Shown: positions 1 to 64,000 of the stretch, in pieces
Layout of the letters: each line of letters begins with the position of its first letter
Numbering within the stretch: position 1 is the first letter of the stretch
Source of the DNA: Convolutriloba macropyga
Lineage: Eukaryota
NCBI RefSeq assembly: GCF_964194025.1
Contig: NC_134468.1
Coordinates: forward strand, 75,206,001-75,270,000
Reading direction: 5' to 3'
Length of the DNA: 64,000 bases
Notes under the pieces: model-generated
The model's input: only the letters and a program-made list of their open reading frames with translations
What the model was told of the DNA's origin: nothing
Databases searched by the model: none
Made by a program: the position numbers and the translations under genes

Positions 1-749
1 CTTCACCACTCGTCTTCCAATCAACTGTTTTCCAGTGTCTGGAGGTATTTTTGTTGGCCATCGGTATGCGTTATGCTTTGGTCCACCTCATAGAAATGAT
101 GAATCTTCGCTGTTCGTATCACTCTTGCCACGTGATGCATTTCGATTCTTTAAGTTCATTGGTGATTAGGGGACGTTACTTTAACTACTTTCTAATACCT
201 GGTCAATTAGAGTATCCTTTTCCAAAATCTGGCGATGTGGAAAAATTTGTATCTAAAAAAATTTCCTTTTCTCTGGCAATCGGAAAAAAATATTCTGAAA
301 GCAAGATTAGTCAGATGTCAAGTTACACAGATGAAAAGAACCTCTTTTCACTAACAGTCAGAATTCGATCCAAGACGAAATGGCAATTCAATCAAAACTG
401 CTTGATTGAATGAAAACACAGAATTGAAGAGATTCTGAACTCATATGTTTCTAGCTAAAACCTTTGAGATAAATTTAATAAAAAAGGAGAAGCCCAGTAT
501 CAAACCTCGTTATTGCTCTGCATTTTCATTGCCTGTAAAAACTTGAGTTTTTTTGTCCCATTCTGAGCTTACATTGTTTTACTGCGTCATCCAGTAATGA
601 AACATATTCTCATTTTTTCAAAATGTGCTCCTTGACCAATTTGGTCTTTAAGTGCAGCTGAGTGGATAATTTCCTGCTTTTTTTTCCTTGACCCAATAGC
701 TCTTTGTAACAGTTTCTATTGGATCTAAATATATTAATTGTGATACTGT

Positions 750-2621
750 GAAGGTGATACTGTGTTGCTTTCTGCTTCCTTGTGTTTCAGAATGCCTGGA
801 AAAGACCTCAAGATTCTCTTCAGCGTTTTCTATTGCTCCATTTCTTGTATCAATCACGGTGTCGATTGGGTCCTTATCATCAGCCGATGTGGACGATACT
901 AACAATGTTTGGTTCCGACAATCCTTGATGTGCCCGTACTGCTTGATGAGGTTCCGATGATAACTCGTACTAATACTGAGGTCCTCAAACTGTTGAGCAC
1001 AATCTTCTCGCCTTATCATTCGAATCCATTCTATGTAGATTTTATCTAGTTTTACAACTAACTGTTCCACCTGATCAAACAATTTCTGTTTTAGGGATTC
1101 GCTGAATTTTTCTGTTTTCAACTTGCTCTTCAAATCTGATAGTTCAATCACAATTGGGTCAACAGCTTTCACTGATTAGTATGCTCAAAAATTTTGCTTC
1201 AACATCCAAAGAATTTTGTGCGGAAACTCCCAATGTCTCGGAGAAATGGTACTTTGTCAGCTACGCATCTCAAAAATTCACTCTCTTTTTCTAACATACG
1301 CTTGGTTTCTTTGTCGAAAGCTTCCAAATACTTTGGCTTTCCTGGTAACCTCTGTTGCCTTCTGTTGTCATTTAAACTGTCGTACGTCTTGAAGAAGAAT
1401 CGATGGGCACTTTTGGCTGTTATTGTTTTATTTTGTGTGAAGTAGCCTTCTAGCTCGCCGAGATGTCTGGAGAACGAATTGAATAGGTCAGCTTGCTCCT
1501 TCTCTAACGTCTTGATTTCACCACTCGTCTTCCAATCAGCTGTTCTCCAGTGTCTGGTGGTATTTTTTGACCATCGTTACCAGTTATGCTTTGGTCCACC
1601 TAATTGAAATGTTGAATCGTTGCTGTTCGTATCACTCTTGTTGTTGTGTGTCCGGTTCGGCAGACGAAATGCTGCGGCTGCTCAAGAGGCTTAGCGGAAC
1701 CAATTTATCACAGCCAGATCCTCAAGTTCTACGCCAGCTTGTTCTCCACTGAATCCCTTTGTCTAATGATCTCGCAGAAATAATTAGTTGCTCGGACGTA
1801 ATTAAAGGCCTGTAACTTTAATTTTGTTGATTGAAGTTAAGAAAATTTTGAGTGATAATCTATGTTCAACCTCGTGCTGAAATTTGTAATGCTTCAAACG
1901 GTAGCCAGTTTTGTTGCTAATCCTCATCAGGTAAACTCAACTAACATAAAACTTGCAAGATCTTGCAAATCTTAGCAAAAAACACTCAAACTGTTAACGA
2001 ATCAGATTTTAGTCTTATCTGAGAGCCAGCTGCTCGTGGTAACAGTTTCTAATGGTTCTAAATACAAAAAAATTTCACTATTTAAAAAATTAGTTGAAAG
2101 TAAAAAATCAAATTTTATTGCTACTTGTTTCTGATTGTTTAGTCAAGAAAACGATTTAGGTCATTGTTTACATAGTAAATGTCAAATTACTGCAATAGTT
2201 ACTATAATGGACATAAGAACGGGTGGTTATTACATTGCTCTAAATGCCTCAAATTTTCGGAATATAGCCTTTATTTAACACTTAAATTATCATGAAATAA
2301 ACAACTCAAGAAGTTTAACAATAAAAAACAAAGTATCAAAAAATGCCAATTTTGCACCATATAAGTACTAATAGCCCCACTCGTGGGTCTGATGCAACAA
2401 AAATTGCTGGATCCATGAGTAGCTCAGAAGTAAAACTAACCGTGTGCCAAAACCTCAGGTTATTCAGATTTTCCCTTCGAAAAAATGTGTACAAAATTTC
2501 GGCCCCAACTTTTTCAGTTTTGACCAATTTTGAGTTTTGACAAACATTAAGTTTTATCAGTTTCAAAAGTTATTTTTTGCTGTCTGATGGCTCTTTTTGC
2601 TGATTTAAGATGCCGCCGACA
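750..2621 (-). mobile_element. BEL/Pao fragment: LTR (1670-2621) + PBS (1651-1667) + 5' gag
   Basis: Reverse complement starts TGTCGGCGGC and matches 20944-22730; ORF 648..1172 is the gag N-terminal part. Confidence 0.8.
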
Positions 2622-3459
2622 CTAATATTGAACACCTAAGAAAGCGTAATACAGAAATTTGAATAATACTGAATAATACTCCCAAAGAAAGAGAATAATA
2701 CTCTTAAAGAAATATTACTGAATAATTTGAATAATTTTCTTAAAGAAAATTGGAAGAAAGCTAATAAAACAAGAAAATAATTTTTTGCACTTCATCTGCT
2801 CAATGCCGTTTGATGTGAGGCCACATGATGCAATTCGATTCGTTAAGTTCTTTGGTGATTAAGGGACGTTACTTTAACTGTTTTCTAATACCTGGTCAAT
2901 TAGAGTATCCTTTTCCAAAATCTGGCGATGTGGAAAAATTTGTATCTAAAAAAATTTCCTTTTCTCTGGCAATCGGAAAAAATTATTCTGAAAGCAAGAT
3001 TAGTCAGATGTCAAGTTACACAGATGAAAAGAACCTCTTTTCACTAACAGTCAGAATTCGATCCAAGACGAAATGGCAATTCAATCAAAACTGCTTGATT
3101 GAATGAAAACACAGAATTGAAGAGATTCTGAACTCATATGTTTCTAGCTAAAATTTTTGAGATAAATTAGTAAAAAAGGAGAAGCCGAGTATCAAACCTT
3201 GTTATGTCTCTGCATTTTCGTTGCCTGTAATAACTTGAGTTTTTTTTGTCCCATTCTGAGCTTACATTGTTTTACTGCGTCATCCAGTAATGAAACATAT
3301 TCTCATTTTTTCAAAATGTGCTCCTTCCTTGACCAATTTGGTTTTTAATTGCAGCTGAGTGGATAATTTCCTGCTTTTTTTCCTTGACCCAAGAGCTCTT
3401 TGTAACAGTTTCTATTGGATCTAAATATATTAATTGTAAACCACGCAATTGGTTAGCCG

Positions 3460-5272
3460 AAGGTAATACTGGGTTGCTTTATGCTTCCTTGTGTAGCAGA
3501 ATGCCTGTAAGAGACCTCAAGATACTCTTCTGCATTTTCTATTGCTCCATTTCTTGTATCAATCACGGTGTCGATTGGGTCTTTATCTTTAGCCGATGTG
3601 GATGATACTAACAATGTTTGGTTCCAACAATCCTTAATGTGCCCGTACTGCTTGATGAGGCTCCGATATTAACTCGTACTAATACTGAAGTCCTCAAGAT
3701 GTTGAGCACAATCTTCTCACTTCATCATTCGAATCCATTCTGTGTAGATTTTATCTAGTTTTACAACTAACTGTTCCACCTGATCAAACAATTTCTGTTT
3801 TCGGGATTCGCTGAATTTTTCTGTTTTGAACTTGCTCTTCAAATCTGATAGTTCAATCACAATTGGACAAGCAGCTTTCACTGATTAGTATGCTCAATAT
3901 GTATTTTTCCAACTTCCGAAGATTTCTGTGCAAAAATCCACAATTTATCGGAGAAATGTTATTTTGTCAAATACCCATCTCAAAAATTCACTCTTTTTTC
4001 TAACATACGCTTGGTTTATTTGTCGAAAGCTTCTAAATACTTTGGCTAGTAACCTCTGTTGCTTTCTGTTGTCTTCTAAAATGTTGTACGTCTCAAAGAA
4101 GAATCGATTGGCATTTTCGGCTGTCATTGAATTGTTTTGTGTCAGGTAGCCTCCTAGCTCGCTGAGGAGAACAAATTGAATAGGTCAGCCTGCTCCTTTT
4201 CTAACGTCTTGAGTTCACTCGTCTTCCAATCAACTGTTTTCCAGTGTCTGCTGGGACTTTTGGTGGCCAATGTTGCTAGTTGTGCTTTGGTCCACCTAAA
4301 TGAAATGACGAATCGTTGCTGTTAGTATCACTGTTGTTGATGTGTGTCCGGGTTGGCAGAACAAATGTTGTGGCTGATCAAGAATTTCAGCGGAACAGAT
4401 ATATCTCAGCCTGGTTCTTGCTTTTACGCCGGCGTGGTTCTTCACTGAATCTGATTGTCTAATGACCTCGCAGAAATATTTTGTTGCTCGGACGTATTTA
4501 AGGGACTGTAGGTTTTTTGATTGAAGTTAACAAAGTTCTCAGTGATAATCTATATTCAATCTCGTGCTGAAATTTGTAACAATTCAACCAGTAGCTAGTT
4601 TCGTTGCTTCTTTCTTTTCAAGTGAACTCAACTAACTTAAAACTCGCAAGATCCTAAGATATAGCAAAACTTAGCAAAAATGAACAAACTGTTAAAGAAT
4701 CAGGTTTACATTCAATCTGAGAGCCAACTACTCCTAGTAACAGCAGTTCTTAATGGTTCTAAATACAAATCAGTTTCACTGTTCAAACCATTGGGTTAGA
4801 GTAAGTAATCAAATAATTATCATTAATAACATTATCGCTACCTGTTTCTGATTGATTAATCAAGAAAGTGATTTAGGTCATTGTTTACATAGTAAATGTC
4901 AAATAACTGCAGTTTTTACGTTTATTGACTCAATCACGGATGAGTTTTACATGGCTCTAAGTGCCCCTTTTGTACGTTATTAAGAGTTTAATGGACACCT
5001 AAAGTATCATATAATTAACTGTTTCAGAAATTTAACAATTAATAACAAAATATCAAAAAAATAAGTGCTAATAGACACACTTGTGGTTCGGATGCAATAA
5101 TAATAGTTGGGTCCATGGGCACCTTAGGAGTAATGTTAACCATGTGCCATAACTTCGGGTTGCTCAGATTTTTGTTTCCAAAAATTGGGGCTTACGCAAA
5201 ATTTCGGTCTCAACTTGTAAAAATTTCTTGCAGTCTGATGGCTTTTTTTGCTGATTTTAAGTGCCGCCAGCA
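3460..5272 (-). mobile_element. BEL/Pao fragment: LTR (4366-5272) + PBS + 5' gag (tandem copy)
   Basis: Direct repeat of 750-2621 at ~2.7 kb period; mirror of 18368-20115. Confidence 0.8.
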
Positions 5273-7574
5273 ATACTAATGAACATCTAAGAAAACGTAA
5301 TACAGACAGTTAAAGAAATTTGACAGTTAAATATTTGCCCTTTTTCCGCTCATTGCCATTTGATGCAATGCCATATTATGCAATTCGATTTGCTGTTCGA
5401 AGTTCATTGGTGATTAGGGGAAATTACCTTATCTACTTTCTAGTATCTGGTCAATTAAAGTACCCTTTTCCAATAATTGGCGATGTTGAAAAATTTGTAT
5501 GTAAAAAAAATCCATTTTCTCTGGCAAGCAGAAAAAAATATTCTGAAGGCAAGATGAGTCACGTGTGGCCAAAGTGACCAAAAGTTACACAGATAAAAAA
5601 AACCTCGTTTCACTAACAGTCAAATTCAATCCCACACGAAATGGCATTTCAATCAAAACTGCTTGATTGAATGAAAACACATAATTGAAGAGATTCTGAA
5701 CTGATATGTTTCTAGCTAAAATCTTTGCGATAAAATTAATAAAAAAGGAGAAGCCCAGTATCAAACCTCGTTATTGCTCTTCATTTTCGTTGTCTGTAAT
5801 AACTTGAGTTTTCTGTCCCATTCCGAGCTTACATTGTTTTCATGCGTCATTCAGTAATGAAACATGTTCCCATTTTTTCAGAGTGTGCACATTCCTTAAC
5901 CAATTTGGTATTTAATTGCAGCTAGGTAGATAATTTCCTGGATTTTTCTGATTTTTATTGGATCTAAATATATTAATTGTAAACATTCAGTTTGTTAATT
6001 TTAATAAAATAGAATAACAAATACCATCGGCAATATACTGTTAATTCAACACTGATTGTTTGATTACAGAATATTTTCACAAAATGAATGTCAGGTAACT
6101 AACTACCGCAAAAACTTCAATAGCCTCGGTCAATGATCTTACCTGCGAGGCATTTGATTCATTGTATATATTACTGGACTACTATTAAACATCTAAGAGA
6201 GCAAAAAACAAACAGCGCAAGAAAGTTGATGGTAAACCAAATTAATATGACAAAAAATTGCACTATTTGTTTGCTAATAGCCACAATTAAGCCTGTGATG
6301 AATTTCGGTTCGGTAAGTTCACTGATGGTTACTTGATGGACGTTACACTAACCACTTTGCAATACCTGGTCGAATATTCCTCTCCGATTTTTGCGTTGTA
6401 AAAAAGTTTTTGTAAATAACTTCTATAAGGTTTTGGTTTTTTGCATTTTAAAAAATTCTTTGTTTTCATTGTGTGAGAACTCATTCCCAAATTCATTTCT
6501 TCATCGGTATAATCGCAGAAAACAAAAATTTGATGAAGACTCTTGTGATAGCAGTCTGTTATTTTCTTAGCTTGCACCACATAACTTTCAATTAGAGTGA
6601 AAGAAACACTCAGTCTTTTTTTACTCAATCTTTGTCATGTGTGAAACGAACACACAGACGAACAAAACCTCGATTCACTTGTAGTCTAAATGTACGTCAA
6701 ATCGATTTCCTATTTCAGTAAGAATTTCATGATTGAATGAACAAAACGCAGAATTGAAGACCTTTTAACGTCATATGTTTCTAGCAAAAATCTTTGAGAC
6801 AAATTTAAAAAAAGGAAAAGCCAATTACTGACCCTAGTTATCACTTTCTGGCTTCGTCGTCTGTAAAAATTTAGATGTTTTGTCCCATTTTAAAATTGCA
6901 TTGCTTCACTGTGTCATCTGGAATCCAAACATGTTCTCGTTTTTTCAAGGTGCGCACATTTTTTGACCAATTTTATCATTAATTGAAGTGGGGTAGACAA
7001 ATAAAGGTTTTTTCCGGAAAATGTCAGCTTTTTCTCGGGTCAATTTAAAGAGAATTTCATATTTTTAGAAGCATTCTTTTGTATGCAGTATGATTCATCA
7101 GTTTAACAGTTAACATTTCCAGTCGATTTGCATATTCATTTGGCATATGAAGTTTTGTTGAAACTGAAAAGGTAAGTTCGTGTTTCCATTGGTCTTAACG
7201 TTTTTTGCGCAAAATTTTGGCCAGCCCAATTTTTGTGCCAGTTTCCCTTAAGAGTAACATATGGACACAACCAGTAATGGATGTGCCAACAATGGCGTTG
7301 CAAACCCCTCGCATAATTTTTTAATTATGAAAAACCAATTACTCTACGTAGAACAAGTCATTTTTTCGACTGAATGCTTCAATTCAGGTGGATGAATTGA
7401 GTTTACTAAATTTATGATGTTGAACACCTGGATCGTTAATAATGGCCGTTTATGCTACTTGTTGCAAATTTTCCCTACAGTCTCTGCTGCTTAAAGTCAG
7501 AAGGTTAGAACGCAATAGCCATTTTTATCTTTCATTGTGTTTTCCAAAAGTTTTCAAAAGTGCATTGTTGTTTG

Positions 7575-7986
7575 GGTTCTACTTCATTTCACCCCTATTC
7601 ATTTAACCCCCTGTCATTTAACCCCGATTTATTCACCCCTCTATCATTTAACCCCGCTATCACTTCACCCCTCTATCATTTCATCCCGCTAATTAGCAGT
7701 CGACATTAAAGGCATGTTTTGTCATATTTAAGTGGATAGATTAATCCCACGTTCGGTTGTGATAGTTTCATATCAAGTCCCACGGGCCGCTGAGGCATGG
7801 CCATGGCCCGCGAGGCATGGCCAAATGATTTTATTGCTAATTTAATAATCCTTATTTTATAGGGATTAAAATCGGGGTGAAATGATAGTGGGGTTAAAAG
7901 ATAGAGGGGTTAAATGATACAGGGGTGAATAAATCGGGGTTAAATGATAGGGGGTTAAATGAATAGGGGTGAAAAAATGGGACACC
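7575..7986. mobile_element. MITE / foldback-type non-autonomous DNA transposon with repeat-built long TIRs and 8-bp TSD
   Basis: GTTGTTTG flanks both ends (7567-7574, 7987-7994). Left arm is tandem ATCATTTAACCCC/ATTTCACCCC units; right arm is their reverse complement. Confidence 0.85.
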
Positions 7987-8801
7987 GTTGTTTGATACTC
8001 TTTCGACTATGACCGTCTTATCTGTTGCTAAACACAGTACAGATGACGCGGGTATTTCAAACTCATTAGTCCAGTGTACCAAATTATGTTTTCCCTGTTT
8101 TCAGAGAAGAGGAGTTTTGTTCTTCTTTTGCCTTAATTCTGCTTTCTAATAGATGAACATTTTTCTTTACACAATCATTAGGTTTCTCAGTAAAGTTTAT
8201 TTTTTAACATGTTCTTCAACTGCTTGACAGAGAGACTTTTGCTGATTGTCCCCCTTGGAAGCAATCTGACTTCTTTGCTAAGAAAAACATTATTAGATAT
8301 CAATTTCAATAATTTGTTTTTGTACTGTGAAATTAAAAATATTACTGCTGTATCTTTTGCAGCTTCAATGTTACGTTTGCATTTACAAACATCTTGGCAT
8401 CTGCTTTTGTGAAAAAGAAATTTTCTCAAAGATTAATCTTGGGACATTAGTATTGTGGCCCGTTTGGCAACCTGTTACAATTAAGAGCTTACCTCTCACA
8501 AACTCTCTGATTATTTTCCTGTTAGCTTCTGTAAATTTTGGTCGACTCAAGTGGCCTGAACGCATTGTTCTTCTACTATTTCAAGATTCAAAAATGGAGC
8601 TAAAATTTCTGAGCTCCAGTTCTCTAAACTTTCGTTTTGTTTATCTATTTGCTAATACAGGGGTTCGTTTGCTGAGAAATTTGTGGCTTTTCGAACCATT
8701 CCCCAAAAGAATTTTCATTTCATGTATTCAGCTGTGTTGAGGTTGACAGGGAAAAGCTCAAAGTTTCAAGCTTCTACGTCTTTTGATAATTGACATTGCA
8801 A

Positions 8802-9923
8802 CCCAGGTTGAGGTGCCAGACTGAAAGTCGATATGTCCAGACTGTCCCAGACGGAAAGTGTCTATGTCCAGACCCTCCCAGACGGAAAGTGTCTATGTCC
8901 AGACTTTCGTGCGTTCAAAATTTTTCGTGCGTTCGTCGTGCGTACAAAACTCCCTATGTCCAGACTTTCGTGCGTTCAAAATCTTATATGACCAGACTTT
9001 AGTGCGTTCCAAATTAAAATTCGTGCGCTCATTTGTGCGTTCAAAAACACCTATGTCCAGACTTTCGTGCGTTCAAACGTGCTTATGTCCAGACTTTCGC
9101 GCGTTCAAAATCTTATATGACCAGACTTTAGTGCGTTCTAAATGAAAAATCGTGCGCTCATTTGTGCGTTCATGTCCAGACTATCGTGCGTTCAAAAACA
9201 CCTATGTCCAGACTTTCTTGCGTTCAAAAATGCGTATGTCCAGACTTTCGTGCGTTCATGTTCAGATAACGTTTTTATAATGTATTCGTTTCAAATATAG
9301 ATACGTTAGGGTGATGGTTGTGATGAAGTGCCCAAGCAGTTCCTACATTTTGTTTAATAAAAGATGTTCGATGAAAGTATTGGCTGAAGGGGCTGCCAGC
9401 GACCTAGTTATTAAAGTATGATTTGCTTTGCAACTTCAGCAAGGGTTTATAATTCTAGGTGTGAAATTGTTCTAAGCAAAGCAAAATGTTGGATGCGAAT
9501 TTTCCTGCGTTCGATGTTTTGTAACTTTTGAACTCAAGTGAGTTGAGGTTTTCTTGGTAGAAAGCTTTCTCTTGAGTGAGCACTCTATTAAGAGTGTTTA
9601 GTCAAACATGGATTCATTAGTTTTTGGCATTCTTGTTTCCATTCAAAAAATTTTCGTGCGCTCCGAGTCACAATGTCCAGACTTTCGTGCGTTCAAAATT
9701 GCTTATGTCCAGACTATCGTGCGTTCAAAATTGCATATGTCCAGACTATCGTGCGTTCAAAATTGCATATGTCCAGACTATCGTGCGTTCAAAATTGATT
9801 ATGTCCAGACTATCGTGCGTTCATTTTCTTTTCCAGACCGTGTAATTATGAACGCACGACGCCACCTTGTGCGTTCATTTTGGTCTGGACATATCGACTT
9901 TCGGTCTGGGACCTCAACCTGGG
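8802..9923. mobile_element. Non-autonomous DNA transposon, CCC...GGG termini, ~41-bp TIR, 2-bp TSD, internal ~31-bp tandem arrays (EnSpm/CACTA-like)
   Basis: CCCAGGTTGAGGTGCCAGACTGAAAGTCGATATGTCCAGAC ... GTCTGGACATATCGACTTTCGGTCTGGGACCTCAACCTGGG; AA on both sides; empty site at ~16935-16945; arrays of TATGTCCAGACT(T/A)TCGTGCGTTCAAAA at ~8870-9265 and ~9650-9825. Confidence 0.85.
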
Positions 9924-10181
9924 AAAGCTCTACTGTTGTTTCCTCGGACTCTTGAAATGACCCAAATTCTCCGTTCGTTTTTAAACACTTTTCATTTTTT
10001 GAATATAATATTTTTAAAACTTATTTGTGCTTTTCCCAACAGTTAGGGTGCTTATGTCATTTTTCTGGATGCATGACTGAGTCAGGTCACTTTGATGATC
10101 AATTTCAGATTCGATACCTCTTGAAACTTTGGCCCATTAAATAAAATCAGAAATTCATTAGTGTTTGTATCGGTTGTGCGG

Positions 10182-11149
10182 TCCGAGTTGCCGGACCAAT
10201 TGTTGCGGCTGCGCAAGAAGCTCAGAACCTCTGCAGTACCGAATATTCATAGCCATGTTCTTGAAATCTACGCCGGCCCATTTCTTCACTTCTGTTACTT
10301 CTACTAACGAACAATATTGTCGAAGATATCAGTCGCTCGGGTGTTTAAAAGGACTGTTAGTTTAGTTTTTTGAATTTAAGAACATCTGTAGTGATAACTA
10401 ATCATTGTTCTTATAGTGAAATTTGCACGGATTCAGCAACATGATAGAATTGTTGCTCAGAGCTTGCATAAAAACTGCACTAACTTTTAAACCTTGATGT
10501 TTTTAGATATAGCAAAAACATAACACAGTCAGTGGATTCTGAGAATCAAATTAAAGTCAAAATGAGCTCTCTGTAACAGTTTCTAATGTTTCTAAATATT
10601 TTGACTGTAAACTATTAAATCAAGTAAATTTAGGTAAAAAATTTCTAAAATAGCATCTTTGAAATAAATTTTACACATCAGTGATTGATTGATTACAGTT
10701 TATACTTACATAAAAATTTCAAATAACTGCCCCAAATACTTCAAGTGCTTCAATTTTCATCGTATCTGGGAGGCATTTGATTTTTTGGTATATTATGCCT
10801 TAGACTGTAGTTTAACAATGAAGAGAGCATAGAAAAAGTTCAAGAAAAATGGACAGTAAACCAATAAGAATGAAAGAACCCGTTTTTGCAGTAGATAATT
10901 GCTAATTGCTACACTTGTGCATATGATGCAAATCGGTTTGCTCTGTTTGTTGGTGGCTAGGAGGTTACTCTAACCATGTGCTCAAACAAGGTCGATCACA
11001 GTTTTTCATTCCAAAATTGGGCGATGTGCAAAACGTTTCATTCCAAACTTGTATTTTTTTTACTTTTTCTGTTTTCACCATTTCTTATGTTAATTTCTGG
11101 TGGTTCAAAATCTGTTCTTAAGATTTGTTCTTGAATAATGGCACCAACA
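10182..11149 (-). mobile_element. Second, diverged BEL/Pao-type LTR (10201-11149) + PBS-like site
   Basis: Reverse complement TGTTGGTGCC...GCAGCCGCAACA followed by TGGTCCGGCAACTCGGA; patchy homology to the family-1 LTR. Confidence 0.7.
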
Positions 11150-14100
11150 GTTACACGTCGCCAGAATCCTGCTCAGTGAACTCATAAATGCAACTGTTTT
11201 CTCCTATATAAAGATTATAAAGAAAACAGTTTCAATATGCTCCTGTGATAAACAAAAACCTAAGAAATGCAGGTTTTTTACTCTTTGGTTTTTTTTGCAA
11301 TTTTTACTCATTAAGTTTTGTAAATATTCGTTCGCTTGTCTCTGATTCATATAAGCACAAATGGCTGTCAAGTAGCCAGGATACATTTGCACGTCATGAA
11401 TTATGTGTAAAAACACTTTTAGAAATGGGGAAAACTTTTATCAAAGGAAGGTTAGTCATGTATTACCAAAAATCACGCAGATGAACAGAACCTCTTTTCA
11501 CAAATAAATGAAGTGTAGGTGGTCAAGTTGAACTGGAGATTTTAAACTCACATGTTTCTAGCGAGAATATTCGCAACGAAATTTTAAAAAAGGAGAAACC
11601 CAGTACTATCCCCAGTTATCGCTTTGAGGCATTAAATAATAAAGCCTCATTGATCAGATCAGAAAGTTATAGCAAACATTACTTAGCATTTTGAAATAAT
11701 TATCAAATCAGTCCTCAAAAAAATACTCACAAAAAATAACAATTGGCAGCCAACTCATCAGTTCGTTGAGGAAAACTAGTCTATTTTTGAGAGTACTTTC
11801 ACTATAAGGCTGCTTTTATCATTTATATTAGTTTTTAATATCTTTTGAATAAACTAACTATCTTTGGTAATTCTTTGGTAAACAAATTTTAATTTCCTGA
11901 ATAATCTTCAACCAATTTTGCATAAATTGTTTGCGTCTCAGTGATTTTCTTTTAGTTAGCTGAGATACCCACCAGCAGTGATGATATTAAACTCGTAATT
12001 TAAACAACTTTGCTAATGTTCATTTTACTAATATATTTGTTTCTGGCTTAACTTTTGCGTTGCGCGTTTTATAACAATTATTATTTGTCAGCTATGGCGC
12101 GTAAAAATTTCAATTGATCGAGGGACATCCTATTTGGGAGAAAAAGATAACTCCCAAAGAGTAGACAAACTGATCAACAAGCATATCTTTCAGACTTCTC
12201 AGAGTTCTGACAGTCAGAAAGTGCCCAATTAGAAGCCCTCTAATGACAAAATACAGCACTCTATATCAACCATTGAACCTTAAAGCCTTTAGTAGGCTTG
12301 TGATTGTCATTTTTATTCTGGTGGACTGTCTCAGTTTTTTCAGACAAACATTGCTTTATTTGTCAGTTTCGTTCCCAAAAACTGTTCAATAAACAAGGCG
12401 TTCAAAAAACAATAAGATATAAACAAGCATAAATATAAATATGTTTTAGAAACTTAGAGCTTTTTTCTAACAGTATTCACTTTTAGAAAAGAATTTGGTC
12501 TGAAAGTTGCTGAATTCGAGAGTTAACTAGAGGAAACCATATATGTGCTTTTCGATATACAAAAAGATAGAAAAGGGCCTAAAGTTTCTTAAGCATTAAT
12601 TTTCGTGCATCAAATTTTGCATTTACTGTTAACTGTTTCGAATACGCATTAGTGGCAGAGGAACTATATGCTCAACTGAGTTATCTATAATGGAATTTTG
12701 GCTAATTGGTAAAATTATTGAGATAAAACAGAATAACATATGCACAAAAAAACTGAAGAACTCATTAAAAATTTACATATAAATTTCGTCGAAACCGTAA
12801 AAATGTTGAGCGTATCTCTGAAAGCATTAGATTGGCTCCTTGAGTCTGATTTGAAAGTTAATTAATCTGTCTTGAACTGATCCATGATATTCAAACTGAT
12901 TGAACTTTTTTGACATAAAAAGAAAAGGGTGCAACAGGTTTCTGAAAGAAGACAAGACCCCAGTACAACCATCCTCCTCGTTGATTGAAAAAATTCTCGA
13001 TGGTGCCATTTGTTGCCTTGTTTTTGCTGTGCGTCTATCTAAAAGAATTGATTATTCCAAATTGAATCGCAAAACATCAATTCGCTAAAAATTCGAACAT
13101 ATCAAAAATTACTCACGTATTTTGAATATATGCCAATTGAAACTAGCCAAAGTTCAACAGGATTTTACTTTCAGAAGAATCACTTAGGAAGTGAACATAG
13201 TTCTGAATCAAAATCACAAATTTTGAGTCAGCCGTGTTTGTGGCCAATTGGGCTAAGGAACTATGATTGGTGTCAATTTTCATGAAAAACGAGCGTTGTT
13301 TTTAAATTTTTAGTAGAATGTTAGTCGAAAAACTCTGACTAAACAGTTCAGCAACCTGCCTCTTTCTTGAAAGTTTTAACCAATTTGAATATTAATAACA
13401 ATTATAACATCTTTTAGCAAATTTGATGAGAAGTTACTGAGAAAACTATACGGAAACTGAAAGACAGCAGCTGAAATTGGTCGAATGTTAAAAGCTCTTA
13501 GATTTAAACAGCAATAACTCGTGGGAAAAAACGAATTTCAAGAAAACGTTTTAATTAAACATTCTAAACTTAACGGTTTTTCTAATGATACCACTCATAA
13601 TTCTGTACAATAATTTTATCAATTAGCCAAAATTCCATTATAAAAAACTCAGTTGAGCATATAGTTCCTCTGCCACTAATGCGTATTCGAAACAGTTAAC
13701 AGTAAATGCAAAATTTCATGCAGGAAAAATATTGGTTAAAAATAAAAACAGCATAAAAAGCAATAGTATGGTAAACGAGTTCCGGAAGGACAAAAATATC
13801 GAACGATTTCATTTCCTTGTTCAATTGACGTATGTTGTTTTCACCGCGTCATCCTCGCCGCTGTGAAACTACATTCAACGGACTCTAACTGCAGGCTACA
13901 GAAATTTTAAAAGTGTGGTGCAGAAAATTACTGTTGATTTTACATATTTTGAACAATCACCGCGTTGATTGCAAGTTATGTAAGAAATTAACGTCGATTT
14001 TCTAACTTGCCAACGCTGGAAACCGTTTTGTTTACTTATTCTTACAATATTGCCTTGGCTCTGGCACAGATTCCAGACTCAACTGATTAAATCTATTTCG

Positions 14101-15700
14101 GAACTGATGATCGGCTTAAACGATATGGGGAAGATCAAACACAATCAAAATGATCTAAAAAATTATTTCAGTTAGAAATCCTTACACAAATTTCTGAGTA
14201 ACACTTTGAAATCACCACATTCTAACTGAAGTTCAATTTAAGGCATTGGTGAGGTCTCATAGCCGCTTTAACTGAAAATTGATCCATTCCTCTAGTTTAC
14301 TCTCGAGTTCAGCAATTTTCAGAACGAATATTTTTTCTGAAGGTGAATACTGCTGGAAAAAATCACTAAGTTTCTAAAACATAATAATGCAGATGCTTCT
14401 TTATCCTATTGTTTTTTGAACGCCTTGTTTCTTGAACACTTTTTTGGAAACGAAACTATGACAAATAAAGCAATGTTTGTCTGAAAAAAATTGAGACAAT
14501 CCACTAAAATAAAAATGACAATATCACCAGCTCAATAAAGACTTTAAGGTTCAATCATTGATGTAGGAAGCCGTTTTCTTTTGTCGTTTGACAATTTATA
14601 AGTGAGGACTTTCTGAATTGGAGAACTCTCAGAAGTCTGAACTGAACTCTGTTGGCCTGTAAAAACTGCTTTGCATTTTCTATGAGTTCGGTTAGCTAAA
14701 TGTTGATTCTTGTAGATAAACATTTTACATCACTGCTTGTGGGTATCTCAACTGTCTAAAAAAATCACTAAAACACAAACAATTTGTGCCAAATTGATTG
14801 AAGATTATTCAGGACATTAAAATTTTTTTGTTTTCCAAAGAATTACCAAAGATAATTATTTTATTCAATATATAAAAAACATTAATATAAATGATAAAAG
14901 CAGCCTTATAGTTAAGGTGCTCTCAAAAATAGACTAGTTTTTCTCAACGAACTGATGAGTTGGCTACCAATTATTATTTTTGGTGAGTATTTTTTGAGGA
15001 CTGATTTGATAATTATTTTAAACAGCTAACTAATGTTTGTATATTTTTTATGATCTAATCATTAAAGTTTTATTGTTTAATGCCGCACAGCGATAACTGG
15101 GGATAGTACTGGGTCTCTCTTTTTTTAAAATTCGTTGCATATATTCTTGCTAGAAACATGCAAGTTTAAAATCTCCAGTTCAGGTTGATCTACACCTACA
15201 CTCAACTATTAGTGAAAAGAGGTTCTGTTCATCTGCGTGATTTTTGGTAACACATGACTAACCTTGCTTTGATAAAAATTTTCCCCATTTCCAAAAGTGT
15301 TTTTACACTTATTCAATGAACAAACAGCAAGTGAGTGTGTGTCACTGTAACTGAAAAATTCCTTTTTAAAAATACTTTGTCAGCAAAATCTCTCAGGAAG
15401 GGAACTTTCTCTCGTCCTATATTTTTATCATCAGTTTTTGACTGCAGACATGACGTGCAAATGTATCCTGGTTACTTGACAGCCAGGTTTGCTTAATTGA
15501 ATCAGAGACAAGTGAATGAATAATCACAAAATTTTATGAGTAAAAATTGTAAAAAAAAACGAAAGAACAAAAAAAACATGCATCTCTTAGATTTTTGTTT
15601 ATCACAGGAGCATATTGAAACTGTTTCCTTTATAATCGTTATATAGGAGAAAACAGTTGCACTTATGAGTTTACTAAGCAGGATTCTGGCGACTTGTAAC

Positions 15701-16683
15701 TGTTGATGCCATTATTCAACAAAAAATCTTCGGAACAGATTTTGAACCACCAGAAATTAACATAAGAAATGGTGAAAATGGAAAAAAAATAAAAAAAATT
15801 ACAAGTTTGGAATGAATCTCTTTGCACATCACCCGATTTTGGAATGGGAAATTCTGATCGACCTCGTTTGAGCACATGGTTAGAGTAACCTCCTAGCCAC
15901 CAACAAACAGAACAAACCGATTTGCATCATATGCACAAGTGTAGCAATTAGCACTTATCAGGTGCAAAAACGGGTTCTTTCGTTTCTACTGGTTGACAGT
16001 CCATTTTTCCTAAGTTTTTTCTATGCTCTCTTAATTGTTTAATTACAGTCTAAGGCATAATATAAAAAAATTAAATGCCTCCCAGGTACGATCAAAGCTT
16101 GAAGCACTTGAAGGGTTTGGGGCAGATATTTGACTTTTTGATGTAAGTATAAACTGTATTCAATCAATCACTGATGAGAAAAATTTATTTGAAAGATGCT
16201 ATTTTAAAAATTTTTTACCTAATTTTACTTGATTTTATAGTTTACAGTCAAAGTATTTAGAACAATTAGAAACTGTGACAGAGCTCATGGCTCAAATTTT
16301 GACTTTAGTTTGATTCTCAGTATCCACTTTGATGTATATGTTATTGTTTTGTTATATCTAAAAAACCTCGAAGTTTAAAAATTAGTTCAGTTTTTATGCA
16401 AGCTCTAAGCAAAAATTCTATCATGTTGCTGAATCCCTGCAAATTTCTCTATAAGCACAATGATTAGTTATCACTATGGATGTTCTTAACTTCAAAAACC
16501 TAAACTAACAGACCTTTTAAACACTCAAGCGACTGATATCTTCGGCAATATTGTTCGTTAGTAGAAGTAACAGAATTGATGAAATGGGCCGGCGTAAATT
16601 TCAAGAACCTGGCTATGAATAATCGGTACTGCAGAGGTTCTGAGCTTCTTGCGCAGCCGCAACATATGATCCGGCAACGCGGA
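15701..16683 (+). mobile_element. Mirror copy of the family-2 LTR (15701-16664) + degenerate PBS
   Basis: TGTTGATGCC...GCAGCCGCAACA then TGATCCGGCAACGCGGA. Confidence 0.7.
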
Positions 16684-16699
16684 CCGCACAACCGATACA

Positions 16700-17627
16700 A
16701 ACACTAATGAATTTCTGATTTTATTTAATGTGCCAAAATTTCAAGAGGTATCGAATATCAAATTGATCATCAAAATGACCTGACTCAGTCATGCATCCAG
16801 AAAAGTGAAAAAGCGCCCTAACTGTCGGGAAAAGCACAAAGAAGTTTTAAAAATATTATATTCAAAAAATGAAAAGTATTTAAAAACGAACGGAGAATTT
16901 GGGTCATGTCAAGAGTCCGAGAACACAATAGTAGTGCTTCGCAATATCATTGGTCAAAAGACGTAGAAGCTTGAAACTTTGAGCTTTTCCTTGTCAACCT
17001 CAACACAGCTGAAGACATGAAATGAAAGTTCTTTTGGGGAATGGTTCGAAAAGCCACAAATTTCTCAGCAAACGAATAACTGTATTAGCAATTAGATAAA
17101 CAAAACGCAAGTTTAGAGAACTGGAGCTTAGAAATTTTCTGCAATTTTGAGTTTTGAAATAGTAGAAGGACAATGCGTTCAGGTCACTTGAGTCAAGCTG
17201 AAATATACAGAAGCTAACAGGAAATTAAGCAGAGAATTTGTGAGAGGTAAGCTCTTAATTGTAACCGGTTGCCAAACGGCCACAATACTAATGTCCCAAG
17301 ATTAGTCTTTGAGAAAAATTCTGTTTCATAGAAGCAGATGCCAAGATGTTTGGAAATGCAAACGTAACAGAAGCTGCAAAAGATACAGCAGTAATTTTTT
17401 TAGTTTCGCAGTAAAATTTCAGAGTAAAGTGTTGCAATTGATCTCTAATAATGTTTTTCTTAGCAAAGAAGTCAGATTTCTTCCAAGGGGGCAAATGAGC
17501 AAAAGTCTCTCTGTCAAGCAGTTGAAGAACATGCTAAAAAATAAACTTTACTGAGAAAACTATTGATTGTGTAAGGAAGAAAGGTCATCTATTAGAAAGC
17601 AGAATTAAAGCAAAAGAAGAACAAAAA
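16700..17627 (+). mobile_element. LINE-like (ORF1 region) remnant, mirror of 8115-10130 without the EnSpm-like insertion
   Basis: Homologous to 28500-29010. Confidence 0.45.
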
Positions 17628-18367
17628 TTACCATGTTGCCGATGGTAACTTTTATTCTATTTTATTAAAATTAACAAATTGAATGGTTTACAATTAATAT
17701 ATTTAGATCCAATAAAAACCAGAAAAATCCAGGAAATTATCTACCCAGCTGCTATTAAATCCCAAATTGGTTAAGGAATGTGTACATTCTGAAAAAATGA
17801 GAACATGTTTCATTACTGGATGACGCAGTAAAACAATGTAAGCTCAGAATGGGGCAAAAAACTCAAGTTATTACAGGCAACCAAAATGTAGAGCAATAAC
17901 GAGGTTTGATACTAGGCTTCTCCTTTTTTATTAATTTTATCGCAAATATTTTGGCTAGAAAACATATGAGTTCAGAATCTCTTCAATTCTGTGTTTTCAT
18001 TCAATCAAGCAGTTTTGATTGAAATGCCATTTCGTCTTGCATTGAATTTGACTGTTAGTGAAACGAGGTTTTTTTCATCTGTGTAACTTTTGGTCACTTT
18101 GGTCACACGTGACTCACCTTGGCTTCAGAATAAATTTTTCTGCTTGACAGAGAAAAAGAATTTTTTTTCGATAAAAATTTTTCCACATCGCCAGAAAAGG
18201 GATACTTTAATTGACCAGGTACTAGAAAGTAGCTAAGGTAACTTCCCCTAATCACCAATGAACTTAGCAAATCGAATTGCATAATATGGCATTGCATCAA
18301 ATGGCAATGAGCAGATAAAGGGCGAAAATTTACCCTGTATTACTCTTTCTTAGATGTTCAATAGTAG

Positions 18368-20115
18368 TGTTGGCGGCACGTAAAATCAACAAAAAGAGCC
18401 ATCAGACAGCAAGAAATTTGAAACCGAAATTTTGCGCAACCCCCGATTTTTGGGAATCACAAACCTGAGCAATCCAAAGTCATGGCACACAGTTAAAATT
18501 ACCTCTAAGGTGCTCATGAACCCGACGATTATTTTGGCATCAGACCCACAAGTGTGGCTAACAGCACTTATGTTTTTTGATATTTTGATATTAATTGTTA
18601 AATTTCTGAAATTATTAGTTTCATGATACTTTAGGTGTTCATTAAATGCTTAATACCGTACAATAGAGGTACTTACAGCCACTTACAAATCATCCGTGCT
18701 TGTGTCAATAAATGTAAAAATTGCAGTAATTTGACATTTACTATGTAAAAAATGACAAAAATCACTTTCTTGTTTAATCAATCAGAAACAATTAAGGATG
18801 ATGTTATGAATGATAATTATTTGATTATTTACTCTGAACCAATAGTTTGAACAGTGAACCTCTTAGATTCTTTAACAGTTTGGTCATTTTTGCTAAGTTT
18901 TGCTATATCTTAAGATCTTGCGAGTTTTAAGTAAGTTGAGTTCACTTGAAAAGAAGTTAGTAACGAATATAGCTAGTGGTTGAATCGTTACAATTTTCAG
19001 CACAAGATTGAAAATAGGCTATCACTGAGAACTTTCTTAACTTCAATCTGCAAAGCTACAGTCCTTTAAATACGTCCGAGCAACTAAATATTTCTGCGAG
19101 GTCATTAGACAATCGGATTCAGTGAAGAACCACGCTGGCGTAAAACTCGAGAAACAGGCTGAGATATATCGGTTCAGCTGAGATTCATGAGCAGCCCAAA
19201 CATTTGGTCTGCCGACCCGGACACAAAACAAAAAGAGTGATACTAACAGCAACGATTCATCATTTCAAATAGGTGGACCAAAGCATAACTAGTAACATTG
19301 CCAAGCAAAAGCAGACACTGGAAAACAGTTGATTGGAAGATCAGTGAACTCAAGACGTTAAAAATGAGCAAGTTGAACTACTCAAATTGTTCTCCAGACA
19401 CCTCATTGAGCTAGGAGGCTACCTGACATAAAACAATTCAATGACAGCCGAAAGTCCCAATCGATTTTTCTTTGAGACGTACGACATTTTAGAAGACAAC
19501 AGAAAGCCACAGAGGTTACTATTCATACCAAAGTATTTAGAAGCTTTCGAGAAAGAGACCCAGCATATACTAGAAAAAAAGAGTGAATTTTTGAGATGAG
19601 TGGTTGACAAAGTACCATTTCTCCGAGACATTGGGAGTTTCCAAATAAAAAGCTTGGGATGTTGAAAAAACTTTTTGAGCATACTAATCAGTGAAAGCTG
19701 TTGAACCAATTGTGATTGAAGTATCAGATTTGAAGAGCAAGTTGAAAACAGAAAAATTCAGCCAATCCGAAAAACAAAAATTGTGTGATCAGGTGGAACA
19801 GTTAGTTGTAAAACTAGATAAAATCTACACAGAATGGATTCGAATGATGAAGCGAGAAGATTGTTCACAACAGTTTGAGGACCTCAGTGTTAGTAGGAGT
19901 TATTATCGGAACCTCATCACGCACTACGAGCACAGCAAGGATTGTCGGAACCAAACATCGTTAGTATCATCCACATCGGCCGATGATAAGGACCCGATCG
20001 ACACCGTGATTGATACAGGAAAGTGAGCAATAGAAAACATTGAAGAGAATCTTGACGTCTCTTCCAGGCATTCTGCTACACGAGGAAGCAAAAAGCAACC
20101 CAGTATCACCTTTGG
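18368..20115 (+). mobile_element. BEL/Pao fragment: LTR (18368-19202) + PBS (19205-19221) + 5' gag
   Basis: TGTTGGCGGC...AAACA TT TGGTCTGCCGACCCGGA; ORF 19691..20026 is a gag piece. Confidence 0.82.
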
Positions 20116-21930
20116 CTAACCAATTGCATGGTTTACAATCAATAAATTTAGATCCAATAGAAACTGTTACAAAGAGATCTTGTGTCAAGGAAAAAAAGCG
20201 GGAAATTGTCCACTCAATTGCAATTAAAGACCAAATTGGTCAAAGAATGTGCACATTTTGAAAAATTCAGAAAATTTTTCATCACTGGATGACGAAGTAA
20301 AACAATGTAAGCTCAGAATGGGACAAAAAAGTTATTACAGGCAACAAAAATGCAGAGCAATAACGAGGTTTGATACTGGGCTTCTCCTTTTTTTAAATTT
20401 TATTGCAAAGATTTTAGCTAGAAACATATGAATTCAGAATCTCTTCAATTCTGTGTTTTCATTCAATCAAGCAGTTTTGATTGAAATGCAAATTCGTCTT
20501 GTATCAAATTTTGACTTTTAGTGAAACGAGGTTCTTTTCATCTGTGTAACTTGACATCTGACTAATCTAGCTTTCAGAATAATTTTTTCTGATTGCCAGA
20601 GGAAATAAAATTTTTTTAGACACAAATTTTTCCACATCGCCAGAATTTGGAAAAAGGTACTCTAATTGACCAGGTATTAGAAAAAAGTTAAATTATTGTC
20701 CCCTAATCACCAATGAACTTAACTAATCGAACTGCATCATATGGCATTGCATCAGGTGGCATTGATCAGATAAAGTGCAAAAAATTATTTTCTTATTTTA
20801 TTGGTTTTCTTTCAATTTTTTTTAAGAGTATTATTCAAATTATTCAGTATTATTTCTTTAAGAGTATTATTCTCTTTCTTTGGGAGTATTATTCAATATT
20901 ATTCAAATTTCTCTATTACGCTTTCTTAAATGTTCAATATTGGTGTCGGCGGCACTTTAAATCAGCAAAAGGAGCCATCACATAGCAGGAAACAAATTTT
21001 GAAACTAATAAAAATTAAAATTGTCGAAACTCAAAAATGGTCAAAACTGAAAGAGTTGGGGCCGAAATTGTGTACACCCCTTCAATTTTTGGAAAGGAAA
21101 GCCTGAATAACCCAAAGTTTTGGCACACGGTTAGTTTTTCTTCTCAGCTACTCATGGACCCATTGCAATTTGTTGCATCAGACCCACAAGTGTGGCGAGT
21201 AGTTTTTATATGGTGCAACATTGGTATTTGTTTGATACTTTGTTATTTATAGTTAATTTTCTTAAGTTGTTTAATTTATGATAATTTAAGTGTTCATTAA
21301 AGGCTATATACCGTGAATATGAGGCATTTAAAGCCACGTAATAACCATCCGTTCGTATGTCCATAATAATAGTAACTATTGCAGTAAGTTGACATTTACT
21401 ATGTAAACAATGACCTAAATCGTTTTCTTGACTAAACAATCAGATATAAGTAGCAATACAAATAAAAATGACAAATATTTGATTTTTTACTTTAACTCAA
21501 TTGTTTGAATAATGAAAATATATTGTATTTAGAACCGTTAGAAACTGTTACTACGAGCAGCTGCCTCTCTGATTAGACTAAAATTTGATTCTTCAACAAT
21601 TTTATTGTTTTTTGCTAAGTTTTGCAAGGTCTTAGGATCAAACGAGTTTTAATTAGTTGAGTTTATTTGATGAGAGTTAGCAACAAAACTAGCTACTGGT
21701 TGAAGCGTTACAAAGTTCAGCACGAGATTGAACATAGATTATCACTGAGGACTTTCTTAACTTCAATCAACAAAACTAAAGTTACAGTCCTTTAATTACG
21801 TCCGAGCAACTAATTATTTCTGCGATATCTTTAGACCAAGGGATTGAGTGAAGAACCAGGCTGGCGTAGAACCTGAGATCCAGGCTGTGATATATCGGTT
21901 CCGCTGAGCTTCTTGAAAAGCCTCAATATT

Positions 21931-21947
21931 TGGTCGGCCGACCCGGA
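21931..21947 (+). promoter_or_regulatory. Primer-binding site of the BEL/Pao element (tRNA-Tyr-like)
   Basis: TGGTCGGCCGACCCGGA 2 nt after the LTR end; resembles the BEL-type TGGTCCTTCGAGCCGGA PBS. tRNA identity is inferred. Confidence 0.6.
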
Positions 21948-23569
21948 CACACAATTAAAAGAGTGATACAAACAGCAACGATTCATCATATCAATTAGGT
22001 CGACCAAAGCATAGCTAGTAACCTTGGCCAGCAAAAGTCCCAGCAGACACTGGAAAACAGTTGGTTGGAAGACCAGTGAACTCAAGACGTTAGAAAAGGA
22101 GCAGGCGATTCTTCTTCAAGATGTACGACAGTTTAGATGACAACAGAAAGCAACATAGGTTACCATTAAAACCAACGTTTTTAGAAGCTTACGACAATGA
22201 CACCAAGCGTATTTCAGATAAAAAGAGTAAATTTTGGAGATTGGTAGTTGAAGAAATACCTTTTCTCCAAAACAGAAATCTTTGGATGTTGGAAAAACAC
22301 ATATTGAGCATACTAATCAGTGAAAGCTGCTTGTTCAGTTGTGATTGATTTATCAGATATGGAGAAGAAGTTGAAAACAGAAAACTTCAGCGACTCCGCG
22401 AAACAGATATTGTGTGATCAGATGGAACAGTTAGCTGTAAAACTAGATAAAATCTAAGCAGATTAGATTGGAGTGATGAAGCGAGAAGATTGCCCAAGTG
22501 TTTGAGGACCTCAGTAATATCAAGAGTTACTATCGGAACCTGATCAAGCAGTACGGGAACAGCAAGGATTGTTGGAACCAAACATAGTTAGTATCATCCA
22601 CATCGGTTGGTGATAAGAAACTAATAGAAACTGTGATTGAAACAGGAAATGGAGCAATAGAAAACGCTGAAGAGAACCTTAAGGTCTCTTCCAGGCATTC
22701 TGCTACACACGGAAGAAAAAAGCACCACCTTCGGCGACAGATAGACGAAATGGAGCTCGGAAACCTAAGAGCTAAAAATAAAACAGTGCAACGACTGCGA
22801 GAACGACAGTTGGAGTTAGAGCAGGAGCGTGAGGAAAAAGAACTTCAGCAAAGAAATGGAACGTCAGTAAGAAGAAATACGTTTCCAACAACAACAACCA
22901 CAGCAACCACAACAACAACAAAACAGCAGCAGCAAAACAGCGGGAACCACGTCTAAAGATGCAACAACAAGAAGACAAACTGAGTCTTCGACAGCATGAG
23001 CGACCCCTTGAAAACGACAGAGAGAAAGCAGAGGCCGACAAATAACAAAGACATCTGGAACATGAGCTGACCAAAGGAAACTCAAGGACATCTGGACCAG
23101 TGGCAGATTAGATAAAAAGTGTTGGATCAAGACGCAGTCAAGGAAGAACAACCGGGTGGCAAGAATCAGTGGCTCAACAGTCTGTCCCTAGACGGCCACT
23201 ATGTTCAAACGTTGTTATCGACCCTCCAACGAACGTCACATAGGGAAGAGTTGACAACCGTTTCAGCACCTACCCAAAAACTACCCCACTTCCAAACGCG
23301 TGAAGGATTTTTCTCAACGCAGCCGAGAGAATGGAGCATTTTCAAGAAACAAGAAATCTGTAAATCAATTACAACTACGGACCCACCAGCACCGTTAAAA
23401 AGGACGACGTTTCAGCAGCAAGAGCAGTCCAAGAAAAAAACAGGACTCAGAGTCCCATTAACAACTCTCGAAACAGGTCTGACGAGAGAAAAGACAGGAG
23501 CACATGGAACCAAACCATTCCGCAAGTCAATGACCAACCAGTACCAAGCAGTGGTGCCAGTGGCTTGCC

Positions 23570-26500
23570 AAATCTAAAACTGACTGAGTTTTCATGAGAT
23601 CCATTGGAGTGGCCAAAACGCTCTAGTTTTTTTGATGCTGTTGTTCATCAAAGCCAATCAACCAGCGATACGGAAAAATGCAATACTTGAAGACAAGTCT
23701 TACAAGTCAAGTGAAAGCAGCCATATTGGGAATGGAATTCAGCTCACAATCATACTATTATGCTTGGGATATACTCTATGAGAAATATGGCAGATCGGAT
23801 ACTCATCTTGCAATTTGGCACGAAAATTCTATGCGCATTTTCAAATTTGCAAAGGTCGTCACAAACTTGGCGAACTTCTTGACTCAACTTGGATACACAT
23901 CAGAGCGAAAAGCAGAAGCAGGGCTAAGTTCAACAACGAGAAAATTTCGCCGCAACTGAGAGAACAGTGGTTGCAATAAATGCAAGATCGTTGGCTACTG
24001 AGAGGAAACCTGATTGATAAACTGAAGTTGGGTAACCAAATTGTAGACCTGCAAAGGCTGAAGGATCGCTACCCAAATTTGAGGATCTTGCCAGTTCAGA
24101 GCTACAATCTAAACGAGGTGCAAGTGATTCTTGTACAGGATTGTAACGACATTCAACACCCTTTCGAATTCAAGAAGTCAGACGACAAAGCTGAACCATC
24201 GGCAGTGAAATCAAATATTGGCTAAACCTTAAGCGATCCGCTACGGGCGAAGCAGGCAGCAACACTTGCCACAACAGCAACTTCAATTGCAGATGATAAA
24301 CTAACAAACCAGCCGAGCAAGTGGTGGGATGTCGAGTCCTACCCCTCAAACTGTGATTTTAACGGACATTCGAAAGAGCAACAACGAGCAATCAAGATTT
24401 TGGAGCAAACAGCGCGACTCAACGGTGAAAGATACGAAGTTTGACTTCTGTGGCGAGAGGACGAAGTGAAGTTGCCAAAAAAGTTCTACTCTGCAATGGG
24501 ACAACACAATTCCTTAAAACGGCGTCTGCGGAGAGATAAAACTTTAAAGAAGCGATACCAAAAAACAATTGACACGGATGTTAATGCTGGATACCTTCGG
24601 AAAGTTGATCGAACTGAACTGAATGAAACCAAGGACAAACTGCAAAGGTATTTTCCACATCATCCTTTCATAAAGCCGCATAAATCTGACAAAATTGGAA
24701 GAGTATGCAATGCAGCAGCAAAGTATCAGATGTAGCCTTTAACGACGAGCTTTTATCTTGAACAGACTTGCTGCAGATTCTGTTCAAAATTTTTTTTCGC
24801 TTCCAAGAACTCCAAATATCTTTATCAGCCGACATAGAAGACAGTTTCTTCAAATCGCTGTCCCAAGCGACGACAACCAATGTCTCCAACTCTTCTGAAG
24901 AGAGGAACCAGAACAAAATGGAATCTTACGAATACGCACGACACTTTTTTTGGGCGAAAAGGTTGCCAACTTGTGCAAAATTTGCCTTGCACCAATCGGC
25001 GGAAGATAATGCAGTCAACAACGAAAGTCTCGTCAGAACTGTTCAGCAAGACTTCTCTAGGGACGACTTCCTCCAGTCGGTCAGAACACCTCTAGAAGCA
25101 ATCAAAACCATCCTCATCAAGGTTGGGTTCAAATTGATGAATTAGATAACAAGTGACGATGGAGTCAAGTCACAGATCCCAGAGACAGATAGGTCAATAA
25201 AAAGTCGTGACAAAATTCGAAGCAGAACCCCGATCATCTTCAACCTACGGACTAAACTTGAATGTAGACACAAAAAATCTCAGAGTCTGCCGCTGAACTT
25301 AGCAAGAAATTCCAGCAAAAATAACTCAGAGAATTGTCCCATCCTTTGCCTCAGCAGTGTTCGACCCACTTGGGATATGTTCACGTTTCACCATAAGGAT
25401 ACGATTTCTACTCATAAGCATTTGGGCAGCAATGGGGCAAGTAGGGGACAAAAAATTGTCAGCAGAACACTCAAAATTGTTTATTGATTGGTGCTCTGAG
25501 TTGAGAGAAACAAAGACGTTGACAAACCGACTTTATTTCGAAAACGGATGTTCAAACCTGAGACTTCACGTTTTCACAGATGCATCAGAAAACGCAGTGT
25601 GGATCGGGACGTATCTGCAAAATGAAGTTAGACCTGCATGCCGCGCTCTGCGGAGTTCGTCTCAGAAAGCCGATCTTCCTCCAACAAGAATAAAGTTATT
25701 ACTGGACAGACTCATCAATTGTTATGCAGTGCACACAAGCAGTGCACAAGAAACAACAAGTGTTTGTTGCGAACAGAGCTGCGGAAATACTGGAAAATTC
25801 ATCGATGGATCAATGGGGAAACGTCAAGGGTGTTGGAAACCCTGCCAACATCGGAATCCGAGAAATGTCCATCGAAGGCCTGAAGGAGTTAAAGTGACTA
25901 AGTGGGCCAGCATGGCTATAACGTAGCAAAGATAAGTGGCCAAAGACATGGTGTCAATAGAACGGACTCGAACCCAAGCAAATTACCAGTACTCTGGCCA
26001 CAAAAATTGAACCAGACCAACTCTTTGGCTGGAGACGATACAGTAGTTTCAGCCGAATTAGAAACTTGATTGCCTTCGGCATGAGATTCTGGACCAGGCG
26101 GAAAGAACCTCTCAAAGCAGAAGAGATCCATCTAGCAGACAAAATTTTTTTCGATTTGTTCAAAACGAAAGTTTCCCGAATGTTTCGAAGTCGAAAGCAA
26201 ACAGCAAAGAAATTTCAAAAACATTGAACATTGCAGAAGTGTCACCCTTAATAGAATAGAAGATAGAACATTGATGTGAAAGGTCGACTGAAGCATTCAA
26301 ACCTTGATTACAATGCGAAACACCCAATATTATTAACAGCGAAACATCAGGTTGTACAATTTCTGTTGGAGAAAGCACATCGGAACAACCTACATGAAGG
26401 CACAGAGTATGTGAGTAACATTCTTCTACAAGAGTTTTGGTTTATTTGATTGCAAAACGCATTAAGAAAAATTACGCCGCGATGTATCAAAAGCATATAC

Positions 26501-27290
26501 AGGAACGCCAACTTAATCCACCCGTCGACGGCAGATCTACCCCGAGATCAACTTGATGAACACGAGTTCTCATTTACCCATACAGGTGTTGATTTCTTTG
26601 GTCATGTCGGCTTGAATTTACTACAAAGTACCATGAAGAGATGGTGCTGCCTGTTCACTTGTCTAACAACGAGAGCAGTGCACATCGAAGTCGCACATTC
26701 AATGGACACCGAGACTTATCTAGCTGCAGTGACAAGATTCAATGCAAGAAGTGGCTACTCAAGTACCATCATCTGCGGCAACAGAACAAATTTCGTTAGA
26801 GTAGCCAACGAGTTGAAAGCATTCATAAACTGGTGGGATAATGCTTAGAATGAGTGTGACATTACTCAGAAAAAGTTTGTTTGGAAATTCAATCCACCTG
26901 GAGCCCAAAACTTTGTTGGAATAGGGGAAAGACTGGTTCAAAATTACAGGGAAGTGTTGATTGCAATCTCGGACAACCGACGCTTTACCGACCGAGTACT
27001 AAGCACAACAATGTGTCTTGTAGAGCGGACTCTCATTGCAAGACGCCTGACAGCAGTAAGTGACGATCCAGAAGAATTGACGGCTCTCACACCAAATCAT
27101 TTCTTGCTAGGGCGAGAAAACGCTAGTGCTCCCTTCATGCCATCCAGTGAACTTTATTAACCCTATGAGTACAAATTGGGACAAATCATTGGGATCTTCA
27201 TTGGCAACGACGGTGTTGTGAGATCAGCGAGAGTCAAAATGGCAAATGGAGAGCTGAACCGGCCGGTCGTGAATTTAGCGCCAGTATTCT
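23570..27290 (+). pseudogene. BEL/Pao gag-pol pseudogene (DUF1759-type gag, RT, RNase H/Pao peptidase, integrase)
   Basis: Motifs LPNLKLTEFS*DPLEW, EKMQYLKTSLT, HHPFIKPHKSDKIGRVCNAAAKY, ADIEDSF, FSRDDFL, VFDPLG, LHVFTDAS, TGVDFFG, KRWCCLFTCLTTRAVHIEV, LTPNHFLLGR; many stops and frameshifts; zinc knuckles and protease active site appear deleted near 24015. Confidence 0.92.
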
Positions 27291-27709
27291 GATGGTATTT
27301 CTGAGACCGAAAACAGGACCGGCAATGTTGACGCTTCATCAAATCAGCAATAAGAGCCGTCAGAAAACAAAAACTGATGAAATTTAGAATTTGTCAAAAC
27401 TCAAAAATGGTCAAAACTGAAAAAGTTGGGACTGAATTTTTGTACACCTCCCGATTTTGGAAGAGAAAACCTGAGCAACTCGAAGTTATGGCACACAATT
27501 AGAATTAATTCAAAACTACTCATGGACTCAAGGATTTTAATTGCATAAGACCCACAAGTGTGGCTATATACATATATTGTGCAAAGTAGCACTTTTTGAT
27601 ATTTTGTTATTTACTGTTTAATTTCTTAAATTTAAACTGTTCTCACAAGATTCTTCATCAAATTTTTGTTTTTTTGCAAATAATCCAGGGAATTCATTAA
27701 TTCAAGACA

Positions 27710-28230
27710 ATTAGAGCCATGTAAAAACCATCCGTGCTTATGTCAATAAAAGTAAATATTGCAGTAATTTGACATTTACTGTGTAATAATCATTCAGAAA
27801 CAAGTAGCGATGATGTTATAATTAATAAATAACTGATTATTTACTCTTACTCAATGGTTTGAATAGTAAAACTGTTTTGTATTTAGAACCATTCAAAAAC
27901 TGTTACCAAGAACAGTTGGCTCTCAGATTGAACTAAAATTTGATTCTTTAACATTTTGATCTTTTTTGCTTAGTTTTGCTATATCTTAAGATCTTGAGAG
28001 TTTTAAGTTAGTTGAGTATACTTGACGAGAAGTTAGCAATAAAACCAGCGACTGGTTGAAGCGTTTAAAACCAGCACGATATTGAAAATAGATTATCACT
28101 AAGGTCTTTTAAATACGTCCCAGCAGCTAATTATTTCTGCGAGATCATTTGACAACCGGATTCAGTGAAGAATCAGGCTGGGGTAAAACTCGAGAATCAG
28201 GCTTTGTTATATCGGTTTTGATGAGATTCA
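27710..28230 (+). mobile_element. Additional family-1 LTR fragment, closer to the 18368 copy than to the 20944 copy
   Basis: Shares GATGATGTTAT and GGATTCAGTGAAGAA...GTAAAACTCGAGAA variants with 18800-19160. Confidence 0.65.
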
Positions 28231-29540
28231 CGGTTTCTGAATATTAAAGAGTTCGCTGCAATCAGTAAGCAAATGGTTAAAAGTGAAAGAAATGAGAGCA
28301 CTTTTGTATGCTAGATGACACAATAAAGCAATGTAAATCAAAATTGGACAAATACGCTTGACAATTTGAACAATTTAATGTCAATCTCATCACAATTAGA
28401 AACGAAAAATGAAACTTTTTTGGGAAATAGTTCAAAAAAAAACTTTATAGCAAAGGAAACTCTGTATGTACAAATGGAGAAAGACAACCCGCATTGAAGA
28501 AACGGAGCGCAAAAAATGGTGCATCAATTGTTTGTCTTGAAAACGCAGAAGACAAATACCTTCAAGGCACTTAAATAAAGTCAAAAAATACAGAAGCTAG
28601 CAAAAAATTGATTAAAAGTTTAAAGAGAGTTAAACCTTTAAAGGTAAACAGAACAACCGTCAGCTTGCAAAAGATTCAAATTATTATTCCCCCACGATCA
28701 AATTGAGAGCAAAAACCTGTTTGCTAAATCAAATGAGGAGAAACTGGGAAAAAACAACACTAAAAGAGGAACTGCAAAAGATGCAGCATTAATTTATTTA
28801 TCTTTCACATCCTGAAACAGGAACTGAAATTCAATAGGAACAATCTTTGTTACCAAGATGACAGACTTTTTTTAAGGAAGTGAAAACCACCAACAGAATC
28901 TCATTGAAGCAATCGAAGAACTTCATTTAGAAAGCCTTTAACAAAGACCTTGTTGATTCTATACAGAAGACAGATCATCAATTAGAAAGCAGAATAAAGT
29001 CAAAACAAAAACACAGCTATTAAAAATTTCTCTCTGAAGAAAATAAAAATCTTATTTTGTACGCTAGTCTAACGAGATTCACGAACCGCGTCGTGTGCAC
29101 TAAGTTCAGCGGGAGGTAAGAATGTCACAGTCAAACAGGAATTAAGCAAAATTGTACTTTTCGAATGACACAATGGAGGAAATTAAAACTGCTTCTGCTT
29201 AGAGAAGCAACTGGTTCTCCACAACGAAAAAAAATGCAAAGATTTTTTGTCTTGCAATCTTGCCACGTCTTTTTCTGGGAATACCAAACTGTTTGAAGTA
29301 TGGATTACATTGCTATCAATTGCAAATTTCTTTGATCTAGAAATTTCTTTCAAAAAATCTAGAGGAAAAGCTGGCTTTTTCCAAAAACGAAAGCTAAATA
29401 TTATCTACAATAATGCAATCAATTATCAAATTGGCCAAAAAATGAGCGCACCTTGAAAAAACGAGGTCAAGTTTGGATGGTAGAGGACAATTTTATAAAG
29501 CAAATTCCAAATGGGACAAAGATCCACATTTTCAGCCGCG
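28230..29540 (+). mobile_element. Decayed LINE-like ORF1 / ORF2 5' remnant
   Basis: A-rich decayed coding pattern; homologous to 7000-8800 (reverse) and 17000-17627. Confidence 0.45.
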
Positions 29541-30519
29541 GCGGTGGGGCCATACATTCTGCAAACGCCAAAACGATACATAGAGAATTCAACCAACCAA
29601 TAGTGAAACTTGGGCTCAAATTTTTTGATGGTTTTGCCATCAGACTTCAAAAACAATAACATATACAAATGAAATATTTAAAAGTTGGGATTGAAATCTT
29701 GTCCCAGCCCTCAATTTTTGAAATGGAATCTCAGACAGATTTAGAGAAAAATTGGACAGATTTACAGAAAAATTTACAGAATTACAGATTTACAGATCAA
29801 ATGGACAGATTTACAGAAAAATTTTTGTAGGAACAAAAATAAACAGTTTTTTGCAGAGCCACCTAAAGCGAACAAAAAATTTGCCTTTCACAGAAATCTG
29901 AAAGATGGTTCAAATAAAAATTTCTGAATCTAATTTGATCAACAACAAAAAAGTTTAAATTGTTCTGCTGCTATAACTTGATAAATTGGTGCCAGAAGAC
30001 TTTTGAGCATTTGAGTCAGACATAGATCGGTGTCTTCCGACAAATTTCAGACTAATTTGGATTTAATTAATATAAATTTCAAAAACTTTAAAAGTCAAAT
30101 AAGTTAGAATTTAAAAGTTGTAAAATTAAAATGGCCACAAATGTTGAAGTGTTCAAAAATCGGCCAAATGAGCTGAAATGTGGCACAGTTGTTAAAGTTG
30201 AAAACAAATCACTCTGAAATTGATCTTTACTAGATTGTGCCTTGAGTGCGGTTCCACTCTAATGTTTCGACAAAAAAGCATAAAACGCTCGAGACAAAAC
30301 TGAAAAAAAAAATGGTTGGTATGTATATTACCCTGATTCTAGAGAAACGTTAAGGCAATAAAATTTTTAAAATTTTTTAGATCCGGTTTCTTCTGAGACT
30401 GGGCCTGAGGTGCATCATTCGTCTATGTTTGAGAAATTTGGGTTGCGGCTGCAAGTTTCAAAAGGTCAGAAAATTAAAAAGTTCAAATTCATCGCAAAAA
30501 CCCCTCCAATCCCTTTTGT

Positions 30520-32400
30520 TTCAGTAATTTTTGATAAACTAGTAAAACAAAAGTTCAACAGGCAACAGTGAACTTGTTTCGACGTTTAAATGTAAAATAT
30601 CAAAAAAAAATCAAATTTTCAGACTTAAAATTGAAAAAAGAGAAATAGTTTCAAGAGATCAGCTTAAGAAAGAACTTGATAATTAATTTTTGAAAATTTT
30701 GAAGTTGATTTTGACAGCACCAGGTTCTCAGACATGCAGAAATGCTTGAGAACAGATCGCAAATATAGTCGCAACACTAAGTAAAAAAATACCAAAACAA
30801 CGTTACAAATGATAATTATCAAAAAAAGCATATCCCTTGGCAAATTTTTTTAAATGTGTTTCTCTAAAGTAAAACAAACAGTTTCAAATAGAAATACCTA
30901 AAACTTAAGCACAAAATCGTCAACAAAAATGAGAATGTAATGGAGATTCCAAAAATATTGGAAAAAAATAAGGTATGTGGCCCTGATATCATGGGATACA
31001 CGATATTGAAAAATTTGCTAGTGCTATCTAGATAGTTGCCTTCGATATTTGAGGCTGCCATAATTAAGGGATTTGGTTCATCTCACTGGAAAGTGAACGA
31101 GGTTACCATCGTTTATAAGGGTTAACATAAAGCAAAGATTAAACTGCGTTCCCCAAAAAACCTAATCTGCAAAGTATCAAAGCAACCTTGAGAAAAAAAA
31201 ATTTGATGAAAAAACGAGATACTAAAGTCAAATTTATACGATGCTCAACAAGAATTCAGGAGACATAGATCAGTTGTGGCACAAAGCGATTTTGTTAAAA
31301 TTTTTAATAGTGTGCCACAAGATACAATGTTAAACATAATCGATTTATTTATTTATCTATTCGAGGTAGTTTAATTGGGACATAATCGAGATTTATTTAT
31401 TGGAGGTAACTTTCCAAAAACAATGGTGAGCAATCTAAGTGTACAAAAGCAAAATATTAAAGTAAATGATTGCATCTCTGAAACTGTGCCTGTAAACAAT
31501 GGTGTCCCGCTAAACTCGCTTTTAGAACCTCTACAATTCAACATCTATATGAACGATCCTCCTACTCAAATTTTACAAGTTAGTGCATTCGAACAAAGAG
31601 ATGTCAACAAATTTGAAAAATCAAGACTGGAGAAATTACAAAACTATCTGAAGAGTAATAAAAATTGTTGTAGCAAAATTGAAAGAAACTGAACGGAGGT
31701 AGTGCAATGTACTGCATGTTAATCAAAACACTAGCGAACGCCAGTTTACTCTAAACTCAAAACTTCTCCAGAATAAATGTGAAAACAAAAAGTTGGCATC
31801 ATTATGAGGTTGAACTTAGACTGGAAACCAAACGTTCATAAGCGTTGCCCAAAAATCCCGGAAGCGTTTTTACTTTTGGAACAAAAAACATCACAAACCG
31901 CCAGAAAAAAACAATGGAACCCACCGACAACGTAGGCTATGTTATCCCACTTACCAGTGGTATCAGTAACATTGCAAGATAGTAAAGACAACTTTACACG
32001 ATGAAGAACACAGTTTGCGGAGACATAGGTTAGTTTTAACACAACCCGGGACTAATTGTGAACAGAAAAACTTTGGCATGATAATGATGTCAGCCCTGGA
32101 CTAGATACCAAACCTTCGCAAGCTTTGCACAAAAGCCTGATCGACTTTTATCTTTAAAGCTCAACCAAAAAATCGCTAACCAAAAAAATGAACTTTGGGT
32201 ACGACGGCGGAAAGCGATAGCCGAAACGAGACTAGTAAGAAGAAAATAACATGAGTGCAGCTCCAGAACAATCGTCCCCTGTACCTAGAGAGCTTGCGAA
32301 AAAAATTCTACTACAAGCATGGCTCAGTTACCTTCTCAGGCATTTCAGCCATTAAAAAAGCCTAATTTACGCCAAAGTGTCGTATGAATGAATAAGCTGT
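30520..32400 (+). mobile_element. Decayed LINE (CR1/L2/Jockey group) reverse transcriptase remnant
   Basis: GPDIMGYTILKNL (GPDGI-like) and VKVNDCISETVPVNNGVPLNSLLEPLQFNIYMNDPP-like segment (from SGVPQGSxLGPLLFxIYINDLP). Confidence 0.75.
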
Positions 32401-35400
32401 AAATATCGAAGTTTTTTTTGAATTCGTTTCATATTAATGTGATTACTTCGGATGGTTTTTGAGTTTTGAACAAACAAAAGCAAAGTTCATGAGAACAAAG
32501 GGTCCGCTACTTTCAGTTTGATAATCTGAGTAAAGAAATGTCGTTTTACCATCGATTGTTTACAGCATTAGAAATGAAAAGAGACATCATTCTGATTTAA
32601 TACAGAAGAAACTTTACGACCATTTGGCAAAATTTTCCTTATATCAAGACACGCCATTTTAATGGCCGTGATAACAATGTCAATACATTGCACGGTGTTG
32701 ACGGTTAAAAATTCGAAATCGTCTGCAATTTGAATGGTACGCAAACATCTGTTAAAAGGCTTTCTTTTCTGCGTTTTCTTCATTCAATCATGCAATTGCT
32801 ACTGAAATGCAAAATCGAATTGTGTACAATTAGACTACAACTGAATCGAGGTTTGATTATCTGTTTTTTTCACACATGACTAAGATTGAATGAAAAAACA
32901 ACTGAGCGTTTTTTTCACTCCAATTGAAAGTTATGTGTTGGAAGCTAAAAAAACAACAGACTGCTATCACAAGATTCTTCATCAAAACTTTGGTTTTCTG
33001 CAAATAATTCAGGGATGAAATGAATTAAAGAATGATCTCTCAGACAAAAAAAACAAAGTAGTTTAGAAAACGCAGAAAATCAAAACCTCATAAAAGTTGG
33101 AAATAAAAATGATTCTACAACGCAAAATTTTGGAGAGCGGTACTCAACCAGGCATTTGAAAGTGGTTAGAGTAACGCCCCCTAAACATCGGTGAACTTAA
33201 CGAACCTACAATTTTCAAAGACTAATATGCGGCTATTAGCAAATATATAGAGCAAAAACTTATTTTCATATTACTCTGTTTTAACATCAAATTTCTAGCA
33301 CTGTTTGTTTTTTGCTCTCTTAAATGTTTTATAGTAGTCCAGCAATATATACAATGAATCACAAGCCTCGAAGGTACGATCATTGACTGAAGCTATTGAA
33401 GTGTTTGCGGCAGTTACTTGACATTCACTCTGTGAAACAATTATGTATTCAAACTATCAGTGATCAGTATGTTGCCGATGGTATTTGTGATTTTATTTGA
33501 TTAAAATTAACCAATTGAGTAGTTTACAAATAATATTTTTAGATCCAATAGAAACTGTTACAAAGAGCATTTAAATCAAGGAAAGAAAGCAGGAAATTAT
33601 CTACCCAGCTGCAATTAAAAACCAAATTAGTCAAAGAAAGTGCACATTCTGAAAAATTGAGAATAAGTTCCATTAGTGGATGACGTAGTGAAACAATGTA
33701 TATTCAGAATGGGACAAAAAATTCAAATTATTACAGGCAACAAAAAAGCAGAGCAATAACGAGTCTTGATACTGGTCTTCTCTTCTTTTTGTTATTTTTA
33801 TCGCAACGATTTTAGCTACAAATATATGACTTTAGAATCTCTTCACTTCGGTGGTTTCATTGAATAAAACACATAGATTGAAATGCCATTTCAACTTGGA
33901 TCGAATTTTGACTGTTAGTGAAACGAGGTTCTTTTCATCTGTGTTTCAGTTGGTCATTTTGGTCACACGTGACTAAACTTGCTTTCAGAATAAATGTTTC
34001 TGATTGCTAGAGAAAAAAAAATTATTACATACAAATTTTTCCACATTGCCAGATTTTGGAAACGGAAACTCTAATTGACCAGGTACTAAAAAGTAGTTAA
34101 AGTAACGTCCGTTTATCTCCAATGAACTTAACCAATCGAATTGCATCATATGGCATTGCATTATTGGCAATGTGCAGATAGAGTGCAAAAATTTAGTTTC
34201 ATATTTTATTGGTTCACAAGCTTTTCATAAGAGCCGGATCAACTTTTAACTTTAAAACTTAACCTAAAATCACTACTCAAAAAAAGAACTTTTTGGGTAC
34301 AACGGTGGAAAGTGAGAGCCAAAACAAGACCATTAAGAAGCACATAACATGAGTGCAGCTCCAGAACAATCGCCCCCTGCACCTCAAAGAGATTCCGAAA
34401 GAAATTCTACAACAAGCATGGCTCGGTTACCTTCTCAGGCATTTCAACCATTAAAAAAACATAATTTACGCCAAAATGTTGCAAGAATGAATAAACTGTA
34501 AATATCTAATATTTTTTTTGAATTGTTTTAGTTTTAATGTGACCACTTCGCACGCTTTTAAGTTTTTTTTTATCAATAAAAGCAAAGTTCATCAGAACAA
34601 ATGGTCCACTACTTTCAGCTTGATTTTCTGAGAAAAAATTATGTTATTTACCATCAATTGTGTACAACATTAAAAATGAAAAGAGACATCATTTTGATTT
34701 AAAACAGACGAAACTTCACGACCATTTGGCCAATTTGTCCAAATATCAAGACACGCCATTTTTAATGGCTGCGATAACAATTTCAATACAATGCACGGTG
34801 TTGCGCTGCGAAAATCAATATCAAGTTCATCGTATACGGTGAAAAAACAAAATCCTCCGTAAAATGAGTTGTAGGCAAAAATGTGTTAAGAGGCCTTCAA
34901 TTCCTTGTTTTGTTCAATCGACGATGCGATTTCTACTGAGATGCAAAATGGACTTTAGGTACATTTAGACTACAACTGAATCAAAATTTTGTCTGTCTGG
35001 TTTTGTCAAACATGTTCTCACAAGATTTTTCATCAAATTTTCGTTTTTTGCAAATAATCCAGGGAAGAAATGAATTAGGGAATAAGCTCTCAGACTAAAA
35101 AAAACAAAGAATTTTAGAAAACGCAGAAAAATCAAAACCTGATACAGGTTGGGAATAAAAATGTTTCTACAACAAAAAATTTTGGAGAGGGATATGCGAC
35201 CAGGTATTTGAAAGTCGTTAGAGTAATGTCCCTTAACCATCAGTGAACTTAACGAAACGAAGTTTATCATAGACTCAAATGTGGCTATTAGCAAATATAT
35301 AGTAAAAAAACTTATTTTCATATTATTTTGGTTTACAATCAAGTATCTTGCACTGTTTGTTTTTTGCTCTCTTAGATGTTTTAGAGTAGTCCAGCTGTAT

Positions 35401-36330
35401 ATACAATGAATCACATGAATCGCTGGTACGATCATTGACTAAGGCTATTGAAGTGTTTGAGATAGTTGGTTTCCTGACATTCACCCTTTGACAATATTAT
35501 GTATTCAAACAATCAGTGATGAGTTCACAGTATGTTGCCGATGATATTTGTGATTTTATTTGATTTAAATTAACCAACTGAATGGTTTACAATCAATTTC
35601 TTCAGATCCAATAGAAATTGTTAAAAACATTTTTTGTGTCAAGGAAAGAAAGCAGGAAATTTTCCCAGCTGCAATTAAAGACAAAATTGATAAAAAAAGA
35701 AAGAGCACATTCTGAAAAATTGAGTACATGTTTGACTACTGGATGACGCACTAAAACAATGTAAGCTCAGAGTAGAATAAAAAATTCAAGTTGTTACAGG
35801 CAACGAAGATGCAGAGCAATAACGAGGTTTGATACTGGGCTTCTCCTTTTTTGTGAATTTTGTCGCAAAGATTTATGCTAGAAATATATGAGTTTAGAAT
35901 CTCTTCAAATCTGTGTTTTCATTCAATCAAGCACTTTTGATTGAAATGCCATTTTGACTTGGATCCAGATTTGACTGTTAGTGAAATGAGGTTCTTTTCA
36001 TCTGTGTAATTTTTGGTCACTTTGGTTACACGTGACTTCTCTTTCAGAATAATTTTTTCTGATTGGCAGAGAAAATGAAATTTTATTACATGCAAACTTT
36101 TCCACATCGCCAGATTTTGGAATAGTATACTCTAATTGACCAGGTACTAAAATGTAGTTAAAGTAATATCCGCTAATCACTATCGAACTTAACGAATCGA
36201 ATTGCATCATATGGCATTGCATCAAATGGCAGTGTGACGATATTGTGCAAAAAAATTATTTTCATACATTATTGGTTTACCGTCAAATTTCTTCAACTGT
36301 TTGTGTTATACTTTCTTAGATGTTCAATAG
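32120..36330 (+). repeat. Two tandem ~2.1 kb mosaic units (LINE 3' end + LINE/LTR-derived blocks); third partial unit at 37810-38850
   Basis: AACATGAGTGCAGCTCCAGAACAATCG at ~32250 and ~34345, variant at ~37940; blocks also match 5273-6790 (reverse), 17632-18367 and 20116-20800. Confidence 0.8.
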
Positions 36331-36399
36331 TAGTGAAAGAGTACCTCCATTGCCTCAGCCACTTAAACCTATAAGGCAGTTACTTGACATTTCTGTCTT

Positions 36400-38100
36400 G
36401 ACTACTTGTTTCAGTAATTTTTGATAAACTAGTAAAACAAAAAATCAACAGGCTTCAAATTTTCCTAAAACCACTATGCACAAAGCGATTCTTCCTCCTT
36501 GGTTAAAAAAAGATCCTATTTCTTAGTGAAACTTGTTTCGACATTTAGAATTAAGATATCAAGAAAAATCAAGTTTTCAGACTTAAAATTGAAAAAGAGG
36601 AAAAGTTTCAAGAGATCAGCTTAAGAAGGAACTTGATAGTAAAGTTTTGAAGATTTTGAAGTTGATTCTGAAAATAAAATTTTTGACAGCAACAGGTTCT
36701 CGACATGCAAAAATGCTTGAGACCAGATCGCAAATATAGTCGCTACACTAAGTAAAAAAATACCAAAACAACGTTACATATGATAATTAGCAAAAAAGCA
36801 TAATTCTTGGCAAATTACTCTGAAGTGTGTATCTGTAAAGCAAAACAAACAAATTCAAATAGATATACCTAAAACTTATGCACAAAATCTTCAACAAAAA
36901 TGAGAAAGTAATGGAGATTCCAGAAATATTGGAAAAAAATAAGGTATGTGGCACTGATATCATGGGATACACGATATTGAAAAAATTGCTAGTGCTATCT
37001 ATATCGTTTTAAACATAATCGATTTATTTATTTATTTATTTATTGGAGGTAACTTAATTGGGACATAATCGAGATTTTTTTTATTGGAGGTAACTTTCCA
37101 AAAACAATGGTGAGCTATCTAAGTGTACAAAAGCAATTCATTAAAGTAAATGATTGCATCTCTGACACTGTGCCTGTAAACAATGGTGTCCCACTAAGCT
37201 CGCTTTTAGAAACTCTACTATCTACTATTCAATATCTATATGAACGATCCTCCAACTCAAAAATTACAAGTTAATGCTTTCGGACAAAGAAATGGCAACA
37301 AATTAGAAAAATCAAGACTGGAGAAAATGCAAAACTATCTGAAGAGCGTTAAAAATTGGTGTAGCAAAATTGAATAAAACAAAACGGAGGTAGTGCAATG
37401 TACTGCATGTTAATCAAAACCATAGCGAACGCCAGTTTACTCTAAACTCAAAACTTCTCCAGAATAAATGTGAAAAAAAGATGTTGGCATCATTATGGGG
37501 TTGAACTTAGACTGGAAACCAAATGTTCATAAACGTTGCCCAAAAATCCCGGAAGCGTACCTATTTTTCAAACAAAACAAACCTCACAAACCGCCAAAAA
37601 AAACAATGGAACCCAGCGACAACGTAGGTGGTTATTTTATCCCACTAACTAGTGGTACCAGCAACTGTGTAAGATAGTAAAGACAACTTTACGCGATGAA
37701 CAACACAGTTTTCGAAGACATAGATTAGTTTTGACACACCTCGGGACTAATTGTGAACAGAAAAATCTTGCATGATAATGACGTCAAACCGGGACTAGAT
37801 ACCAAATTTTCACAAAATTGAACAAAAATTTAATTGACTTTTTACTTTAAAGCCCAACCTAAAATCGGTACTCAAAAAAAGAAGTTTTGGTACGACCGTG
37901 GAAAACGAGAGCCAAAACGAGACCAATAAGAAGCACAGAACGTAATTGTAGCTCCTGAACAGTCGATCCTTGTCCTTCAGAGAGCTCCGGAAGTAAATCT
38001 ACTACAATCATGGCTCAGTGACATTCTCAAGCATTGTAACTGTTAAAGAAAGCCTAAGTTACGCCAAATCGTCGAATGAATCAATAAACTGTAAATATCG
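36400..38100 (+). mobile_element. Direct duplicate of the LINE RT remnant at 30520-32400
   Basis: GTTTCAGTAATTTTTGATAAACTAGTAAAACAAAA starts both copies; they share the same degenerate RT motif. Confidence 0.8.
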
Positions 38101-38849
38101 AATTGTTTTTTATTTGAATTGTTTTAATTTTTTGATGTGACTAGTTCGGATGTATTTAAAGTTTTCAATCACCAAAAGCAAAGTTCAGAACAAACGATGC
38201 ATCAGTTAGAACTTCTGAGAAGAAATATGTTGTGGGAAAGAGGGCTTCAAATTATAGTGATTCTAAGGATACAGATGAGAAAATAATTGTTTTACCATCA
38301 ATTGTGTACAACATTAGAAATAAAAAGATTCGTCATTCTTAATTAATAGAAGAGAGAGATTTTATGACCATTTAGCAAACTTGTCCAAATATTAAGACAG
38401 GCCGTTTTAAATGGCCGTGATAACAATGTCAATACATTGCAATTTTTAAACTGCCAAAATCAACATCGAGTTCGACATAGACGGTGGAAAAACGAAATCG
38501 TCAGCAAATTGAATGGTACGCAAAAATGTATGAAAGGGTCTTCAATTCTGCATTTTGTTGATTCAATCTTTCAATTTCTACTGAATTGCAAAACGACTTG
38601 ACCACATTTAGACTACAATTAAATCAAGCTTTTGTTCGGCTGTGTGTTTTTTTCACACATGACTAAGACTGAAAGAGAAAACAACTGAGTGTTTGTTTCT
38701 CTCTAATTGAAAGTTATGTGGTGGATGCTAAGAAATTAACAGATTCCTATACCAAGATTCTTCGTCAAATGTTCGTTTTCTACAAATAATCTATGGAAAA
38801 AATGAAAAAAGGAATAAATTCTTAGACGAAAAACAAAGATTTTTTTGTT

Positions 38850-40270
38850 TTTCAAAGAAACTACCAGGCGCAAATTTTGAAAAAAACTTAAATTGTGCTA
38901 GAATTTTTTTATGATCTACATTTCGGGAGCAAGATGAGCAACAAGTATTTCATGATACTCAACGCTTGTACACCAATTTACCGCTAGGGGAGGCAACTGA
39001 ATTTTCTCTTATAGACCTGAATTCTAGTGACAAGGTGCCAGAGCTTAAAATATCGGATATGAAGGTTTTTTGAGACTAATCTGAACAAAAATTCCATTCT
39101 AGTTTAATAAAATGCGATGAATATTTGCAGGCGGCGTAGCTATCGGCGCTTCGTCGAACAGACTTCTATCATATTTTTCAATTATATCTTTTGAAAATTC
39201 TTTGGCAAATCCAGATGAGGGAGGGAGTAACAAAACTGCCAACATGGAGGTAAGGTGCCTTGATTGTAACTTAAGCGACAGTTTCTGGGAGTCAAGTGCA
39301 GGTCAGAAAACTGTGCAGATCTGTTCCTTCTCTGCAGAAGAAGGTACACCACAAGACACACAAAATTATTGCTTAAGAGGTGTGTGGATGACATAGCGTG
39401 CACTGTTAACGGGAATCCTTTAAAAAATCATATAATGAGCTATTTCATTTCAAAAAACTTAACAATTCATTCTTTATATAACCAACGGGATTGCGAATCT
39501 AGAAATCTTAGATCTGAACATAAACGTGAACTGCGACAGAAAAACTAGCTCTCAACGGTATCAAAAGTCAAATACTGCTGGCGAACTTTTGAGATTTCGT
39601 AGCTCTGCACAACATTAGTAGCGGTACTTATTTGTAGCGTTACAACATTGCAAAAACAAGATCCAAGAGACAATACAACAGATTTTTAATGTGATTTGAA
39701 ATCTTCTGATGGATCTCATATTAAAATCGTACAGATCTGGACAAAAATATAGTATCAAATTGAGTGGTCATCCGCTTTCGTTAATGAGAGGTTGAACAAA
39801 AAAGTACAAAAGAAGTTGACAGAACGACATCCCGAGAGGGAGCAGCAACTCAACACGAATTCGAACATAAATGTGCATAAAAGTTTTTTTTGTTTAAAAC
39901 AGTGAAAAAATTTCCTTAAATTCAGCTAATGGGCTAAAAACTGTGTGTTAGTCAAATCTCTTCCCCGACAAGCAATTCATGAAAAAGTTTGCATGTAATG
40001 GGTGCATTTCTATCTTTGTTGGCAAAACGAGCCAATCTGTTACAACTAGTGTTTAGTGTTTCAGACTATCAAAAGACAGTCTCGCGGGTGCGGCAACACC
40101 TCAACTTCACTGAATGTTGTAATAAAGCGCCAGATTTTGATTAGAAGATAATCAATGCATGTTGAGGTCTTCAAAAATTGATGAAAATTGAGGCAATCTA
40201 CATCAAAAAGATAAAATCGCAATTAAATACGCGCGATGGTTACCGAGGCTGGATTTCTCATGAAATTTTA
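38850..40270 (+). mobile_element. Penelope-like element remnant (RT + GIY-YIG endonuclease)
   Basis: HDTQRLYTNLPLGEA (DVxSLYTNVP-like), GVAIGAS, KRCVDDI, LEILDLNINV (FLD-like), RYQKS, FACNGCISIFVGKT (CxxC-YVGxT), KLMKIEAIYIKKIKSQLNTRD. Confidence 0.85.
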
Positions 40271-40809
40271 GTTCGAACACAAATATTGATTTGAAAAAAT
40301 TAAAATTCATTCTGGTACATATCAATTCAAAATTTCATCAAGCACATCATCTGAAGGATAACACAGATTAATACTGAGGGTAACGAGTGTTTGTAGGAAA
40401 ATGAAAACAGAATACTCGGGAATTTGAAAAACTCCGGACGAAGAGTGATAAATTTAGGGTGCATTGAATGAAAAAAAAGTTAAATGTGAAGCTAACTGTA
40501 AATAATTCTAAAACTTTTTGTCATTTTAAATCTTTTTCTAGGAGTAGATGGAGTTCAATTAAAAGAAAGCCCCTCCACTTTTAGGGTAATTGGTCAACTT
40601 GTGGAGAGCAATCAACTCCTATGTATAATAATAAGTACGGACAGTTGTCAAAAACTAATAAAACGGATGCAAATTTTATTAAAAATCAGGCATCTGAGTT
40701 ATAATCGAAATAGGTATGATTAATAGCAATCAAATACAATGTGTACTGATTTTAAATCAAGTTGAAAAAAATGCAATGTTTTGAAACGACAGCTCACCCC
40801 CTCTATAAA

Positions 40810-42350
40810 GCTTTATATTGATGCTTTTGCTGTAGGGCTCCGAGGTATGGAGTGTGCGCCATGGAGGCAGAGAATGGAGCTACGAAAAAATAACGTTTTT
40901 GTCTTTATGTTATTGATTACGTCCGATTATGAGTTTTCCTTCTTATCGCTGATCCTGAAACACAATTTTTTCATGGCTGCACTTCTGCAAAAAAGAAGAT
41001 TAATGGACAGAAGTGGCCTTTCTCGACTTCGATTATCATTTGCTCCTGTTTCAGCTTCTTGATGAAATCGTGATATTTGTAGAAATCCAGTATGCTTCTC
41101 GTGCAACTCTAAGCATTCGGATTAAAGAATTTTTTATATCAAAGAAAGTTCTGCTGGAATGGAATCAATGAAGCTATCAGCTCTGTTATCTTGTCGAGCG
41201 TCGTCATCAAATGTGGAATTTCTATTTGCGAAGGTTTCATCTTGCAAAGTCTGAAGTCAAGGCTCCACTTCGCCATTATCCGAGGCTTAATCAACAAGTT
41301 CACACTGGAATTACGGATGTCAGTGTGTTAAAATTGCGTAAAGCCACGTTTTCGACAATGAACAAAATGCGTTAATTTGAAAGTTTGTTCACATTTGCAT
41401 GTTGGTGGCAGTTTCACAGGTTGCCATTCTTATCTATTGGCACTTCCATCTCTATACTCTCTTCTGGGTAAATCAAAATGATATATTTTCAAAGGAAGTG
41501 CGTTTAGGCAGCATAATGCTCCTTTTTCTATATTCAAATCTATAGGAAATGCATTTTTTTTATTGGTTTGATCTTTGATCGCAAACGCCTTGGCTCGAGC
41601 CTGTTCCTAATCGTTCCTGTTTTCGGATTGTTTTTTTCCTGATCAAATTCTGCAACTACAGGGTCATCATTCTGTAACAGCTAACAAATCAGAATACATC
41701 TTTCTTTGTCCTGTCTTCAGACGGAAGAATGCATAGAAAACTGCCTGTCTTTAACCGGAAGAGAAAAAACGCGAGAAATTTTTCAATGTAGGAGAGATGG
41801 TTCAACATTGAAGGGATAAGATAAAACCGCAATTTTTTTCGGCTTTTCTCAGCTGAATGTGCGAGTTTGGGGTAGTTCCAGCAATAAAAGTCAATTACTG
41901 TTGCAGTGCGTGTGTAAATGATTTGTACATATTCTGACGTCACACCTTACTATGTTGGGCGAGTTTCTTAAGCATGTTAGAGTAGTTCGTTGACTTTTCT
42001 TTCATAAAATTGTTGGAGAATCAATTTTATCCGAACCAATAACGAATCAGAACACGATGACCTTCGATAACATCAACATCTAATCCAGAAAAAAATCGCC
42101 TTCTGAATAAACTCCGTTTTGATCACAAGGTGATGACGGCGATCACATTATAACCAAATGAACTGCCATTTTCATTGAGCTTATCTAGCATAGCACAAGC
42201 CGTAATCGTTCAAGGCTATCGGCCTTATTACCGTCATCTGAGTACCATTCATTTCTGAGTTATAAACCATTTTATACACTTTGTAAACTATTTTATCCGA
42301 TAGTGAATCAATCTTTTGTAAAGCTCACGATGAACGCAATGTTCAAAAAC
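40810..42350 (-). mobile_element. CRE-clade non-LTR retrotransposon 3' remnant (zinc knuckle + restriction-like endonuclease)
   Basis: Minus-strand frames give EKGALCCLNALPL..YHFDLPRREYRDG, KLPPTCKCEQTFKLTHFVHCRKRGF..HTDIRN, EVEP*LQTLQDETF..DDDARQD, RTFFDIK, EVEKGHFCPLIF, RSSILCLHGA. Confidence 0.82.
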
Positions 42351-43040
42351 ATTAGTTTTAAATCAAATTAATTTTAATTAACGCTTCCTTTTTCTCGCAG
42401 CTTATCCGAGTATTTAGATAGGGCTCTCAGGCATTGTTTGTCAGAACAGAAAGCACTGAAATTGAGCTCACGCAAACCAACTCTGGATATTAGACAGCAG
42501 GATAATCTCCTAAATGGAAAGACTTAACGAAACTAAAACTACTACCCTAATCATTTTATTTGGAATTACACGGCCTAGTGGTGATTGTAGACCTGCTTAA
42601 AGGAAAAGATATCCGTCTGCCATTTAGACCACCGAATGCAGTAACAGACGTTGAAATTAGCTCATAGCAACTGAAAAATTGCAAACAAAAAAGGCAGATA
42701 AAAAATTGGGGGTAAGACCCAGTAAACTAATCAATATAAACAGAAAATGTAGTTATATTAATCTTGAGGAAATTGATAAAACTTTTCCAACAATTTTACT
42801 GGAATTGCTTTTCTAACAAATATTTACTGTTGCTGGATAATACTGGCAATAGCAACCCTGTTCCGAAACTCTACTGAGCCTTGAAGTGATTTGTGCGAAT
42901 TCTTGTGATTTTCCACTAAGGCATAATCTCTCTCTATCGATAATTATTTTCAACCTTCAAAATAGTTATGTTTTAATACAGCGTTATAATGTTGATGCGT
43001 GATTCGAGTAAAATGAATGAATTTATTTCAGGCTGTAGAA

Positions 43041-43146
43041 ATGTCTTCTGGGGTTGCCGCAAAAAGACCGGAACAAGCGCGGTATGTTCCCCCGGCAGCC
43101 AGAAGAGGCGAGCAAATTTCACCACGTTTCGAAACTGTTCAGGATG
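43041..43146 (+). CDS. SMG6: SMG6 first coding exon (MSSGVAAKRPEQARYVPPAARR...; EJC-binding-motif-like)
   Basis: Acceptor tttcag ends at 43031, ATG at 43041, donor G|GTGAGC at 43147 (phase 1), matching the phase-1 acceptor at 46845. Confidence 0.75.
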
Positions 43147-46100
43147 GTGAGCAGTCTGATAGCGTATTAGCACTTTTGATTTACAATGTGTTAAAGTGTA
43201 TCATCATCAATTAATGTGATATTTTTGTCAATTATTTTTTTGGGATGTATTCCGTCTGTGACCCCTGCATAGTTGCCGTGTATTATAGCACGTTTAACAA
43301 TGGAACATATCCATTTATATAATAATAACACAAGATTTAGGGAATATCCAAGGGAAGTTTTAAAGTTCCCAAATCAAATTCAAATAATGAGAATTCAGTG
43401 TTTCTAATGTTCTGCCTTCTTAGAAATTTCAATTGATAATTTGTTTTTTATTCATGTAAAACTATTCGCTGTCAGAAAAAATATCTCACCAGCAGATTTC
43501 CAATCATTAGCTACGATAGTCGTGTAGGTGAGAGGCACAAAAAACTCGAAAACTTTGAAACTAATTGTGGTTAAGAAATGTGTCGTGATTTCTATTAAAG
43601 GTAATGCCGGAGAGTTCATTTCAGGCAAAATTCCACTCAGTGTCTTGTTATGTTGGATTTTTTCGATCTGATTTTACATCTGAAGCCGGGTATAATGGAT
43701 TTGCGTGCTTTTTCTCAATAGTATTAGCTGTGTGCTTTTGCGTAGTAATCGGTGATGCTTCAAAATAATCTCATGCAAAGTTTGCGCCAAATATTTTATT
43801 GTCCCATTGCTTCTCTACTTATGCTATTCTTCGTACTGGATTGACTTCTGGTTAATAGCAACCGTAGAAGCTCTGAACTTTAATAGCCTCTAATTATATG
43901 GCTTACCGAAACTGATAAGGAGGCATAAATTTGGTTACATTTATTTCTTTATATTGTATTTTGATATCAACGTGTTTAGTAGTTTAGCGAGTTGAAAAAC
44001 CTGACATTTTATCATATTACAGAGATTTTTTTTGTTTTATCATATTTTTATAATCTCGCAGAACTGCTTCACATGCTGATCAAGCTGCCCTTTTCTATAA
44101 AATGGAGGAGGCAGTTCCAAACAAATCCAATTATAGTAATTTGTGTTAACTATGGTGGATTTATGTTTGATTGAAGTCTATGAGAATAGTGAGGCTTTCT
44201 TAAATGTTCATATACACACCAGACTTAAGATTAGCGGATTACTTCATTTTTTATTTGTCTTTTTTATCTGTGAGCTGTTTAATTCCTCTGAAACGAAGTT
44301 TGTAGCAATTGTATTTTTGTTGGTCTTTTTGAATGCGGTTTGTCGTACTACCGACTTATCGTCTGATGATTTTTCCCTGCGCTCTACGAACCCCATCATA
44401 CTGACAAAGCCAGTCGTCTGAGAGCAGTTCAACAAAAGTCGGTTATGTTTTTAGACTGCTTTTTCGAAATTTTGCAAATCTAAAAAGACGACTCCCTGTG
44501 CGGCACAGAAGGTTCCAACATAGTTCTCGAGTTTGACAAAAATTTTCTTTTATTCTGATTTAGAAGTTTCGTTTTCTATTTCAACTTTGAGTACGACCTT
44601 TTCATTTTTCAAACATGGAATTTTTCAGAACCCTCCTTTTAGTAGTTTTAACAGAAGAAAAAACAATTAAGTTGTCAAATTTTTTGCAACGATAAATGAT
44701 CTTCACTAATTTTTTAAGCTCAAACTTAGCTCCAATTGAAAGTTATACGTAAATGAATTGCAAAATTGGAATGAAGTTCCGTATGTGAATATTGTGGACT
44801 TTGGGCAAGGTGTTTTTTGTATTAATTCAACCTATATCCGCAAGTTTTGAATCTTACAATTTAAAACGAACCAGAAAAGATGTTCTTAAAGTTTACGTTA
44901 CAAATAAAAAAGTATTTTTTAAATGTGTTTTTCACGATGAAAAACTGACAACTTTTGTATATCAATTAACTCAAGGGATTAACCTTGATTCTAGTGTATG
45001 CTGATTTCATCTTTCAATGACTTTTGGAACATTTAAAGATATTTTCAGTTCAAAAGTCAAGCAGGAATGAGATGAGAAGGAAGCAGTGTTAAAAAACATA
45101 ACTTTTTCTTTGTTTTTCAACCTATTTTTTTCTGCTGTTTTCAAAATTTCCAGATTGGTCGAATGGAGCCAATATTTGCTTCGTCAAACAAAACCCTAAA
45201 TTACCTTGAGGGCATTTTTCTAGAAAGTATTTTACAGCAAAAAAAGGAAAACTTATTTCTGATTCACTAAAAAATTTTACATTATTTGAAATAAGATTGA
45301 TATTTCCAAAGAGTTCCTTATTTGACTCGTTTGTTCCTCAATAAAGGCAAAAAGAACCAGCGGCTGTTTCACATCTTCATTTATACAGATTTAGCAGTCG
45401 ATTGTAACCCATCGCGAGAGTAAATCAAAATACTTTTGAAAAATTCAATCTCTTTGAGTTTTATTGAATAATCATCAAGTATATCAACAGAAAATAGTAA
45501 AAGGAGCGTTTATGCTCGCAAGAAGTGTTTTTGTTGTTCCACACTCAAGCCACCCAGTTTTGTTCAACTCTGTGACAATAATACCTCCGTTGGACACGAA
45601 TACAAAAAGTTCTCTAATTTGTACGCGAAATTGTGGGTTCAGGAAGCCAGCGAGTTCGGCACAAAACTGAACGAAGTATTTCAGTTTCGTTTTGTCTTGC
45701 TCCCTAGAGAAATTGCTTCTTTTTTGTACATCAGGAGTATCCCAGTTGTTGATTGGATTCAGTTTCAAGCAAATTGGTTAAAGAAAATACATATGAAGTA
45801 CCGCAATTTACAAATAATACCTTCAATTTTCAATTAATTTTTCAATTAATAGACTTCAAATGAAAACAGGAAGAAACTAAAAAAATTCTTATTGTGATTT
45901 GTAAATTTGTTAATTGTTAAGTCTCTTTGGGTTTTTACCGTTTCCATGTTTTTGGGACATGGTTACATCGAAACTATCAATTCACTATCCAATGAAATGC
46001 GACAAAAACACGAAATAACCAAAAATAGCTGAAAAAAGTTTGCAAAATAGCTGACAAACCTCAAAAATACTCGGATTGTCAATAAATCCTATCTGAACGT

Positions 46101-46751
46101 TAAATTATTATTACAGGCTTTTGAATAATTTAGTATATTAACAGTTTTAGAAATTATTTATGTTAATTCAGTACCCCTCCCACCAAATTTTTTCCCCTTT
46201 GCGGTTCAATTTTTAAGTTGCTCCCCTTTCTCAACATGCGATAAAATTTTGAGATTTTTAAAATTAAAAAAGTAGCCTTTAAGGGCTACAAAGTGATATT
46301 TAATTGTTCTCGAACGAAGTTTGAGGAAATTATTCTAAACGGGTGGCTCTTTTTAAGCAAAATTTTTGCTTGATCATTTTTGCGCTTTTCTTGTGACTTT
46401 TCGAATGACGTTTTCAAGGTTCTCTCCTTCATTTTCAGTGATTGCAATTGCTGTCATTCTGAAATGAAGTTTGTGGCCAATATAAGAGGGTTCTTACAGT
46501 TGAATAACAACGCGGTTGTAGCTTTTTGATAAAGATGTCTGACTGCTATCCTGGAGGTTGCTGGTTAGAACCCCTATCAGGTAAGTTTTTGAACCCTAAA
46601 AATTTTGAAGCTGTCGGTCGAGAGCAATGTCCGCCTGTCGTTCGCACTTCATCCGATGTTAGTCTGTTTGTTTCTCTTTTTTCGCTAAGATGCGTAAACA
46701 AAAAGTGAAAAATTGACTGAAGAAGAAAAAGCCGGCCTTGCATATATATAG

Positions 46752-46799
<48 letters not shown>

Positions 46800-49700
46800 C
46801 CCATTTTAAAGAAAAATGTTGGAACAATAACTCTTTTTGCTTAGCTGAACCATCTACAACACGACGAGTCAGTGCGAAACCATTGAAAGAACGTCAAGCT
46901 GTACGCAATGATAGTCATAGAGGTATCCATTCAAATCGAGCTGAGTCTAACACGAAGCAGAGGGCATCCGAGGGACTGAATGATCGTGTTCAGTCGGGCA
47001 ATCAAAGGGTGGATGCAGCCAATGATCCTAACAACACCAGCGCTAGAAGACCCGATAAAGCTGTGCGTGACAATCGAGGTGAAAGACAATATAACGAGAA
47101 TAGGGGGGCCACACATATTGAAGGGAATTATTACGATTACGGTGGCTATCAGGGACACAGATCGGAACCTGGAAGGAAACCGCGTCGCAATGAAGACGAG
47201 CAACGTGAGAGAACAGGTGGTGGCAGGTATGGTGCTAAGCATGCACCGAATAAACCGGGAGAAAATAAGCCTAGCAGCCGCTATTATACGAAAGATTATC
47301 TGGAAAAGTCTCATTCTGGCGAGTTTCCAACCTCTGATTTAGAAAGCGTCAATGCAAGTAGTTCTGTATTAAAAGACGTTTCACCAACTGCAGAAGGCGT
47401 GAAGATTGAGCCTATGGATAAACCCTCAGCTTCCGAAAAGAAACATAGTATGGAAGCGAGTTCTCGAGTTGACGAACCAGAATTTGATTGTGAGGTCAAA
47501 ACTACCCGAAGAGTCAGATCTAATAACGCGGAATCCAGTAAATCAAGCGCCAATCACAAAACTTGGGAGTTTACTCCCACAAATCGTCAACTGCATTTAG
47601 ACACTGATTTGTCGGCTCAGGACATAGCCAAGTACATTGGACCCCAGAAATCAGCTGGTAATGACAATGAGCCTGAAATGTCGGCTCCAACTGCCAGACG
47701 CGTAAAAGCAACAAGACCTCAAACTTTGCATCAAACAGAGGCAACAAGTCAACAAATGTTAACTGAATCAGAGAGTCAGTACGGAGAAATGACGAACAAA
47801 ACTAGAAGAGTTAATAAAAAACCAACTAACTATGCTTCTAAAGAAATGAGTGATGATGCCCTGAAACTTGAGATGCAACGCGAGAATCCAAAAAATCGAA
47901 CTCTGTATGATCCCGCAAACCCTGCAAGCTCAGCTATTACTTCTGCTGCTGTGAGGCCTAAACAGTCTCCAAAAAGCTCTCCAATAAAAATATCAGATCC
48001 TCCCCAACAAAAATCGCTTCCAAAACTTCCTACCGAACTGCCCCAAGACTTATACGAACGGACTGCAGTGAGTAGCAGGCCTGATGCTAAGGACAGTTTT
48101 AGGCAACCTCCCCCAGGCCGAGCTCTGTATGACCCTCGCAGTAATGTTCCTGTATGCAACACAGTAGCGTCTAGTTCTTTTAGCAGCACAAGTAGTGCTC
48201 AAAATCAGTTTCCGGGCAACTTTTTTAGCGCTCCGGTTATGGGCAGCAATCAACCTAAGCCCACTGCACAAGTCCAACCAATTCCATCTAATAACACTCC
48301 ACCACCAGTCCAAACAACGTATAGCAACATGGATCCCATTTCGTCAGCTGCGCAACAATCGGCACCCAATCAACAACAGCAGCAGTTTTTAGACTACAAC
48401 AATTTTGTGCAAATAATGCAGATGAATGGTATAACCACAGACCTAGCGAGCGCTTCACCCAATATCGTGGCTCTTTTCGGTCAATTTATGAAATGCATTA
48501 ATGACTTGCAGAGAGGTGGACAATCAACAAACACGCCCGCTCCGTTAATGGGTAATGAGTACAATGACTTCCTGCAGTTCCTGAATGGCGGACAACCTCA
48601 AATTTCTCGGCAGATGCCAATTCCTAATTGGAGTATGCCCATTGGCCAGGTTCCCAGCAGCCAATCAGGTTCTTCGTTCCCCTTTCAGATGCCACCTGCA
48701 GCACAGACCAGGGTCTTCCAAAACCAGATAGCTCCAGTTACAAGTACAACGGCCGCATCGCAGTACCAGATGCCAGTTAATCAAAATTTTCAATTAAATC
48801 AATCAGTTGCGGATAACTCCATGGAGCAGAGGTATAGCAGTGCTGCGTATCCTATGATGGCTAATCATGGGCAGGCTGATTGGAGGCAAAGTGAAGCTGC
48901 AATGAATGCCTTTTCTAGAACCATGCCAGAAAACATCGCGACAGTGCATCCGACATCTAGAAGTGGTCAAAATAGTAATTATGGCGAGTCGAACAGCGTG
49001 ACTGGACAGTACACACAGAATACTTCTAACACGAACGCTACCAGACGAGGGAATATGGAATTAAAGCTGGAAATTTTCCCGAATAGAGTAAGTTTACCTA
49101 TTGGCACAAAAAAGAACATTGAATTAATGGAATATTGATTTTGTAACATTGGAAGCTCTAGTTCTTTTGCAATGAAGTTTGTTTCCTTTATGGAAGAGCT
49201 AAGCTATTTACTCAGCTAATCTGAATTGCAGTATTTAAGACATGTCCACAGAGTAATTTGCTTGCTTTTTAGCAAAATTTTGTCTTGTTAAAGACTATAG
49301 CTGTCGTTAAGTTAAATTTTTGCTATGCTCTCGAACGAGTTTTTGGAAGTAGTGAATTTTTGTTCGCGCTATGTTTGAACTCATTTGGTGCAATATTGGC
49401 AGCGCTCTGTTTCTGACTGAGCTCTTGGTTTCACAATATTTCACAATACCTAGGGCTCAATAAGACCTCGACAAAACCCGATAAATGTATTTTTTATTTC
49501 TTTTAATTATATCTAATGTCACTCCAATAATTTCAAATAAATTTCACTTAACTCCTCTTTTCAGCCTCAACAGGTGCAGCCGCAGTCGACCAACAGTACC
49601 TCTCCGAGCCCAACATGGACCGGCAGGGACACAAACGACCACTTAAGTGCGGAGCTTCAAAAGAGAATTGGCGATATGACTAGGAAAGGAAACATTGATC

Positions 49701-52700
49701 CTGCCCAACTTGTTTCCATGCAAACTTCTAATCCTAAAATGGATTCAATCAGGAACAAAATGTTGCAAGTCATATCGATGCAAAGTGTACATCAAACGCA
49801 GTTGATAGAAGCTAAATTGGAGGAACTGATCAAAAAAGTGTCTCTTGAGAAACTAGAGACGGATATTGCTGACCTGAGAGATAAATTTCTAAAAGAGTGT
49901 TCTAGTGTTATCGTGAGTGACAGTGAAAGTGCTCAAACTCATAATATAGAGTATATTTTGTGGAAAACGGCATTCTATCCTCTGATTGAGAGGCTGCGCA
50001 ACCAGAAAAACAACACCTCATTCAAATACAGAGCTGAAGACTTGTTGCACAAGTATTTGAAAGATGTAAGACTTGATGCCTATCCGAGGCAGGAATCATT
50101 TAAAATTTTTATTATTATGCCACTTAACTTTCGATTGTGGATTAAACAATAAGGATAGATCTGATCATTTGGTTCTTCAATAATCAAATGTTATCTGCAC
50201 AAATTGTCACCAATTTACGATCGTAACGATCTGTTCCAAATTTTCAAGCTGGGCAGAATTTCTCAAAAATTGTTCGATGGAGTTTTTTTGCCGGATAATG
50301 CGAATGTCATCGAAACCTTTTCAATCTTCACATGCTTAAAAAAGCGATCAAAAGTTTGATTCCTTTGTCCAAAATTGTGGGAATAAGACCTGCTCTTGAA
50401 ACGATGAAACCTTGATTTTGTATAAGATTAATTTTGGTTAAAAATTCAGTATTGCAGAAAAAGCGATGATGTTTTTAGGGCATTGCGTGTTACAATTCTC
50501 TTTTGACTGACCTCCAAACCGTGCAGAATATCAACCTCTCCATGTACACTACCCCTGAAATGCAGCTCAGGCTAGGCCACATTCCAAAGAAGACTAGATT
50601 CGCCATGAACTCTGCCTTCAAACTCCAGATAGGGCTGGGAGACTTGCATAGGTACCTGGAGAATGCCCAGGGAAACCAAGATTTCACACTAGCCAAACAG
50701 TGAGTACAGGTATCATTAGCTATCATGTGCCGGCGGTATTTTGAACGAACTGAAAAGATCACGAGATAACAATTCACAAGAACTTAGAAACCGATTTCTC
50801 CAGTTTTTGTCTACTGCTGAAAACAAACAAGCACTATTCTGAATTATAAGGTATTCGAGAAAAAAATTGAACCTTAGAAGAATTCACAAGAACAATTCAC
50901 AAGAAACTGACGCTCAAATAAGTTCTTTACATCACCGTCAATTTGCGATGAGGTACACTAAATTGTTCAATTTCTCCAGCTTTCCTGATAAATAATGGGG
51001 TCCTTGCAATCACGTAAAAGTGCATTTCTTCGAAAGGCAAGGCGTTATTTAGCTGTACTTCTGTCGCAAATCTATTGAAATGCTTTTGGAATTGATTGCG
51101 GATTGTTAGGTTTTTCTCAAAAAAAGTTTGTTGGAATTAATTTTTATCCTGTTGGTCTTTCTGCTTAAGCGATTTTTCCCACACCCGATTATTTGTCTGG
51201 CCGACGAATTTTCGAGACGCTTAACTGGTTGAGTCCGAAGGCATAATGTACTTGTCTGAGATTTACGGGTCTTTTAATGCGAATTTCAAGTTTGGAGTAC
51301 CCCTTCCCAGTTTTTAACGTGCATCAGCCCCCCAAAATGTAGTTTCCAGCCTTATGAAGCCAAAGTTTTTTTTACTATCAACACCTGATCCGTTGCTTGA
51401 GAGTTATTTGTTCGACCTAAGTCAGTTGTTATTTTCCAACAAATAAAAGTACTCTTGGATGCAGGATTTATAGTATGTGCGGCGCATGTGCATACTTTAA
51501 AAAGTATTAACAAAGCCATTGATTTCAGAGCCTACACAAGTGCTCACAACCTCCAGCCGAAGAACGGTCGCGCCTTCAATCAGCTAGCCATCATATCGTG
51601 CCAACAGGTCAGTTGTCCTAGTCTATATGCAAGCATTTCAGGTCAAGTTTATTTCTCACCAGATCCTTATGTTTAGAAGCGAAGGCTGGAAACTGTATAC
51701 TACTACATTAGAAGTCTGGCGGCCCAGGAAGATTTTAAAGGTATGTATACTTACTTTGCTGGTTTGACGATGAGACTTGGAATAATTAAAACGAATGGTA
51801 TTGTTTATCGCATGACCTGACAGTAAACGTTTTGCAATTTATGCTGAACAATTGCAGTTGAAATGAAGCAATCTTTAACCAAGAGCTAATCTCGAACTTG
51901 GGCATGGCTTTCGAAGGCGAAAAATAGCTATCATGTTCTTCTTGACCATGACGCGGCCCTCGGTTTGTTTCAATTAATAACAGTGGTAGCTAAGCGGATT
52001 TTTTGGCAGTCTTGGTTCTATTTTGTCGTCATTATTGCTTTGCAGCTTTCCGTTAAGTTTTAGCTATATTAAACCTAATCAAAATGAAAATGCGTCTGAG
52101 AATAGAACTGCCTGGAATTAATTTTTTGTATGGAACTATGTTTTGGTGCTCCCGAATGTTGTTTGGATGCACCTTGTAATGTAATTTGTTGTATAGCTGC
52201 GAAGGAGAGTCTGAATCTGATGTTCGAAGAAGTGGCCAAGAAGGTGAAGGGGACTCAGCAGCAACAGCAGAAGGCCATCGAAGACAAGATAAATAAGCAG
52301 AAGAAAGACATTCTAGCTCTATACAAGAGCAGAGGGCGTCTCTTGTGGGTTAGAGACACTAACAATGGTGAGTATCGAGGTAGCTTAAATAGAATAGATT
52401 GATAGCTGACCCTCACAATGTTTCGAAGTATCTTTTTGCAAACTTCTTGGTTAGCCTTTTCTTTTGTATGAATTATTAATAGCCGCGTCACCAATTCTAG
52501 GGGGCTATTATTGCGCTCCTGTTTTTTTTACAATTCAAAGATTTTGAATTGTATTGCGGCGCGCGCTGTCTTTTTTTTACGACTCGAAGAGGAGTATTGT
52601 TTTCTCTCGGTCTTTTTTTTACAGGAAGTAGATTTGTTCACGCGGCATTTTGACCTAAAAGCAAAAGTGAGAAAAGATGTCTCGGTGAAAAGATTTTCGC

Positions 52701-55700
52701 TAAGCGAGAAAAGTTTTTTGATCATGCGCTGCGTTCAGTGAATGACTTTTTGACTTTGAAAAGTAGTTTTTGACTAAATGGCACATATAGATAAACGTTT
52801 GTAGCCGTTTTTTCTTCTAAGTGGCCCTATTTTTTGCTTTAAATTTGATTTCTTGTAGAAATAAATTTTATTCGATGCTATATTGAAATGTCAACCTCGG
52901 TAATTGATGCCACAGTGTTTTGCAGAGCCTGAAAATGCGTTTCAAGTTGAAAATTGGCACATATTTCTTGATTTCTTAGTTATTTTTTTGGCTTTTTTCT
53001 ATTAATTTCCTTATTTTTGGATCTTTTAGCCGTCTTTGTGTCAGAAATCAGTTAATAGTGCAACTTCTCTTTGATAATTCATATACTCAACGCCTCTTTC
53101 TACCTCGATGTAATTTTGTTTAATAAAATTGTACATATGCTAATCCGATTTTAGTTTTTTTTCGATTTTCGTCAGTTTTTTTTGTATTTCGGTAGTAATT
53201 GGTAGAAAAAGTCTTTTTGTGCAACATGAGGGAATCTAATTTCGTTTCAATAAAAATTTGATCAATTTTTTGCGTTAAGTTTTTGAAAAACAGTTAAAAC
53301 TTTTTCATAAATGCAGTCTTAAAAGTTTTTTGACCATTTTTTTTGCAAAATGTTTCAATGTTTCGTATTTATGAATTCTGCTTTTTCCTATTTTTTTTTC
53401 TCTTAAGGAGGATAGATCTTTGTATCGGATGACTAGTTATCCTTTCTATGTCTTGAGTGCTTAACAATGAAATGTATTCGTTTTTCTTGAATTTTTAAAA
53501 TTGATTTTTAACTTTCAAAAATCAAGAATGTCTTTTTGTTACGGTGTTCCTTAGATTGTGCCCATGTTCTTCAAATTCTAGTTAGTATCATTCTAGGTAT
53601 GTTCTGGCACCTACATTTTTTCGGTATATTAATTTTTTCAGTTGTTAAAAATGAATGATTTCAGATTTTTCTTAGATTTTCGTCATTTCTTTGGTTTGCA
53701 GTTGATGTCATTCAACCTAAGGCAGTACTGAGGGTTTGATAGCAAGCCTTCTTCAAAATTTCCACTTATGACTATTTAATGCAACTTTCTTCCGGCCTTG
53801 GTATGATTTTAAACGATTTGTTGCCTTTGAATATTCTTCTGCTGCTTATGTTTTTTCTATGATCAATTTAATTTTTGAATTAGTATGTTGTCTAGCATAT
53901 GTTCAACAAGGAACAAGTGTGTGTTGTTTTTTCTTAACTGCAGTGATTAGAATTGTAATTAAAGGTGTTTTCAGATTCTTAAATTTGAGCTTTGTTTTTT
54001 GAAAATTTTTTTTAGTTTCTAAGATTATTATCTGCCGTTTGCTTTCGCGTTCTTTTTTGGATTGGAATCATGAGTTATTTGGGGGCAAATGATAACATTG
54101 GCAGCTTTTTCAGACTATCAGATTTTTGACCACCTTAATTATTTCGGTTTTTTAACGTTTTCAATAATATAAAATTTTGTTTCTCTTGGTGACAGTGGTT
54201 TAAGTTTCAACCAATTTTTAGAGCAGACCTGGAGAAGCAGTGAGTTAATGGTTTAATACAAATGGTAGTAGCTTCAGCTGCAATTACGGTTTTTTCAGTG
54301 AACTTTTGACGCTTCGAGTTGCTTCCTGAATTCTTCCGGCTATGTTTTTTTTTACCGGAAGTACTATTCGTTCAGACGCTGTTTTGACCTAAAAGCGAAA
54401 GTGAGTAAAATTGACGTGTGAACTAATTTTTTCTGAGCGAGAGAAAATTTTTGATCATGTGCTGGGTTTAGTGAATGACTTTTTGACTTTGCAAAGTTGT
54501 TTTTGACTGAATGGCACATATAAATAACCGTTTTTTTGCTGTTTCATCGTCTAAGTGGCCAAATTTTTTTTGCGCGTATTTAGTTTTTTTGTAGAAATAA
54601 TTTTTATTCGATGCTATATTGAAATGTCAACCTGGGAAATTGATAACACAGTGTTTCGCAGAGACTGAAGATGCGTTTCAATTTCAAAATTGTCACATAT
54701 TTCTTCATTTTTTAGTTAATTTTTGTCTTTTTTTCTATTAATTTCTTTAGTTTTGGATCTTTTAACCGTCTTTTTGTCCAAAATCAGTTAATATGGCTAC
54801 TTCTTTTTAATAATTCATATACTTAACGCCTCTTTCTACCTCGATGTTATTTTGCTCTATAAAATTGTACATATGCTAATTCGATTTTGGTAGTTTTTTT
54901 CGATTTTTGTCGGTTTTTTTGTATTTTGGTTTAATTTACTAGAAATAGTATTTTTGTGCAACATAAGGGACTATATTTTCGTTTCAATAAAACTTCAGTC
55001 ATTTTTTGGCGTTAAGTTTTTGAAAAAATTGTTAAAACTTTTTCATAAATGCAGTCTTAACTTAAAGTTCTTTGACCATTTTTTTGCAAAATGTTTCAAT
55101 GTTTCATATGTTTGAGTTCTGCTTTTTCATAATTTTTGTTCTTTTTTCTGGACGATAGATCTTTTTATCGGATGACTCGTTATCTGTTCTATTTCTCGAA
55201 TACTGAACAATGAAATGTCTTCGTTTTTCTTGATTTTTTTTCAAATCGGTTTTTTACTTTCAAAAATCAAGGATGTCTTTGTTTAGGTGTTCCTTACATT
55301 GTGTCCATATTCTTCACATTCTAGTTAGCAGCATTCTAGCTTTATCCTGGCACCTACATTTATTTTTGTTATATTGATTTTTTGGTAGTAAAAAATTGAA
55401 TGGTTTAAGCTTTTTCTTAGATTTTCGTCATTTCTTTGGTTTGCAATTGATTTCATTCAACATAAAGCAGTACTGAGAGTTTGTTAGCAAGCTTTTTCCA
55501 AAATTTCCACTTCTTACTGTTTACTGCAACTTTTAAACGGTTTTTTGCCTTTGAATATATTTCTGCTGCTTATGTCTTTTCTATGATCAATTTAGTTTTT
55601 GGATTAGTATGAAATCATGTTGTCTAGCATATGTACAACAGGGAAGAACTATGTTGTTTTTTGTCTTAATTGCAGTGATTAGAATTCTGGTTGTAGTGGT

Positions 55701-58700
55701 TTTCTGATGCTTAAATTTGAGCATTCTTTTTGAAAAACTTAACTTAGTTTCTTGATTATTATCTGCCGTTTGCTGTCGCGATCTTTTTGAGATCAGAATT
55801 GTGAACTATTTGAGGGCAATTGATAGCCCTGTCAGCGTTTTCAGTTCATCAGGTTTTTGTCCATCTTAAATATTCGGACTTTTTAACGTTACCAAACGTT
55901 TTCAATAATACAAAATTTTGTTGCATTTTGTTTCTCTTGGTGAGTGGTTTAAGTTTCACCAATTTTTAGATCAGACCTGGGGAGGTAATGAGTTAAAGGT
56001 TTAATAAAAAAGGTAATGGCTTCCGCTGCAAATACGGTTTTGTTTGTGAGGCTCTGACGACGCTTCGAGTCGCTTCCGGAATTACACCGGCTATTTTTTA
56101 AGATCTTCACACATTTTAATGATTTTTGAAGTTAAATTGGAGTAGTGATTTTGGTCACGTCGAAACAGGAAATGACGAAAAAGCGAATAGCTTTGCGGCC
56201 TGAATTGTTTTAGCTCTAATTTTAAAGTAGAGTGAGAAAACGGTGTTCGAACAAAAATTCGCTTTCTCCAGTGGTTTTTTTGTTCACTTTCGGCAATTTC
56301 ACTTAGGTTTTCACTTTTTTCAATTTTTTGGATAGGATTTGTTTTCTAAATGGTTTTTCCAATCCATTCATGGTTCAATCTAGGCCTAGTTTTTTTGTAT
56401 GAAACAAATTTGCATTTCTGGTTTATGGTTTTTTTTCACATGCGGCATTTTGACATTGATTTTCTGTTTTTTTTTAATCCTTTTTTTAGAAATGATTTTC
56501 CCAATTCACTCACGGTCTGTTCCAGGTATAATTTTTTTTGTTTAGTCCATTAAAATACTTTGAATTGTGCGTCAGGACTTCTCCTGCTATGTTTTTAATA
56601 GCCGCCCTCATCTTCTCAGCCGGCTATTATAGCGCTCCTATTTTTTTTACTTCGTCGAACTTTTCGCTTTACCATTTTGCCGCTTTTTCAGCATTTTCCG
56701 TGAAATCTTTTTGACTTCTCTAGGCTAGTTTCTCTCTTCTCTCATTATGCTAAAAGTGAGTTTGAACATCAGTTGTTCAGCAATTCAAAATGAACAGAGT
56801 CAGTATAAAAAATTGAAGTCAGAAGTAGAAACGGGATAAACCCATAAAGCCCAATTTTAGATGCCCGCTATTTGAACGTCGTTCCTATAAGTCTTAGTTA
56901 CCATCTCTTATGTTTATTGGTATTGATAGTAGCCCCTGTAGCCTCTCTCTAAGAAACAGAAGTATGTTCAACCACGAAATGCCATCAAAATAAATCGGAC
57001 ATAAAAAATATTTTTGTACAAAAATCTTTTTTTTTCGATATCTTCTATTCTTTCAATCCCAATCATGCTTATTGGAATCAACGGTGGCTATTTTCCGGCA
57101 ATCTGCCGGGTATCTTTTTAAGACCTGTTCACACAATTTCATGTTTTTTGAAGTCCAACTGGAGTAGTGATTTTGGTCCGAAACAGGAAATGACGAAAAA
57201 GCGAATGGTTTTGCGGCCTGAAATGTTTTAGCTCTAATTTTAAAGTAGAGTGAGAAAACGGTGTTCGAACAAAAATTCGCTTTCTCGGTAGTGTTTTTTT
57301 CTGTTCACTTTCGGCAATTTCACTTCGGTTTTTACTTTTTTCAATTTTTTGGATAGGATTTTTTTTCTAAATGGTTTTCCCAATCCATTCATAGTTCATT
57401 CTAGGCCTAGTTTTTTTTGTTAGAATCAAATCTATATTTCTCGCTAGTGGTTTTTTGTTCTCCCTAGCGGCATTTTGACATTGATTTTCTGTTTTTTATC
57501 TGATTTTTTTGGAAATGGTTTTCCCAATTCACTCATAGTCCGTTTTAGCTCCAGCTTTTTGTTTAGTCAATGAAAATTCTTTGAATTGTACGTCAGGACT
57601 TGTCCTGCTATGTTTTTACTTCGTCTAACAGATTTTTGTTTCGTCTTACCAACTGACTTCTTGGAATTGACTTTTTCAATGACAATGACTTCAGTGACTT
57701 CTACTTCTTTGCAGTCAAAATTTGTATGCGTGACGTCATTTCTGCTTTTAGGTCAATTGCGTGAATTATCTCACTAAAAAATGACTTCTGAACTCACTTA
57801 TGGAACTTTAAATTTTATGAACATTTAAAGACCAATAGTGGACATCTAAGTAGTGCCAAACTTATATGCCCTAATTCTTGAGTATTAGTCCCAAAAAGTC
57901 TAGTGGTCTATTAAAGGACTGGTGGTTGATAGATATGTCTATCTTATTTCATTAGTTGTTTCAATTCATGGAAGGCCAAAAGCGTCTATCGCGGCTATTT
58001 TCCGGCAATCTGCAGGATATGTTTTCTATATTTGGGTTTGATGCTTTTTTGAACCAACCACCTAAACTTAAAAGTAAGATAAACTTTGTGCAGATGTTGC
58101 TCATAGCCGTTTTCTGGCATACTGTACTTGACGGAAAAGTTGAAAGATGAGGTGCCCTTTGCATTTATTAATGTAAATGAACGCGATGTAAAAACATTCT
58201 CAGTTAAGTTTGTTAATAGTTCGGTATTTTGGTACAGCTGCAGACGGAATGAGATCTCATCAGTCATCAACTTCTGCATCGGCTGAAGACGTGAACGAGC
58301 TGAACAAGCAGATTCGCTCACTCACTGCAAGTGTTCACAAAGAGACTCTCATGCAGATGGAACACACTGAGGTCAGAATTAACACAAATCACACTTAAAA
58401 TTGTTGTAACCCAGACCTTGTATGTGAAGCTGACAAAGTTACTAGTACAGCAAAGTTTTCGTGTAATGGTAGCATGTAAGGGCATGGTTCCGAAATGGAG
58501 CGTTTCAGCTCTGTAGGCACCGATTTTAAAACTAGCGAATAGATTTATCTGATAGAACGTCTAGGTTGTTGCAAATCATATGATAACATTTTCCTCTCGA
58601 GCACCGTTTTTAGCAATATAATCATTATAATAGTTACAAGAATTACTGGAATTTGATAAAAACGAGATTGAGACTGTTAGTTATGTATGAAATCGAGATT

Positions 58701-61037
58701 GTTGGGCATAGGAGTGGATCATTACAGTAATTTGCAAACAACTGTCCGGCTGGGTATTAATTGTTGCGAAGAAGTGTATTTATTTGTGTGTGGAAAGACA
58801 AATGGCAATGTCTGACTTGTTTCAGCCTAAATTTGCTGAATGGGTAATGTGAATTTTGAGCTAATCTTCCTGCTGCTGTTCTCTTTAGTTTCTATTTGTG
58901 ATAATGACAATTATTGAAATCAGAACAAATTTAATCTGACTGTTACCATGATTAGTGTTGAACAGACTTGACTTGTGTTGTTTCAGCTCAACAAGCAGGC
59001 TGTCCTCAGTTCTCTCAACATTCAAGGCATTCTCTTCACAGGAATTGGGTGAGACAATTTGATGAACTTTTCTGGCGATGTAGACATTTGATCTCATCGT
59101 ATACCATGATGGGTTTCCCCGTTACATTGAACTCTGCATAAGCAAATTGCTTAAAACTATTGGCTCGAAACCAAAGTCCAACTACTGGCTGTTTTGACTT
59201 CGAATTTATTTGCTTTAAAAATATATGTAAATTTCCGAGCTTTGTTTTCGGTGCATTAAAAGCAGGAACCTTCGTGTTTTTCGTTAAACAAAATTTTCCC
59301 TGTTGATTGCTTTTGTGTTCCGATTTTTCGTCTGACCCATTTGATTTTTGGTCCTGAAAAACAGAATAAACTGGTAGCGCCCAGCGGGCATTAAATTCTC
59401 TTAGGGCATTAAATTCTCTCGTAGGCTCAAGTATGCGATTCACAGAAACTGTTTTGAAAACTTATACTTATGAAGGGCGGTTCTTAGAGGTTGACCCCCC
59501 ACGTCAGCCCCCCTTTCACTGAGACTTGATTTCTGACTTACCTCACTCACTGCTTCAACTGAATGGATTTTAAATTTTTTTTCACTCATTGAATTGCGAA
59601 ATGTCAAAAGATCAAAATATAAAGAAACTGTTAAGCGTGGTCATAACGTCGTAGTGCATTAGGTTGTCAAAGTTATTGGAGTGATTGCTGACTGACCGCA
59701 GTATTCAGCCTAATAGCCTTCAGTTCAGAAGTTGAATTAAGTATTGATTTAGAGTCTAACTGAAACTTCAAACTGAATTAAAACGTTTTTTGAAACTTCG
59801 AAAAAATTCTGTCAAAATCTATCTTTTTTTGTGTTTCAATCCCGATGTGCGTCAAGCGCGTCAACGGTGGCTGTTTTCTGGCAACCTAACGGCTTTGTTT
59901 CACTCTGATACTAATTTCCATGCAATTTTGTCTTTGGATATTTACATTTATCCTGTTCTTTTGGTCTCTTATTGATTTATCTTATCAATGACAGTTCCCA
60001 TTTGCGTTAAAAAGAAGCCCAATTTAACGTATAGAGTGTTGAAACATGTATAAAGTTTTAAGTGAATAGCTTACGATTTTAATGGCTTCGACAGAAATTT
60101 TAATTGATTTTCGCCCTGATTGATTCTTTTATGACGCTGACACTATAAAAATGAGTTTTCATAAAAATGTTACCGGTCAATATTTGTGGTTCTTTTTAAT
60201 GTCACAGGACTTGATGATCAAATACGGCCCACAAAACTTTTCATCGAATGGCTTTTGGTTTTAAGTGCTTCAACAGTTTTCTTAAATTTTAGAAATCAAA
60301 TCAAACTAAATTATTTGGAGGTTTTGTGTCTTGCCTGTATTTGTTTTTTTGTCTTAGAGCTTAGTCGCACTAATGGCAGGTCCTATTTGGCTTCCTAAGA
60401 TTCCTTCTTCTTAAGATGGCTCTACGGGACTCCACTTAGCTTTTTTCTACCTAGTATTTTTTTTAGTTTTACGCTGATGGTTGTTAAGACTATTGAAATT
60501 TTTCCGTTTACAAATTTTATGGGTGTTTGAGCTCTGACGCTATTTCTCTAATGCGGCCTTATTTAATCCTTTGTTCCTATTGTTTACGGAGGATGTGATT
60601 TCTGAAAGTTTCCCATATCTTCCTTTTTTGGTAGACAATTAAGTCTGAGGAACATTATGTGCAAACACACAATACCGAGCCCCCTTGTATTTTTCAGCTT
60701 CATTCATTAGAAACTAAGTTTGATTTTCGTCAAATTTAACACCTAATGATCCAATAAACAAGCAGATGTGGCTATTAAATATTAGAATAAAGACACAATA
60801 ATCATGCACTTTCAACTCCTCTCGCTTGGGGTTTATATATGCCATTAAATTACCTTTTGACTTACCTCGAATTAGGTGTGTACATGTTTAGGTTGGATTC
60901 GTTTGGAACTCTGTTCGCTCAGGCGCAGGAGGAGTTCCGCATTCTCCTCAGTCACAGACCAGTCAGCATGCCCGAGGACAAACTGCTCCAACTCATCACC
61001 ATCAACACATTCGCCGTATACAACACTGCCAAAAAAG
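43041..61037 (+). CDS. SMG6: SMG6 / telomerase-binding protein EST1A (NMD endonuclease), 5' partial gene model: join(43041..43146,46845..49087,49565..50065,50479..50699,51529..51607,51677..51740,52197..52367,58238..58371,58987..59048,60892..61037); continues beyond the window
   Basis: All ten exons have GT/AG boundaries with matching phases (1,0,0,2,0,1,1,0,2,1). Translation gives EST1/TPR motifs in SMG6 order: HNIEYILWKTAFYPLIERLR, GLGDLHRY, AYTSAHNLQPKNGRAFNQLAI, KRRLETVYYYIRSLAA, AKESLNLMFEE, LNKQAVLSSLNIQGILFTGIG, EFRILLSHRP...LLQLITINTFAVYN. The long disordered N-terminus with an EJC-binding-like motif and LYDP motifs favours SMG6 over SMG5/SMG7. Confidence 0.9.
46511..46741 (+). mobile_element. 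tRNA-derived SINE in SMG6 intron 1
   Basis: Head with A-box-like TAGCTTTTTGA, anticodon-arm-like GACTGCTATC and B-box-like GGTTAGAACCC; unrelated body; ends in (TA)n. Confidence 0.6.
46742..46797. repeat. (TA)n microsatellite
   Basis: ~27 nearly perfect TA units; produces the spurious YIYIYI ORF extensions. Confidence 0.97.
46845..49087 (+). CDS. SMG6: SMG6 large exon: R/S/Q/N/P-rich disordered N-terminal region
   Basis: Core of the 794-aa ORF 46754..49138; acceptor ctctttttgcttag, donor AGA|GTAAGT at 49088. Confidence 0.88.
49565..50065 (+). CDS. SMG6: SMG6 exon, start of EST1/TPR domain (alternative in-frame acceptor at 49574)
   Basis: Acceptor ctctttttcag, donor GAT|GTAAGA; encodes HNIEYILWKTAFYPLIERLR. 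Confidence 0.9.
50479..50699 (+). CDS. SMG6: SMG6 exon (GIACYNSLLTDLQ...GLGDLHRYLE...AKQ)
   Basis: Acceptor gtttttag, donor CA|GTGAGT (phase 2). Confidence 0.9.
51529..51607 (+). CDS. SMG6: SMG6 exon (AYTSAHNLQPKNGRAFNQLAIISCQQ)
   Basis: Acceptor gatttcag (phase 2), donor CAG|GTCAGT; PxNGRxxNQLA is the EST1 signature. Confidence 0.9.
51677..51740 (+). CDS. SMG6: SMG6 exon (KRRLETVYYYIRSLAAQEDFK), missed by the ORF track
   Basis: Follows a 69-nt intron; acceptor gtttag, donor G|GTATGT. Confidence 0.9.
52197..52367 (+). CDS. SMG6: SMG6 exon (AAKESLNLMFEEVAKK...LWVRDTNN)
   Basis: Acceptor ttgttgtatag (phase 1), donor G|GTGAGT. Confidence 0.88.
52645..56098. repeat. Tandem duplication, two ~1.73 kb T-rich units (52645-54350, 54378-56098), in SMG6 intron 7
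   Basis: TTTTGACCTAAAAGC(A/G)AAAGTGAG starts both; GACGCTTCGAGT(T/C)GCTTCC..GAATT...CCGGCTAT ends both. Confidence 0.92.
56100..57620. repeat. ~500-bp direct repeats (56100-56595 and 57120-57620) flanking the HINE-like unit; diverged copy near 61460-61650
   Basis: GGAGTAGTGATTTTGGTC...GAAACAGGAAATGACGAAAAAGCGAAT...GTCAGGACTT(C/G)TCCTGCTATGTTTTTA in both. Confidence 0.88.
56596..57119 (+). mobile_element. Helentron/HINE-like non-autonomous element
   Basis: 5' TAATAGCCG...CGGCTATTA hairpin after a T run; 3' GTGGCTATT (inverted copy of the 5' motif), then stem-loop CCGGCA-ATC-TGCCGG and a T run. Confidence 0.6.
58238..58371 (+). CDS. SMG6: SMG6 exon, variable linker (AADGMRSHQSSTS...MEHTE); alternative acceptor at 58244
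   Basis: GC-richer coding-like island; phase-1 acceptor ggtacag and phase-0 donor GAG|GTCAGA bridge the flanking exons. Confidence 0.72.
58987..59048 (+). CDS. SMG6: SMG6 exon (LNKQAVLSSLNIQGILFTGIG), missed by the ORF track
   Basis: Acceptor tgttgtttcag, donor GG|GTGAGA (phase 2); resembles the SMG6 segment LNKRFILSFLHAHGKLFTRIG. Confidence 0.88.
60892..61037 (+). CDS. SMG6: SMG6 exon (LDSFGTLFAQAQEEFRILLSHRPVSMPEDKLLQLITINTFAVYNTAKK)
   Basis: Phase-2 acceptor atgtttag; the only plausible donor is the weak AAG|GTCCCC at 61038. Confidence 0.85.
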
Positions 61038-62139
61038 GTCCCCCAATTTATATTTCAGAGCTCGTTTTTCAGACCTAAAGATATAAGCAGATATCGAGAA
61101 TTACTTTCCCAAATATTTATTTTGAATATATCCGTCGTAGGATCACCTGCGATTTCTGGTGGTGTTTCTAGCAGCTCTACTTGGATAGAATAGTGGGGGA
61201 AAGTTTAAGGATCTTGGAGTTCGATAATTCATCTGGACATCTCTTTGAAGCTAAATTTAAGTTCAATTTGATTTTATCATAGCGCTTACATGTTCAACAA
61301 CTCTTATTGTTGCAACCCGCAATATTTATTTTCGTGTTAGGAACTTATACCAACCAGACTTTTTTAAATAGCCGCGAAGCGATAGCTAGGGCGGCTATTA
61401 TTGGTTGTCTCTTGGTTTTCTAATCCGAAGGGTTTGGATTGTGTTGCTGCGTTGGCTTAAGATCTGTACACACATTTTTCGACTTTTTAATGCCAGTGAG
61501 AGGGCAAATTGGAGTTGTAATTTCAGTCACGCTGGGTTATTAAAGGGAGCGAAAAAGCGAGTAGGATTGAAGCGTGTTCATTTTCAAACTACTTTCGAAA
61601 ACTGAATGAGAATTTGATGTTTGGACAAGCATTCGATTTTTATGAGTGAAAATGTCAGTTGCTCTCGAGCGATGTTTGAAACAATTTTTGTAAACGTGTT
61701 GACCTTTTTATGCAGAATTATTGCTTGACCGTTATAAGTTTACGAGTGACTTTTACACCCTTAATTGTCCGTTTTGCGTGATCTAAAATTCTATCATTCA
61801 CAAGCGTCAGCAGCTGAACTCAGTGGCGTAAGGGTACTGCTAAAAGTAGAATGAAACGTAATTTTTCACTTTAATTATTTTAGTGGTTAAAGTTTATATA
61901 TTAACGTCTGGGGATGTCACTTGAAACCTCTCTTAGTAAATATAGTTACTCCCCCGAATGAAACAGGCTGCAGTAGATTCCAGCTCCTACTAATCGCGCC
62001 AGAACAATTCTTCTGATGTTAGCCGGTTGCTTCTCACGTGGAAGTTTGACTTCTGTGTTCATAGTTTTTCTCTTGAGTGCTGTTCAAAATGGTACACAAA
62101 TGGTGTATTAGTTGCGCATAATTGCTATTGCTTGGATCA

Positions 62140-62301
62140 CTTCATTGGGCGACTACCGTTTTTATTACTTTGACACTATTTGTCGTTATAAAATAATAGT
62201 GAATTTTCAATATATTTGCCCTTCATTGGGCGACTACCGTTTTTATTACTTTAACACTATTTCTCGTTATAAAATACTAGTGAATTTTCAATATATTTGC
62301 C
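62140..62301. repeat. Recent 81-bp tandem duplication
   Basis: CTTCATTGGGCGACTACCGTTTTTATTACTTT...ATATATTTGCC twice, with 3 substitutions seen. Confidence 0.95.
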
Positions 62302-62782
62302 CGTATTTTTGTTTTATTAATAGCCGCACAGCGATAGCTGGGGCTGTTATTGGCCTTCTCTGGATTTTTTTATTTCGCTGCCAAGATTTTTGTTACTACT
62401 ACATGGCGTCACAATTACTTGAAATCTGCCTTTTGTTCATTCGTTAATGCAATTTCAACTGGACTTCGTGCGTGACGTCATTTCTCACTCTTAGTGGAGC
62501 GAGTTTTTTGTTCATTAGCGTGATTAATTGATCTCAAACGAAGTTTCTAGCAATTATATTAGTCCTGTCGGTCTTTTTTTATGCGATTTTTCGCTTGACC
62601 GATTTTTCGTCTGACGCTTTTGACTTTTCGTCCTCAAGAACGGGATAAACAGGTAGCGCCCAGCGGGCATTAAGTGCTCTTAGAGCCTTTCAGCTCTGTT
62701 TCAGCTCAAATTGTTTTGGAGACTTATACTTATGGTGTGAAGGGCGGTTCTTAGAGGTTGAAGACACCACACCAGCACTTGA

Positions 62783-62866
62783 CCCCCCTCTATTGCCCCC
62801 AACCGGCGCTGTTATCCCCCCACCCCCCTCCCTCCCAGTGCACCCCCCCCCCCCCCCCCCCCCCCC
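62783..62866 (-). repeat. C-rich tract with a C24 run (G-quadruplex-forming potential on minus strand)
   Basis: Several C5-C6 runs plus a 24-nt C run at 62843-62866. Confidence 0.85.
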
Positions 62867-62899
62867 GGGTGGCTACTGACGAACAACCGATCGCTAAAA

Positions 62900-64000
62900 A
62901 ACGCAATTTTATACTAATTTTTGCAATTTTTTTCAAGCTTTTTGAAAATTTTTGTCGATTTCTGAGTTCTTTCAGCCCTGGGTGTCAAGGAACCTCATCT
63001 AGGGTTTTATAATAGGTTCCTGCATAGTTTCTAGTGGTAGTGCAATTGTTTCAACAATTTTAAACATCACAAATTTTGGCATTTGACAAAACGTGCAAAT
63101 TTTTTTCAATTTTTTTCATTCATTATTCACGTCTTTCCGGACGCAGGGGGCAGAACACTTTCTTAAGGGTTTGATAATAGTTTACCGAAAAAAAAATTAT
63201 TTGCCATGTTACAGCTTACAATTTTTTAATATGACAAATTTAAGCAATTTTTTTTGATAAAACTTGCATTTTTTTCGTGTTTTGAAATTTAGGATTTTCC
63301 GGTCTCAAGAGCCAGCGAACCTCCTGCAGGATTTGGTAATAGGTTACTGCATTGCTTCAAGTGGTAATAGAATGGTATTCAGCGTTTTGACATCAAGAAC
63401 TTTGGAAATTTTTTGATGAAACCTGCAATTTTTTTTCAAATTTTAAAATTTATTGTAATTATCTAAGTTTTCCGAGACCCAGTAGCCAGGATGTCTCCTA
63501 TAGCGTTTGATAATAAGGTAATGAATTATTTGATTGGCCATGGAATGGTTTTCATCTTTTTATTACAAATTTTTGCAAACTTTTGATAAAACTTGCAATT
63601 TTTAGTTTTTTTTAAAAATTTAGGTTTTAGGTTAAGTTTTTAGGTTTCTGCGACCTCAAGGGCCACCCAACCTCCACCAGGGTTTGATAATAGGTTACTG
63701 CATAGTTTCTAGTGGTAATGGAATGGTTTTTCAACATTTTACTATCACGAATTTTAGCAATTTTTTTGACAAAATCTGCAATTTTTTCAAGTTTTTTGAA
63801 AATTTGTCATTTTTTAGGTTTCTCCAACCTGAAGTGCCAGCGTCTGATTATTACTGCTTAGCTTCTAGATGTAATTGAATGTTTTTAGAGATTTTAGTGT
63901 CAACAATTTTTAAAAATATTTGCAGTTTTTCAAGTTTTTTGAATCTTTTTGAATTTTTTTATCATTTTCCGGCACCAGGGTCCTAGTTCTCCTCCAAGCT
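62900..64000. repeat. Diverged ~165-177 bp tandem satellite, at least 6 units, running off the window
   Basis: GGGTTTGATAATAGGTTACTGCATAG-like anchor at ~63002, 63167, 63330, 63503, 63680 and 63845. Confidence 0.85.

What the first reader, a model, noticed from the sequence alone, without database searches (positions are those of the whole stretch)
760..22730. ~22 kb imperfect palindrome made entirely of TE debris
Seen: ~760-12720 and 13605-22730 are colinear reverse complements around a ~0.9 kb spacer, visibly diverged (roughly one difference per 8-10 nt, by eye). Arm-specific events order the history: the EnSpm-like insertion 8802-9923 is left only; 6040-8110 is absent on the right; 13730-14280 and a ~135 bp piece at ~15315-15448 are right only. 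Inference: an old inverted segmental duplication. Long inverted repeats with short spacers are usually unstable, so its survival is notable. Read-through transcription would give multi-kb dsRNA against Pao and LINE families.
Basis: partly seen in the sequence, partly recalled or inferred. Interest (0 to 1): 0.7.

Follow-up and report, generated by a model that had tools for sequence, protein, structure and literature searches.

The report
Old giant mirror-image DNA duplication
A stretch of this worm chromosome was long ago copied backwards beside itself; the mirror repeat is real and at least three times larger than first noted, but it is decaying repeat-rich DNA with no sign of a function.

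Summary
The arms 762-12720 and 13608-22728 are colinear reverse complements: 8,232 aligned pairs, 87.9% identity, K2P 0.13, around an 887-bp spacer.

It is only the core of a larger structure. Inverted homology of the same age (K2P 0.07-0.15) continues to window 43509 on the right. On the left it continues about 28.8 kb upstream of the window. The span is about 72 kb, or 82 kb counting a later tandem copy. All these blocks have matches of 85% or more only in the partner arm, so this is a locus-specific inverted segmental duplication, not a transposon.

A repeat copy runs unbroken across the right spacer border, so 12720/12721 is the novel joint.

The arms diverged without arm-to-arm gene conversion. 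Later events include transposon insertions, deletions and tandem duplications. A younger 19-kb palindrome with a 126-bp spacer lies upstream.

"Entirely TE debris" is only partly right. "Notable survival" is not supported by published data on spacers and divergence. The hairpin-RNA idea is untested and looks weak. Earlier scan notes report other large palindromes elsewhere in this genome.

The parts
1..12720 (.). Left arm, the part inside the window. It continues upstream to about G000:C1:75177175 (window -28825), or to 75167610 (window -38390) if a later 9.6-kb tandem copy is counted.
12721..13607 (.). Spacer of 887 bp, single copy. Its right part (13267-13607) belongs to a repeat copy that runs on into the right arm.
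13608..43509 (.). Right arm at full extent, 29.9 kb.
13267..13679 (+). A copy of a high-copy dispersed repeat. Other copies share the 3' end and have variable 5' ends, which is the pattern of non-LTR (LINE-like) elements. It crosses the 13607/13608 border unbroken, so that border is not a joint.
   Evidence: 1,948 first-look candidates; 7 of 7 fetched copies align across the border
12586..12720 (-). Innermost left-arm block. It mirrors the last 72 nt of that repeat copy plus 63 nt of its flank, and is cut off at 12720. 12720/12721 is therefore the novel joint of the duplication.
762..2640 (-). Bel-Pao-family LTR copy, left unit 1. It mirrors 20900-22728. Its outer third was converted from the neighbouring left unit.
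3460..5260 (-). Bel-Pao-family LTR copy, left unit 2. It mirrors 18340-20115.
18340..20115 (+). Bel-Pao-family LTR copy, right unit 1.
20900..22728 (+). Bel-Pao-family LTR copy, right unit 2. On this arm it is followed by a Pao internal region.
2740..3455 (.). L piece, a 0.7-kb locus-specific sequence that alternates with the LTR copies to form the 2.7-kb tandem unit. Other copies are at 126-741, 5271-6036, 17633-18332, 20117-20825, 33508-34210 and 35571-36296.
6037..8108 (.). Left-only 2,072 bp, most likely deleted from the right arm. It contains an internal pair of inverted 16/30-nt repeat arrays (7584-7691 and 7869-7974).
8802..9923 (.). Young non-autonomous TIR DNA transposon of 1,122 bp. 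It has 42-bp TIRs, 32-nt subterminal repeats and a 2-bp target duplication (AA). It was inserted in the left arm after the duplication.
13743..14286 (.). Right-only 544 bp, with no match of E <= 0.001 elsewhere in the assembly. The left arm has an unrelated 50 bp in its place (12536-12585).
15315..15448 (.). Right-only 134 bp, single copy in the assembly. Two alleles are seen in the read contigs.
22730..28237 (+). Degraded Bel-Pao internal region (DUF1759 gag domain, Peptidase_A17, weak rve) plus a partial LTR.
28238..33146 (.). Block b. It matches left-arm blocks at -3306..-7299 with K2P 0.11-0.15. In the colinear reading it is a right-arm paralogue of b'.
33147..36394 (.). Block a. It mirrors window -428..-3133 with K2P 0.09-0.13.
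36406..37953 (.). Block b'. It mirrors window -9577..-11381, and also the tandem twin at -5491..-7299, with K2P 0.09-0.10.
37950..43509 (.). Block Q, the outermost shared block. It mirrors window -23585..-28825 with K2P 0.07-0.13. Mirror homology ends at 43509.

Best explanation
This is an ancient, locus-specific inverted segmental duplication of about 30 kb. It probably arose in one event that copied the sequence now at 13608-43509 in reverse orientation to the left of what is now the spacer.

The asymmetric 887-bp spacer is continuous with the right arm. The single novel joint is at 12720/12721. This fits two origins. One is fold-back priming or template switching after a break, with the spacer as the loop. 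The other is a central deletion in a once-perfect palindrome.

The duplicated segment already held a tandem array of 2.7-kb units (a Bel-Pao-family LTR plus a local 0.7-kb piece) and other old repeat fragments.

Since then the arms have drifted apart as neutral DNA to about 89% identity, with no arm-to-arm gene conversion. The later events were:
- exchange between neighbouring units within an arm;
- a young TIR transposon (left arm) and a 5.6-kb transposon family (left arm);
- deletions;
- presence or absence of a Pao internal region (right arm only);
- 4.1-kb and 9.6-kb tandem duplications (left arm).

Shown: the structure, its two-copy status, the relative order of events, and which spacer border is the joint. 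Inferred: the formation mechanism and the lack of function.
For: Structure and divergence:
- Block-wise K2P is 0.07-0.18 in the core and 0.07-0.15 in the outer blocks. In total 20,847 aligned bases have 89.2% identity.

Two-copy status:
- Matches of 85% or more occur only in the partner arm. Dispersed copies are 79% or less.

The joint:
- A LINE-like repeat copy at 13267-13679 crosses 13607/13608 intact in 7 of 7 compared family copies. The left arm holds only its last 72 nt.

Order of events:
- In the first two thirds of the LTR, mirrored pairs are the closest (0.85-0.89, against 0.75-0.85 for other pairs). The tandem array therefore predates the inversion.
- In the last third, left unit 1 is closest to left unit 2 (0.902), not to its mirror (0.834). 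This shows exchange within the arm and explains the 81% outer block.

Later events:
- The young TIR element has 42-bp TIRs, a 2-bp TSD, and an empty site on the other arm.
- The left-only 11 kb belongs to a younger 5.6-kb family, with copies elsewhere at 82-92%.
- Tandem duplications have K2P 0.02-0.03.

Reality of the sequence:
- Both arms, the spacer and the arm-private pieces are present in read contigs of 4 runs from 3 samples.
- There are no N runs between window -77000 and +124000.

Literature:
- The spacer length lies inside the 766-70,466 bp range of sequenced human fold-back duplications (PMC3907307).
Against: - No long reads could be laid, so the adjacency and orientation of the arms rest on the assembly.
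- The read contigs are short unitigs. None of the contigs listed bridges 12720/12721, and most laid contigs were not shown.
- Left-arm contigs sit at roughly 0.55-0.75 of spacer depth in three of the four runs (X1-X3). This is unexplained.
- No microhomology is visible at the joint. After 12% divergence that is uninformative.
- Outside the core, the block order is a-b on the left and b-a-b' on the right. A single event needs at least one extra arm-specific duplication or deletion.
- Lack of function is an absence of evidence. No RNA data exist here.
Confidence: 0.75

Rival explanations
1. The palindrome, or the wider repeat graveyard around it, is a small-RNA source locus. It would act as a piRNA cluster or a long hairpin-RNA gene whose read-through transcript feeds transposon silencing. 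This would add a function to the same structure rather than replace the structural reading.
For: - It is a repeat-rich region of tens of kb that has accepted young transposon insertions.
- The arms carry Bel-Pao LTR and LINE-like fragments.
- AT skew has opposite sign in the two arms. That is what mirror-image arms give, and it would also fit repeats lying mostly in one orientation per arm.
- Long inverted repeats are known sources of hairpin RNA (LIRBase, PMC8728187, listed).
Against: - No RNA run is on record as holding the stretch.
- Arm complementarity is only 88-89%. Perfect duplex runs of 21 nt or more number 76 and cover 2.3 of 8.2 kb.
- The repeat fragments in the arms are 67-79% identical to their dispersed families.
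- Only 108 of about 21,950 core 21-mers occur in a younger Pao copy.
- The one young element sits in one arm only, so it would not be double-stranded.
- No Rfam family or tRNA was found.
Confidence: 0.15
2. It is an assembly artefact: two diverged haplotypes of one locus, or a chimeric fold-back long read, joined head to head.
For: - Only short unitigs were available, so long-range order is unverified.
- Left-arm contigs have lower depth than the spacer.
- An earlier scan note on another palindrome of this genome raised the same worry.
Against: - The arms differ by 11-12% and by kb-scale private transposon insertions. That is far more than read error or ordinary heterozygosity.
- Mirror homology stops at -28825 and 43509, with unrelated flanks and no gap. 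It does not run to a contig end.
- Both arms occur in all three samples. The right arm carries two alleles of its own, and left-arm variants appear in other samples.
- The right spacer border is a natural continuation of a repeat copy.
Confidence: 0.06
3. It is one very large mobile element with long terminal inverted repeats, of the foldback or snap-back type, rather than a chromosomal duplication.
For: Earlier scan notes describe a palindromic Maverick-like element family elsewhere in this genome. Palindromic structure alone is compatible with this.
Against: - No second copy of any arm block at 80% or more lies outside this locus.
- The arms are a mosaic of unrelated older repeats and local sequence.
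- No transposase, polymerase or integrase ORF belongs to the whole structure. The only protein domains found belong to a degraded Bel-Pao.
Confidence: 0.02

Closest known systems
Fold-back inverted duplications with a single-copy spacer (human germline cases, Hermetz et al. 2014, PMC3907307)
   Same: Two inverted copies flank a short non-duplicated spacer. Here the spacer is 887 bp, and the published range is 766-70,466 bp. One spacer border is a novel joint and the other is the natural sequence.
   Different: - The human cases are recent, lie at chromosome ends, and come with deletions.
- This one is interstitial, fixed or at least common in three samples, and about 12% diverged.
- Junction microhomology can no longer be read.
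- The mechanism is inferred, not shown.
Large palindromic segmental duplications of mammalian genomes (sex-chromosome amplicons, from my own knowledge; mouse chr12 SD12A1, PMC13688818)
   Same: Arms of tens of kb with a spacer, embedded in a region with further tandem and inverted duplications.
   Different: Sex-chromosome palindromes are kept above 99.9% identity by arm-to-arm gene conversion and carry testis genes (my own knowledge). Here identity is 89%, conversion is seen only between neighbouring units within an arm, and no gene lies in the arms.
Long inverted repeats as hairpin-RNA or siRNA sources (LIRBase, PMC8728187) and transposon-graveyard piRNA clusters
   Same: A long inverted repeat built partly from transposon fragments, in a region that accumulates insertions.
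   Different: Expression and small RNAs are untested. The arms are too diverged to give long perfect dsRNA, and too diverged from the live families to give many perfectly matching small RNAs.
Fragile inverted Alu repeats in yeast (Lobachev laboratory; Ait Saada et al. 2023, PMC10164571)
   Same: The same class of DNA structure, an inverted repeat with a spacer.
   Different: Fragility there needs spacers of about 12-100 bp and high identity. Raising the spacer from 12 to 100 bp lowers recombination 300-fold, and 75% homology abolishes instability in duplex DNA. This locus has 887 bp and 88-89% identity, so it is expected to be fairly stable.

Membership tests
Inverted segmental duplication (palindrome with spacer) | Two colinear arms in reverse-complement orientation | tested here: met
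   There is a single anti-diagonal chain with 8,232 aligned pairs at 87.9% in the core. Across all blocks, 20,847 aligned bases have 89.2% identity.
Inverted segmental duplication (palindrome with spacer) | Locus-specific: the arm sequence as a whole exists only twice in the genome | tested here: met
   Whole-genome searches find matches of 85% or more only in the partner arm. Dispersed matches are 79% or less and cover only the repeat fragments.
Inverted segmental duplication (palindrome with spacer) | The arms pre-date their private insertions and share older nested repeats in the same order | tested here: met
   The tandem LTR+L units are mirrored pairwise. A young TIR element has an empty site on the other arm.
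Inverted segmental duplication (palindrome with spacer) | The structure is supported by molecules that span the centre | not testable with these tools
   Only short unitigs of 4 runs were available. They show that all parts are present but not their long-range order.
Fold-back origin | Short inverted microhomology between the spacer end and the start of the duplicated segment | tested here: inconclusive
   No match is visible at 12721 against 13607, but 12% divergence has erased any 2-8 bp signal.
Conversion-maintained ampliconic palindrome | Arm identity above 99% through ongoing arm-to-arm gene conversion | tested here: not met
   Identity is 82-93% in every 400-nt window but one, which falls to 76% in an indel-rich stretch. 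No window is near-identical. Heterogeneity is significant (chi-square 119.7, 19 d.f.), but it traces to exchange within an arm.
Foldback or long-TIR transposon | Multiple genomic copies with common termini and target-site duplications | tested here: not met
   No other copy exists.
Hairpin-RNA (endo-siRNA) locus | Highly complementary arms that can form long dsRNA | tested here: not met
   There are 76 perfect runs of 21 nt or more, covering 2,297 of 8,232 aligned bases. The longest run is 67 nt.
Hairpin-RNA (endo-siRNA) locus / piRNA cluster | Transcription across the locus and small RNAs of the expected size classes | not testable with these tools
Bel-Pao LTR retrotransposon (for the repeat units and the right-only insert) | Pao-type gag and pol domains, and LTRs shared with dispersed copies | tested here: met
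   - DUF1759 has E 8.8e-07 and Peptidase_A17 has E 1.3e-13. The rve hit is weak.
- The internal region 22112-27329 aligns at about 74-87% to another copy, whose flanking repeat equals the 1.8-kb unit piece.
- There are at least 2,001 first-look candidates for that piece.

The most novel reading that the evidence does not exclude
This chromosome region is a recurrent palindrome-forming hotspot. Inverted duplications of different ages arose within about 120 kb: K2P about 0.12 with an 887-bp spacer, and K2P 0.046 with a 126-bp spacer. Tandem duplications with K2P 0.01-0.03 lie among them, and a satellite array of at least 40 kb is next to them. Together with the other giant palindromes noted in this genome, this could reflect a lineage-specific bias toward fold-back repair. 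Alternatively, the locus could serve as a hairpin or piRNA-type small-RNA source in this animal's germline or stem cells.
Probability: 0.15. Interest if true: 0.55.

Novelty: new member of a known kind. Interest (0 to 1): 0.3.

Why it matters
On its own it is an ordinary if large example of an old inverted segmental duplication in repeat-rich DNA. It has three uses.

1. It is a dated, internally ordered record of how such a structure decays. There is no arm-to-arm conversion. There is exchange within an arm between tandem units, and there are private insertions, deletions and tandem duplications.
2. With the younger 126-bp-spacer palindrome 62 kb away and other large palindromes noted in this genome, it raises a testable question. 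Does this lineage make or tolerate palindromes unusually often?
3. It is a caution for annotation and assembly. The visible 22-kb palindrome was only the inner third of the structure.

Tried and rejected
- **Innermost block as transposon TIRs.** I considered that the 135-bp block and the spacer form a TIR transposon sitting in the centre. I rejected this because the block is the tail of a LINE-like copy plus its flank, duplicated with the arm.
- **Read "joints" at the centre.** Contigs joined 13670 to 12659 through a 31-nt quasi-palindrome, which might have been an alternative centre allele. I rejected this. The 31-mer occurs once in the assembly, on another chromosome, inside an unrelated 356-bp hairpin that shares only 20-29 nt with this locus. 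The two other joints (12774>13582, 12779>13650) rest on 21-24 nt sides and were not pursued.
- **Second version of 15315-15448.** A second contig version in the reads has no second locus in the assembly, so it is allelic.
- **L as part of the Pao element.** The L piece gave no meaningful match to the compared Pao copy.
- **Pfam on other ORF pieces.** None scored above threshold. I therefore make no claim about LINE or Penelope coding remnants, or about a transposon orientation bias.
- **RNA genes.** Rfam and tRNA scans of the window found nothing.
- **Identity gradient.** Identity does not fall smoothly from the centre outward. The array part has 87.6% and the inner part 88.5% (p = 0.27). The variation is patchy.
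- **Protein atlas.** The look-up of the 805-codon ORF was uninformative.
- **Literature on this group.** A paper search for piRNA or transposon work on acoels gave nothing usable.
Full report
**Coordinates.** The window is G000:C1:75206001-75270000, plus strand, on an 89.3-Mb contig of a 1.18-Gb assembly. Window position w equals C1 position 75,206,000 + w. Negative window positions lie upstream of the window and were fetched as loci L015-L023. Earlier scan notes call the organism an acoel worm. I did not verify that.

**1.

Self-BLAST, a fine comparison of the centre and a global alignment of the left arm against the reverse complement of the right arm give one anti-diagonal chain. It runs from 762/22728 to 12720/13608.

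The alignment has 8,232 aligned pairs at 87.9% identity. Transitions and transversions number 489 and 507, K2P is 0.13, and there are 58 small indels.

The spacer is 12721-13607 (887 bp).

- Left-only: 6037-8108 and 8800-9923.
- Right-only: 13743-14286 and 15315-15448.
- Two further small left-only pieces: 1402-1490 and 4705-4770.

The window has no N, and GC is about 36%.

**2. It is a two-copy, locus-specific duplication.**

A whole-genome search with 9925-13607 finds the partner arm at 82-93% identity. Everything else is 72% or less, namely short dispersed repeat fragments. No long ORF lies in the arms, and there is no Rfam family or tRNA.

**3. What the arms are made of.**

The outer 5.3 kb of each core arm is about two tandem units of 2.7 kb (127-2511 against 2820-5216, 84-87% identity). 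Each unit has two parts.
- **A 1.8-kb piece.** It has at least 2,001 dispersed candidate copies. The 36 longest of the copies scored are 76-77% identical and share the same ends. In another copy on contig C2963 this piece flanks an internal region that aligns to window 22112-27329 at about 74-87%.
- **A 0.7-kb piece, L.** It is absent from that element and occurs only at this locus.

Window 22730-27300 carries Bel-Pao protein domains: DUF1759 (E 8.8e-07), Peptidase_A17 (E 1.3e-13) and a weak rve hit. The 1.8-kb piece is therefore a Bel-Pao-family LTR.

The inner arm holds fragments of other old dispersed families, for example 10173-10598 at 67-68% identity, together with low-copy sequence. "Entirely TE debris" is thus only partly right.

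**4. The palindrome is much larger than reported.**

I compared 90 kb upstream and 60 kb downstream with the window. Inverted homology continues in blocks, listed here from the core outward:

| Left block (window) | Right block (window) | Name | K2P |
|---|---|---|---|
| -428..-3133 | 33147-36394 | a | 0.09-0.13 |
| -3306..-7299 | 28238-32262 | b | 0.11-0.15 |
| -9577..-11381 | 36406-37953 | b' | 0.09-0.10 |
| -23585..-28825 | 37950-43509 | Q | 0.07-0.13 |

These values lie in the same range as the core, 0.07-0.18. Over all blocks, 20,847 aligned bases have 89.2% identity.

Whole-genome searches with b, a/b' and Q find matches of 85% or more only in the partner arm. Dispersed copies are 79% or less.

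The right arm is therefore 13608-43509 (29.9 kb). The left arm runs from 12720 to about -28825 (41.5 kb). The whole structure spans about 72 kb, or 82 kb if a later tandem copy of Q at -38390..-34811 is counted.

The right arm has the internal region there, and the left arm has another L piece.

The block order is a-b on the left and b-a-b' on the right. The arms become colinear under two assumptions:
- 22730-33146 (the Pao internal region plus a paralogue of b) is right-specific.
- The extra left material is left-specific.

That extra left material has three parts:
- One more L piece plus a partial LTR.
- A 4.08-kb tandem twin (K2P 0.02).
- An 11-kb stretch of a younger 5.6-kb family, whose copies elsewhere are 82-92% identical.

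This colinear reading is an inference. At least one extra arm-specific event is needed.

**5. Which border is the joint.**

A dispersed repeat covers 13267-13679. Its other copies share the 3' end and have variable 5' ends, a pattern typical of non-LTR elements. All seven copies I fetched align straight across 13607/13608.

The left arm contains only the mirror of the last 72 nt of that copy, plus 63 nt of its flank (12586-12720). So the spacer and the right arm are the ancestral continuous sequence, and 12720/12721 is the novel joint.

Two origins fit:
- Fold-back or template-switch copying, with the spacer as the loop.
- A one-sided central deletion in an initially perfect palindrome.

I cannot tell them apart. 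No microhomology is visible at the joint, but 12% divergence makes that uninformative.

The spacer length lies within the 766-70,466 bp range of sequenced human fold-back duplications (PMC3907307).

**6. Order of events.**

*The tandem array came first.* In the first two thirds of the LTR, the mirrored pairs are the closest relatives: right unit 1 with left unit 2 at 0.85-0.89, and right unit 2 with left unit 1 at 0.86-0.87. All other pairs score 0.75-0.85. The tandem array therefore existed before the inversion.

*Exchange within the left arm came later.* In the last third of the LTR, left unit 1 is closest to left unit 2 (0.902) and to right unit 1 (0.895), not to its mirror (0.834). This shows exchange between neighbouring units within the left arm after the duplication. 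It also explains why the outermost core block is only 81% identical.

*The identity profile is patchy.* Identity varies significantly along the arms (chi-square 119.7, 19 d.f.). There is no centre-to-edge gradient: the array part has 87.6% and the inner part 88.5% (p = 0.27). No window is near-identical. I therefore see no arm-to-arm gene conversion.

*Private events.*
- **8802-9923** is a young non-autonomous TIR transposon of 1,122 bp. It has 42-bp TIRs and 32-nt subterminal repeats. Its 2-bp target duplication is seen here (AA) and in 8 of 8 other copies (TA, TT, CT). At least 40 copies are 90-98% identical. The empty site is preserved on the right arm. The superfamily was not determined.
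- **6037-8108** is more likely a right-arm deletion. The left sequence continues colinearly with other local copies of the L-containing repeat.
- **13743-14286** has no match of E <= 0.001 elsewhere in the assembly.
- **15315-15448** is single-copy in the assembly.

*Absolute age.* K2P of about 0.12 means roughly 0.06 substitutions per site per arm. Under assumed neutral rates of 1e-9 to 1e-8 per site per year, this gives about 6-60 million years. The rate is my assumption, not a measurement.

**7. Is the sequence real?**

Contigs of four public runs from three samples, all of one study, cover all 30 bins of 10900-16800. Many contigs are identical to the left arm, the spacer, the right-only 544-bp piece and the right arm. 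Sample-specific variants appear in both arms.

The contigs are short unitigs, so they show presence and not long-range order. None of the contigs listed bridges 12720/12721, and most laid contigs were not shown.

Several facts argue against a haplotype misjoin or a chimeric read:
- Divergence is 11-12%, and the arms have kb-scale private insertions.
- The flanks beyond -28825 and 43509 are unrelated.
- No gap lies between -77000 and +124000.
- Both arms occur in all three samples.

One observation stays unexplained. Left-arm contigs have about 0.55-0.75 of the spacer's k-mer depth in three of the four runs, X1-X3. Heterozygosity for the left arm is possible.

**8. Stability and the dsRNA idea.**

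The yeast work summarised in PMC10164571 gives these figures:
- Raising the spacer from 12 to 100 bp lowers repeat-induced recombination about 300-fold.
- A 1.5-kb spacer lowers gross rearrangements about 31-fold.
- Lowering homology to 75% abolishes instability in duplex DNA.

With 887 bp and 88-89% identity, this locus is not expected to be fragile now. At birth it already had a long spacer. Its survival is therefore not remarkable.

A read-through transcript would fold imperfectly. Only 76 perfect runs of 21 nt or more exist, covering 2,297 of 8,232 aligned bases. The count rises to 107 with G-U pairs.

Its products would rarely match live elements. Only 108 of about 21,950 core 21-mers occur in the younger Pao copy. 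No RNA run is on record as holding the stretch. The small-RNA reading stays possible but unsupported.

**9. Context.**

- A second, younger palindrome lies upstream. Its arms are -58941..-49328 and -49201..-39541, with BLAST identity of 93.7% counting gaps. Aligned bases are 95.5% identical, giving K2P 0.046. The spacer is 126 bp.
- Part of its right arm, together with block Q, was later duplicated in tandem. The unit is 9.6 kb and K2P is about 0.03.
- A 3.8-kb unit is repeated three times at 99% further upstream.
- An array of a roughly 210-bp satellite, at least 40 kb long, starts 84 kb downstream of the window start.
- Earlier notes of this scan report other large palindromes in the same genome.

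The locus therefore looks like a duplication-prone, satellite-adjacent repeat region.

**Verdict.** The structural interpretation is supported. The "notable survival" and dsRNA ideas are not. It is a new member of a known kind, of modest interest.

Noticed in passing
G000:C1:75147059-75166459 (window -58941..-39541; loci L021-L023): A second, younger palindrome lies 62 kb upstream. Its arms are about 9.6 kb each. BLAST identity is 93.7% and aligned bases are 95.5% identical (K2P 0.046). The spacer is only 126 bp (window -49327..-49202). By the spacer and identity criteria it is a better candidate for a fragile structure than the finding itself.
   Followed up: partly
G000:C1:75161609-75180872 (window -44391..-25128): A 9.6-kb tandem duplication at 96-97% identity. 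It copies the outer block Q of the big palindrome's left arm together with part of the second palindrome's right arm. It is therefore later than both.
   Followed up: partly
G000:C1:75182842-75193808 (window -23158..-12192; L015, L017): A left-arm-only 11 kb made of a younger, high-copy 5.6-kb repeat family. There are 5,890 first-look candidates, with copies elsewhere at 82-92%. The stretch is itself tandemly duplicated at 96%. The family was not classified.
   Followed up: partly
G000:C1:75136406-75147770 (window -69594..-58230): Three tandem copies of a 3.79-kb unit at about 99% identity, just outside the second palindrome.
   Followed up: no
G000:C1:75290154 to beyond 75330000 (84 kb to more than 124 kb downstream of the window start; L026-L029): A satellite array of at least 40 kb. 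The monomer is about 210 bp, with stronger 420- and 840-bp periodicity. No inverted matches occur inside it.
   Followed up: no
window 46721-49135 (+) and 49541-50149 (+): An 805-codon stop-free frame, rich in Q, N, S and P and probably disordered, has no Pfam family. It is followed by a 203-codon frame with a sub-threshold EST1 hit. GC is higher here (0.40-0.42). This may be exons of a host gene about 3 kb beyond the right arm's outer end.
   Followed up: partly
window 7584-7691 and 7869-7974: Two short arrays of 16/30-nt repeats that are reverse complements of each other, forming a small hairpin inside the left-only 2-kb piece.
   Followed up: no
window 52613-56099: A tandem duplication with a 1,733-bp period at 81% identity, in a stretch with strongly negative AT skew.
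   Followed up: no
window 10900-16800 (read contigs): Left-arm contigs have about 0.55-0.75 of the k-mer depth of the spacer contigs in three of the four runs (X1-X3). The right-only 134-bp piece 15315-15448 has two alleles that differ at 7 sites. The locus is heterozygous and possibly structurally polymorphic.
   Followed up: partly
L046 (G000:C9:34466649-34469679), positions 1342-1697: An unrelated 356-bp imperfect hairpin (81% self-complementary) with a 31-nt quasi-palindromic centre. It shares 20-29 nt with the repeat tail at the palindrome's centre. It caused spurious joints when the reads were laid.
   Followed up: yes
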